From NCBI GenBank assembly GCA_036172245.1, contig JAYWIR010000030.1, positions 930,001-994,000 on the forward strand: DNA of 64,000 nt. The letters are read 5' to 3'. The DNA is from Raillietiella orientalis (taxonomy: Eukaryota). The notes under the pieces were generated by a model. It was given only the letters and a program-made list of their open reading frames with translations, did no database searches and was not told where the DNA came from. Of this stretch, positions 1-64,000 are shown one piece after another. The translations under genes and the position numbers were made by a program. Position 1 is the first letter of the stretch, and every line of letters starts with the position of its first letter.

Positions 1-1139
1 AACCCCGCGTGTCTTCCATCCAGCCCCCAAGATGCATGCCGTGGGGAAGGAAAGACCAGAAGCAGGGACGCGGGTATAGCAAAAGACTCTTCGTCAAAAG
101 GGTGTCTCCTGCTCCGAGATGTTTGGAGACGCGGAGAAGGAAAGATGGAATTGGAACGGGACGCCCTTGTTCGGTTCCTCAGGAGGGTTACACCGCTTTC
201 CCTCGTTCAAACTGCTTGTGTCCCAGGTCTGAAGCCAGTCCTCCGGTCTGCCAATGCGTGGAAGGGTGCTCAGCTCTGGTGCCTTCCTCCCCTCCCCCTC
301 TCCCCTTCTCCATGAGCCTGAAGATAACGGTGCTTTTATGCAAAAAAGAGGACGGGGTGCAGGCGAACGGATGCTTGCGATCCGCAAAAACGAAATTTTC
401 TCGTAGGCGGGGCATTCTCAAGAGAAAGGGTTGCAGGGTGCTCCTCCCGTCGCAGGTGCGGTGCCAGATGCAACAGCTTTTTGCCTTCGTGATGGTCGCT
501 CGCGCGGCGTTCGCTGCAGGTTACTGGAAAGACGAACGGCGGCGGCGGAGGAAGAAACGAAAACGAAATCCCGCTTAACGGGAAAATCCGAAGCACACTG
601 ACCCCATAGCACTCCGAAATGCCTGCCTCCGCGTTGACCTGTTCTGGAATTTTCATGCATCTCTGGTTCGAGCCCGAGCCGTCCTAGCATTTTCATTCGC
701 GCTTGCGCTCCCCGCCACCACGATGGCGTCCGCATACGTAGTGCTGCTTGCTGACAGCGAATTTGGAACGACCTCCTGCAGAAGAAGATCATTCTGGGAG
801 TTTCGAACCGAGGACGGCAATGCAGCACATCCGCGACGTTGTCCCGAGGAACAGAAGGAATGCCGTTCAGGATTCAGCAGCCTCAGCGGATGCTTGACCT
901 CCAAGCGAACTCGTGCAATGCGTATGCATTAAATCGTAACAACAACAAAAAAAAAAAGAAAGAAAGAAGGAAAGAAAAGAAAAATCGAGACGCTCTGCTA
1001 GTTCTAAGCGAATAAGCAACTGTTCTTTTTCAAAGGGACATTCAAGGACATTCAGGGGAGTTTACCGTTAGTTTCCTCAGCCACATTCCGATTTTCTGAA
1101 ACCTACGAGGGATCGCAAGGAAGGAGGAACCATGCAGGT

Positions 1140-1140
<1 letters not shown>

Positions 1141-1167
<27 letters not shown>
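1141..1167. repeat. (CA)n microsatellite
   Basis: Perfect CA run. Confidence 0.95.
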
Positions 1168-1170
<3 letters not shown>

Positions 1171-2292
1171 CGTGTTTACACTGAATGAATCGTCGCAACC
1201 GGTACACGGATGTGGAAGATTTCGGTTGGACAGAGCGTTTGGCAACGGACATCCGAAAAATCTTGTCAACGCTGGCGCACTCAGTCACACAATTCTGCTC
1301 TCACCTGAGTTGAACACCGGCCTGCCGAGGATCCTGAGTATGAAGGAAAGAGAAATCCAGAAGACGAACTGGTTTGCCATCTCCGGCCCCCGTGTTTCGG
1401 CTTGACGTGTAAGATCTCTCAGCTGGTGAACTTCTCACCTGCTGGAAGCCACCGAAGATGATTTCCGCTGTCCTCTCATCATTTGGATGACTTGTTCTCC
1501 TTTCGGGTGTGTCTGCCGAGGCAACTGGACTTCCAGCGCGCCACGGCGGTGGGGCGGGTCGAACTTTCTGTCGCACTCTGTCAGGTGCCCACTTCCTGGG
1601 TCAGAATCAGGCTTCCTATTTTGAGAACGTTGCACATGTTTCGAGAACGGGAAGAGTTTCGTCGGCGTACGCGAGGGACGTATGGTTTGATTTCGAATTT
1701 CTTCTGGTGATCGCCGTCGACGAGGCGTTTGTTCAAAGCGGAAACGAAAAGGCCGAAACGGACTGCCGAGTTCCCGTTCCTTTTGCAGCCTGCCGCCGTA
1801 TCCCTCTGAGCACAGATCGCGGAGTGCCGAACATTTCACGACATGGGGAAAAGAAATCGAACCGCACCGCTTGGCAGTTTTTTTTCTCTTTCTTTCTTTT
1901 GCTCGTTCTGGAGAGACTTTCAGTCCACGGACTCGCAAGGAGTGTTTCAATGATGGAAAGTGACCACCTGAAAGGCGAGGGGAAATGGATGCTTAGGGAA
2001 CGGGTTGCGGAGAAATCCCCAAGCGTAGGAGGAAACGCCTCGCATCAGGCGATCGTGGAGCAGCGGTCGCATCCACAGATCAAGCTTGGCGTCTGTTTTA
2101 ATGAGATCGAGCGGAGCCACGTCAGATGAGACGTCTTGCCCCCGCATATCGGAACACATATTCAAAGTGATGCTACTGGATGCTTATACAGTGGGCGTTC
2201 GACGTGGTCACCTCCGCTTGGAACCGAAATCTCAAAAATGCTGCTGTCTCCATAGGATGCTGTGGATCGTACGGAGACGGGTAGCCAAAATA

Positions 2293-2315
2293 ACACACAC
2301 ACACACACACACACA
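2293..2315. repeat. (AC)n microsatellite
   Basis: Perfect AC run. Confidence 0.95.
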
Positions 2316-3183
2316 GAAATTTTGGCTACTGAAGTGAAGGAAACCTAATCGCTGAACAGTAACACGAATTCACATAATCAACCGAACGAATTTGGCAACA
2401 CTGCAAGAGTAAAAATGATGATACTGTATGGTGATACAAAATTTCATCCAAACTTCTTCACGATTGCTTTTTCCCGTATCCTTCCCAGGAGAAGAACATC
2501 ACGAACGGGAAGGGGCAGACGCTTTCTGACCACTCCATAGCTGAGCTGCATGAGTGGTCAGTCACTTTGTCAAATTTCAGAAACTTCCTCACTCTCATCT
2601 CCATAGGAGCGTCCCTACTGGTGTCCAGATCATCATGAACGCGATTTCATCCGTTTTCCCCGTTTCTCTCTCATTCCATAATCTCCGAGCTGCTACATTT
2701 CCTCTCTTGTTACGGAACTGTATCGTTTTGCGATGGGTGCGTCATCTTCATCAGTAAAATAGCCGATCGGTAAATTCAACCTCAGCTTCTTCTTCAGCTG
2801 ATGGATGCAAATGCTGAAAAGCATTTACAACAGCGCTCTTTGGAATTTCATTCCACGACTCTGTCGCCACCTAACCCACGTCTTGCAGTGTGATGCTGTT
2901 TCGAGGTGCGGATGTGGAACAGCTAGCAAATCTCTCTTGTTTTTCCCCATCTTTAACGCGGTTGACACAAAGTTCCTTCTGTCGAATGGCAGAGAACTGA
3001 AAATGTTGATGACTCCATCAAGGGTTGCTCATGTCAAAAGTTTCTTCTGTCAAAGGCGAATGTGTCTAATGTGCACTGAATGAATAAATGATGCCACGGC
3101 ATCTCATTTGAGGGTAAGGACAGCCAATCTCTGAGACTGATAATCGGGGAATATCGTTCTCCCTTGCAGAACGTCCCTCAGCC

Positions 3184-3452
3184 CCGCGTCTCCCGGACTG
3201 TCTTCCGCGGAAAGTCGATAAGTGTCCCGTGAAAAATTATGAAGGTGAACCCATTTCAAATGCTGGGCTGAAACGCTGAAAGGCGTTCGAAACTCAGGCG
3301 CTCCTCACTTTGTGTGTCATCAGCCTCCCACGTTTACTTGCTCAACTTATGGATCATTAATATCCACCTACCCTATAAAGGAACCAAGGTATCCCGTTGG
3401 AATTCCAGGATTTGTGAAGCGTTCCGTCATGGGAAAAGTTGGGGAAACGCCG
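3184..3452. mobile_element. older, diverged copy of the same hAT MITE
   Basis: ccgttggaattccaggatttgtgaagcgttccgtcatgggaaaagttggggaaacgccg matches the right end of the 43720-44017 element. Left TIR and TSD are degenerate. Confidence 0.7.
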
Positions 3453-4599
3453 CCTTAATCTACTGCTGGGAAAAATTCGGTTGTCAACCGAAAGAGTTAC
3501 CCAGCAGACTCTGCATCCGCTTCCGATGCCTTCGGCGCAAAGCTGCAAAAGAGCAAGCAAAAGAAAATTTTCAAATGACCTTCCCGCACTCATGATGGAA
3601 TGGGTTCCCTATCATAGGCAGCCTTCGGGATGATCAGATGATGCTGAGAGGAAACTTCGAAACGGGGAGATTAGCGTGTCATCCGCGTTGCCAGGGAAAT
3701 AAGCGTTCGGACACGGTAGGATGTAAGCAGGATGGATCCCCGACACGAAGGACTTCGTCGGGAGCGCCCACCGTCCTCGACCTCGCCAGCAGAAGTCAAT
3801 CAAGTCGGCGTAAGAAACCATCTGGGAGGCGGGAGTCTCGTGAAACCTCAGAAGACATTCCAAGCTCAGGATCGCAGCGAATTTCCTGTGATGGATTGTA
3901 GGGACAACTGAAGGATCCGGCCGAGCGGGCGTGGGGTCGACTACAGCCTGCAAAGGACCGGGAAACGCGCGCGGTTTGATGCAAATCTCTGCAGAGTAGC
4001 AGCATGCTGGCCACTTCAGGGACGAAAGCCGTCAAAAACAAAAGCACTGTTATCTCCGTGTACCAGTTCTTTGTGTACGGAAAGAGGACGTGGAATCCAC
4101 AAATCTGGGTAAACGCCGGGCAGACATGTTGACGCGTTGCCATGGAGGAAGGAAATTTTGCCTGAAAAACAGTAAACGAGCAGAAGGTAGCTGCAGGCAT
4201 TTTTCAACAGTACAAGCGCGGGGGAGGAGGGAGGGAGGGGCTTCGATTAGTAGAATCCCAACCTCGGAAGATACCAGATCTATTCGAAACGGGATTTCTG
4301 GGCTGAGAGAATTCAGAGGTTGGGGAAGAGTTCATGCGACAGCTGCTCCGGATCATCCGGCAGGAAAAGATGGAGCCTTCCCGACAACAGAAGGCGTACT
4401 ACTCATGCTGAATGAAGAGAAGCAGAATCTGTAGAAACTCGTGTAATGGACGGAAGAAAGGGGCTCTTTTCTCTCTCACTCTCTACGGGGGAGACATACG
4501 GGAACGAGTCGCGTATCCCGGGGGACACTTCTCACCCCTTCGCCTCCCTGTGTGCGGCCATACCACGCTGAAAGCGCCGCCTCTCTTCCGATCGGAGAA

Positions 4600-5110
4600 G
4601 TGAAGCGGCGTCGGGCCTGGTTCCGTAGTTGGATGGGAGACGGTCTGGGAACCCCGGGTGCTGTGGACAGCCTTTCGGCCCCGGCGTGAGTGGGCGCCAA
4701 GCCCCGGCAGCCTCTCGCGACCCTCGACCGGCTGCAGACTGCGGAAAGCTGCGGACGGAAGGCGGGCGGAACGGGAAGCGACCCCGGCGATCTCCATGCG
4801 GCAGGCGGAGGACGCGTCGCTTCGAGGCCGACTGAGTGCCGAGCGCTCGCGGCAAGAAGAAGCCGTGGCGGCGACCTCGCATCTTCCTGGACGCCGGTTC
4901 CGCCGCGGCGCGCCTCCTCCGTCCGCTGCGAGCCGAGCCGGAACGCGCCGGTCGGGAGAGAGGCCCCGGGAAATGGCGGAGGGATTACGGTGGTCCGGTC
5001 CGCCCCGTTCCGGGGACGGCGCTCGCGCGCGCGACGTCGGTCGAGCATTTCCGCCTCCGCTTTCGCGCCGGCGTTCAGTCCACTCCGTTCACGGCCGGGG
5101 ATGGGAGGTG
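4600..5110 (+). promoter_or_regulatory. candidate masquerade core promoter: CpG-dense tract followed by initiator-like TCAGTC (5075-5080)
   Basis: Arthropod Inr consensus TCAKTY lies about 1 kb upstream of the first coding exon, at the end of a very GC/CpG-rich stretch. No clean TATA or DPE seen. Confidence 0.25.
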
Positions 5111-6085
5111 AACCCGGGAAAAAGCGTACGTGACATGACCACAGATTTATTCCGCCGGAGATTCTCGAGAAGATCACGAAGTGTAGGACAGACGAAGGCG
5201 TTGACCTCTGCGAGTCGCGCGGTGGTGCAACGATTCAGCCGTTCCGTTATTTCTATTACCGTAATATCTGGAGTGCAAGAAACTTTGAGATACAAAAAAC
5301 AGATAACAATAGGAGCGAGCGGGCCTGCCTGCATCCCGGGCTCCGTTCCAAAAACTGCAGAATCTCTCTGGGCAAAGAGGGCAGCGGCAAGATCAAGAAT
5401 CTCACTGCGCTTTCCGGAGGACCATGACGACGGCAGCGGGAAAAGGAAAAAGAAAAGAACAACACGGCAGAGGGGAAGGACGAGCGAGAGGGGGGGAAGG
5501 AGGAGGAGGGAATTCTTTTTTTTTTTTGGTTCCCGAGGACGCCTTGCTAACGCCGGGAGCAGAACGCAAGCAGAATCCCGCCGCCTCCAGCGCGACTGCG
5601 CAGTACGCTCTGAAAACCGACAACAAAGTGGTCGGATTCCTGCTGATCAGGGAGGAGGAAGCTCTTCCTGGAGCCCGTTCTCACCCCCAGCGCTTATAAA
5701 TTCCGGTCTCCTGGAGTTTGTTCCGCCACTCGAGCCGAGGACCACGCTTGGCAAATGCGCTGCGGAGGGCCGCCGCCGCGCCAGGTTTCTTTCCTCTGCC
5801 TTTCTGCGTAAAGGCGCAAGGCTCGCACGCCCGTCCGTGTGCCCAGTGACGTCACCGCGAATAACAATCTACATAACGTGGGTCAATTTCCCCCAGCATG
5901 GTACCGTGCACTACCTGTGAACTTGGTGTTTCTGGTGCTGCATGGAACAAAGTCAGTGACATTGCGAATCCTCGCTAACCTTCTTCCCCCCTTCGAGACC
6001 CCGGAAGAAAACAGCACACGCGCGCGAATCTGGGAAAAAAAAGTCAGGATTTGCAGATGAAATCGGACGTACGGATCTCATCGAC

Positions 6086-6185
6086 ATGATGCTGAGCTTC
6101 AAGAGCATCTTCCCAACGACCAGAGTCGTCTGGCTGTGGCTTCTTCTCCCTTTGGTTCGGGCGCAGTACTCATCCTTCTTCACGG
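6086..6185 (+). CDS. mas: masquerade coding exon 1 (signal peptide [34 protein letters not shown])
   Basis: Hydrophobic N-terminus with a VRA|Q cleavage-like site. Donor G|gtaagt at 6186 is phase 1, matching the next exon. Upstream ttgcag acceptor at 6051-6056. Confidence 0.75.
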
Positions 6186-9100
6186 GTAAGTTCCCATGCG
6201 CGACTTTGCTCGGTGATCCCCCAAATGAAGCGGGAAGACGAGGAAGACGCGGTACGCTTTTAAACATGCGTTCACACACACACGTTTACGTCCGTAGCAT
6301 CTGAGCATCCGCTGTGTACGTAAGGGGGTGTTCATCTGAGGGTGGACACTCGAGAAGGAAAAGGCGGAGGGTGCGCTTGACCGTCTGTTGTTTTGCGGAG
6401 TGAGCGTCGAGGAAGCCGAAAGTGCTCCAGAGAGCTTCAGGGAATGGCCATGTTTTGTCCGAAATTTCGTTCTCGGAAGATCGTAAGGCGCGATCCAGCT
6501 GGCAGGGCCGTCGTTTGCTGCAAAGATGCGGGCGGCACGGAACACTTCTTCTGGGACCGCTTCCTCCTCTCGGAAGGAACGGATCCGTGTCGGGGTCTCA
6601 ACGAAACGATCCTTGGACACGTTCCGCTGGAACAGAGGACGGATGCCGATCAAAAAAGACAGGGCGGCAACTTTCTTGTTCACCGGGGAGTCTCTGGTGC
6701 TTCAAGGCTGATGACGTTCCTTTCTCGCGCTGAATTCTCGCTGCCTTCGAGTGGGACTCCCCTTTTGCCGCGGGCAGCTTCCCTCAACTCGATGGAGCAA
6801 CCGTGTTCTTCATGCACACGAATGAGGTGTTCGTCTGAGATTTCGTTCCGTTCGATGCGTGTTCATGGAAGGGCATTCATGTGTTTTGGAGTAAAACGAT
6901 CAGAAACATCTGGAATTCACGCTCGCAACATCGAGTGCTGCGTGCAGAGGTCATGCAGGTCACTTTATGTAGTGCCAGTGTTGGATTCCTAGGAAATCCC
7001 GACAGCCGTGCACCTCTTCGCTGGGCAGAACATCCGTTGCGGCATGAAAGGTGTGCGTGTTGCAGCCTCCCCTTTGGCCGACAATTTTGGAGATTTCCAG
7101 CGAGAAACGAGGTCTGTCTCATGGAAGGCGAAGCCTTGGAGGAGTCGGTCCTCGTCGTCGGCATCCGATTGGCTGAGCGCAGGGAGGCTGGCTTCAATCG
7201 GATCAGATATCCTTGGTCCGCTTTGTGAGGCATCTTTTGTTCGAAGGAGGGCGAAGATGGGAACCGCGGCGAAGAAAAGAGATCCAGCAGAATTCGGGTT
7301 TCCACGGAGCACGACGATGCCTCGAACGGTTGCCGCGGATTTCAGGAAGGGTGGAGTTCGGGGTTGTACCTGGTCCTGCGCACTTGATCCCTTTTTAGAT
7401 GCGACCGCGAGTTCACGAGTTCATTCGGCGCTGATTCCAAGTGACCACGGTGCAGACGGTCGCTGCGTGCTCTCCGTTTCATCCGGCTGGTATCCGGGGG
7501 AAACGCGCTCCGAAGCAGACATGCGTCCGCCGCATTTTGACTTTGCGTCTCGCCGCCACTTGGACGTCCGCCGCAAACGTTAGCTGCGCGCTGCGTAGCA
7601 GCGGCTCCCGCGGATGGCACGCTGGCGCCACGTGGTGGGAATCCCGAAACTCAAGGACCCTCGCAACCGAATTCCCTGGCAGAAACAGGAACCTGCGAAG
7701 AGAAAGAACTGCTTTCAAAGGAGAATGAGTCGAGGGGGCAGTCGAAGAGGAACGTGACCTTGGACTTGATAAAGGACCTCCAGTGTCCCACGGCGTGAAA
7801 GAAAACAGCAACGGGATTTTCAGCCACGCCCGCAACCGGAAATTCTGCCGTATTCACTTAGACAGCTGGGGAAAAAAAAAAGAAAAAAAGCTCAGGGGTT
7901 CGTCAGCACTGGGAAAGAATGCACAAAGTCATTGCGAACCATTTCTGCCATCATTATACTGATGACCGTGTACGAATCGTCTCTTTCTTTGCATCATCAC
8001 CGTCGCATTGCAGTTGAACGGCTTCCCTTTCCTTGTAAACGTCCTGCGATAATCCCAAGCGGTCGTCACTCGAGCAGAGTCGACAGGATTCGCAGAATTC
8101 CTCTAAACTTCCGCATTCTCTTCCCAATTTTCCCCTCTCTTCCCTTCTTCCCCTTCAAACCACCGGATCCTTTTCTCGTCGATGTGTTTCATCCATGAAA
8201 ACTCTGCCTCCCATGTCGAGGTTCTCTCGAACATGCAGGTCAGTGACTGGCCATTTGGTTTTCCGGGTTTCAATTGGTTTCCCTGTCCGGGTGGATGACC
8301 TTTGCTTCTTCTCACCTTCCTGGAGAACATGTCTATCTCTCCTCTTCGTTTCGACTTCCGAATTTTCCCCGTCTTTCCCAGCATCCGCTAAATATCCTGC
8401 ACCGCTTCGTTTCCGAGTGTTCAGCGCCTATCTCGTGGTTCAGAGGTGTCTCCGTCGGTTATGATCACACAGCTCTGTCTGCGCTCATCTGTTTAGAGCT
8501 TACAGTTCATGAGCAAGCACTTCTGGCAGTTTTGTTTTTTCCTCGCATCTTGGTGAGAGGGCATCGTTGCCACGGTTGCATCTCTTCGCCGAAGTACCTC
8601 CGGACAGAGGTGGACGGGATGAGAACGTTGGCGAAGTGCGCACGATGCTTTTCTCCTCCCTCAAGCATGCAGCCGGAAGGTCTCATTTCGATCGACGCCT
8701 ATCGGATGCTTTACTCCTCCTCTTGAAGCTGTTTTCCCTCGTGATGCGAATCCCTCCGGCAATTCAGCGGTGCAGCAATTCGCTGCCGCGCGGCCGTGTG
8801 AGTACCACCACTTGAGCTGCTGCGTCTCTCTCCCAGTTTCTTTCTCGATTTGGCCACTCAAACGGGCACGCTTGTTGTTGCGCCACCGAACGACGGAAGA
8901 GGCTACCAGCCATCTGCCTGCGTCAGCCTGCCGGTAGCTAAGGGTCGCATTCGCCGCTGTTGCCATCCAAACACCCGAGTTGAGATGCAGTTCAAGTTGC
9001 TTTCTTCCTCGAACGCGAGGTCGCGTGTTCTTACGATCGGGGGTCCTTTGTTACCAAGGAAGCACGCACTGCTACCCAGGAAGGGATGATTCTTTCTCTT

Positions 9101-12100
9101 TTCAGGGTTGCTGGACTCGCTGACGACTGAGCCCAACAACACCCAATGTCCTGGAACGTGCTACAATGTTCTGTTGGCGTTCGGGTGCGACTACGTGTTG
9201 GACGGTCCCAATTTCAGCTGCGGAGACAAGAACTACCGGTGCTGCGTGACCAACAAGATGTACAACAACCTGATGAACAGCAGCATCTCCCAAACCACCT
9301 CTCAGGACGTGGAGCCCACAACCAAAAGCTCAAGAATTACGACCGCACTCACCTCCGAGTCAACACGTTGGTCCGAAGACGAGGAAACACCGAGCGATCT
9401 CAAGCGTTCGTATTCCATGTTCCATTGGTTTCATCCGCCACCGATCCCGTTTCCTGTTGCCGCCCGCGCCAGCATGCTTTCCGGGAAGATGAGGTTTCCG
9501 CCAAACCCTTCATGTTTTCCCTCCTTTCCTCCCTATCATCTCTTGGTCACCTTTCTCGTTATCTTGAGCGGAAAGCGCTCAGCATGAAGGTCGAAATGAG
9601 GGCATTGGAAGAGCATTGGCAAGTGCTGGTTGCTTTCAGTAATTCAGAAAAGTGGGCGGATGGGGATGAGAATCAGAGTTCTCGTTGGGCATCGTAGGCA
9701 AAACTCAAATGGGAGCCATAGGTTTCGCCTATTCTTCATTGGATGGATCCCCGTTCTCTCTCTACCTTGGAGCAACGGTAAACAAACCATCAAGCCGCTA
9801 CAATACACCAGACATCACTCGTGTGTCCTTGGTCGGCAAAGGAGACCTCCCCATTCTCCTGGTGGGATTCTGAAATCAAGGGTGTTTTCGCTGTCGAGTT
9901 GGACGAGTCACTCATCACTGCGAGGATCGTCTTCCGACCCGGCGCCAAGCCCTTTGCTGGCGCTGGTTTTGATCTCTGGGTTTGATTGCGGAAGATGCAC
10001 GTCGCGTTAACCGGGAAAAAGAAAGAACACCAGCTGAAAGACTGTTCCTGTTTTGAGCCAAATGATAGTTCATGAAACCGCTCACAGTTTTCCTTGAAGC
10101 CGACCATACTCACGCAACAAATTTCCCATTCCTGGCGCTCAATAAAAAGGGAGACCCTCTTACTTTCGGAATCGCTTTCAGTTTGCTTTGGTCCGAAAAT
10201 CGGCAAACTCTCAACTTCCATCGGTGAAACCAACTTGGGAAGAAAGGGGGAACCGGCCGACGCTTGTGAAGAGTAGGCAGCAGTCACTCTGAAAGAAGTT
10301 ATTTTACATCCGTGAAAGACGCAATGCATATCTCCAGGAAGTTCGCGCTTGCCCACTCTTCACTTCCAGCCCGAAGTTTTCTTTTCAGCGATTTGCCTTG
10401 GAGACGGCTCTAAACTCTGAATTGGGCTTCGAGCTTGGCGCTTGTTCGGATCTTTAACACTCGAGGGCGATGGTTGAGCCAGAGAACCGGAAACGTCTCC
10501 TGGCCTGTCTTTCGTGATTTTCGTGGCGCAGCTCCGAGTGCACAGCAGATGCAGCATCGCCTGCCATTAACGCTTTGCTTCTTCTTGCAGAGACTTCGAA
10601 ATGTCCTGGAGTTTGCGTGTCCCCGGGGATCGCTAACTACTGCGAAGCCATACTGGATCTGGAATCTCTGTGTCGGAAAAACCTGGAGTGCTGCGTGACG
10701 AAGGACACTCTCTCGTCCACACTGTCGCAGAGGACGAAGGTGCAGAGCCATACCCGCCGCCTCAGCTCCACGACAGCTCCTCCGACCACCGCGCGCACCG
10801 AAAGAGTGCAGTCGCAGCTCAACGAAGTCAGATCGACGACCGCCGCCCCCCTTCCTAGCCTCAGCTCAAAAGCTTGCCCTGGGTCATGTGTCACAGGCCT
10901 GTTCTCCTTCCTATGTGACGACATCGACGAGGACGCCTACTGTCCCGGAGAGAACAAGTGTTGCGTGGCAAAGGAGCACACGGGAGCCGAGTTTCAAGAT
11001 ACGGTGGCTCCAATACCATCGACCCCTTGCCATGGATATTGCATTCCAGAACATCAGCATCCTTACTGTGTTAAACCTGCCAGGATAAGGACTGACCTAT
11101 TTTGCGAGGGGAACCTGAAGTGCTGCCAGTCTGACAACCTGGTGATTAATCAAGCTGATCACAGCAGCAGCACGGGAGAAGGAAACCTGCTGGACAGTCC
11201 GCTCGATGCCAACAAGAACGCGGAACAATCCGTGCCAAACAGGAACGTCCCGCATCGAGTGACCACGAAAATTCCTCAGAGGACAAAGAAGCGTCCTTCA
11301 AAACCTAATCAATCGCCTTCAGGAATTCCTGGAACTTTGCAAACTTTGGCGAATCTGTTTGTGGGCAATGCTGCCAGCCAGCTCTTCGGAAGTGGTCAGC
11401 AGAAACCCCAGCCCCCTAGACCTCACAGGAGAACGACCGTCGTGCCGCGGACTCGCAAAACCACCACCACGACCCCGAGGCCGCCACCGGTTTTGGAAGA
11501 CCAGCGGCCGAACTGCCCAGGAAGCTGCATCTCGGAAATGCTGTCGTTCACGTGCTTCGGTAATCATTTTAGCTTCGTCCCTGTCGCACGAGTCCCGCAT
11601 CATTCGCTGATGTCCCCCGTCGGACCCGCTAATCCGATACGCATTCAAATACACCCTGCCCTGCCGAGCGGACCTCGGGCCTTGTTCACCGGGGAAGGTC
11701 ACATCTGTAGGGAATCCGATCGATCATTTCCGCGGTCGCGTCCCGATCGAATTCTGATGACTGATTCCCCCCCTCCGCGTCCCGCTGCCGCTCGAGGACG
11801 CGCGTTCCACCGCAGGACGATTATCCGTGTTCTGCTTCCACGCCGAGCTGAAGCTCGTTGCAGCCTCCTTGTTTACTGAAGGCCCCCAGGGCACCGTTAA
11901 CAACCCTTCCGGATCCCGCTGAACGCTGATTGGATCCCGTCATGCCGTTCGTCGAGCGGAAACGGCAGCGACGGCGGGCGAGGTTGCGCTTTCGCCGACC
12001 GCGCCCATTTGGCTCGACGGCCGTGGGCGCATCTGGGCGCCCGACGAGACTGGACTGTTTGCGTTCCGGGTCTCCGGTGAAGCTGCATCTCCGTCCCGGT

Positions 12101-15100
12101 CGGTTGGAGTCCTCTTGAGCGCCGTGCGAGGTAAGGGAGCGAGCGGCAAGCTCTACGCAGTGTTACCAGCAGCCAGGTGACCTTCTAAAAAAAAAAAAGA
12201 GTGAGGATGGAAAGGAGAGGGGCGGGAAAGGAAAGGAAAAAAAAAAAAGAAGAAAGATCCACGCAAACGCAGGTCTGCTCGAAAGAGAATTCTCCTCGAG
12301 AGGTTGCTCATCCTGCGACATCTCTTCGACCGCTGTCCGCCTGGGCGTTTCAAACGAGCTCGGCAAACCCACGGCATCCCTGAAGACCGTTGAAGGTGCT
12401 TCTCGCGAGAGCTTCGAGGTTTCCGTACCCTCGTGGCATTCGATCCGGTTCTTTGGCGGCTGCTGCTGCATTGTGCGACGACGCCGGTGCTGTTTCGGCT
12501 GCCCACCGAAGAGCACAGAGATGTGAAGCGAGGCTGCGGGTCATCCTTTCTTCCGCTTCGTCCTGGGCAGCAGTTTGGCGGAATCCAGAGCGCGTGATCG
12601 CAATCTCGAAACCGCAGCCACCGGGGGCCACGGACCGTACCGTCCCTACCCTCCCATCGTAAGCCATTCCGTTTCCCGGGGAAGCTGCGCAGTTGGACTG
12701 GACCTAGTAGGCCAGGGCAGTTCTCTTGGACCCCGGCCCTTCGTCGCGATGGTGACTCGATGCTCCGCCTGCTATTAAAGTTGACCCCTTCTCTTCTCTC
12801 TTTTTCCCTCCCTCTTCTGCCGTCATCCCTGCAGTCACGTGACTCGACGCTGGGAGTACACTCGCCGGGAGGCTGGTAATCCCGGTAATGGCCGCTCCTA
12901 CTGCTCGGAACCAGCGAGGACGGCAGTCCGGATGCTTGCCCGTGCCCCAGCAGGCGAGCCTGCGATGAACCCAAATTCGGCCCTTTCTTTCCGTGGCGAA
13001 CTGCAAGTCCCCTCCCCCCTCCTACCCTCTTGTCTTCCTTTCCTCCGTTCACTTCGCGCCAGGCTTCCTCCTCGAGATCTTTCGCAGAACACTGCCGCCC
13101 CCATCCGGCGCCCAAGGCTGTAAGAACCTTTCCTTTTTTCCAGGAAACGCAGAGATTTCGAATTTCTTCAAATGCGACAAGAAGGGTTCCGAGTGCTGCG
13201 CCCACAAGTCGTCCATCCTGTCGGAGATGGAGAGGGTCCACGCGCCCAGCTTCGCCGCGGAAGAAACCCTTAGGAGGAACGCGTCCTTCCCCCCCTTTTA
13301 CAAACACCCTCCTCCCTTCGCCGACGAACACATCGGCCTGCTGCCGCCTTCCCCCGTGCTGCCCCCTGCGCCTCCCGCCAGCAACGCCATCAGGCCGCCC
13401 GAGTTCCAGGCTCCGAGCCGGCCCTTCGACGCCCCCATGTTCAACACATCTGGGCTCGTCCCGCTCAGCATGCCACAGGAGCTGTTCGTGAACCGCAAGC
13501 CCACGCTTTTCAAACCGGCGGCCGCGCAGCAGCAGCCGCCCAACCAATGTGATTATTGCCGCTCTGCGCCATCTCCAGTGATCCCAACAGTCTGTTTCCA
13601 GATATCCCGCAGACAGAGCGCGTCTCTTCGGGAGCGTTCACAAAGATAGCCGAGAGGCCAGTCATTTCCCAGAGCGGTTTCAACCGCTACGTGTGCGGGG
13701 TGAAAGGCACAGACCGCATAGGTAGAGTCGTAGGAGGTGAAGATTCCCAGCCCGGGGAATGGTGCTGGCAAGTGGCTCTAATCAACTCTTTGAATCAGTA
13801 TCTGTGTGGTGGCGCTCTTATAGGAACTGAGTGGGTGCTCACCGCAGCACACTGCATCACCAAGTAAGACCTCTTGATCTTTTGTTAGTGCGAACACCCG
13901 TCTTGCGGTTCCCCATTTCCCTGTTCGTGTTCCCCGAGTAACGAGCGGAAGATCGTGGGAGGAGGGAGTTTAAATGATGGTCCATCGAGGGGGGGCTCAG
14001 TCACCTAAACTTCTTCTGCTGGTTGAACTGAGGGTTCTCTGGCAGCGGGACGGGTACGGGCCGCCGCACAACCCTCGCGAGGGTTGGAAGGTCTCCATCG
14101 GTTACCCATGCCCCGTGCCAAATCCGTGTCGTCAGTGGCCACGTGAGTTCTCTCTTGTCGACCGCGGCGTCCGCACATTCTCGTGCACATTTTCTGGACG
14201 ATGCGCCGTACCATTTTTTTTGTCCTCAACATTTTTTTGTGACACCACTTGAAACGAGTACGGTCGTGACCTTTCCACTGTGGTGGGTCACATGCTTAGT
14301 TACGTAAATGCTTCGTGAGTGGCCTCCAGGGTGAACAAGGTTAACGAGTGCCATCAACACGATGATTATAGCTTGGTTGACGTAAAGGTGTCCAAACCGA
14401 TCGATCTTTTGAGCATCTTCAGCTTTGACTTCCTCCATCGAAACAGATCAGGAGTCCGTTTGTCTGCTGACGTGCTTATCTTTCTCAGCATCCGCTTGGA
14501 TGTGTTAAAGATGAAGACTTGTGTACACGTGGAAGGCGTAGGTTGTCAAGGTTGCACGCACGCCGTCCATCCGGCTTTACATTTTTCGCTTTCCTCCGCC
14601 GTCGACAATCCAGGCAACTCAGGAAAGTGTTGAAGGTTTCTCCTCTTCACGTGAAGACCTTTTGGAACGAGAAGCCGTCGCGTGTCAGCGACTGGCAGCG
14701 AAGAGCCAGTTGTTATCTTGCAGCGAGTGAGCAGTTTTCGCCTGCGGCAACGCCACTGGGCACTTCGACGACGGGACGGAATTCGCCCTTCGATAGTGAA
14801 TGGGTTGGTCACAATGCCAGCGTGCTTCTATCTCCCGTATCCCGCGAATGGGGGGGAGCTGAATGGGACCAGATCGGGAGGGCAGAACAGCTTGCCTTTC
14901 CTCGAGCCAGTGGACTTGTACGTGCCTTTGCCGGGAACGCTCCGCGGGATCGTGCTGTTCCGAGACGCTGCTTTGGTCGCAACCTCTGGGTGCGCTTCCC
15001 GACTCTGGTCAATGGGAAGAAAGGACTGACCCCTCGCGTTTCCTGTTCTTGTTGACAACCTCATCGCATTCTGCCTTTCTCATTGCCCCGACTGTCTCGG

Positions 15101-18100
15101 GGCTCGAGGCAAGAAGAGCTTGGAGCAGCTGCACTTTCTGGGGTTGGCTGCGAGCTGCACTGGACATGCGCGGTCCAGAGTCCAGCCGGGACCGTTACCT
15201 TTTCGCACTTGATATGCCAGTCGTTCCTCACCTGCTAGCTCCCTTCTTGGAGTGCTTGCTTCCGCGTAATCGCAGTTCCTTCGGGCGAGGCGCTGCCGGA
15301 GCGGTCTCCGTCTTCGTCGCCCCGCTCGTCCGTTTCCCTCGCGCTTTCTGGCGTCTCCTCGCCAAATTGCCAACTGTGGCGAGAGCAGCGGGAAAGGGCC
15401 TCTCCTTCATCGAAAAGGCTTCGTGGCTGCCACCTCCTCATGAGCTCAATCCACGGAGCAGCACCCACCTTTGGTACCGGTTCTTCTCCCTCGCTGCAGC
15501 GAAGAACGAAACAATCCCCAGTAAAACTTGGGGGAAAGTGGGACGCGAGCACCGATCTTTACCGGAACAGGAAAACTCGGGAAACGACGTGTCCAGTATC
15601 GAACGATGGTTTTCCCTATCGGGGAAGGAGCGACGTGCGCAGGGGGATCGAGGTGAGATCCTCCTATCAGCTGGTGGGTGCACGTCTTCCCACCGTCCAG
15701 AGATGCGCCCTTGGTCGCTCCTTCAGATATCGATCCTTGAGGATCGTCTGCGGAGAAGAAAAAAAAGAGAGGTGTCCATGGCCCGCTGGCGGGATGCTGC
15801 TGGCAGTGCAAAGTGCTGAAGGAGATGAAGAAACCGCAGATGAGGAACAGGAAAACAAGTCTGCCATGGTGCCATGGTGAGGATGGGGGAACCGGGAAAG
15901 AGCGAGAAGGGTCGAGGCGAGGAAGCTGAATATCAGCGCCAAGATGCTGGTCAGCGCGGAGCAGAGATTTCGAAGCGGATAGAGCGGGTTTGAAATCCCC
16001 GAAGCCACGGAGACCCTCGTTGGCGGCAGCGGTGTCGCAGCGAGCTTCGCGGGTCCGAATCCCCACATGAAGGAGAACAGGGTTTCGATACCCCACCCCC
16101 CGCAAGATAACGCTGATTGGGGCCCCTATTCCGGTGCGGCACTGGTGGAAGCTGAGAAACCAGATGCCCCCGTTGACCGGTCTTTGGAGTCCTTCCGGGA
16201 ATCACGTAGACGGTTCCCTTCGGGTTCCCCTTCCGGTTGTGCATATGGGGCCTTCTCCGCCTTCAGGAGGGAATTGTTTCTATCGCGTACCATGGGGCTG
16301 ATTGATACCCCCCCCTCCAGGGGGTTGCCTCTACAGAGTGCGAGAAGTGGGTTGCTTCCTTCAGGGAGCGACTCTTCAGAGAAATTCGGAAGTGTCCCGT
16401 CGGCATTCTCTTCAGAGGAGGAAACGAGGAGAGCGGATCCTTTCCGGGGGGTCCCTCAGGAGAATAAAGGATGGAGCGACCCCGTCCGGGGTACCCTTCC
16501 GGAAGGAATGAGAAGGAGGTTCCCTTCGGGGTTTTCCTCCGGTTGTGAAAACGGGATCAGAGGAGGAGACTAAGCGAGAAAGAAGTGAAGGACCCACGGG
16601 GTCACTCGCACGCAGACGAGGAAGCAGACCGTTCCATTCCTTGGAACGATGGCGTCGCTTCACCAGACGAGCCGTCCTAACAAGACGAGAACCCGGCACG
16701 TGGTTTAGAAAACGAATGGGACACGGGAGGGAAGGCAAACATCGAGGCTCCGCACCGAGGAACCGCTGGAAGCTCCTGCGTGCGCACGAAGAGGTTTCGA
16801 GGCGGTGACGGCTTTCTTCGAGGTGCCCAGAGGCCGCTCACGTGCGGAGGTCCGGAGCGCGTTCCTGAGGTCACCCTGGTCCTCGCCCTGCAAGGGCTGC
16901 GCGCTGCACGTATCTGAGATGTCGGATGAAAGGGAAACACGGTTGCGGTTTCCGCTCCAAGGCTCAGGGCGGGTCCGGAAGCCTCGGAGCTCGAGCTGGG
17001 CGAAGAAAGGGACAATCCTGAGCTGTCCAGCGATCGGTGCGCGCTCGAAGATCACAAATGGCGGCCAAGAGCTCTGTGGAGATGAACGCCGTCTACCACG
17101 GGAGCAGCTGCGAGTCTACGCCCGTTTCCTGCTTGCTCTGGCGACCCAGCGTTTGAGGATGACGTCGGTTTGTCTTCCAAACTTCAAGGTCTTCCAAGTG
17201 AGCCTTGGCAGTGCAGAATCTCGTGGAGAAAGTCGTGACCTCAAAGCGCCAACGGCCTCGCATCTGCAGGAGCGAAAAAAGATTCCTCTTCTTATCCGGA
17301 AGACCTTTTTTTTTTTTTTCTCATCCACTCTTCCAGTTAGGTCAGAGGGTGGTCAGGAAGGAATGCCGTGCAAGATCATTAGAGAGCAACCGAGATGAAG
17401 GAGAAGGATGGAACAAGCGAAAGGATTCGAGCTAAGAGAAAGATCAACAGGCACCCGGGATGGGTTTAACATCAAAAGAGAGATCGCTGCCTTCGCTCCG
17501 AAAGGACAGAGCGCTTCCGACAAAACGAGATGCGGCGAACGTGGCTTTCAAAGGATCCCCCCTGCGCCCGGTACTTAGGATCTCGAAAGAGCCACTGCCG
17601 CTTCAGTACCCTCGCGAAGCCGCTTTTGCAGCGGAGGTATCGGACCCGTGCCCACCATTTGGTGAGAACGAGGGCTCCAAGTGAAGGAATCTTTGGGCAG
17701 ATAATGGCAGCCGGTTGCCCCGGGTGACAAGACGGTCTGCTCGCGTCGGTGCACTGCGGAAGAAACCTCTGCTCAGTGAATGTGAGCTCCACGGGGGACA
17801 GTGCCACACGTCCCTCAACCCCACCCGCTGTCCCGGAGAGGACTGCTCGAACGGATGCAAGGAAGCCGCCTTTCCCTGCAACTGCCCGGGTCATCTAGCG
17901 TGACGGTCTCTGCTCTGGCGCTACGGCGTGCCGCCAAAGCCTCGGTCCTTCTAACGCTCTCTCGCGGTGAGGGCATGCATGGCGACGGCGCTCCCGTCCT
18001 TTGTGACCTTCGCCGGAGCCGCTGGACGGGGGAAGGAGAAAGGGAGAAGACCAGCTCCCCTTCCCCCGAACTGCGTCAGGAGCGAAAGCACTTCTTACAC

Positions 18101-21100
18101 AGCGACCGTCGGATCCTCTCGGAGGTCAAGCTAAGCTCTGCTGAAGAAGAGCTTCCGGTGCGTCTAATCCGTCGGTTGTCCCAGTCATCAGCAAACATAT
18201 GGGGGGACCAAGGACCCTGTCGAGGAGGAAACTTCGGGACTACTCTCTCCCCTGCTCGCAAATCCCGTTGCGTTGGATTGGCGCGGTCCAGCCAGCATGC
18301 GGTGACGGTAATGATGGCGCCCGCAAGGCACGTCTCCGCAGGCGGGCTGCTAACCTTCCGTTTGATGCGGTTGAAGGAGGTACCATCATGTGTCACATGC
18401 TGACTTTTCCAGAACGATCTCTGTGCCTGGAGATCTGGTTCCTTCCACGGAAGGAATCGGCTGCTCCTCCAATCAAAAGCTTCCTCTCGTGCTCCGCGTT
18501 TTGTGGACGGCGTCGCGGAGGCTGAGGACAGCCGACTGACCCCGAACGCATGGGCGAACCGCGCACTTCTCTCTCTGTTTCCCTCTTGCCCGCTCTCTTT
18601 CCACAGCCACGAGAACGAACCTGTTTCCGCGTTCGCGAACGGGAGGGGCGCGTCCCGTTTTCCGCGTCCCTGCAGGGCAGGCGTGGCAGCGGCGCCCTCG
18701 CGCTCGCGCGTCCACCCTGCAGTTGGCGCATCCGTGACGAAACTTCGGGGCCGTGCCGTCGCTGGGACCGATTTCTTCGCTCCGCTGCCGCCCTCTTGAA
18801 GCGGACAGGGAGGTTCGCGAGGAGACTGCTGGAATGGGAACGTCACTGCCTGCGCTCTTCCCCAACCTTCCCTACGACACCTCCCGCTTACCGACCCGTC
18901 AGAGGTCCAGAGGAGACCGACATGCCTCGGGCGCTCCAAGAAACGACTGAAACTCCGCACGTGAATTCGAGGGCGCCGTACAATGACCAGTACCCCTTTG
19001 TCCTTCCGCGATAATGACGGCTCACTAATGACTCCCACTTTGTTTCAAGCATCATGAGATCTGGAGAAGCGATCTACGTGCGTGTCGGGGACAGCGACCT
19101 CACGATGAAAGGAGGCAGCCCCGGAGCTCAGACTCTGCGAGTGGCCACGACCTACATCCACCACAACCACAACAGCCAGACCCTCGACAACGACATCGCG
19201 CTTCTGAAGCTGTCTCGGCCGACGCAGTTGAAGACGGGCGTCTGCCTGGCGTGTCTTCCCGCTCGAGGAGTGTCCCAGAAACCCGGCCAGCGGTGTACCG
19301 TGACTGGCTACGGATACATGGGAGAAGGTCAGTGTCCAACTCTTATTCATCACGGCAGGCAGAGTGCCAGAGTCCTCTTTCCACTCCTCTTCCGTCTCGA
19401 GTTCGTGACGCCACGCCCCCCCGGGGAGGGGGGAGAGACCTGTTCCATCCTTCGCCTTTCGTTTCTTTTCGACCACAAGCCAGGGATACTCCCGTTTTCC
19501 CGGTGTTCTGGGAACCGCTTTTAAGGGAGGAAGTGCTTGACGCGGGGAGGAACAGGGAAGGTCGCTGGGTCCCTACCGCGCATTTTACATCGTTCCCCAG
19601 AGCTGCTGTAGCCGTGGCTGCCTTCTTTTGTCCTTCGGTCAAAACCGACGTAGCCTGGGGGTTCCGGCCAGCTCCCGTGTTTCCAGCCCTGGGGACCCGC
19701 GCTTGAGCTGTGCGAACACTTCGCATTCGAAGGTGAACTTCGCGTCCGCCTTCTTCTTCAGCGTGTGGGCCTTCCTGCGTGGGTCGTCGGATGCTTCCTT
19801 GATGCGCATCCCATCTCGGGAGGTGATTGGCTACCGACCGCACTAACTACGTTACGAGAAGCACGGAAGACGGTGGGAAGCAGGCGAACACGGGCGGAGG
19901 GAGAGCAAGCAACGGTCTTTCCTGCCCATGGCAATCCCTCCACAGCCCCTCCCGTAAAGAAAGGTCAGGGAACGGGTGAGCGCCCGTCTGCGGGCAGCGA
20001 GGTCGCCACGCTGCAGAATGACATTGCGCGACGACAGCCGCCGTTTCGTTGACGGTCAGGACGAGCTGGCTGCTGCTGGAAATCCCTGCAGTGCGCGCGC
20101 TTCCGGCCAGGTGCCACCCACCAGGTCTTCCGGGAAGGAGCCGCCTTCCTCTGGAATCGGAGCAAGCGGCGGGGTTTTCGGGAAGGCTGGGGAGGAACGC
20201 GAGCTGCGGCGGCAGGGTGATTGCGCTCCCGTTCCCGCGAATCTCCTTGAGAACCTCCCTGCCCTCTGCGCCCTGTGCTGGGAGGACCGGGAAATTGGCC
20301 GCGGCGCCAGCATGGCTCGGTTCACAGGGACGCAGAAAGCAGGCGCCCCCGCGCCTCTCGTTCTCGAAAGCGGAGGGAGGGCCATGAAAGCAGGTTCGTT
20401 CTCCTAGCCACGGAAGGGGAGCAGCAGGAAAAACAGGAAGCATAGACGCGCGGTTCACCAACGCGTTCGGGGTCAGTCAGCTCTCCGCAGCCTCCGCGAC
20501 GCTGTGCACAAGACATGGAGCACGAGAGGAAGCTGCGAGATGCAGGGATTCCTGCATCACTCCCAGTGGGTGATTTCTTTCTGGGAGCACCTTGCGCACC
20601 CACCGCGGCGGATGGATTCGCGAAGATCCCACTCCGGCGGGTCCGCTTCCCTTCGGTGACTTTCCCGGGGCGTCGTCGCGGATGGCGGGAGCACGGGGAT
20701 TCGTCTCGGAGCGTCCTGCTGCCGGGGAGGGATGCGCGCACCCTTCCTGTGAACCGCGGGCCGAACGCAGAGCCCACGAGTCCGGTCTGCGCCCGCGGAA
20801 GACTTCCTGAGAACCTGGACCGCGCGAATTCCTCCTCCGGTACACTGGGAGTCGCCACACGGGGAGGTACGCGCCCCTTGCGGAAGCTGTCGAAATCGGA
20901 GCCGGTTCCACCCCGACAGCGCGCCATCTTGGTTAGGCTGCCGTGGGGGTCTGGTTCAAAATCCTGAACGATCTTAAAAAATAATTACATATGATTATTA
21001 CATGTATTAATATATGGATTAATATATATTATGTAGTATTGATCATAAAAAATGCATGTTTATGCTTGTTGTGTATATTAATGTATATATTTATATGTAG

Positions 21101-23406
21101 ACTAATATACAAATTTATGCTGACATACATGTTATGACTACAGTTGATGATATGCATTCATATACATATTAAAGATTATTAAGAATGCAAATATATGTTT
21201 ATTATAAATACTTTATATTTTCCTACTATCTTTAATTGTCATCATTGTTTTTCATTTTTTATAATTCGATGTTAGCATATTCATTTAGTATACATTTGTT
21301 ATATAAATAAGTCTACATAACTGAACATACATATTTATTTTTGTACTCTTTGATGTTTATATATACATATTCATGATGTGTTAATACATATTATTGATTG
21401 TGGTATTACTGTGCATGTTGATAAAGGTTCATGAATATGTATTTTAAAATAAATTCGTATATTAACCTCTCTATATGAATACATACATTAATATATGTAG
21501 TAAACATATATATTTATTTTTACGATCTTTAATAGATAATATACATGTATGAATGTATATATGGTAAAAGAAATTTGTACATTGATAAATCTCTATATTT
21601 AATCTATATATAAACATCTATATATTAATGTAGGCGTAATAAGCATACATGTTTATTTTTTTATGACCTTCATGATATATATTAATCTATATATATGAAT
21701 ATACAGATTGTGCATAATAAAGATATGTGTTTATTTTTTGATATTTCGGGATTTTGATCGGCCCCGCATGGTGACGTGTGATAGTGACGTCAGAAGTGCC
21801 TGGTGAGGAGCGCCGCTCTCGGGAAGCTGCCCGAGTGCCGTCCGCCGTTCGGATCGGCAATGCTCGCGCGGTGTGTCTTCCTGGTTGGCATTTCACGGCA
21901 GCCTCCCAGCTTCCCAAGTCGGAGGCGCGAGGCTGGCCGTCACGCACGGATGGTTATCGCACGCTCTCGAGGGTCTCGACCGGCTCGTCTCGAGACCGAG
22001 CCACAAGGAGCCATCGATTTCCGATGGATCCTTCCTTACAGGCGCGCACGGAGCAAGAGGAAAACCTCCGGGGTGAAATACCGGGAAACCAAAGCTTCCC
22101 CTTTCATGTTTCCTCCCGCGATGCCGGGTGCACCATCGAGGTGGCGGCGCCAACCGGGAGAGCCACTTTCAGCAACCGATGGATGCCGTGACCGATGACA
22201 GTGCTCTTCTTCAGAGCTTCGCTCTTGCTTTGTTCTGGGGGGACCTCCTTCCCTTGGCAACAGGAGGAGGAGGAGGAGGAGAAAACCCGCGCCTCTTTGA
22301 TGAAGGCGTCCTGTCGCCGCTGTTGCGGGTCACCGTGCGGGGCAACCACCCTGCAGGCAGGATACTCCTGCCTCCCAGCTCTTTGAATCCGGGCCTCTCC
22401 CTTCGAAGCCGAGATTCGTAAGGCGGACACCCCGATCCGATCGGGAAATGCATTGCGGCATCCCCTTAGGGCGCGTGTCGACTTGTGCTACCCTCCTCTC
22501 CCAGAAGGCCACTTGCACATCGCGACTCCCTAACTGACCTTCTCGCGGATCGCGGCGGCGAAGGGCTGGGTACGGACCCCCCCTTCCTTCTCTGGCGTCT
22601 TCCCTTTTCTCCTGTTGGAGGCCGAGGCGGCTGCTGTTCCCAGTGCTGCTCCTCATCCGAACGGGCTGGGTGACCCCTCATGAGGAGGGAAGACGCCAGT
22701 GCGATCCTCTCGATATTTCTGCAAAGTCCAAGGCGCCGCTGCTTTGTCCGGAAGCGGTCGTGCGCCGAAAGAAAGAGGGAAGACGGGGACGTTTGGGAGG
22801 CAGCGCTGCTGCTGCCACCGCCTTGTGGGCGACAGCGGAGACACTGCACCTGCGCGGATGCCCCACGTCGTTTCCGGTCGGCCGCGGTCGAGCGACAGCC
22901 GAGTGGCGGAGGGCGTTCCCCGCCTCGCTTTTTGCGCACGCGCAACTCCACCCCCCCGCCCCCGTCCCCTACGTACCCTGCTCTTCACTTCCACCTCTGC
23001 CCTCTCCGCAGATGGACCGATCCCCCTGCGCGTCCGGGAGTCGGAGCTGCCCATCGTCAGCGACAACGAGTGCGTCAGGAAGATCAACTCTGTCACGGGG
23101 AAGGTCTTCATTCTCCCGGCCAGCAGCTTCTGCGCGGGAGGGGAGCCCGGCCAGGACGCCTGCCAGGTGAGTCGACGACCGCGCCCTCTTGCCTCCTCCT
23201 CCCGTGATCCACAGTCTCAACTCCCATCCCCCCTTAACCAGGGCGACGGCGGAGGTCCTCTGATCTGCAACACGGAGGGCTACTACGAGCTGACGGGGAT
23301 CGTCTCGTGGGGTTTCGGCTGCGGGCGGCTGGACGTCCCTGGCGTCTATGTCAAGGTGTCGTCCTTCATCGGGTGGATCAACCAGATCATCAGCGTCAAC
23401 CAGTGA
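6086..23406 (+). CDS. mas: masquerade-like clip-domain serine protease homologue, full spliced gene: join(6086..6185,9106..9405,10591..11559,13144..13548,13602..13863,19050..19327,23012..23166,23242..23406), about 877 aa
   Basis: Eight exons with GT-AG boundaries and compatible phases sum to 2634 nt. The protein has a signal peptide, five CPGxC...CC clip-like domains and a protease domain (RVVGGED...[22 protein letters not shown]...TAAHC...[18 protein letters not shown]...[11 protein letters not shown]...[19 protein letters not shown]) that I recognise as closely matching insect masquerade. Catalytic Ser is replaced by Gly. Confidence 0.93.
9106..9405 (+). CDS. mas: masquerade exon 2, clip-like domain 1 plus Thr/Ser linker
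   Basis: Acceptor tctttctcttttcag. Encodes [42 protein letters not shown]. The phase-1 donor gttcgt at 9406 is weaker, so the 3' end is less certain. Confidence 0.85.
10591..11559 (+). CDS. mas: masquerade exon 3, clip-like domains 2-4 and start of domain 5
   Basis: Acceptor cttcttgcag. Encodes CPGVC..ECCV, CPGSC..KCCV, CHGYC..KCCQ and [15 protein letters not shown]. Donor g|gtaatc. Confidence 0.92.
13144..13548 (+). CDS. mas: masquerade exon 4, end of clip-like domain 5 plus Pro-rich linker
   Basis: Acceptor ttttttccag. [23 protein letters not shown] completes the domain begun in exon 3. Donor t|gtgatt, followed by a 53-nt intron. Confidence 0.88.
13602..13863 (+). CDS. mas: masquerade exon 5, start of protease-like domain (RVVGG, TAAHC)
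   Basis: Acceptor tgtttccag. Encodes [53 protein letters not shown]. Donor aa|gtaaga, phase 2. Confidence 0.94.
16013..16570 (+). mobile_element. tRNA-headed SINE-like repeat, copy A (mas intron 5)
   Basis: B-box-like gggtccgaatccc at 16051. Shares the core ggtggaagctgagaaacc(a/g)gatg..cccgttg..ggaatca..ggttcccttcg with five other loci. Confidence 0.75.
19050..19327 (+). CDS. mas: masquerade exon 6 (DIALL catalytic Asp region)
   Basis: Acceptor tgtttcaag, phase 2. Encodes [49 protein letters not shown]. Donor g|gtcagt. Confidence 0.95.
20941..21771. mobile_element. AT-rich non-autonomous element with about 50-bp imperfect terminal inverted repeats (mas intron 6)
   Basis: Abrupt, very AT-rich block in GC-rich DNA. 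The left end ccgtgggggtctggttcaaaatcctgaacgatcttaaaaaataa aligns with the reverse complement of the right end, ccatgcggggccgatcaaaatcccgaaatatcaaaaaataa. Confidence 0.6.
23012..23166 (+). CDS. mas: masquerade exon 7
   Basis: Acceptor ctctccgcag. Encodes [52 protein letters not shown]. Donor gtgagt. Confidence 0.95.
23242..23406 (+). CDS. mas: masquerade last coding exon (GDGGG pseudo-active site, stop)
   Basis: Acceptor cttaaccag. Encodes [54 protein letters not shown], then TGA. Confidence 0.95.
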
Positions 23407-26225
23407 CCTCACCTTCCCTCCCGGCAGCAGCAGCAGCCTCTTGAAGCCTCTCGGGTCCCAGAGCGCGTCATCAGCCCTCCTCGTGCCCTTCTGTGACCCT
23501 CCTCAGCTGCTGTCGGACCGGTCCCTGCCCTTCCTCCCCAGACCTCGATGGCGCTTGAGCCGTCCGAGAGATGCCCTCAGGCCAAGCGGACGTCTTCGCC
23601 GGACCTACTCCTCCTCCTCCTCGATCTCCAGGGGTCGCAGCGGACTGCTGGTGGCCCAGAGACTCCTCTTCGAGAAGAAGGGTCCAGCTGACCACCCTCG
23701 TCCACCCCTCCCATCTAGAAGACGCGGCGAAGGGAAACCAAGATGGAAGGGCTTCCCTGCTGCGTTGCTTTCCTTCCCTTTTTTAAAAAAAAAAGAAAAA
23801 AAAGGAAAAAAAACATAATAGAAAAAAAAATAGGTGGTGGTGGTGGGGGTACATCACTTCGGCCTGTCCCTTCCCCCCCCCCCTCGCTTTCACTCTCCGC
23901 CTCCGAGGGGGGGAAGGGGAAAATGGGAAACTGCTGAAAGGATTTTCCGCCTCCTCTGGCGAGTGGCATCTCCGCTGCCCCTTCGGAGCGAGGGGCTGGA
24001 CCAGACCGCCGCGGGACGACCTCCGTGCGCGAAGACTCGCCTCTCCTGTTTGTTTCCTTCTCGGGGCGATCTCCCCGTCCTCCCCTGTGAGGACACGGAG
24101 CCGACGGCAGCGCGAAACAGCTTTTTCTGCAACCGCTTCCTTCCGCCCCTGCTGGAGAAAAGGGAGCTGGCGGAGACCGGCCGAGTCACGGAACGGTCTA
24201 ATCCCGGACCCCGGTCCGAAGTCCAGCGCCCACTGAAGCGTCGACAGGAGGGCGTCCCCTTTTCCCCGGTGTGGCCGCGTCGAAACTCCGCCTGGAGTTT
24301 TCCGATACCCGGACGAGCCCGGAGTGCTCCGGAGGGGTGATCAGTGGCGCCCCTTCCCCCCCTTACACATCTTCGCGGTGTAGCCGCAGGCAGTCACGGA
24401 TTCTTCCTTACACGAAGGACACTAACACTAACAGAGCTCCCGAGAGCCAAGCCCTACGGAGAGGGGGTCATTTCTCTCTTACTTTTGTTCCCCTTTCCCT
24501 TGTTTAGCATTAACTCCCTATTTTCTTCGTGATCGTGTCAAATGTGGATCATCGCCCATTCCTCGCACTTCCGAGCGCCAGGAGAGCCGTCCGCTGTTCT
24601 TCCTCCCCCATGGGAAGAGGATCCGTGACCAGAAGACAGAAACCAGCTCACGCGTGTCAGCGTGCGTTGTCCCCGGCGAGCTGCCGGAGAAGAAGAGAGG
24701 TCAACTATACATCACAAGGGGAAAGAAGTCGGTGGCTGTGGAGATGCTGGATCAGCGGTGGATGTAAGACGAGGGAAGCAAATCTTCGTCGCCGTTGCCA
24801 CGGATCGGAGAGAGCGCCGGAGAGATTTCAAGGGTGCCATCCGGCGCAGCCTCTGCTGCACTCCCGAGGGGAAAAAAAAGACTCTCTCTTTGGGTGAACC
24901 TGATCAGAGGCCAAAGCAATCGGTTCCTTCACCGACCCTGTGTGATGTTATTCCTGGATGCAGGACCCTCTCATTCCCCAGGCCCTGACAAGTTCGGGGA
25001 AGGCAGATCGGACGCTGGACGGACGGTCAGGGTAAGGAGCACAGACCAGCGGGCAAGTTCGTCGCCGAGAAAGGACCCCGTGGCTATGAGGGGTTCATGA
25101 AGCTACGCGAACAGGAGCTCCTCTTGGCTTCCGCCTTCTCGCCCATCGATAGATTTCATCGTTTCGCGCGCCGTGCCACGCCTGCGCTCTTCAGCCTCTG
25201 TCAGTCCCTGGTCTTCCGCAAGCGCCTCTCGGTGGACCTGAACTTGAACCAGCGGGTCTGGCAGCTGCTCCGAGTCTCCAAAGCTAGACCCAGAGGCAAA
25301 TGGATGCCGGACCTGCGGCTTCGGATCGGATCCACCGCTTCCCTTCTTCCATCGCCTTTTTTTCCACCTGCATGATTTGCTGTATCGGTCTTTCGTGGAT
25401 CGCTGCCGGCGACTCCTGACCTCATCTCTCTCAAAGTCCCTTCTATTTTCTTGAAATTGTCTGATGCTCTGTGCTTTTCTCTGCCTCCAGGGACTTTCTC
25501 CAGCATTGCTGACCCTTTCCACGAAGCACGGAAGCGTGGGCGCTCGAGAGAGTTGAGTGTTGCCTGCGTCCTCATCCTCGCACTGACGGAATGGGCATTG
25601 GCAGGTGGCAGAGACATCTCGGGGCATCGCCCAGAACTTCGAACGTGCTAGCGGAGTCGGGTCGGACCTTCAGGCTCCTCTAATTTCGCTGATCCACGGT
25701 TCCCACTGAGAGCGGAGGAAGAAGAAAGCAAGAAGGTCAGCGGCGGATCGTCACGTGGATGTCCCGCTGGTGGAGCCAGCACGCCGCGTCCGCGAAGGCA
25801 GGGAAGGAGGAAAAATAGGACTCTGGAGAACCTGAGCGGCTGACAGCAGTGTGGTAGTTCAGAGCATGGTAGTCAGACGGGTCAGGATGCGGCAGGCAGA
25901 GGCATCGTACCCAGCAGGACCTTCCACCTGTCCTTCCCGGACCCAGGACCTTTCAGGACAAGGCCCGAAGCGTTTCCCCATCCAATGAAAAGCCGACCTG
26001 TGTTGGAATCTGTTCTCCCTCTGTTTCCAGTGGGGTCGGGTCTAAGGATTTACGAGAACACGAGGCGTGAGGAAGCAACGTCCATCGTGTGGTTTTCGGG
26101 ATGCTGTGAGACGACTTCCGGTTTCTGGTGCCGGATCTTTTGAGCACCGTGAAAATAAAAAGGAAAAGAAAAAACAGAAGCAACATTAGGGGTCATCAGG
26201 GTCATCGGAACGGTCTCGTGTGACC

Positions 26226-26598
26226 CTAAGATATCGGCGGCTTCAGTCTCTTGCCCGTCGATGACACCGACGACCGGGCGGAGGCCGTCTTCTTCAGCTC
26301 CTTGGTGGTCTTGTTGTCCTTGATTCTCTTGATCACGAACCCGATGATCACCAAGACCACCAGGGTGCCCAGGATGGCTCCGACGATGATGGGAATCGTG
26401 TTATCGATGATCTTCTTGTCGAAGTACTTGTCGATGTCGATCACCCAGCCGACTTCGTCCTTCTCCATTTCCCGGATCAACCAGGAATCCAGCGGGGAGA
26501 AGTAGGTGAGGAGGGAGCGGGTGGACAGGCGAGCCTCCCCGGTGAGCATCTCCATCACCCTTGGCCACGGGTCGCGGGATCCAATGCTCAGCCCTTCA
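26226..26598 (-). CDS. ACE: ACE exon 23, end of domain 2, TM helix (26396-26331), cytoplasmic tail, stop
   Basis: Encodes [75 protein letters not shown], then TAG. Confidence 0.93.
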
Positions 26599-29500
26599 CT
26601 GGAACAAAAGATGGCGCAGCTAAGTCCCCGGAAAGCAACCTCGAAGAGACGGTCGAAGACCCGGAGAGCAAAACGCACGTGGCGGCCGACCCGGCTTGGA
26701 CCTCGGAGGCAGCAGAGCGGGGGCAGAGAGCCCTCCGTCGCGGCACCCCGCTCTTGGATACCCCCTCAACCCCGAACGGAAGGAAGCAGCGTCTCTGCAC
26801 GTGTCCTCCGCGCTACTCGCGGGTTGCCCGGGACGTTACCAGAGCGGGATGCCAAGGGGAGCGCGAGCACCCTCGCTGAGCGAAGCAGCGAACTGGACTC
26901 ACGGAAGAAAACAGGGCAGGGAGCATCCCCCGCGGCTCAAGGTGGAAAAACGGGATCTCCAGCATCGCCATGGCCCCGAGGGGAGGGAGGGCACAGGACT
27001 CGCCTGGTGTGGATTTCCCACGTCGGTCGGTTGCCACAGAAACCGGTAAGCAGGATGGGGAAGGTAGGGAGGGAAGACGGAGGCTACCGTTCGAGCGACT
27101 CCTCCGCCTTCTCTCCATTCTCCCTTACTGGTTGCCCGTGGTGACGCGGAGCCACTGGCGCCTTCTTGCAGAGGCGCTCATCCTCACCCCCTTTTAGCTG
27201 GAGATCTTTCCAGCGCCCTGACACCGAGAAGTTGTGCCCTGACGCCGGCCGTCACAGTCACTCCTCCGCTTGCTCCGTTGCTCCGACAACGGCGGGGGCA
27301 GTTCCTGCAGCCTCAATCATGGCTTGCGGCAATGCCGTCGATCGGAAGAGGTGAAAGTGGGTCGCCGTGAGCGTCCCTCTGGTGGTAGCTTCCGCCGACC
27401 CTCCCCGATCCAGGACGGGACACGCGACGAAAGCCAGACCGCCTCCTCGGACCCTCGACCGAGGTCGAGAGGGCGTCTGGGGTCCCCTGCCTCGCCCCTG
27501 AGCGGAAAACCGAAAACCGACGTAGAGGGAACCACGCCCCGAAGGTGCTCCCGCCGCACGAGAGGGTGGCTCCCGGGATTCTGGAGTGCAAGAGATGATG
27601 AGCCTTGAAAGGTCACTTCCCGGCAGGAATCCCCCCTCATCCCAAGAAGATGGGCAGTCCAGGAGCTGAACCGAACCTCTTCCCGCTCCCACCCGAGGAG
27701 AAGAGAGGCAAAGGGGGCGGGGGATAAGTGGTGGGAAATGTTTGCACAAGCCGTCGCTGCGTCCTCGAATCTCTCTGGTCGCGACAACCCAGCAGACTGG
27801 TTGGTCCCACAAAACCGTGTCATCTCTGTCGCCTGACCTCAAGAAACCGGCTCTCAATAATGGAGCTTGTTGGTCTTGCCAGGGGCGTTATACGTGCCAC
27901 TGGTCAGGTTGCAGGCGATGAGGGAGACCCGAGGAGCAGACGGTCAGCTTGCTTACCAGCAGCGCAAGACGTTTCGACTAGGTGATTGGGAATGCTGAGG
28001 GTCGCCAGGTGAGATGTGACGTTCTCCTAGCACGCAGAATGAGTAGAGGGGGAATGCTCTGTCTCCTGAGTCTGACGATAGGGGGTCGTCAAGGAGTGTT
28101 CCTGAGGCTGGGGAGAACGTCACCAAGAAAGACGGGAGGCCAAAGGAAGGAGAGGAAAGGGGAGACTAGTGATCCATGCCTGCGGAGAGTCGAAGCGAGT
28201 GCTGTCCGACACAGGGGATGTCTGGAGCAAAGCGCATCACGTGCCTGTCATTCCTGGAATGACGTACCATGACGGGGATTCCGTCATGGTGGTGATCATG
28301 GCGAGCATCTCCATGAACGGCACCTTGGGGAGCGTCGCAGCCAGGAACCCGTCGCCCCGTCATCCGAGAGATCCAGACGCGGGGATGCGGCTGCTGTCTC
28401 CCGGGGAACCGGTCAAGAGGGGACGCATCTGTTCCAGAAGGGAACGGAAGCGTCCTCGGGAAGAAAGCACTCGCCGTTTCTGCTGTCGGGTGTAAAAGAT
28501 CAAGGCGAAAGACGAGGGCGAGTGCGGTGGGCATCCCCGAGTGCGCGCAGGAAAGGAGCCGCTCGGCACAGAGCTCCACAGCGACTGCTGCTTTCCTAAA
28601 GTTACCTCAGCTTGTGTCCAGCCTCCTTGCTGCTGTACAAGTTGCATCTGTGCAGGGATCCGTTTTTTGTGGGGTCATACTGATGGGCTTCTTTGCAGAG
28701 ACTTTCGAAAAGCTGGAATCCCATGATAATTGAGAAGAACTGCCTAGAGGTCAGAAAACATTACCCTGTTAGCTGGGCAGGCATTCTACCGTCGCTGCAT
28801 TCATCCGTCACCCGTCAGGTCAGTGGGAACGGTATCCGCCAAACACCGCGGAAGGTGCTCGACATCACGGAACCGATTCCACGTCACCGCCTTAAAGCTG
28901 TCGCGTGCATTTGTTCATTCTCTCCGACGAAAGCCTTTCGAATGCCGTGTACGTCATTTTTCCCTGTACACTCCGCACGTTCGTGAATTTCAATGGAGGG
29001 CTGATGTACAACTGCGCATATACAAATGAGAACTAAATATATATAGTCCGGTAAGGACATAGCCGCATTGGCGGCCGTGTAGCTACGGTCTCCGCGAATG
29101 GTACCAAGCGTTGCGGGTTCGAATCCCCATGCGGAGGATCGATGCCGAGAATGGGGGTGCTCCGTTTCGAGTTCCCCCCTCAAGATCACGCTGGTTGGCC
29201 TGTTCGAGTGTGGCGCCGGTGGAAGCTGAGAAACCGGATGTCCCCGTTGGCTGGCCGAGATTGGAAGTTGGGAAGGGAACGTTGATCCTTCGGGGTCCTT
29301 CCAGGAATCAAGGAATCGGTTCCCTTCGATGTCCCTTTCCGGTTGTGAAAATGGGGCCTTCTCTGCCCTCGGAAAGGATCCTCCATAGCCTACCATGGAG
29401 ACGGTTAATACCCCCCTCGGGTGAGGTTGCCTCTCCAGAGTGTAAGAAGCGGATTGCTCCCTTCGGGAAGCGCTCTTCAGAGAGATTTAAAAGCGTCCCT

Positions 29501-32500
29501 TCGGGGTTCTCTTCAGAGGAAACAAAGCAGCGGTTTCCTTGCTGGTTCCTCTGGGAAAGAAATTCCAGGAGCGGATCTCTTTTCCCTCTTGAATTCTTTA
29601 CACACATCCATCTACCTCCTATATATATATATATATATATATATATGTAGGAGATTCCTATAACTGAAATCCTCGTGCCTAAGCGAATGAAGCAGACGGG
29701 AGAGATGACCAAGGCTACTGCATCCTGTTATCTGGGATGACTATTTCGCTCAGGTGAAACTCTTGAGAAACACGTTCCGTGATTCGTATTTATCGTTCAG
29801 AGTTTTTTTTTCTTGTTTTTTTTACCGTAGCGGACGCACTCTGGAGATTTTTGGCGGCAGACCGAAAATCTGATCACCGGGATTTTCGTAGAATCAGGTT
29901 TTCGGTGGATTCCGCAGCCTCGCTTCAGTCCCCATCCCGTTTGCTTTAATTGATAATGTTGCCGCTAGAGTGCACTCGATTGACGACGGGGCCGGCTACG
30001 AGCAGTTTTCGAAGATTCTTCGCTCTTCCGCTGTCCCACAGATCGCCTTACGTCCGTTGCTCCGCATGGTATGAAAGAAAAGACCAATCATCGATCGCCA
30101 ACTGATCCGGGAAACCAAATCTGCCCGTTGTCTTCGAGGGGTTTTCTCATTCGAGACTCTGGGCACGATTCGAGGGAACCGCCACAGTGGAGTGCGTGGC
30201 AGAGCCCCGCCCGATCGGCTTCCAACGACCGCTGCCTAAGCCGGCATCCTGGAGGAAGAGTAACCTCCCCGACGGAGCACTTCAAGAATGAGGAAAAAAA
30301 GACCGACACGACCTTTCCCTTGAAGAACCCAGCAAACCGATCGCTTTCAGGACTTCAGAGAGCCTCCCTCGATCCCCTCAAGTTCTCTCAGGATACTCCT
30401 CTTCGTGCAAAGACAAGCTCTCCGTGCGCGGAGGGGAGGAGCAGAGGTAAGGACGGCACTCGTTTCGGGTTCCGCAAGGCCGAGCGACTCCTTGCAAAGG
30501 AACAGGTTCACCTGAGGCAAGGGATGCCTGCTGCCACGTGATATTCTCCTCCCAAGTCGAAATAGTCGTTGCTCCTGGTAGATGGAGGGATGAATCCCTG
30601 GTTTTCCGCGCTGAATTCACGTCCACCTGAAACTCAATCTCACACGTGGAGGATTCTGGCTTGCCTCAGCTTCCACCACTCGTAGTTCATGTTGTCCGGC
30701 GAGACTGTCTTGTTGAACAGCTTCCACCTCCAAAGGTCCACGCTGTAAGAGAGCGGCAGCAAAGGGATCGTGCGAAGAGCGACCTGCATGAGGAAGTTGA
30801 TCTCGTTTTCGTAGCTCCAGCTGAAGCTGGAGGGAAACAGGTCGATGCTTTTCAGGTAGTCCGGGTTGGCAACAGAGAGGGAGATGGCCCTGCCGACGCT
30901 GTGCTCGAACCCTACAAGCAGAATGCACGCGGTGCTCTCGAAGGACAGTCCCACGCGTCCCCTTGGAAAACGAGGCAATCCCAGCTGCAGGACCGGCAAG
31001 GAATGCGCAACGATGTTGCGGCTCGGGGGGGGGGGGAAGGTAAGGAAGAGCGTCGCGCGGGTGTTCCTGGGCCGGCAGCTTGGATGCCGTCTCTCATGGC
31101 CAAGATCGAAGGCGCTACGAAGGTTCTGGAAAGCCACGGAGAAAAACGTACGGAAGGGAAGGAATCATAGGAGATGGATGGGTTCTCTTCCTCCTTCCCA
31201 TTCCCATTTCTTCTCGAAGGGAGTGAAGGAGGGCGCATCGCGTACCCCACCCACCCGGACACCCGTTGGAATTGTGCACATCCGTCGAAGCGGGAAGCTC
31301 TCCTGACTCAAGCAGAATGCGGGAGGAAAGACTCCGTCGTAAAGCACCAGCACTGACCTCTCGCATTCGGGATATGGCGCCGGGCTGCAGAGAGACCCGC
31401 TGGGAGGTAGAAGAAAGGCGGCCGTCGTGGTGTTGAGAGGCTGCAGATAGCCGCAAGAGTTCTCGAGCGCTTGAGCACTCGAACGGCGAGACGAGAGTGA
31501 AGATGATGTGGTCCGACGTCCAGGATCCTCTAAAGGAATGCCCGCTCCGCTCCCGGAAGTCCCGGAGGCGGATGGGTCTCGCCCGGTCGCGCTTCACCCG
31601 TGGAGAAAATCTCCCTCTGCTGCCAGCGAGATTAGCGGGGTCGTGAAGACTTGAAGTCCGCCTCTGGAACCAGGACGCCGTCTCGTAATTTCTCCGGCAT
31701 CGGGAAAAGCGCTGCTGGAATCTTCAGCAGCGGCTCTCGGGATCTTGTGCGGGAACGCGCTTGATCTTCCATGGAGGCGTCCGTGATCCTTAGCATCACG
31801 TCCTCTCCTATGGAGCATCCTTTGCGATCCGTGTTCGACTTTCCCAGGACCGATTCTCCTCGCTCTTGGCTCTTCAGCAGCGCTTTCGGCTCTGATCTCG
31901 AGACCCAGGGAGCTCTACGATTTGCATTCTCCCCATTCGGTGACGATGTCTTCTTCTGGTCAAGATTGGTGCCCGTTCTTTCCGGGAAACCTAAGGGGAG
32001 CCTCAGCAGGGAAACCGTCAGTCCCTTCAAACATCACCGGACGCCTGTGAAGGGGGGGGGGGGGAAGGGGGGAGAGGGGGGAGGGGAAAGCTGGACAGCA
32101 TGACGTTCCGACTTCTAAGAAGGAAGATGCATCACGAGGGATTTCTGTTTGCTCTTCGCTGTCAGTTCCGCGTGGTTCGAAGTGTCCACGCGATCCAAAG
32201 TGACTCCCCGAAGCAGCGTAGAGTCAGCCGTTTCGCGAAAGCGCTGCGCTGCTGCCACGCTCGAACGCCCGTTTCCTTACCTGGATTGGCCGCCCTGCGG
32301 AACACGGACAAGGAGTCCTTGTACAGGATCTGGTACTGCACGTGACCTATCTCTCTGTGGATCTCCAGGAAGCTGTTCAGGTCAACCTCCCCGCACATCT
32401 GGACTCTACGAAGAGATGTTGCTTAGTTCCCTCTAGCCCTACGCAGCTCTGCCTCCCAAGATGAGGGAGGGAGGCAAGCAGGAGGGATAGAGAAGGGGAC

Positions 32501-35500
32501 TTTGCGCGGCGCACGTGGAAGCACCGCGTGGCAGAACCCTTCCCGACGTCATCAGCGGTGGCAGCCACGCGTCACGCGCCTCGGAGAAAGGACTGCGGGA
32601 GCTTCCGGAGAGCGCTGCACGCGACTGATGGATGGCGCCGTGTATCCCCGAGTTATCCGTAGCGGAGGTAACCCGAGCGGGACCATCCACCCGCCTGGCT
32701 GCTGTTCCCCTGCAGCCTTCAGGCCTTGAAGCACTGTCGCTGCCCGGCGTAGCGGGGCAGCAGCCGACCAACCGGGCGCGGGAGGACCCAAAGTCCTGTC
32801 TTCGCCATCCTCTTCCCGGACTCACCGAAAATCCACACCGTCGGAGAAGTCCCAGGCAGAAGGATAACAGGAGACCACCCTGCCCTGATTCGGCCTCTCC
32901 ACCACGGACATGTCGTAGAAATTCTTTCCTAGGAGAGGCAACCCCAAGCTGACGTAGAAATCCTCGGCCTGTTCCAGTATCTTCCTCATCGTGTAGTTCT
33001 GCAAGAGAAGAGTGCAAAAGCATCCCTCGGGAAGCATAGGAAAAGGAAAAGGAGGAAGAGGAAGAGGAGGAGTAAGGGAGTGAGGCAGGGGAAACGAGAG
33101 GACGTTCAGAAGGGAATGCGCGCGCGACCTCTCGGCTTCCGCGGGTCACCAGACACCGAGCAATCCTTTTTCACCCTTCCCCCACTGAAGAGTGGAGACG
33201 CAGGGGCGCATGGCTCGCGGAGGGAGGTGTTTCCTCCCGTGATGGCGCTTCCAGGGGTCGAGTGAAGTCTCGAGAGAGAAGGTTGACTTCCAGGAGTCTT
33301 CCTCTTCCTCGTCCGTCTCTTTGCAAAGCTCCCGTGGCCTTCTGCGTGAAGGTCGAAGCACACCGCCTTGAGTGAGGGGCGTGAGAGGAAGGGAAAGGGA
33401 ATGGAGGCTGCACGTACTGGGGTCATCCGGCGCTAAGTTTGTCTTCGAGGAGGAAAAGAGGTAGGAAGAAAGGGACTCGTTTCCCGAAAGAGGGAGGGGA
33501 AAGGAAAGGGAGGTTTTCCGGCACGCCAGCGCGCGACAAGGGTGAAGGTAGGATGATGAGGGCGAAGTGCTCGGGGAGGCGCCTGCAATCCCTTGAGGCA
33601 GTTGGAGCTTGCGGGAGGCTTCTCGGCGGCGCTATCCGACGGCTCCTTGGCACCCAGAACCGATCACCCCTTTTCCCCTTTTCTTCCCTCGGCTGCAGAA
33701 GAGATGGTGGCAGCGCGCCAGACGTTCATCGGAATTGGGTAAAACGGCGGGGGAGGAGGAGCTACGATGCCCATGGAGACGCCTCTGTAGCACCTGGCGG
33801 CGGATTCATGGGGGAGGGCGCCGAGGGACCCCTTCCCCCCTTCTCCAGGAGCCATGAAGCGCCTCTGCCCCGATGGATGCGAGTGAGATTGAGCGTTGGT
33901 CCTCTCACATCCCTCCCGCCACCCTTCCCCTCCTCTTCCGCCAGAAGGAGGGCTGGAAAACCTTCAGGAGGGGATAGAGAAAGAGGGCAATCGAGGATGG
34001 TCACATCACTACGCCGAAAGGCACAGCAGTCTCCGAAACTGGCTCCTCGGGCGGCTCTCGGCGGCGGAGACGGTGGTTGGAAGAGGAAGAAGGGAAGAGG
34101 GCGTTGCACGCGCCAAGGGATCGCCCCGGACCGACAAGACCACCCAGGTACCTTCCTCAGGAGGCTGTCCGTGACATCCGCTTCCTGTGCATCGGGAAAG
34201 GGCCGGATTTCCGTGTACCAGCTGCTCCAGTCGCCACCCCACATGCTGCCTGGAAGAGGAGGTCATCAAGCAGAGGCCTCGAGGCCCCGAAAAGGTTCTA
34301 CGAGCCCTACAGGCGCTCGGAAGCACCCAGCCAACAGGACATCCCCCCGCGGACGCCTCGCGCTCGGAGGACTCACCTAGGAGGTGTCCGGGGATTCCTG
34401 ACCTCTTCCTGACCAGTCCGGGGTACCTCTCTCTCAGTCTCCGGCTAAGGTAGGCGTGGAGCCGCTCGTAGAGACCCCGCACCTCGGACCAGAGGTCGCG
34501 TGCGGTCTCGGCAAACCCGTCCCCGTAGATGGACAGCCACATGGACCGCGCATCCGGGAAGTCTGCAACCCAAGCAAAGGTGGTGGGTGGTTGTTGCCTC
34601 GCTCGATTGCCCACCACCACCACCCGAGCGATCCCTGCGTCCGGAGCTGGGAGGGCTGGCACCAACCATTGGCCTTCGCAACGGCGTTCTCCAGCTCGAG
34701 GTACTTTCCGAAGGTCTCCTGCAGTCTGCTTCCCGTGACGTCTCTCCAAACCTTCCAGTAAAAGTGCAGCTGCCTGTAATCCCGTGAACTGGCAATCAGG
34801 TTCTGGATGTCTGGAAGAGAGGAGAGCTCGGGGGGTTGACTCGGAGAAGTACCGGGACGCAAGAGACTGCCGGACCGTTCTCGACGACGTCTCCCTCCTG
34901 TTCTCCTCCTTCGGGGTTCTTCCCGCTACCGGAAACGAACCTCTTCTGCGCTCTCCCCCAGCTTCCGGGACGGTCGGCTCTTCCCCGACCATCCCGAACA
35001 CCGCTGTTCTTCGGCCACCTTCGGGGCATCCCCGGGACGCCATCCGTAGGTGCGTCCCGGGGCATCCTCGCGGTGTGCCCCGTTGGCCCACGAAGCATCC
35101 TGCACCGGTGGCTGAAGTTCCAGGAGCGCGCGACCCTCCCCGTGAATAACGTCACAGAGCCAATCATCTCTAGCCTCCACGGATCTCGGCTCCCTCAAGC
35201 GCTACTGATGTTCGGACACGAGAGAAATTCTGCGGTCTCCATGGAAAACTCAGGATCATCCTGCGGCTGGGCTGCGACCACGGTGGAAGGCCGGGAGCGA
35301 GTCTCCGTGAAACCGCTGACCGAACCTCACTTCTTTCTTCCTTGGAGTGGAGGACAGAAATCGCGGGACCTCCGAATAGGAGCGTGGATCTTGGAGCGTG
35401 GACAAGTCCTTCCTCCCTCCCTCCTTCATTCGTTCCTCAGGTTATGCTCCCCTTCCTTCCTTCCCAGTCCGCTCACCGCCCAAAACTCGGGAAGCCAGGA

Positions 35501-38500
35501 AGGCGCTCCACGCTGATGGCCGGTGGGCGTCTCCTCTGTCGCCCGCCGCAGTCCGTCCTCTCTTCCGTTCCCCCTCGCCGCCTATCATACGTCCTCTGTC
35601 CCCTCACTCCACCCCTGAGAGACGGGATCTTCCTTCTTCGCAGAGCGGATGATGCCTGCCTGCTGTTCCGGCCTTCCTCGGCTCACGGCTGCTGCAGAAG
35701 CCGTTGCCAAGGAGGCGGAGGAGGAGAAGCAGACCCAGGAGAAAGCAAGAGAGAGCCGCTTCCTGAGAAAGTACCAGCTGCAGTCTGAGCTTTCGAGACG
35801 GTTGGGGGGAGAAATTCAGTTCCTCTCCTCCTCCTCCCACCGACCGCCTCATGGACGAGCAGAAGACGCAAGCCTCTCCGGTCGCCTTCAAGCGGGAGGA
35901 GTCCTGCACGCACTCCTGTGGGCGACGCACTCCCACCGAACTGCTGCACCTGCCCGACGGTTAGGGAAATCGGACAGCGCCCTTCCCATCAGTCCGCCAG
36001 CTCGCCAAGCTGGCCGCCTTACCGTCCCTTCTTTCGAGAGCGGAAAGCGTGCCGCCGGCCGTCCAGCACGCGAGTCGCCGGACTTCGGTCTTGAAGCAAC
36101 CCTGGCAGCACTATCGACCCGGACGCGTCTACCGTCTCCCGCCATTGCAAAATCAGTGCTGTCAGTTGTTCCGCTCACACATGTGCCCAATGCACATGAG
36201 ATAATGGAATCCTGATACAGGGTGAGCGACTCAAAAGCGTCCCGCTTCGAGTCCGGCTTCCCATAGTGTGATGTCAGCGTCCGTGATCAGCATGGTTGCC
36301 ATCCATGCGATCCAAAGACACGGGAGAGAGAGAGTGAATCAGAAGCGATGGAAAGTCGAGTGCAGGGCGCGAGGCGAGGTGGGGGAACAAAGGCGTCATT
36401 TTAATTGAAATCAGTTCGCGTGCTACTACGAACTTTCGGGCAGCTTTTGACTGGATGAGCCTATCGTGCTGCAATCAAAGTCAGAAGAGCGAAAATTCAC
36501 TTCGTGGCGGTGAATCGCCGTGTTTTCGAAGGTTCGGGTGAACGAGGTGGAGCCCACATTCAGAGCGCGCGTAGCAATGTGGCCACCCTGCAGCGGCTGC
36601 AATCTGCTCATGAGCTCACCCCCGCACGCAGATCACAGACAGACCCGGAATCCGGACCCAGGTTGCTGCCTATCCTGTCGGGAGCTCTCAAACCAACTCT
36701 GCCAAGAGATCCGAGGCTGTCCTTAGCCAGGGTCATGAAGGAACTCGACACAGTTCACATGGAAGCCTTCTGAGAGAAGCCTCACGAGTGCTCAGATGAG
36801 ACACGACTCTCCACTTCGTTCCCCTGTTCCCGAAGATCACGCGTCCCCTGCATTCCATGTGCACCCTTGTCGTCTCGAAGAGTGTGGTCTTCGCGAGAGG
36901 TGGCCCCACGCTCCGGGAGTCGGAAGGATCAGCTTTCGTTCCCTACGTTTCTTGTTTCCCTACGTTTTTCCTCATTTTTTTGAAATTATTGTTTTTTTTG
37001 GGGGGTGATGGGAGGAGAAAGGGTGGCTTTTTCGGGAAGGGGGGGGGGTCTCAAAGTGCTGAAGAACCGTTCGCCTCCTCAGGGGAAGGGGGGCCGGATC
37101 ACGAAGCTCTTTAATCCTGTCCACGCTACCCGAGGGTGGGTGTGACTCTTCAAGGTAGGGGGAAACCCGGAGGGACCAGCCTGTGGATCCAGGAAGGCTC
37201 CGAAGGGAGAGATCCGTTCCTCTTACGCTTCGTAGCGGAATCTCAAAGGGAACCCTCGTCTTGGTTGTCTCCGAAGGGAACCCCTGGTTTGTGGGGATGC
37301 TCTTCGTTTCTTCTCCGGAGGGAGCCCACGAAGGAACCGATCCTTCTTGCCCCTCTGAAGAGAGCCCCGAAGGGACGCTTTCCTTGATTCCTGGAAAGAC
37401 CCCGAGGAGTCAACTTCCAGTCCCGGCCGGTCAACGAGGGCATCCGGTTTCCCAGCTTCCACTGGTGCCATATCCGAATGGTGCCACATCCCAACCAGCG
37501 TCATCTTGCGGGGGGAATTCGAAACCCACAACGCAACACGCATTCTCGGGGTCGTTCCTCCACGTGGGGATTCGAACCCGTGGCGCTTGATGCGACGCCC
37601 GGAGACCGCAGCCACAGGGACTCCAACGCGGGTCATGTGGCTGAGCTTCACTGAAGGTCAACGAAGGAAAACGCTTCGCTGGTACTTTGCAAGACAGAGG
37701 TAAAGAGGAACTCGGAGCGACAACGACGAAGCTCGCAGAGCTGAGCCTCCCGGAAGGAGCGAAGCTTTTTACCTGGCACCAGCCACAGGCCTTGCTTCCC
37801 CAGGTTGCAGTTCTGCTTCTCGAACGGACACACCCTCGTCTTGCTGTAGGTCGCAACCATCGACGAAACAGTCATGGTGTACTGGAAATGGCCAGAAGAG
37901 ACTTCAAAATTAGAAGAACAAGGAAGAATGACGATGTTGCTTCGGGTTGCGTCGAGTATGATGGTTCTGAGAAGAATCGCTATGCAAAGATTTATCCCGT
38001 GGGTCTTCCTGGATCTCCCACCCAGCGAATTCTGAAGCAGCAGCCAGCGTGCCAGCACCGCGTGCCTAAGAGCCCATTGCCAGCGGTGTTTCCTCCCCTC
38101 CTGCACTCCATCGGTAGGATGAGGACGTCGCTCTTTCCCATTTCGATCCTGCGTCTTCGATAGGATCCGCGATCCCTTCTTGTTCGGGATCGGCGGGATC
38201 ATTCGAGCGCACTGATCTGGGTAGAGAGCGACCTCTTACGCACGTCCTGGGAGCTTCCCAAGCTTGGTCTCGGTGCCACCTCGAAGCCTGTTCCCTCTCC
38301 TGGATAGCCCGTTCCAGGAAGAAGCTTCAGAGCAGGCAGCAATCCGGAGCACTGCCGAGCCGATTCCCAGCGGCACTGTTTCCCGCTCGAATCCTCGGCA
38401 TGAGATCGCGGTCTGTATTCCCCTTCTCTTCCTTCCTCCCCTCTTCCCCTCCCCTACCCACAGCAAGGCAGCCATCCCTGTTCCCTCCAAGCAGATTTCC

Positions 38501-41500
38501 CTCCCAAGGTAGAAACAAGGAGAGATGTGACCGCCACTCAGCCGGGACAGGACAGCAACTTCGAAACGGAATTCAAGAGCCATGGCTCCAGGCAGCGCCA
38601 GGAAAGCATGCCCTTGAACAAGCAGTCGTTTTCGAATTGACTTCTCCTCCCCTCCCCCACCCACTCCCGATCCATGGCTGCGCCCCAGCGGCGATTCGGC
38701 GAATGTCCAAGATGCAGCTCACTTAGTTTCCTTTTCCCTTGAGCGTCGTCCCGGAGACCAGAGCAGAAGACCGACGGGGGCGGAGGGGGAAGCCGAGGGT
38801 TCTGCTCGGGGGCGACTTCCCGGACGTCGTGCCCTTCGCGCCAGCGGAGCGAAAACCACCCTTGGGTTCCGATGAACCCCAGCGGCTCGATCCTTGGAGT
38901 TGGGGTTCCTTCGGAACCTTCGCGACTCGACATAATCTCCTCCGAGAACCATGGGAGCCTCCCACTTCTTGCAACCTCTTGCTCGAGGACACTCTTGTCT
39001 CCCTTTTCTCGCCTTCTGCTTCAGTGGGCGATCCTTCTGCGCAAAATTCCTGGCTTCCCGCCAGCTGGGGTCGGACCGGCGCGCTCCACAAGAAGCAGGA
39101 CTCCGGGGACAGCCCGGGGAACCTTTACGAGGGTTGAGTGCTTCCTCCTCACCCATACTCCCGTCTCCTCAGGTGCTGACCTCCCCCCGGGAAAGGGAAG
39201 TGCTGCGGAAGACGCTCCTTGGATCCACCTCTCCCACTGGAGGCAAGCGAGGTAGTGCCAGGAAGCGGGGTGCGCGCCTCGCACGCAGCAGCGAGCGGAG
39301 GAGGCGCGAAAGAGGAGGAAGGACAAACGCAGGGGTAGCGCGGACCAAACGGGGAAAGGAAGGCGGGTGGTACTCACGTTCTTGGCATCGCTTCCGTTCA
39401 GCAGGCTCGTTCCGAGGTCTCCCTTGATCATCTTGAAAGCTCTTTTGATGGTTTGGTCTTCGATGTGCTCCAGGTCGATGCTGTCGACGATGAGCCGCCA
39501 TTGCAATATCTTCCAGTCGTCCAGCACCTTCTCCTGCTCACTCTGGAACAAGATAAAGAGAAGTGTTGGCAGTCCGGAAGACTGGCGTGGGTGGCCGGGG
39601 AGAGAACGAGGGGAGATGTTCAGCCGGGGTGGCGCCGGGAATCAGTGGTTGGCAGCTGACTGAGGCGCCGCTCCGCTCGCTGGAAAGTCGGCCCGAAGTG
39701 CCGCGCAGGCCGCCGCCGAGGGTTTCTGGGGAAGCGTGGAAAGGACAGTCGCACCCGGACAGCGCCTGTCACCTCCAAGAAGCACTCGGTGGGCCCAGAG
39801 AGACACATGCAAGGATGGAGGTCCACGGATCTTTCCTCACCCTTGGTGCCAACCTGGAAAGTCGTCAGCTGCTCAGGGAGATCCCCCTCAACTGCCTGCA
39901 CCCCGAGCCTGCACGTTTGCGTCTTCCTGGAGATCAGCTGCCGTCCAGACGACTCCGATGACAACGGTATCTTTGTTCCTCTTCGCCTCCCTGGCTGCCA
40001 CTTTTGTTTGACCGGGTCCCGTCCCAGAAACAGGGAGATGGAGGCGTCTTGCCAATTCCGAGATCTCTTGCGGGAAAGCGGAGATCCCTCCAGACGTGAG
40101 GACTCGTGATGCCTCCTCCGATGCGGAGGATGGAAAGGTTTGCTCCCTTCCTCCTTCCCCTCCTCCTTCCTCTCCCTTTCTCTTCCTCTCATCTTCCTCC
40201 TCCCTTTTTCCTCTTTCTCTCATCTTCTTCTTCCTTCTCCACCTCCTCCTCTCTCCCGCTCTCTCGCAGGAGAGAGAACGACGCTCTGTCTCTGATGAAG
40301 AGGGGAAACCAGAGAGATTCCTGATTGCCGCTGCACTCCCTCTCTTGACACGGGAGAGGGAAGAGTGAGAGGAAGGATTGAATGAGACCGAAATGGCATC
40401 CTGGATTTCTTGGGTTAACGTCCCGAAGGCGTCTGCTCCCTTGAAGACAGTCTTTCCGGCCTCTCAGGGAACGGCTTCAGGGCGATAGTGGGGCAGATGG
40501 ATTTCCAGAGAGTTCCTGGCGGCTCTTCCTGGCATGGAGGGTGAGATGGGTAGGGGGAGATGCGTGAAGCTCCACTGAGTTGCACAGCAGCCAAATCGGC
40601 AGCTCAACCTTCTCGCCTCTGGAAGACGGTGCCATCGCGCCCTCCGAGCGACGCTGTGCGCCAGCAGCCAAGACGCCACAGCCAGCCCCTCCCTTCCAAG
40701 AGGGACCCTCAGGAAGCAGCCGAGTGAGAGAGGAGGCCCTGCCGTTTGGGCGTGGCAGGATGGCGCTCGGAAAGAGCTGCCGGTCCTCGCCCAGCAACAC
40801 GCGTCTCGGTCGGTCTGCCGTTCTCCGAAGGACTCGAAGGCGCCCCGAGGGCACGGTTGCAGCGGAAACGCTGATCGCTCCCCTCTGAAGAAGGAATCGG
40901 ATGGACGGACTGGGAGGGCGGAACCGGAGCAGCGAGGGAGCAGCGGGGATCGGTCCCCCCCCCTCCTCCCCCGCCTGCTCCCACCTCTTGCGAGTGGAAG
41001 TAGAGAGGAAAGCTCGCCTTCGCAACCCTTTCGCCAGCACGGAAGCGGTGGAGGCCGCGGAGATGCTCACCAGAAGCTCCTGCGTGCTGTTGCTGATGTC
41101 CAACGAGAAGTTCCAGCGGCTCTTCTGAAGTCTGCTCTCAAGGGGGCTGTAGCCGCTGTTGTAGCTCTTCAGCACCTCCATCAGGTCAGTGCTGCAGTCG
41201 CCTAGGAGAACAGGGGAGAAAGGTCAGGAGTCTTCGCGACCCGGAGGGTCCGTCGACTCGCCTCCCCACCCGATGCACTCGTTCGAGACGCTGCTCTTCA
41301 GCCACGTCGAGAGGTCCCCGAAGTATCGCAGGAGCGGCTCCGCCGTCATCCTCCGGGAGCGGGTGAGTTCCTCCAGGGTATCCCTCCAGTGCTGGGAAGA
41401 CCCCTTGGCCAGCGCCTCCCTAGAATGGCGGAAGAGCGCCGGAGGGTAAGAGACGAAGGGCCGAGACGGCCTTCCACTCACCTCAGCTTCCTTCCTGCCG

Positions 41501-44500
41501 CCGTGCTGTTGAAGAAGTCGCACTCACTCAGAGGTCCCGCGTGCCCGGCGGCGGAGCAGAGGGCCTCGTAGAACTGGAACTGCAAGACGTGGGCGACGAA
41601 GTACCTAAAATCCCGGGGGGTAGGGTAGGGGTGGAGGGAAGATCCCGCCTGACGGGGGATCTCGGACTTACCGGATGTACGGGACATCTCCCGCCACGTG
41701 GAACTTGGCCACGGGGTCGAGGTCGGTCTCAGTCCGCGGCACCGGGGGTACCAGCCCCTGGTAGCGGTACCGGTGGCGCCACCACCGCTCGTTCAGCTCG
41801 CTCTCGGAGGCGCTTCCGTCGAAAACTTCCCAGCGCCACCTGTCTATCAGGTAGCCGAAGGGAAGGAAGGCCACCTTGCCCAGGGCCTGCAGCAGCAGGT
41901 GGTTGATTCGCGCCTCCTTTCCTGACGAAGGGGCACCGCTGCGGGCCTCCAGCAAGCCCGCGGCGGCCAGATGGGCCTCGGTGGAGAAGGCCAGCTCTAC
42001 CGTGTCGCCAATGGCTTCGTGGAAACCTGAGGGAAGAGGGAAGTGGTCAAAGGTCAGAGCAGGAGGACTTTTTCCAGGGCTGCCGAGGGAGGGAGGGGAG
42101 CAGGAGGCGCTCAACCATCCCTAGCTCGGAGCATCATGGCCAGGGCCCCTTTGAGTCACGGGGCAAGAGGAAGGAGAAGGAGCAGCTCTGCTGTTGCGGA
42201 CGCAGTTGGCAGAGCCCCTTCTCCTCCCCTCCCCATTCCACCTTCTCCTTCCTCCTCTCGAGAATACGGAGGCATTCCCTGGCTTGCACGCCACACTGCA
42301 TATTTCTCCCTCCGGGCAGCGAGGCCGGTCGCTCCCTCCTGTGCGCGACGGGCAGGGACGCAATGCCCTCGGGATGGAACTCCGTCCCTCCTTTTCCATG
42401 ATCTTTTCTGCCCGACCGAAATCGGAGCTACAGCGGCACACGGGCCTCGGGAAAATCCCCAACTCCATGCGCGAAAGCCTGCCCAGCCTCACCGTCTCCA
42501 TGGGAACCCTGGTTTGTTAGGGAGCGAGCCGGTGCACCGTTACACGTGGGTTCCCTCTCCCACCAGAGTGTTGGCAGAAGAGGGCGTGAGGAGGCATCGA
42601 GCGTGCACGGTTTTTCCTCTCTCGGGCAAATCTCCTCCGTTTGACTCCGTTCAACGAATTTCCGTCGTTTTTGACTGCCGCGTGTCGGATGGGTTTCCTG
42701 GGCCACGCGCCGAAGACCGAGGTGAACGGAACGTCGGGAAAAATCTCGATCGCAGGGTTAGCAAGAATCGGCGCTTGGCCAGCGGTCCTCAAGCTCACAA
42801 GCAAGAAATCTGAAAAGTCTCCTCGCCCCCAGAGACGGACTATCTTGGCGTTTGAGAGCTGTGGGAGACTACCGGAAGGGACAGCGGGAGGAAACCTTTC
42901 CTCTTAGCAAGCGGCTACAGCAGCAGACGGCACAAGGAGGAAGGCCGTGTTTTGCCCGGCAAGCGCTGGGAATCCGAGAGGTGGTTCGCTCGCGAAATGA
43001 AGATCGCCTTCTCTGGCATCCCAGCACTAACCTGACGAGAGGTTTGCTGCCGAAGAAGCGCCGAAGACAGAAAGAAGCGACGGCACTCACTCATAGCACA
43101 TGCTCGTGGGGGCGCCGCAGGCATTTCATTTCGTTTTGAATGCATATGTCTGACGACGCTTCTGTTACATCCTCAAAACAGAAGAAGAAAGAAAAAAGAC
43201 GAAAAGTGGCTGCAAAATCAGTACCTTCGTTTGCTCCTTCTCTGAAAGCGAATGGCTGATCACGATACTCCATGAAATACTGGATGTGCCCCATCTCATG
43301 ATGAATCACTCTGAAATCTTCATAATTGATGTTTGTGCACATCTTGATCCTGGCATAAAGGAAGACATCGTCAACGTGTGCTTCATAGGAGGGGCAGTAA
43401 AACACTTAATGAACTATTTTTTTCAAGACAAGAAGCGATTTCTGTGCGGATTTCCAAATCCAAGTATGAGACGCCCTGCTATATGTCCAGGATATTCCGA
43501 GTTGAGGTCTCTACGACCCCGGGGCTTCCTTCCGTGTTACAGCACGGGGGGAATATTGGGAAAACGAGTTTCCGTTTTTTTTCTTCCTCTCTCTCTCTCT
43601 TTTTCTTCCTGCTGTGAATCTTTGATTAATGGGCGGATAATGGCATCACCGAATTAGTTCATAAAAGGGATCGGAAATTCGAATAAACTTCAGCAAGCGA
43701 AGAAAGTTGGGGTTTGGAGCGGCGTTTCCCAAACACCAGTGGTCCACGGAAGGTCAATGAGTGTTCCGCGGAAAATCATGAAAATTAATAGATTTTAAAT
43801 GCTATCAAGTTCATTTTACTATTCGCGCGTGTTTTTGTTTCACATAATCAAAATTTGAGAATAAGTGTTTGCTTTGTTTTCCTTACTCTTATATTTACTT
43901 GCTTAATTAATTTATTATTATTATCTGCCTACGCCCCTGTGAAACAACCAAGGTGTTCCGTTGAAATTCCAGGATTTGCAAAGTGTTCCGTCGTAGAGGA
44001 AAGTTTGGGAAACGCTGGTTTGGAGGGATGATATCTCATTCTTATCACACTTGCGAATCCCGGAGCATCAGGTAAGTGGGACTCGTCGTTTGGCCTCCAG
44101 ATCTTGCTGAAATCTCTAGAGCAAAGCCTCAAACTTTGGTCCAGAAACCCCCCAGCTCTGCCTAGGAGGAGGAGGAGGAGGCTAGTTTGCCGCAGTGACG
44201 TTTCCTCAGATGCGTTTCGAAGCAGAAGGACCGAATTTTGGAGGCCCATGGCACCGCGAGTTGATACCCACCGATCATTTACAGGTTGCTCCGTTACGCC
44301 GCTGGACCCCGTACGCTGGCGATCCCCGGATTTCGAGGAAAGATCAAAAGAAATCGGGACTCTGACAGTAGCCAGTGGCATCGGGACGAACGGGACCAGC
44401 ATATTCCTGTGCGCAGGACGGGAACACGGTATTGACCTCGCTCTCATTGCCTGGTGACAGCCTCGCGTGGACTCTTTTGGAAAAGACATCTCCCATGCTG

Positions 44501-47500
44501 GGAAGGTTAACGGCATGGTCGGGACTGCGATCATCACACGAATGAAGAAGGTTCGTTCGAGATGCCGACCAGATAGAAAATGGGATCGTTAATGACGCTT
44601 TTTTGCCCGTGATGCCAAGTGCACAAAAACGAAAACAAAAGGAACTCAGTTTCACCTAAAGTCGGAAGATCCTCTTCCCAGGCAGAAATCTGAAGCGCTA
44701 GCGTGGCAGACCACTTCCCTGTCGTTTGGCCGAACCAGCATGGACTTGTTCCAGAACGTCTCCGTCATAGGATCCAATCCCATGGAAACGAAAAAGGATT
44801 CCGCATCTTTGAACATTTTCATCACATCATAATTCTGAAAATTCGTCATTTTCAAGTGTCACTATTGGATTGTATTAGGATGATATTACGTATGCCATCA
44901 CTCACATAAGCCTATATCTACAAGCATCTGCGTGGAGGGATAGACAGAGATATGTGGATACATATATATATGCGCTAGAATACTCATATGTATACATAAA
45001 ATTTCTGTCATACTTTCTCAATGATTTGAATTTTTTCGCCCATTTGGTTAGCATGCGCTTTTTTTTTTTTTTTTCGAAACCAATAATTCTATTCCTATAG
45101 CATTTGCAGGATGTTTCTTTGCTTGTTTTTTTTTTTCCCTGGAGGGCGGGGGGAGGGGGCGTTTTTCCGAAGTTGTACACAAGTGGCCTCTCATTTACAG
45201 TCGCTAAAAGATAACACTTCTTCCTCCAGGAACGGTGGGTGAGCTTTCCTTGGAAGTTCTGCCACACTTGTGCTTCGCTTACTACAGAGTGTGCTGCTGC
45301 TGTTGCCGTGAGTTACGCAGACTCCCTCCACATGTGCAAGAGAACGATTACGTCCCTTAATGATCCCATAACTTCTCTGTCAGCTCCAAAGAGATTTATT
45401 TATGTTTATGTAAACCTGATTCTTCTTAATCAACCTGCGAACAAAAACGTAGCTTGAAAACCTCTCTTCGGGGGAGAAAAAAAAATTATGTACGTCACTA
45501 CAACGTACTGCATTGTACCTAGCACACAGACTTATTGGTCCATCGACGTGAATCCTCACAGTGGAAAAAGTTCAGTCTGCCGTTTTGCAATTTCCGAACC
45601 TCTATTTTTTCTTTTTAATTAATATTAGAGCTACCGTTTAGACTTTACGAGCGCTAACAGAGGATACGAGCGAGGGGTGATAAAAAAAAATCAACAAAAT
45701 GAGAAAAATGTAATTACGTCAAACTGTGGTTGCAGCAAAAGTCAAACACCTACAACTATTTACAAGGTCTAAAAGAAGCATTTTTGGACTTGGCACTGAG
45801 GAGTGCAAAGCAGGGCAAGGCAAAGGCAAAAGAGGGCAAGCAGGGACATCTATGGACGCCCAGACTGGGGTGCCCACCCGACGATGCAAGCGACCCCATC
45901 CGCTACCTGATGAAGGAGGGACAACCCAAAGACCGGTCCACTATCAACTAAACAGCAGTTCACCGATCATCATGGAAAAGCTGGAAGAGCAGGCAGAGCC
46001 AGCGAGAATGATTCTGCAGATGTAAAAAGAATTAATTTAATTTAAAAAAAAAAGAAGCAAACTCCAAAGCGCTTGAGCGAAAAGAATCCGTCTAAAGTGT
46101 TCACTAAAGTGAAGGTGTCAGCCATGAGCCCAGGATTCGTATGGCGGTTTCCCACCCGGTTTCACACGCAGCACCTGATTTTTCTCTGCAAAAATTAAAA
46201 GGAAAAAAAAAAAGGAAAAGGAAACTCCTCCATTTGACGTCATCGTAGACGTCAACAACTTTGCGTCCTCGCGTTTAGCAGTCCCATCGCATTATTCGTC
46301 GAAGAGTTGCTCAGCTGCCGTCGTGTTTGCCGTCTGTGGCCGCCCCGCGAGCTTTGCCCCCTGGCTGGTTTCCCCGTCCCCAGAATCACGTAAAGCCTTT
46401 CGGATTGAGTCATAGGAACGGAACACGGTTTGCCAGTGGCGCGCGTCACGAGCAGGGAACTGGCTGATGGGAATGCTGCGAAGAACCTTCGTGGAAAATT
46501 ACACACTGCTGCCAATATCTCAATCGCACGCCTTTTCGATCGGCGAGCGGTCGTCGAAAGTGGAGAACGTGAACCTGGATGCTGACGCATGCCAAGGGCG
46601 TGCCGCCCGGCCTCTTAGACCTTGGCGTCCGACAAAACGTGGGCGCAAACTTCGGCGCCGAGAACGGGGGGTGCGTCAAAGGTTTCATGTTCCCCCCTTT
46701 CCCTTGCAGGACGATGCTGGTTGACCTATTCGGGTGCGTCATGGTGGAAACCGGGTGCCCCGTTGACTGGCCAAGTTGACCCTCCGGGGTCCTTCCAGAA
46801 ATCAAGGAGTCGGTTCCCTTCGAGGTTCCCTTCCGGGTGTGAAAATGGGTCCGTCTCCCCCCTCGGGGTGGAAAGGAGAGCGTCTCTTGCGAGGTCCCAT
46901 GGCGTACAACGCAGCTGGTTGATACCCCTCTCGGAGGTTGCTTCTCGGGAATGTTACAGAAGTTCGTCACTCCCTTGGGGGAGTGTCCTTCAGGGAAATT
47001 TGGCTCCCTTCGTGGTTCTCTTCAGAGTAGTAATAAGGGAAGGGTCCCTCCTTAAAGAATGAGGAAGAGCTTCCCTTCGACGCTCCCTACCAGGCGCAGG
47101 AGGAACGGACCCCTTCCTCCAGAGTCTTCCTGAATCCATAGGGTGGTCCCTCCGGGTATCCCCTATAACTTGGAGCGTTACACGCACCCCCGGATGGTGC
47201 AGACACCATTAAGAGCGCGTTTCGAGCTCCCCCTAAGGAGACGAGAACGGTTCTTCAGCACTTGGCGAACCAAACCACGGAAAACCATAGGAAACGATGG
47301 AGATGACGTGGAGGCATATCCGATCGTTCTTGCATGGAATTTCGGCACTTACAGGCATGTAGCGAGAAAAAAATGAAGAATAAAATTCGTGAGCAACCCC
47401 TGACCCTTAATTAAGGGAGCGTTTGCTTTAGGCATTTGACCAGTGTGAGACGAACCTTTTCCAAATGCCCTTCGTAGGAAACATTTTTAGAAAGGAACCC

Positions 47501-50500
47501 ACCAGTTAAAGCTCATCGATGATCGTGTCTCTCTACTGGATCGAATGTAGTTGCCATGACTAATCGCACAATGATCAGCCACGGTGCTAAAGCTCGTACA
47601 GAACCGACCGCTCTTCACATGACGTGATTTCTCAGGACACGACCAGGATCACCTTGCGGCTATGGGAAGAAGAAATCTTCCGATCTCTGCGGACTATGAA
47701 TAGCCTTCATGTGATCCTAGCCAGCTAAGCGATCAGGGTGTTCTTGGAAACGAAGGAACAGCGGAGACGCCATAGTGAGGGCGCGAACGACATCACTCGC
47801 CATGCGCTTTCGCTTTCTCTGCGAAATTCCATCTTATAGATTTGCAACCACTTTGGAATCCGTGCATCCTACCTGCTTTTCCATCGTCCGCGTAATGTTT
47901 GGAAACTCAACGTCATATGGCTTCACAAGGGGAAAGATGTTGGTCCACGTCTGAGCCCACATGTTACCTGAAATGACACGGTGAAACAGGGCAATTGCGA
48001 TTCCATCTAAAGGCGCCTTTAGACAGGGCAAAAGCGCTGGCTGAGGCCAACGGAAGAAATAGGGTTGCCTAAAACGATCTCTGCGATGAGATTTCCCGTT
48101 TCGGTGCGCGTCTTAGGTGCATCTTCGAAAAGCATCCCTTCAGCTGAGTTTTCCAAAGCAGTCGTTCAAGACCCACGGGTTTGCAGCTTCACGAGTCACG
48201 AGGGACGGAGCTACACAAAGTTCGAAGATTCTTGTTGCACTGCTCGTTTCTTTGAGGGAAACGATCCCTTCCGGGAAGCGGCACTCAAGGACAGTGAGGG
48301 AAATCCTCGTCTCATCCTTTGAGAACGAGAATCACCAAGGACGATCGAGAATTTGCGCTCTTGGAGAGTGTTTGATGGGTTTTGATCCTTCTCGTCCTAT
48401 CCTTTTCATCGGTATGGGAGTTCGAGACCTGCAGAAGGGCAGTCAAAGAACTGCTCCTCACTAAAACGCGTGAAATTCTTTTCCTAGGTCTGCAAGAAAC
48501 ACGCGCAATGCCAGAGCCTTTACTATCGGGAGGCAGCTCTACCTGGCGAAGCACTCCGTGCCTTCCGTTGCGGGGGGGTGGCACTCATCAAAATCTGCAG
48601 TCCCGTTTTCATATGCGCAGGTAAACTGCAGGCGGACCTGGGCAACGGGGGGATTCGATCGGGCGAGTGGCCGAGACAGGATCCCAAAGCTCGGTTTCCA
48701 CCTCCTTTCTGCTGCTTTTCCTCCTCCTCGGTCACCCGAGCTTTGTTCCGCAGAGGGTCGAATCTTCTTGAGCCCTAAAGCTGATTCCCGCCGAGGAATA
48801 CGCGAAGAGACAGCAGCAAACGAGGATGCCGACTGTGGCTTGTCTGTCAGCGTGAAGATGGCAGGGCCGGGGAGTCGAGGGATTGGGACAGAGGCGGAGA
48901 GGACCACTACAGAAGAACCGCCAGTAGGCCGGAGGGATCACGCGCTTTGATAGCTGCAGTGAGGTTTTCTCTCCCGTCAGTCATACAGGGGCCTCTTCGC
49001 TCAGCCGTTGGCAGCTGCAGGCTGCGAACGGCGAAGAAGAAGAGCTTCAAGCGTGGCTTGCACACCATCTTGAGCAAATGACCCCAGGGATCCTCCCATC
49101 ACAATTTGGCCTCCTCAGGCGCCCCATGCCTTGTGCGACACAGCAGGGTGTAGTCGAGGCGACAATCCGACAATCGTAGTCCTGCTGATTGGCAGAGATC
49201 TTTCGGTGGAACAACGGGAAGCGGAGACGATCAAGAACGATCACAGTAGAAAGAAGGGAGGGAAGGGTGCTGAGCCTTCTGTTTCGGAGCTACTCGCGGA
49301 ACGGGGATGATTGGATTCGCGGGGTAGGTCATGTGTGCCTCAGTTTGAACTTGGCGACCGCATGAGGGTTACCGTGTGCCGAGCTGCGCACTCACCAAGG
49401 ATGTGTGCCGGGAGGGGACTGTTGCGTTTGATCTGCGGATAGGTGGTCCTCAATCGCTTCCTCACGTAGCTATACAGGAGCTTGTACAGCGGCTCGATCT
49501 TTGCCCACAGCTGCTCCAGTTCCTTCTTGAACTCGGGAACGTCTTCCTCGAAATCCTGGAGCCACAGGTAGTCAGCGCTTGGAAATCCTACCAGAGGGAT
49601 AAAACCGCTTTTTTGTTCTGTTTTGTTTTGGCACTTTGCTCCTTGATCCGCGCGAGCTCGGAAGCCTCAGACGCGGGTGCCTCAGTTGCCGCGAGCGAGT
49701 GTCTTTCACAGAGCGCCGAACCGTGTCTGCGTGCATTCTCGATACGCGACATCCGCTCTGGTGTTTGCCACCCGCAGCTCACCCCTCACACAGTTTTTTT
49801 TTTTTTTTTTTTTTTACGGTGGTTCACCCGTGGCAGGCTCCAAGAATGCCCCACGGCTGCATCTCGGACTTCCCTCCGGCTCGACGAGCGCATGCGCGCC
49901 AAGGAGCGAGTGCTGCGCGCGCACCTCGCTCTGGATTGCGAGGAGGAGATCGTTTCTTGCGAGGTTTTCGAGGATGCGGATGATCTAGAAACAGGGAAAA
50001 TGGAGAAAGGTAAAGCACACCCTTTTCGACCGACAAGGGTAGCTGGATGTTGCCTGGCACGGGGCGTTGGCGGTGGGGAGTAGTCAGCAGCGGGGTGGAA
50101 CCACGCTTGGTTTCGAGGACACAAGGCCGGTAGCTTGATTTGGAGGCACCCCACTTGAGGGTGTGTGAGAAATGAGTCTGAGGAGAGGCAGGGGATGGAG
50201 TGCAGAGGAAGAGCTGGTTCCGCGGCGCCTCCAGCACAGGGGCCGAAGTCCCGGATCGGTCAGGCAGCGCTGAGAATGCGCGCGCGGAGGAACGGGACAG
50301 CCGCGCAATGGGCTGGTCGAGCGCCTACAGCGCTCACCCTCCCTGCAAGAGAGAAAGAGTTCCTTTCTTCGAAAGAACGGTATCTTCTCGGAGAACGCGT
50401 TCCCTCTCGCCGTGGCCACGGGAGCCTTCCCGACGCGAAGAGGCTTCTCTCCTGATCCAGGAAAGCCGCCGCCGTCCGGCTGGTCCGGGATGCGCGCGGA

Positions 50501-53500
50501 AGCACCGGCAGGGAAGGGGGCGGCGCTCCTTGGCCCGCGTTCTTCTTCTACAGCGAAAGAGTGGCAGCGTGTGAAATGTTTGCGCACGTACCCGGTTGCC
50601 GTGGTTACCCTTCCGGATGCTGTCCGCTCATTGTTGCCGGCACTATTGCGCGTGTTCGTAACGACCGTCTCCGTCTCCGTTATTAGCACGGTTGCTACGG
50701 AACGGTTGCGCCGCTGTTTCCGCCACGCGTGCCAGGAAGCAGGAGGAAAGGGTGTCTGCTTCCCTGTCAGCAGTGCAGATCTACCTATCTCCGTTACTAC
50801 GGCCGCTATTTTTACGACTCAGTGTTACCACTTTTGATCGCGGCCCAGCCGGATGATCTGGACAATGCTCTCCCTCCGGAAGAAAGCACCGAAGAACAGC
50901 GGAAAACGCGGAGAAAACAGCAGTTGCAGAAGATTCTCCAGAGCCGATCCGGCAACAGTTTTTGTAATAATCCAAAATGCAAAATAAACTTTCTTGGTAT
51001 TCTGATCGTTCGCGTCGCCATTACTACTGTTCTGCGTTGTGATTAATGTTAATGCCCCTAATCTGCATAGGTGATCACTGTTACTGTTGTTTGCCAATTC
51101 CATTATTATTACTCTTAACTGCTCTAGCGATCTACGCGGTCGCTACCACCAGTGCCCTCTTTATGGTTATCACTATGCTTTCCGCTGCTACTACGACTAC
51201 GCCCGCTCTTCCTACCGCCGCTTCTACTACGAGGAGTCCTTTAGCTGTTTTGCATCAGCTGCTCTTATTACTACCGTTTCCGCTGCTGTTTTCTACTGCC
51301 ACGTCACCGCTGTTGTGTGGCCGCCGTTGTCATTGCGCTTTGCGCCACCGCTGCTGACGTCACTACGAGAGCATTGCTGGGCTTCCCATCGCGACCTGCT
51401 GCAAGTGATCATTGCTGTCATTATGATCGTTTCGTCGCCGCCGCTGCTGTGGCTGCTGACTTTGCTAGTGCCGCTGTTATTCTTACCGGTGCTACTTTTG
51501 CTGTTGCTATGGATGCGGTCGCCCGCGACACCGTTGTCGCTGGCTGGCACCGCTGCCGGCTACCTGCAGCGTCGGCACTGCTCGTCAGGATACGGAGGCG
51601 GCCGTCGCCGCGGGCAACGAGAGTCCTCGCCCGTCTCGCGTCCTCCCTCGATCCCCCGCATCCGATGGACGCGCCAAGGGAGCAGCGGGCGCTTCCCAGG
51701 CATCCGGTGGAGGAGGAGGGGGAGGGGAAGGAAGGGATAATGCAGGATGGATGCCTCCTCAGTGCTCGCCTCCCTCTCCAATTCTCCCCTCCCCTCCCCT
51801 CCTGTCGACTCCTCCTCCTCCCTGCCCTCCCACCTTGCAGCCGCGCCACGGTGTTGGTCAGGTTGACGTATCGTAGGAACTGCCCCCGCAGCCTGGCGCC
51901 GGTGGCGTTCCTCCAGGCGGTCCAGTAATAGGCCAGGGCATCGTAGTCGCGGGAGCTGGATAAGATCCCGTCCAGGTCTGGAAATGGAGGGAAGAGGGGA
52001 AGAAAGCGAAGGCGCGGGGGAGGGGATTTCGAACCTTTGTCCAAGTTGAGGGTGCAGGGCGGCGCGGCGCCCGGGGGGCAGATCTTCGCTTCCGAGTACA
52101 TCTCCAGCATCTCGCTGATGGTCCGGTGAAGCTGAAGGGCGGAAAGGGGGAGGGGAACAGATCGGAGATCACAGAAGGAGTGGGAGGCGCCCACCACCAG
52201 CACCGCCCTCGCGAGACCGCACGAGGAGGCGTGCGCCGGGAGAGCCCGAGCGCTCGGAGGAGGAACGGGCGCGACTCTCTTCCTCCGCTCCGCTCTAAGG
52301 AAACCCATCCGGACGCCAGAGGCCGCTGCGGAGAGTGACCTTCGTGATTTTCCTCAGGTCGCCGGGTGGCAGGTGGCGGAGTCCCCTTCCTGCCACCCGG
52401 CAGGAACCCTGGTGCGGAAAGAGTCATCGGCTACAAAGGTGACGCGCTCGCAAAGCTGGCAGAAAGCGGGACGTCCTTAATTCCCTCGGCTGTACTCCAT
52501 TTCGGCGGCGCTCCTGGTCCGGATCCGGGCGGGGGCGGTGCTGCTTGAGTGTCGCGCAGCACCACCTCGAGAGCCTCGGGCAGCGCCGCTCGCCGCTCGC
52601 TGCCCGCCAGCAAGATCCCCCACAGGATAGGTCGCGTCCCCATTCCCCGTGGTCGTTTTGTGGGTTCGCGCTCTCTCCTCCGCCCCCTTCCTCCCGACGT
52701 GCGCGCAAAAGTACCTCCGCACGGTAGTGGGCCAAGACCCAGCGGCCGAGCGAAGGCCAGTCCCTTCGGCGGTCGCGAAGGGACTCGGGGGACTTTGCTT
52801 GCTGCGCCCATGTGACTCCCGCGCCTTCGGACCCCGGCCAGCCCCCGACCTCTCGTCCCTGCCAGCGGCCCGCAGGCAGGCCCTTCGTTCCCTGTGGACG
52901 GAACGAAGAACGCCTTGTAGAGAGGTCGATCTCTCCTGGGGCAACGCCGCGCCTGTTCCCAGAGGGCCTCAACCGGGATGTGCGGTCCGCAGTCTCATCC
53001 CTGGGAATCGCTCCACCTCTCTCCTTGAAGAGTGGGAAGAGCCGATGGCAGACCCCCCGAGGCTATGAGGTCGCGGCCGCCTTCCCGCCTCGCGTATCCC
53101 TTGCATCCAAGTCCGGCCTACTGGTAGGCTCAAAGGTCGTGAGACGGAGGTCCGGCGAGGTGGCGGCCGGACTTCCGTCGCAGCGAGGCGCGATGACACG
53201 GTCCTCGAGGCCGGCAGCAGCTGCTGAAGCCAAGAGACGGGAGTAACAGGTGTCTTCCGCGCGGACGCGGGACGGACGGGAGTTCCTCCTGCATCCACGC
53301 GAATCGGGGGTCCAGAGAGCTCTTTGGAGGCGCAGGCGTGGAGGCGGTGCCATGGTGGGAGGCGAACCAGATGAGGGCCGTCAAGAGGAAGCCGCGCACC
53401 CCCTGAGGGTTCATACCGAAGAGCCAGAAGTGAGAGTGAGCGCGTCCACTCCTGGAGAAGTATCGCGAAGCTTCGCTATGTGACCCACCGTCGAGCTGGG

Positions 53501-56500
53501 GAAGGGTCGCACGACGGAACTCGACCCCTGCAGCTTCTGCTGAGCAGCCTGTCTTCGCCTCTCGTGTCTCTTTGATCGCAGCTCTAGGTGATGGGGCTCC
53601 TTTTTTTTCTTTGTTTTTAGACTTCTTCCTCAGGGACAAAGTCCATCCTAGCGCTCGAAGGGAGGGCAGTTTGCAGGAGCCCGGCTCGTTCCACTTTCCT
53701 CGTGGTTCCTGAGATCGGTCTCGCAACTGCTGGTCCCAGTTTGAAGTAGTCCGACTTCGAGTGTTTCGGATCCTTCCAGACTCCTGTCCGCGCGGTGTCA
53801 TCGCGCTCAGCAACATCTCCAAACAGGGGGATCCAGCTGCCCGCCACGAAATCCCATGCTCCAAGCCCAGAGCCCGGTTTCATCTGGTTTTCCATCGGGA
53901 TGCTTTGGTACGAAAATGCACAAGAAATTCAAGAGCGCAAGAACTGGGGCCACGTGCTCTCGCCTTTCCCGACGCCTTCGCGCGTCGAGTGAGTCCTTTC
54001 CCCTTCTTGAGATGCGCATTTCGAGCATTTCGACGGGTCCATCAAGGTTTGAGAAGGACACTCCTTGCACAGGTGGTTTGTACGCTCCGGCACATGGAGC
54101 TTCCTCCATGTGCATCCCGTATGTACCTTCGAAGGTTTTCGAAGGTCTACACGTCTTCATGTTGGCAGTTCGAGATGCATGTGAAGGTTTTTCTCCGAGG
54201 CGGTGTGCCTGTGGATGGTCGTCGGCACTGTGCAAGGCCCCCACGATGGGTAGCCGATCATGACGATCACCGGTTCCTCTAAGCTAATCCCGATGAACAG
54301 ATCTCTTCGACGGGGATCACTCCATATAGATCACAGCCGACCTCATCGGAAATCCTTTGGACCATTTCAAAATAAGTCCTGCATTAGAACCAGTCCTGGT
54401 TCCGCGCAATGCAGCAGCAAAGATCCGCAGCTCACGGGATCCCTTCAGCGGCTTCCGGAACGTGCGCCTTACTTCTGGACCATGCGTCCCTCCCTGACAG
54501 AGCGGTCTACAGGTTCCGAGCTCGCTGCTTGCTATTCTTGGAGATGGCGACTCGGAAGACAGCGAAGAACGAGCAGCCGAAACCAAGTCGGGAACAGCGC
54601 GACTTGCGCCGCACGCGCCGAGGGAAGTCCGTTTATCCCGGAGCGGCACCACAGGGACCACGAAGGGGCAACACTCCCTTCCTCCTCCTCCCGTTACGAG
54701 GAAACGCGAGGGGGGAGCGAAGACGAACTTGCAGTCCTCCGGATGCAGAAGGTGGAGAGGGAAAACGCCGCGGACGCGGACGCCCGTCGCGGAATCTCCC
54801 GAAGGCCAGGGTCAAAAGGGAAGCGAGAGAGGGACTCACCTCCTCCTGGTCCTTGTCGCTCAGGACGGACGTGCCCGGCCGCGCGAGCTTCTCGAACTGC
54901 CTCCTCATGGACGCGTCCTGGACCCGCTGCCACTCAGATTTCTGGATCGCCTGCGTCACGACCTTCCTTTGGCGCTCGAACTCCATCGTCGCGTTGATCT
55001 GGAAACGGAGCGCGTGCTCTCATCAATTGTTCCCTGACGCTCTCTCGCCCGTATAAGCCGAGAGCCTCTTTCGCACCCGACGAGGGAAAGAGCACCACGA
55101 CATCTGATCAGCTTGTCGTGGAGTGCGCCCGTATCCCGCTCTGTCCAGGGCAGGGTTTTCCGTGATGTCACATCCGAGGAGGGTGCGCGAGCCCAGGGAC
55201 ACCCCCGGCGTGCTTCCCGTTCCTACTCCCGTCCCCAGCTCTCGACTCAGGCAGCTGCCCTGCTCGCTTGGCTTAGCTGCCTTTCGGCGTTGCCTGGAAC
55301 CAAAGGGACCACTAACCCGAGGCAGCGGCATCGCTGCAAAGGTCGCTGCGGAAACTGCTTCACTCCCCCTCTCCCCTTCCGATCACAGTTTGGAAAGGGA
55401 GCGAGGAAAGAGAGACCCCGGAGTGCGTCCTGCCGGCTGTTGGAGCAGCTTCTCCCACTTTTCTCCCGGAGCTTTTAAGGAGCACGCGCCCTCTCCCCCT
55501 CGTGGCTTCTCTTCTTACTTCCGGAATTTGTCTGAGGGTGGCAGGATAGCTGGCGGGTGACTCGAAGAAGGCATCGTTCCTCCCAACAGAAAACGGGAGG
55601 AGCTGCTCCTCGTGTAAGGAGAGGCTGCCGGAAGCCAGCCCTTTTTTTCTCTCTACCTTTCTGTCTCCTCTCCCCACGCCCCCCATCGGTTTCGAGAGAG
55701 ACTGATTGCTGTTGATCACCTGCCATCCTCCCTCCGGTTCTCAGAAAACTGTTCTCCGGGGTGAGGAAAAGGAGAGCGAGTTGCTCCTCACTCTCAGCGG
55801 AGACCCACGCGAACTCCCTCGCTTCTTCTGCTGGTGTCGAGTCCGTAGGAACTGGGGTCGCTGCGTGTGCCGACTCCGCTCAAGCCGGCCTCGGAGTGCT
55901 TCTTCAGCACTTGCAGGGCGGGCCGAGGAGGGAGCGGTGAACGCACCCCCGATGGCTTTCACAGACGACAGCTTCCTCCGCCTGGATGACCCCCTACGGA
56001 ACGGGCTGACTGGCTTGCCCTCACCGCTAGTTACACGAGCGCACCCTCGATGGGAATTAGGAAGAAGGAGGAGGGGAAGAGAAAGCGCCCATGGGCTTTC
56101 TACAACCTCGCAGATGGCCACTGAGTGTGCTCCTTGAAAGAGCGAGGAGAAAAGTGGGAGAAGCTGCGCCACATGCCCTCGCTGGGTTCTCCAGGATGAC
56201 GAGAGCTCCCCTCTTTGTGTCTCCCTCCTTCTCAAGGCGATGAACACACTGGGTCGTTGCTGCAATTCCTCTCGGGGCACCCCACCAGGCCGGAACTCGG
56301 GCTTGAGGTCCCTCAGGCAGGAGGCAGGACACGCTGCAGGTGTTCACCTTGCTCCCTACGGTACCCTTCATCCTGAGGAGCGCCAGAAATCGCAGAGTGA
56401 AGTCCTTCTCTCCCGCAGAGAAGAACTGATGCAGGTGCTGGGGTCTCCTGATCCGACAAAGTGAGCTACCGTGGAAGAACTCTTGAGCTTCCTTGGTGCC

Positions 56501-59500
56501 CCAGGAACGATGGTCTGACTTTAGGGAAATCTTGGCGCCACAGTACGTCCCTAAAAGGACTCGATCCGCGCCGCCAGGCGCCTGCGAAGGCTTGTTTCCT
56601 CTCCCTCCCGCACACACATCTACCACCTCTTCGCAAAGCTCCTGGAAGACGAGCCGAGCTACTGCCTCGTCTTCGGCCATGGACTTGGCCGATACCCTGC
56701 GCGGCCCCCGGAGAGGACGGGAATCTGAGTCCAGAGCGAGAAGACTCCCTCTCCAGCACAAGTGTCAGGTGCTCCACCACCATGCTCTGGAAGCTCACTC
56801 AGACGCGAAAGGAACCCAGCCCAATTGGCTGCAGCACCGACGGAGATGCCCCCGGGGTCCCATCCAGCATCATCTCGACGCCCCCGAGTTCTTTCGAACG
56901 CCACGAAATTCGTCGATCCCACCTTCCCCTGATGCACTCCTCTGGACCCTGGTGCCTATGCTCCCGAACCGAGGACTCCTTCCGCGGAGAAGTCCCGCCG
57001 CCCGCGCCTCCGAAGCAGCGGCCTTCCCCAACGAACGCGCTCGAACGCGGGCCCTTCCCTCACCGTCCACCGGGAAGGAAGAGTCATCGAGACCTGCTTG
57101 GTGCGGTGGCCGACCTCCTGCGGAAAATTTGGGGCGAACTGCACCTGTCGTGACCGTCATTGCCCTCCTCCCCCTCCTACTCCCTCTCTGCTCACGGGGG
57201 AACAACGCGTGGGAAGAATGGAACCCGGTGACCCCCATCCCTCCCCGAGACCAGACATGGATACCCAGTATCCCCTTCTTTTATGGATTTATTTTTCGGG
57301 AATACTCGCCTTTGTATTCATCTAGCAGAGCGACGGATGTCCCTAGGCTGGGGAAAACGCAGCCCGACTGAGACGAGCACGCCCTCCCTCCCGTGGACCA
57401 GAACCCACAGAAAGCGCCGCCCAGGAGGAGGGTCAAAAACCTGCTGCCGGGTCGGACCTGCTGCGGACCTTGGAAGAGGCTCCTGGCGGTCAAGAGCGGA
57501 ACTACGCGCTTGTCCAATTCGTGGTCGCGCGATCCTTGCACCATGTACGGTACAAACCCACCACTGCCCATTGCGCTTGACAGCGCGGGAAGCTCGCGGC
57601 GCCCGCGGAACCACGACAGAGAGTTCGAAGGCGGAGAGCAATGAGCGTGGCAATCCTGGCGAGCGAGCAAGAAGAAAGCGTATTCTTCGTACATTTTCCC
57701 TTTCTCTTGCGACTCATGGGTGCTCTGAACGTGCTGGCTGCGTAGGGAGGAGGTATCTGATAAAGAGGATATTTGAGCGTATCCTCTTGCTGTCTCATTC
57801 CTTCTCCAAGCCAATCCAACTCTTCTTATCCATCGTCGTCGTCGTGGTTGTTGTTTTCCAGCCCTCAAGCCCACATTTTCCTCGGATGCCGCAGACATTC
57901 CCCTCCTCCCTCAAATACATCTCCATATTCTTCATGATTCCTTAAGCCCGAGATCGCCCTCAAACATCGCACGACCACTTCCATCCACAATCGATCCTCC
58001 CGCACGCCCATCACAAGCGATTAAGGGATTCTGCGCCCGCTTGTGCATTCTGTTTTCGCATCTGTCGCCAATGACGTGCACGCGGCGTGTTCGCGCGAAT
58101 GGACCGCGTGCAGGTAGCTGCTCCCGACAGACGGCAGTAAAGTTTTGCAGCCGGATAGGATTTTCTGCTCCTTGGATCCTGACGAAAGCATTAGAAGGGG
58201 ACGTAAAGAACGAACTCCCGGATTCAACGTGAACGACCCACAAATTACCTACGGAGGCTTAACGAGTATGAATTCGTGTGGGATGAGGGATGCGGTGTTT
58301 CTGAAGTACGCATGGCTAAACCGATGTGTCATTTACCATGTAGAAGGAAAAAGCTGAAGCACGGACAAACGTGCTTGAAAGATGCGACTCCTGGATGAGC
58401 AGCAAGTCGGATCGCCAAAAGCAGCAAGAAAGGGAGACATCGCCTCTCATGAGCTGCTGTTCCCGGGACCCAACGTTTCGCAGGGTCGCCGTTCGGAGTT
58501 CATCTAGCCCGCGACTAACGCAGAAGACAAGGGAAACGTTGCTTTCAAAAAAAAAAAAAAAAAATCGATGGATAGCAGCGTGATCTCTCAGGAGGAACAC
58601 ATCTGTCGGTGGCATGACGTTTCTTCCCGACTCGACGAATCCAAACGTGTTCGAAGCTCACTCTTCGCGCGAGAAGAACTTTCGTTTCAGGAAGACGAGA
58701 AAGGGCTCCTGCGATTCCGCAGGCCGGCTTGGCTGGGGGCAGTCGCCGGTCCACCCTCGTTGCCCACCCGAAGCGGAAGCCGGGGAACTGGAGCCGCGGC
58801 TGGGGAAACCACCCGTGGTGAGGTCGTTGTTGTTCTCTCAGGTCGGCGAGATTTCGCTTGGGGAGGCAGAGGGGCCGAACGGCAGCAGGGATGCGTGCAG
58901 GCGCACCACCCTCGCAGCGCACCCTGCATGTGGCGGAGCGCGCGTGCAAAGACAAATCCGAGAGGCTGCGCGAGGCTGCGGGCAGGTGGCGATGGTAGCG
59001 CGCAGCCGCTGCGCGCGCTCCGGCCGTCCCGCGCAGGCGCGCGACGGCTGGCAGCGCGCGCGAAAGTGGTAGACGTCCCCCACACCTTATGGCGCGGCCT
59101 TGCATCTGCCGTCTCGCATTTGCACGGCCGCCGTCCCTCCGACGCAATGCCCGGATAAGGTCTTTTACAACGGTTATTTATTGTGTTGTGCCGCGTGCAC
59201 GGGCAACATCGCAGCAGAGGAAGGCGACCGAGGCGCTGGTTGAAAACTTTAGATGAGGAAACCCGGCGCACTTAAACAAGCATGCCAAAAATCTCCGGTG
59301 GATCAGGGATGCCAATTGTTTTGCAATAGAAATGCAAAAAGTCTTGAGCAACTCGGGTTATCAGAAACAGCATTAGCATTGTTAATATATTATGAACAAG
59401 TTGATGAAGAAACGAACTGGTGAAGCCTCTAGACTGCTGACCGCAGCAAACAGTCGACGGTTTACTAAATGATTATTACTGGTTGGATGCGTTTTCCGGG

Positions 59501-60143
59501 TCCCGCTAATGGAGCGGCCCCTCATCGGGAGCGGGCAGGAGAAGGGGAGGGAGAAAAAGCAAACTTGCTTGCCGATTGAAGCAGGGACAAAAGCACGGAG
59601 AAGCGGCCGTTTCGATGCCCGATAGGATCCCGCGCGTGCGGGGGAGGATGCTCATCCACCTGCAGGGAGTCTGCGCCATCGTCCGGTAGCCGTTTCCACG
59701 CGACGGGAAGGAGAAGAAGAGCTCTCTCTCTCGCAAGCGCCTCGGCTTCCAGAGCGCTTCCGTCCCGGAAAGGGGGGGAAAGGAATTCCCCCTCCCCCCC
59801 CCGGCTCTCCTCGAAGCTTTCCCGTCTCTTCCCGAAGGGGCCCCTCGGGGGCCATCCCGATCTGCGTCCTGCAGGACCGCCGGCCTGCGCGGCGGAGTGG
59901 GCCGGGAAGCACCGGCCGAGCGCGCGCGCTCGGAGCCCGCCATACCATGTCATTCCTGTTGGCCTCGGTGATGTTGGTCTCGTAGTCCCACCTGGCCTCG
60001 CTCAGCCGGTTGCAGAGCCGCGTCAGCTCCGCATCCGCCTCGTCCAGCAGCCGTTGAAAGCTCGGTGTGTCTTTACGCTCCTGCGCGCGGCCGACTCCGC
60101 AGCACCAGCAGACGGCTAGGACGACACCCACCGCGTTTGCCAT
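26226..60143 (-). CDS. ACE: two-domain, membrane-anchored angiotensin-converting enzyme-like protein (peptidase M2), 23 coding exons, about 1270 aa; N-terminal domain intact, C-terminal domain catalytically degenerate
   Basis: The 23 exons listed individually below sum to 3813 nt with consistent phases. They encode a signal peptide, two complete collinear sets of ACE motifs, a TM helix ([22 protein letters not shown]) and a basic cytoplasmic tail. Confidence 0.92.
28606..28743 (-). CDS. ACE: ACE exon 22 (absent from the ORF track)
   Basis: Manual translation gives [46 protein letters not shown]. Boundaries ctctag and gtaact. Confidence 0.9.
29061..29590 (+). mobile_element. tRNA-headed SINE-like repeat, copy B
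   Basis: A-box-like tggcggccgtgtag, B-box ggttcgaatccc at 29116-29127, and the shared core. Confidence 0.8.
29620..29646. repeat. (TA)n microsatellite
   Basis: Perfect TA run just 3' of SINE-like copy B. Confidence 0.95.
30512..30610 (-). CDS. ACE: ACE exon 21 (absent from the ORF track in this frame)
   Basis: Manual translation gives [34 protein letters not shown]. Boundaries aattcag and gtgaac, 99 nt. Confidence 0.88.
30665..30911 (-). CDS. ACE: ACE exon 20 (GFEHSVGR; ends at a GC donor)
   Basis: Encodes [72 protein letters not shown]. Donor AG|gcaagc. Confidence 0.9.
32281..32405 (-). CDS. ACE: ACE exon 19, degenerate zinc motif HREIGH (32359-32342)
   Basis: Encodes [43 protein letters not shown]. 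125 nt, the same length as exon 8. Confidence 0.93.
32826..32998 (-). CDS. ACE: ACE exon 18 (CYPSAWDF)
   Basis: Encodes [58 protein letters not shown]. Confidence 0.93.
34152..34249 (-). CDS. ACE: ACE exon 17
   Basis: Encodes [33 protein letters not shown]. Confidence 0.92.
34377..34562 (-). CDS. ACE: ACE exon 16
   Basis: Encodes [63 protein letters not shown]. Confidence 0.92.
34667..34810 (-). CDS. ACE: ACE exon 15
   Basis: Encodes [48 protein letters not shown]. 144 nt, the same length as exon 4. Confidence 0.92.
37156..37632 (-). mobile_element. tRNA-headed SINE-like repeat, copy C
   Basis: The reverse complement has gggttcgaatcccc, the shared core and the shared 3' end ggtccctccgggtttcccccta. 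Confidence 0.8.
37773..37881 (-). CDS. ACE: ACE exon 14
   Basis: Encodes [36 protein letters not shown], paralogous to exon 3. Boundaries tttccag and gtaaaa. Confidence 0.88.
39378..39542 (-). CDS. ACE: ACE exon 13
   Basis: Encodes [55 protein letters not shown], paralogous to exon 2. Confidence 0.85.
41071..41201 (-). CDS. ACE: ACE exon 12, start of domain 2
   Basis: Acceptor ttctcccctgttctcctag. Encodes [44 protein letters not shown], paralogous to exon 1 WDYETNIT. Donor gtgagc. Confidence 0.85.
41262..41419 (-). CDS. ACE: ACE exon 11, end of domain 1 (ends at a GC donor)
   Basis: Encodes [53 protein letters not shown]. Donor AG|gcgagt, phase 1. Confidence 0.88.
41482..41604 (-). CDS. 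ACE: ACE exon 10
   Basis: Encodes [42 protein letters not shown]. 123 nt. Confidence 0.95.
41672..42026 (-). CDS. ACE: ACE exon 9, third zinc ligand GFHEAIGD through AKFH..PYIR
   Basis: Encodes [78 protein letters not shown]. Confidence 0.96.
43225..43349 (-). CDS. ACE: ACE exon 8, domain-1 zinc motif HHEMGH (43303-43286)
   Basis: Encodes [43 protein letters not shown]. Confidence 0.96.
43720..44017. mobile_element. hAT (Charlie-like) MITE, 298 bp
   Basis: TIRs cggcgtttcccaaac and gtttgggaaacgctg match at 14 of 15 positions. Perfect 8-bp TSD gtttggag at 43712-43719 and 44018-44025. Confidence 0.88.
44656..44834 (-). CDS. ACE: ACE exon 7
   Basis: Encodes [60 protein letters not shown]. Confidence 0.95.
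46640..47167 (+). mobile_element. SINE-like repeat, copy D (head degraded)
   Basis: Shared core (gctggttgacctattcgggtgcg..ggaaaccgggtgccccgttgactggcc..aatcaaggagtcggttcccttcg) and 3' end ggtccctccgggtatcccctata. Confidence 0.75.
47873..47967 (-). CDS. ACE: ACE exon 6
   Basis: Encodes [32 protein letters not shown]. Boundaries tttcag and gtagga. Confidence 0.93.
49396..49587 (-). CDS. ACE: ACE exon 5 (absent from the ORF track)
   Basis: Manual translation gives [65 protein letters not shown]. Boundaries tag and gtgagt, 192 nt. Confidence 0.93.
50600..51560. repeat. degenerate trinucleotide low-complexity tract (CTG/CCG/CTA/TTA)
   Basis: Runs such as ttactactgtt, gctgctactacgactacg and gccgccgctgctg in ACE intron 4. 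Confidence 0.6.
51834..51977 (-). CDS. ACE: ACE exon 4
   Basis: Encodes [49 protein letters not shown]. 144 nt, GT-AG boundaries. Confidence 0.92.
52035..52131 (-). CDS. ACE: ACE exon 3
   Basis: Acceptor cttcag. Encodes [32 protein letters not shown]. Phase-1 donor gttcga. Confidence 0.88.
54840..54998 (-). CDS. ACE: ACE exon 2
   Basis: Acceptor tttccag. Encodes [43 protein letters not shown]. Donor gtgagt. Confidence 0.88.
55250..57800 (+). mobile_element. probable highly decayed non-LTR retrotransposon (LINE ORF2/RT) remnant in ACE intron 1
   Basis: Degenerate RT-like motifs occur in the expected order across frames: [59 protein letters not shown]. Many stops and frameshifts. Confidence 0.35.
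59946..60143 (-). CDS. ACE: ACE exon 1 (signal peptide [20 protein letters not shown], ...[13 protein letters not shown])
   Basis: Acceptor ctcccag lies 4 nt upstream of the ATG. Contains the ACE N-terminal WxYxTNIT motif. Donor gtatgg, phase 0. Confidence 0.88.
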
Positions 60144-61897
60144 CACACTGGGAGACCGGAAGAACCGTACTGAGGCGCCGTCTTCTCGCTCGCTCGGGAA
60201 ACGCATCTGCCTTATCAGATGTGGAATGCGCATCTCCTGTCACGTACGCGCTTGCGTCACACCGGCATCCGATGGGGAGGCCGCGCGCGGAGTGGCTGCT
60301 GCTGCTCCCCTCCGTTCCACCGGAGGGAGGGGTGAGCACGCTCGGAGGACGAAGGAAAGCGGGGAGGGGGGGGGGGGAAAGGGGGAACCAGTCCCCTGTC
60401 CGACAAGAGGCTCCTTCGTGCTCTTGGGAAGATTCACCAGCAAGTGCCAAGGCGGTCCGGAGAGTGCGCGGCGACGAAGCCGGAGCGCTGGTACAGCGGC
60501 AACACCTGAAGGGGAGGGTAGCAGATGCGCCTTCGCCTCATTAGCATTCCCCGGGAGGCTCCCCCGCGCAAGTGGGCGCGCGCCTCCTCCTCCTCGAAAA
60601 GAGGAAGGAGAAGAGGGGCTGGAGGGAGGAGTGGGGGGAGAAAGGAGGCGACGATGACCCTCAACACCCACTCCCCTCTCTCCTCGGTCCGGGAGCAGCA
60701 GGGAACGCGTGCGTCCCCCTCCCGTCGGGGATTCCTCGCACTTGCTGCCACGGAAACGGAAGTTGTGGAGACCTCCCCTGTTTGAGCCCGTGCGTCCGCC
60801 GGCACCGCCGTCCCGAGGAAAGCGGAGGACGGGGCCGTGCCGGGCGCAGCTCGTCGTCAGCGGCGGAGGACGCCACCGGCTCCCGCGCCCGCCTTCCACG
60901 GAGCGGGAGGGGGGAGGAGGGAGGGAAACTTCCGGACCACCTCCTGCTCCTCCTTATCGCTGGGGCTCTCCTTTCCAGAGATGGTTCCGTCGGGGAAAAG
61001 CGCCTTGTCCTGGAAAATTTAGCCCTTCCGGCAGCTCCCCTCCCCCTTTGCACCTGACCTCTGCTCGTGTCAGTACAGACGCCGCGTGTGGAAAGAGAGA
61101 GGGCGCGTCTTCTTCGCCTGCTGACGGTGCCGGAGCTTGGCGTGCTCCCCCTCGATGCGCACTCGAGCGGAGACGCCCGAGAGGGCATCGGGAGACGGCC
61201 CGGAACCCACGAGCGCCGCCCAGCAGATCCCCACGCCGTGTATGCCCTCGTCTCCTTCGAGCACCTTCGTCTCCTGCTGATCTTGGGAACAGGCGCCGCA
61301 TCCCGTTCCAGGAACTCCGAGCTTCTGTCTTTGTCCGGTCGCGCCGGGGGTGGCCGGGAGGTCGTAGGCAGCAGCCGCTCCTGCTTGTTCGGGACCGTCG
61401 CACAATGCCGGTCGTCTCCTTGGCACCTCCTCAGCCGTCCTCGCGTAGGCGGCTGCGACGAGGGCGACCTCTCTCCGCTGCGTCAAGAGACCGGATACGC
61501 CCTACGAATCCGGACTGCGGCACGCGGCGCGGATCAGGGGGAAACTGCAGCCATGGAGCCCGCCGCGCGCGCAGAGAATCTCCGCGGCAAGTCGCTTGGC
61601 GGTGCCCCTTCCGGGTGCCGCAGCGCCGATGCCACGGTCCCTTGGGGGCACCGCAGTACCATGAGAGGAGCAGGAACGGCTAGATCCTCCCGCGCTGCGG
61701 AGGATGCAGGGATGCCCCCGGGGACGAGGTGGAGGCGCTGGTTGCACTGGGAACTCCGGTGCGAAAGCAGCGCCGCCGCGTGTTGCCACCCCAGCAGGAA
61801 CACACCGAGGTGTTCCAACGCAGAGGAGAGGTAACGCGACGCCCCTCGGAGGGCCCGCACCCAGCAGTTCTTGCCTCTGAACCGTAAATCCTCAAAC

Positions 61898-62472
61898 TAT
61901 AGGGGGTACCCCGGGTATGGGACCTTCCTTTGGATCCAGGATGGGCTCCGGAGGAATGAGTCCGTTCCTCTCACGCTGGGAAGGAATCCCAAAGAGGGCC
62001 TCTCCCTTTTTCTCCCCGGAGAGGGTGCATTTCTCGTTTCTTCGAAAAAAAAACAGGAAAGGGTACCCTACTGGAATTTCTTCTCCGGAGGGAACCCGCA
62101 CGGGATCCGCTCCCTGTTTCCTCCTCTGAAGAGAACCCCGAAGGGTGCAGTGCGCTTGTTGACACACTTATTGACTCTGCAACCCCCCGAGGGGGGATAT
62201 CAACCAGCTCCACGGTACGCGACGGATGGTCGGATTTACCTGAGGAAAGGGAGAACGGCTCCCTTTTCGCAACCAAAGGGGAGCCCCGAAGGGCACCGGG
62301 ACTCCTTGATTCCTGGAAGTACCTCGAGGGGTTAGCTTCCCATCGCGGCCGGTCAACGAGGGCATCCGGTTTCCGGCTCCCATCAGCCTCACCCGAAGCC
62401 TACAGGCCAACCGGCGTCATCTAGCGGGAGGACTGGAAACCCACGATGCACCACTCGTTCTCGGCGTGGATC
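61898..62472 (-). mobile_element. SINE-like repeat, copy E (5'-truncated)
   Basis: The reverse complement matches the core and the 3' end ggtccc..ccggggtaccccctata. Confidence 0.75.
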
Positions 62473-62512
62473 TTTCATTTTCATCAGATCACTCCGCGTC
62501 GTGTTTTGTAAA

Positions 62513-62534
62513 ATATATATATATATATATATAT
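62513..62534. repeat. (AT)n microsatellite
   Basis: AT run flanked by ttttgtaaa and tttacaaaa, forming a local palindrome. Confidence 0.9.
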
Positions 62535-63217
62535 TTACAAAAAAAAAATAGCCGCATAAAATATAAAAATGTCGTTCTTCGTAGTGACTTCACATCACCA
62601 CTACGGAGGGAAATGCCTCGGAGGCGCTGCTCCCCCGACGAGGTCCGCACAGGAGACGTGAGGGAAGGGGTAAACAAAAAAACAAAAACAAAAAACACGA
62701 AAGTTCAGTTTAAAAAAATATCTCGGGGAGTCGGGAAGGAAAGGGAACGGATCTCGGATTTCTTCCTGGCGTCCTCAGGATCCTCTGGAGAATTCTTGTG
62801 TTCCTACTTCCTACTTTTGTTGGCAGAGATGTGGCCATCTTGTCTCCTTTCCCCATAAAGGAGAGGGCGATCAGGATGACATCACGGTTCGACTGAACTC
62901 TTTCGGCACGACTTCCCTCCGCCGCCGCTGTCCCACGAAGGCAGCGCAGAGCTGCCAGGGAAGCTGCGGGGCGGCATCCAGTCGCGCGCTAAGAGGCTTC
63001 GCAACACCTCTCTGTCGCTGTCCACTGAGAGAGGGAGGGCTGCAGCGAAGCATTCCCGGACATCCAGGGGAACAACAATCCAGCAACAGGGGCAGGAAGA
63101 TTTCGCGTTCCCCGCACCTGGCTCAGAACGGGGCCGCACTTCCCCTCGTCCACTGGGGGACTCGTGCGCTGCATGAGAACGCCCAGTGCAGCAGCTGCAA
63201 TGCTGAGTGTTTGCTCT

Positions 63218-63415
63218 CCTTGATTACCGGAAGGATCCCGGAGGATCAACTTCCAATCCCGGCCACTCAACGGGAGCATACGGTTTCCGGCTTCCGCCAG
63301 TGCCGCACCCGAACGGGCCAACCAGCGTTCATCCTGCAGGGGGGACTGGAAACCCCCACGACGCACCCCCATTCTCGGCATCGATCCTTCCCTAGGTGAG
63401 ATTCGAACCCGCGGT
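63218..63415 (-). mobile_element. SINE-like repeat, copy F (5' part only)
   Basis: The reverse complement has B-box gcgggttcgaatctc followed by ggatcgatgccgagaatgggggtgc, near-identical to copy B. Confidence 0.75.
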
Positions 63416-64000
63416 TCCAACGCAGAAGCATGCGAGGAGAGGCCCGTCACTTGGGGATGCTCGTCTCTGCGATGCGGGTGATGTTTTTCGTTTCTAGGGA
63501 GACCCCAGAACCTTAAGGAAGGCTAAGGACGAAAACGTGGATCAGGAAGCCCGGCGTCTGGAAGTTTTCCTCGGGAATCTCCGGATAACCTTTTTCTGAT
63601 CTTGAGCAAAGTCTTTGGGCGGGAGTTCGTGTGTCCGTCAGACACCACGGGAACTTGGTAGCCCGTGCCCCGCTGATCCATGCTCCAGGAGATCGCTCCT
63701 CCTCCCCCACTTCCTGACGATGCAGGAGGGGCAGCTCGACGTTCCCGACAGCCTCGCGATGCGCCCTAGGGAGCAGGCTCGTGTCATCCAGAATCCCGTG
63801 ACGCACTGGAGCTGCCCTGAGATGCGAGTGGCACCATTCCTGGGGACCAACACCTGGAGAGACCGTCCGGAAGGAACTGCGGGCCCAGCGTTTGCTCTAC
63901 CATCGGGCAGCAAAATCCGTTCGAAGTCCTCCAGTGGTACGGCGATCGAAGGGAGCGTGGGACGGAGTGGAGGATGCGAATAGATCCCAGATGGCAACGG

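Follow-up and report, generated by a model that had tools for sequence, protein, structure and literature searches.

Gene model and protein layout

The locus described here raises the question of whether one gene encodes a membrane-anchored ACE-like protein with a working domain and a dead one, and what such a dead domain would be kept for. We analysed a window of 64,000 nt from Raillietiella orientalis, whose positions serve as coordinates throughout, and searched for motifs in the translations of both strands. The answer that we consider probable is that a single gene of an old arthropod family encodes a type I, two-domain, TM-anchored ACE-like protein, in which domain 1 would be active and domain 2 a structural pseudoenzyme.

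The gene model ran on the minus strand from 60143 to 26226 (start ATG 60143-60141, stop codon 26228-26226), and its 23 exons gave a 1270-aa protein comprising a signal-like N-terminus, M2 domain 1, M2 domain 2, a TM helix and a 32-aa tail. The reading frame was open across all 1270 codons with consistent phases. An AG acceptor was present at all 22 introns and a GT donor at 20 of them, while GC donors were assigned to the remaining two (introns 11 and 20). GC-AG introns make up ~1% of introns in animals, and the share in this gene model (2/22) is well above that.

Exon 1: 59946..60143, minus strand, signal-like hydrophobic N-terminus and start of domain 1; PF01401 6-45
Exon 2: 54840..54998, minus strand, domain 1; PF01401 43-105; AG/GT flanks
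Exon 3: 52035..52131, minus strand, domain 1; first disulfide Cys pair
Exon 4: 51834..51977, minus strand, domain 1; 144 nt, the size of exon 15
Exon 5: 49396..49587, minus strand, domain 1; PF01401 176-247
Exon 6: 47873..47967, minus strand, domain 1; NMWAQTW
Exon 7: 44656..44834, minus strand, domain 1; CHASA
Exon 8: 43225..43349, minus strand, domain 1; HHEMGH zinc motif
Exon 9: 41672..42026, minus strand, domain 1; GFHEAIGD, AKFH and first part of PYIRYF; PF01401 E=1.2e-46
Exon 10: 41482..41604, minus strand, domain 1
Exon 11: 41262..41419, minus strand, end of domain 1 (...NECIGWGG); preferred 3' end at GC donor 41261-41260
Intron 11: 41202..41261, minus strand, 60 nt, GC-AG (GCGAGT...CTGAC...pyrimidine tract...TAG); holds TGA 41226-41224
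Exon 12: 41071..41201, minus strand, linker Cys (DC) and first helix of domain 2; 41-homologue HMM from position 43
Exon 13: 39378..39542, minus strand, domain 2; no Pfam match alone
Exon 14: 37773..37881, minus strand, domain 2; YS...VCPFEKQNC disulfide pair
Exon 15: 34667..34810, minus strand, domain 2; 144 nt
Exon 16: 34377..34562, minus strand, domain 2
Exon 17: 34152..34249, minus strand, domain 2; SMWGGDW, with Gly at the substrate-carboxylate Gln position
Exon 18: 32826..32998, minus strand, domain 2; CYPSA
Exon 19: 32281..32405, minus strand, domain 2; HREIGH, aligned with HHEMGH of both human sACE 7q3y domains
Exon 20: 30665..30911, minus strand, domain 2; GFEHSVGR; preferred 3' end at GC donor 30664-30663
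Exon 21: 30512..30610, minus strand, domain 2; GEYH and first part of PCLRQF
Exon 22: 28606..28743, minus strand, domain 2; third disulfide pair
Exon 23: 26226..26598, minus strand, end of domain 2, juxtamembrane stalk, TM helix, tail and stop; PF01401 529-581

The PF01401 (Peptidase_M2) profile was matched by 17 of the 21 exon-bearing ORF translations, in a colinear series that was repeated twice; a match was absent in the other four (the ORFs of exons 12 and 13, and two around the junction of exons 20 and 21). We also built a reference HMM from 41 single-domain homologues and scored both domains of the spliced product with it. Each domain gave a significant full-length match, domain 1 with 728 bits (profile positions 34-612) and domain 2 with 501 bits (positions 43-612), the two being 34.6% identical to each other. 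The first-pass annotation, which had placed a 23-exon gene at 26226..60143 and had proposed a HMMER search for two M2 matches, was thereby borne out in its gene ends, its two full M2 domains, its TM helix and its tail.

The two halves were also parallel in exon size (domain 1/domain 2: 144/144, 192/186, 95/98, 179/173, 125/125, 355/247+99 and 123/138 nt, where 247 is the GC-donor boundary of exon 20), and exons 20 and 21 together were the counterpart of exon 9. For exon 20, the model with the GC donor scored 501.3 bits and the one with the GT donor 493.8, and the GC donor restored the family spacing WWxL-3 residues-QG, as in human ACE. Exon 14 was the weakest exon call (HMM i-Evalue 0.68), with fitting AG/GT flanks and phases and with the conserved Tyr and Cys pair kept. 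Intron 3, which follows exon 3, was 57 nt long, in frame and without a stop. The conserved Cys columns of the three disulfide pairs were all kept in both domains. The N-terminus is called a signal peptide by inspection only, as signal-like. The TM helix (~26331-26396) preceded the basic, Ser-rich tail; exon 23 gave sub-threshold matches to the TM-segment models PF21222 and PF21314, and its TM segment aligned with those of Penaeus, Oratosquilla and P0122.

Catalytic motifs of the two domains

Eight of the ten motifs named in the first-pass annotation were found as contiguous minus-strand translations in the window, while PYIRYF crossed the junction of exons 9 and 10 and PCLRQF that of exons 21 and 22, both being present in the spliced product. 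A plus-strand match to AKFH (47821-47832) was taken as chance.

CHASA: 44694-44708, minus strand, domain 1
HHEMGH: 43286-43303, minus strand, domain 1
GFHEAIGD: 42004-42027, minus strand, domain 1
AKFH: 41698-41709, minus strand, domain 1
CYPSA: 32855-32869, minus strand, domain 2
HREIGH: 32342-32359, minus strand, domain 2
GFEHSVGR: 30889-30912, minus strand, domain 2
GEYH: 30538-30549, minus strand, domain 2

Compared with 176 homologous domains, domain 1 was canonical at all five motifs and domain 2 divergent at all five. Domain 1 had the HExxH motif and the downstream Glu zinc ligand (HHEMGH, GFHEAIGD), so that the complete catalytic set first read there was recovered, and it is predicted to be catalytically active. 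The losses claimed for domain 2 (zinc His to Arg, Glu to His, and changes of a His, a Lys and two Tyr) were likewise confirmed by the alignment to human sACE, in which domain 2 had R, H and E/C/Q at zinc and substrate positions. The first zinc His was replaced by Arg (HREIGH) and the Glu ligand by His (GFEHSVGR), and domain 2 was changed at the residues aligned with human H353, A354, K511, Y520 and Y523. We take this numbering to be that of tACE, and the substrate and transition-state roles of these residues to be those seen in tACE structures. In GEYH the Lys had become Glu and the His was kept; the carboxylate-binding Gln position was replaced, as were Arg residues that we presume to be chloride ligands. 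Domain 2 retained the Glu of HExxH and its second His, as well as the residues at the H513 and R522 positions; with these and the His that replaced the Glu ligand, it may have some residual metal binding.

The junction between the two domains

Eighteen codons after the M2 profile match of domain 1 ended came an in-frame TGA (41226-41224), which must be spliced out for a two-domain chain. The ORFs of exons 11 and 12 shared a frame, with this one TGA, followed by C, between them. Our preferred pair joins a GC donor (GAG/GCGAGT) to an acceptor with a branch point, a pyrimidine tract and TAG, giving a 60-nt intron 11, similar in size to the other short introns of the gene (54–67 nt). Among the in-frame donor/acceptor pairs listed, it was this GC-AG pair that gave a linker, GWGGDC, in gapless alignment with the GWGADC, GWGVDC and GWNDDC of orthologues. 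Alternative GT donors of exon 11 lay after 41241, 41258 and 41270, and all the candidate donors were non-consensus, being either GC or weak GT (GTCGCG, GTCGAC, GTGGGG). From gene-model logic and the orthologue alignment, which are the basis for continuity of the chain, we infer that the halves are joined by splicing out a 60-nt GC-AG intron with an in-frame TGA.

The same junction could instead mark the end of a gene. Intron 11 would then stay unremoved, a soluble single-domain ACE would end at the TGA, and domain 2 would be either untranslated or a separate unit that, like vertebrate testis ACE, has an internal promoter, its signal-peptide exon having escaped detection. A stop so soon after the M2 match would give a product resembling the soluble insect ANCE, and the non-consensus character of every donor points the same way. 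Yet exon 12, which starts 25 nt after the TGA and directly downstream of a strong branch point, pyrimidine tract and AG, has neither its own start codon nor a signal-peptide context; the GWGGDC linker matches single-chain orthologues, some of them on transcript-sized contigs (P0061, a single chain on a 4025-nt contig); and domain 2, the TM helix and the tail are conserved as coding sequence. We find this reading unlikely, and give no greater chance to one in which both products are made and intron 11 would be an isoform switch, its retention or removal, or read-through of the UGA-C, toggling between a secreted one-domain ACE and the enzyme anchored on a dead ACE-fold pedestal. In its favour are an intron length that is a multiple of three, the common frame of exons 11 and 12, the single TGA followed by C, and a GC donor, which should be weaker than a GT one. 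Against it, the argument is one of sequence logic; two exons share a frame by chance one time in three, and the stretch from 41223 to 39543 contained no polyadenylation-like hexamer. If such a switch were real, the pedestal might have gained a binding or regulatory role (peptide trap, dimerisation, shedding control).

Maintenance of domain 2 as coding sequence

Stops occupied 722 of 30040 codon positions in the introns of the gene (0.024), and at that rate the 662 stop-free codons of domain 2 and the tail have a chance probability of ~1e-7. GC3 was 0.799 in domain 2 and 0.798 in domain 1, with an intron GC of 0.574. The earlier claim that the 12 domain-2 exons are open and keep their structural Cys and Trp residues held: 12/12 had usable splice signals, and 6/6 Cys and nearly all Trp were retained. 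Of the 131 columns conserved at 90% or more, domain 2 kept 94 and domain 1 kept 117, the columns lost in domain 2 including catalytic and substrate-binding positions. Domain 2 was at the same time the longest branch of the trees (2.0–2.5 substitutions per site vs a median of 0.5–0.6). It probably evolved fast and under purifying selection for the fold. This selection is read from one sequence, since there was no close orthologue in the libraries searched, where identity peaked at 59% for domain 1 (exon 9) and did not exceed 54% for domain 2 (exon 20).

The long branch, the loss of all five catalytic motifs and the TGA upstream could also be taken as signs of a neutrally decaying remnant, the dying half of a former two-domain gene. 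The stop-free run, the GC3 far above intron GC, the intact splice sites, the retained Cys and conserved columns, and a TM helix and tail that can still be aligned to Penaeus and Oratosquilla argue against decay, which we judge very improbable. Just as improbable to us is that domain 2 is still a hydrolase, with a metal site rearranged around the HExxH Glu, the second His, the GFEH His and the neighbouring Glu. Such residues are indeed present (E955, H958, E981/H982 and H1085, numbered on a model two residues shorter than the final one), and the swap of HE to EH leaves His and Glu side by side. The positions of H353, K511, Y520, Y523 and the carboxylate-binding Gln are nevertheless all replaced, along with the presumed chloride-binding Arg residues, and the combination is absent from the active members in our table of 176 domains.

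An arthropod family of two-domain ACE-like proteins

We compared the gene with the 'angiotensin-converting enzyme-like' proteins of Penaeus indicus and P. chinensis (P0063, P0064), and with those of Oratosquilla oratoria (P0066), Homarus americanus ('ACE-like 3', KAG7158224.1, P0125) and Allacma fusca (P0062), as well as with the Logan transcripts P0061 and P0122. Both domains of the window protein fell in one clade with these proteins in three trees (support 96*, 94 and 94). Domain 2 clustered with the second domains of Penaeus, Oratosquilla, Homarus, Allacma and P0061 (95* and 96*), apart from the vertebrate ACE clades, which was the outcome of the per-domain phylogeny suggested at the outset, while domain 1 formed a polytomy with the other first domains in all three trees. 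Forcing the two window domains to be sisters cost 8.9 lnL (p-AU 0.027), a modestly significant AU test of a group that was named after the tree was seen. The placement of domain 2 is probably less secure than the support values suggest, because of its long branch and deviant composition.

These trees and alignments place the gene in a family of TM-anchored ACE-like proteins with two domains, found in arthropods. The tandem duplication of this family is older than the divergence of malacostracans, springtails and the window lineage, and its members have lost catalytic residues repeatedly and independently with the fold kept. The window gene is a species-specific variant of a family already in crustacean and springtail databases. 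The reading of the first-pass annotation as enzyme plus pseudoenzyme stood in its anatomy, its motif loss and the upkeep of the fold; the architecture is not unique, being found in Penaeus, Oratosquilla, Homarus and Allacma.

Proposed role of the second domain

We propose that the gene would give a type I membrane glycoprotein of ~1270 aa with, in order, a signal peptide, domain 1, a very short Cys linker (GWGGDC), domain 2, a stalk, a TM helix and a short cytoplasmic tail. Domain 1, with a complete gluzincin peptidyl-dipeptidase site, would be the active part. In the window lineage, domain 2 has been stripped of its first zinc His, its Glu ligand and most residues for substrate and transition state. 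We expect that it no longer cleaves peptides and may serve as a structural module that keeps domain 1 off the membrane; by analogy with the inter-domain effects in vertebrate sACE, it could possibly bind peptides or modulate domain 1 or shedding. A non-catalytic role of domain 2 is suggested. At the level of sequence annotation, the window gene offers a naturally occurring tandem ACE of the 'one live, one dead' kind, which would be useful for asking what the second domain of tandem ACEs adds beyond catalysis (spacing, cooperativity, shedding control), a question that also concerns vertebrate sACE.

Comparison with other ACE-like proteins

The pancrustacean members of the family had in common with the window protein GWGxDC at the end of domain 1, a TM helix of the ..VPI(I/V)VG.. 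type with a basic tail and, in their second domains, an MWG signature. Overall identity was only 37–40%, and the malacostracan members had long Ser/Thr/Pro-rich linkers whereas the window protein had none. Domain 2 of Penaeus, Allacma and P0061 kept HHE(M/L), (A/S)KYH and the PY..YF aromatics (PYVAYF in Allacma, GYIRYF in P0061); in Penaeus and Allacma it looked active, in contrast to the stripped domain 2 of the window. Oratosquilla domain 2 was changed only at the positions aligned with H353, H513 and D415, and Homarus had lost sites in both domains, while domain 1 of the window was intact. An intact domain 1 with a thoroughly stripped domain 2 was seen in the window alone among the sampled cases.

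In the passages of the literature drawn on here, AnoACE9 of Anopheles gambiae is the only arthropod two-domain ACE described, and crustacean ACEs are described as single-domain proteins of 529–666 aa (PMC1325048, PMC9798321). AnoACE9 is reported there as a two-domain ACE with a hydrophobic C-terminus, from a single gene by cDNA (Burnham et al. 2005, PMC1325048). Compared by this description only, it is like the window protein in being an arthropod two-domain ACE with a hydrophobic C-terminus; the window protein differs in its 23 exons, its TM helix and tail, its dead domain 2 and the low identity between its domains. Our comparisons show that the predicted two-domain TM-anchored ACE-like proteins form an old gene family of arthropods rather than a peculiarity of mosquitoes.

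Vertebrate somatic ACE is likewise of the type I membrane kind, its two tandem M2 domains being encoded by duplicated halves of several exons each, and the window exons aligned residue for residue with human sACE 7q3y around the zinc site. Both of its domains are active, whereas domain 2 of the window is inactive by motif. Orthology to the vertebrate N/C duplication was ruled out, since the vertebrate N and C clades stood apart from the arthropod clade; the duplication is therefore independent.

Dead M2 folds are described in two papers considered here as non-catalytic homologues, Drosophila ANCE-2/-3/-4 and C. elegans ACN-1; of these, ANCE-3 has been shown to act in the secretion of odorant-binding proteins, in a way that looks non-proteolytic (PMC1325048, PMC10484059). 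Going by those descriptions, they resemble domain 2 of the window in keeping the M2 fold without the full catalytic set, and differ in being stand-alone single-domain proteins, whereas the window gene model puts the dead fold in one chain with an intact one that precedes it. Tandem M2 proteins with degenerate modules were also found in other phyla, from separate duplications: Lymnaea stagnalis P0008 (dead first domain, intact second and third), Trichuris trichiura CDW53617.1 (three degenerate domains), Bulinus truncatus KAH9499518.1 (two degenerate domains) and P0123 (HHQMGH in its N-domain). The dead module stands at the N-terminus in Lymnaea and P0123, but next to the membrane in the window protein. 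These motif comparisons show that tandem ACE chains repeatedly tolerate the predicted loss of catalysis in one module.

Gene model and exon structure

We examined the minus strand of the window, a GC-rich stretch (0.46–0.67 in 2-kb bins), and assembled the exons of the ACE gene (60143–26226) after reading every junction, which gave 23 exons and 22 introns. Peptidase_M2 (PF01401) was matched in 17 out of 21 candidate exon ORFs by the Pfam scan, in colinear order and with the profile traversed twice. A tblastn search, for which seven homologues of two or three domains served as queries, recovered the same two exon series and returned no further M2 sequence in the window outside the ACE gene. All the ACE introns had AG acceptors and 20 out of the 22 had GT donors. 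Exon sizes were paired between the first and second halves (144/144, 192/186, 95/98, 179/173, 125/125 and 123/138 nt), and exon 9 (355 nt) was the counterpart of exons 20 and 21 (247 and 99 nt in the GC-donor model); such pairing is the mark left by duplication of a unit of several exons. The weakest exon call was exon 14 (HMM i-E 0.68), which had correct flanks and phases and contained the conserved Tyr and Cys pair.

The final spliced product had 1270 aa, with the following features:

N-terminus: hydrophobic
Residues 12–607: domain 1, 728 bits (HMM)
Residues 611–1198: domain 2, 501 bits (HMM)
From residue 1215: TM helix
Directly after the TM helix: C-terminal tail, 32 aa, basic and Ser-rich

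The spliced product thus bears out the first-pass annotation, which had read a two-domain protein with a TM helix and tail and had proposed splicing and a profile search, expecting two M2 domains. Eight out of its ten motifs were contiguous in the minus-strand translation at the expected places; PYIRYF and PCLRQF cross exon junctions and were present only in the spliced product.

Intron 3 (51978–52034, minus strand) was 57 nt long, in frame and stop-free, and with its retention domain 1 would gain a Pro-rich stretch of 19 residues; the Pfam alignment of the unspliced ORF showed about 20 extra residues (102 residues vs 82 profile positions). Intron 21 contained a short dinucleotide microsatellite (~29600–29650, minus strand), translated as a ten-residue stretch in the ORF 29311–29727.

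Junction between the two domains

The last exon of domain 1 reads into an in-frame TGA at 41226–41224, and exon 12 starts 25 nt past this TGA in the same frame as exon 11. For the junction, in-frame GT and GC donors were enumerated against AG acceptors. A GC donor at 41261 (GAG|GCGAGT), joined to an acceptor preceded by a CTGAC branch point and an extended pyrimidine tract, gives a 60-nt intron, which fits the short-intron class of the gene (54–67 nt). The resulting junction, CIGWGGDCSTD, contains GWGGDC, which aligns ungapped to GWGADC, GWGVDC and GWNDDC at the domain 1 ends of the orthologues. Our first models, with weak GT donors and introns of 39, 66 and 78 nt, were demoted in its favour: the 39-nt intron (GTCGCG donor) is shorter than all other ACE introns and retains the linker Cys only at the cost of an extra insertion; in the 66- and 78-nt models splicing to a downstream CAG acceptor loses this conserved Cys, and the 78-nt model additionally removes the Trp of GW. 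Intron 20 is also best read as GC-AG (501.3 bits vs 493.8 for the GT model); its 54-nt form brings back the family spacing, as in human ACE, and supersedes a 33-nt GT intron that adds 7 residues relative to the family. The two GC-AG introns are:

41202–41261, minus strand: intron 11, 60 nt, GCGAGT donor, in-frame TGA then C
30611–30664, minus strand: intron 20, 54 nt, GCAAGC donor

Two GC-AG introns out of 22 would be unusually many for one gene, if correct. For this reason, and since it rests on the gene model and the orthologue alignment, the joining of both domains in one gene product is the least secure step, and we regard it as likely. No polyadenylation hexamers were found past the internal TGA, nor within 1 kb past the final stop, so the hexamer test was uninformative.

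Catalytic sites of the two domains

An HMM was built from 41 single-domain relatives, and 176 homologous domains were aligned to it; the residue roles and tACE numbers used here are those we take from ACE structures. The 29-residue motif string of domain 1 (CHASA, HHEMGH, GFHEAIGD, AKFH, PYIRYF) was like that of nearly all of the 176 domains, and that of domain 2, also 29 residues, contained CYPSA, HREIGH, GFEHSVGR, GEYH and PCLRQF. Comparison of exons 19–21 with human sACE (7q3y) by phmmer recovered several of the substitutions reported for domain 2 in the first-pass annotation: the first zinc His to Arg, the Glu ligand to His, and the Lys and Tyr of AKFH/PY to Glu and Cys. Of 131 columns conserved at 90% or more in the family, 117 are retained in domain 1 and 94 in domain 2, and the domain 2 losses take in catalytic and substrate-binding positions. 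The Gln of MWAQ was also lost, as were two Arg that are presumably chloride ligands. As described, domain 2 has retained its structural residues (each of the six Cys and nearly every Trp). Matches in the ESM Atlas were generic ACE clusters only.

Selection on domain 2

The domain 2 exons were open, as previously noted, with splice signals at 12 out of 12. In the introns of the ACE gene stops occupied 722 out of 30040 codon positions, and at this rate a stop-free length like that of domain 2 plus tail (662 codons) would have a chance probability of about 1e-7. GC3 values were 0.799 (domain 2) and 0.798 (domain 1), with an intron GC of 0.574. Taken together, the lack of stops, GC3 and splice signals argue for long-term purifying selection on a putatively folded, translated domain 2.

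In the word-indexed search, the best identity was 59% among 3807 matches for exon 9 of domain 1, and none of the 39 candidates for exon 20 of domain 2 was significant. When exon 20 was run by HMMER against all 1.84 billion representatives, 618 matches had E<=1e-3, with identities up to about 54%. Neither search found an orthologue close enough for codon-level tests. The branch of domain 2 was long (2.0–2.5 vs a median of about 0.6), which fits relaxed or redirected constraint after catalysis was lost.

Phylogeny of the two-domain family

The per-domain phylogeny proposed in the earlier annotation placed both domains within the arthropod clade (60-domain tree, starred clade support 99). In the same tree they fell in a 14-row clade (96, starred) whose other members were two-domain proteins from Penaeus, Oratosquilla and Allacma, together with Darwinula and further transcripts. 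Domain 2 grouped with the second domains of the two-domain proteins in two smaller trees (95 and 96, both starred), and forcing domains 1 and 2 as sisters cost 8.9 lnL (p-AU 0.027). Homarus 'ACE-like 3' belongs to the same family, its first half clustering with malacostracan first domains and its second half with malacostracan second domains (both at 100, starred). Overall identity of the window protein to the two-domain proteins of the family was 37–40%; its TM helix and tail could be aligned to those of Penaeus, Oratosquilla and the transcript P0122, and the MWG signature of domain 2 was common to other second domains. Based on the trees, the TM and tail alignment and this signature, the two-domain membrane-anchored architecture appears ancestral to a broad arthropod group, and the window gene is the local member of this family.

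Proposed working of the protein

Extracellular peptides would be the substrates of domain 1, acting as a peptidyl-dipeptidase. Domain 2 is predicted to be folded, glycosylated and disulfide-bonded (seven N-x-S/T sequons lie between residues 639 and 1128 of the product), and it may serve as a non-catalytic pedestal with the enzyme on one side and the membrane on the other. It may also bind peptides without cleavage, or affect domain 1 or shedding.

Neighbouring gene and repeats

A convergent plus-strand gene at ~9.1–23.4 kb (9090–23403) combined CLIP_SPH_mas domains with a trypsin-like domain:

9090–9584 and 10518–11876, plus strand: CLIP_SPH_mas ORFs
13553–13864 (TAAHC kept), 19018–19521 and 22684–23403, plus strand: trypsin-domain exons

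Its catalytic Ser motif was GDGGGP, not GDSGGP, and the gene is a masquerade-type clip-domain serine-protease homologue, by this motif likewise a pseudoenzyme. Its presence speaks for an arthropod origin of the window. The search with its CLIP-domain ORF gave 2 matches, the nearest named one from the aphid Cinara cedri. Dispersed repeat copies of ~90–240 bp with 75–87% identity, several within ACE introns, resemble an element of SINE or MITE type:

16182–16419, 29113–29520, 37054–37549, 46775–47263, 62281–62476 and 63216–63412, both orientations: dispersed repeats

Comparison with other tandem ACEs

In the excerpts returned by a full-text literature search, no arthropod two-domain ACE was found other than AnoACE9, for which two intact sites and a predicted GPI anchor are reported (PMC1325048). 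According to the same kind of excerpt, crustacean ACEs have 529–666 aa and are far smaller than vertebrate ACE (shrimp study, PMC9798321), ANCE-2/-3/-4 and ACN-1 are non-catalytic single-domain homologues (PMC1325048), and odorant-binding-protein secretion requires ANCE-3 (PMC10484059).

In two Penaeus species, Allacma and the transcript P0061, domain 2 keeps the zinc-binding motifs HHE(M/L)GH and GFHEAIGD, whereas that of the window is stripped; small changes occur elsewhere in their second domains (PYVAYF in Allacma, GYIRYF in P0061). In domain 2 of Oratosquilla, H353 and H513 are each aligned with a Gln. In Homarus (P0125) the motifs are degenerate in both domains, in contrast to the window protein with its intact domain 1. 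Degenerate motifs were also found in tandem ACE-like proteins of Trichuris (P0126, all three domains), Bulinus (P0127, both domains) and Lymnaea (P0008, first of three domains), and the N-domain of a vertebrate-like transcript (P0123) reads HHQMGH. Given these dead modules in Homarus, Lymnaea, Bulinus, Trichuris and the vertebrate-like transcript, catalytic loss is recurrent within tandem ACEs.

The observation of the first-pass annotation was therefore confirmed and its interpretation was largely right; the architecture, however, is not a new one. Judged from the sequences compared, the window protein would be a lineage-specific pseudoenzyme variant of this conserved family, and its combination of an intact domain 1 with a stripped domain 2, in that position, is new among the sampled proteins.
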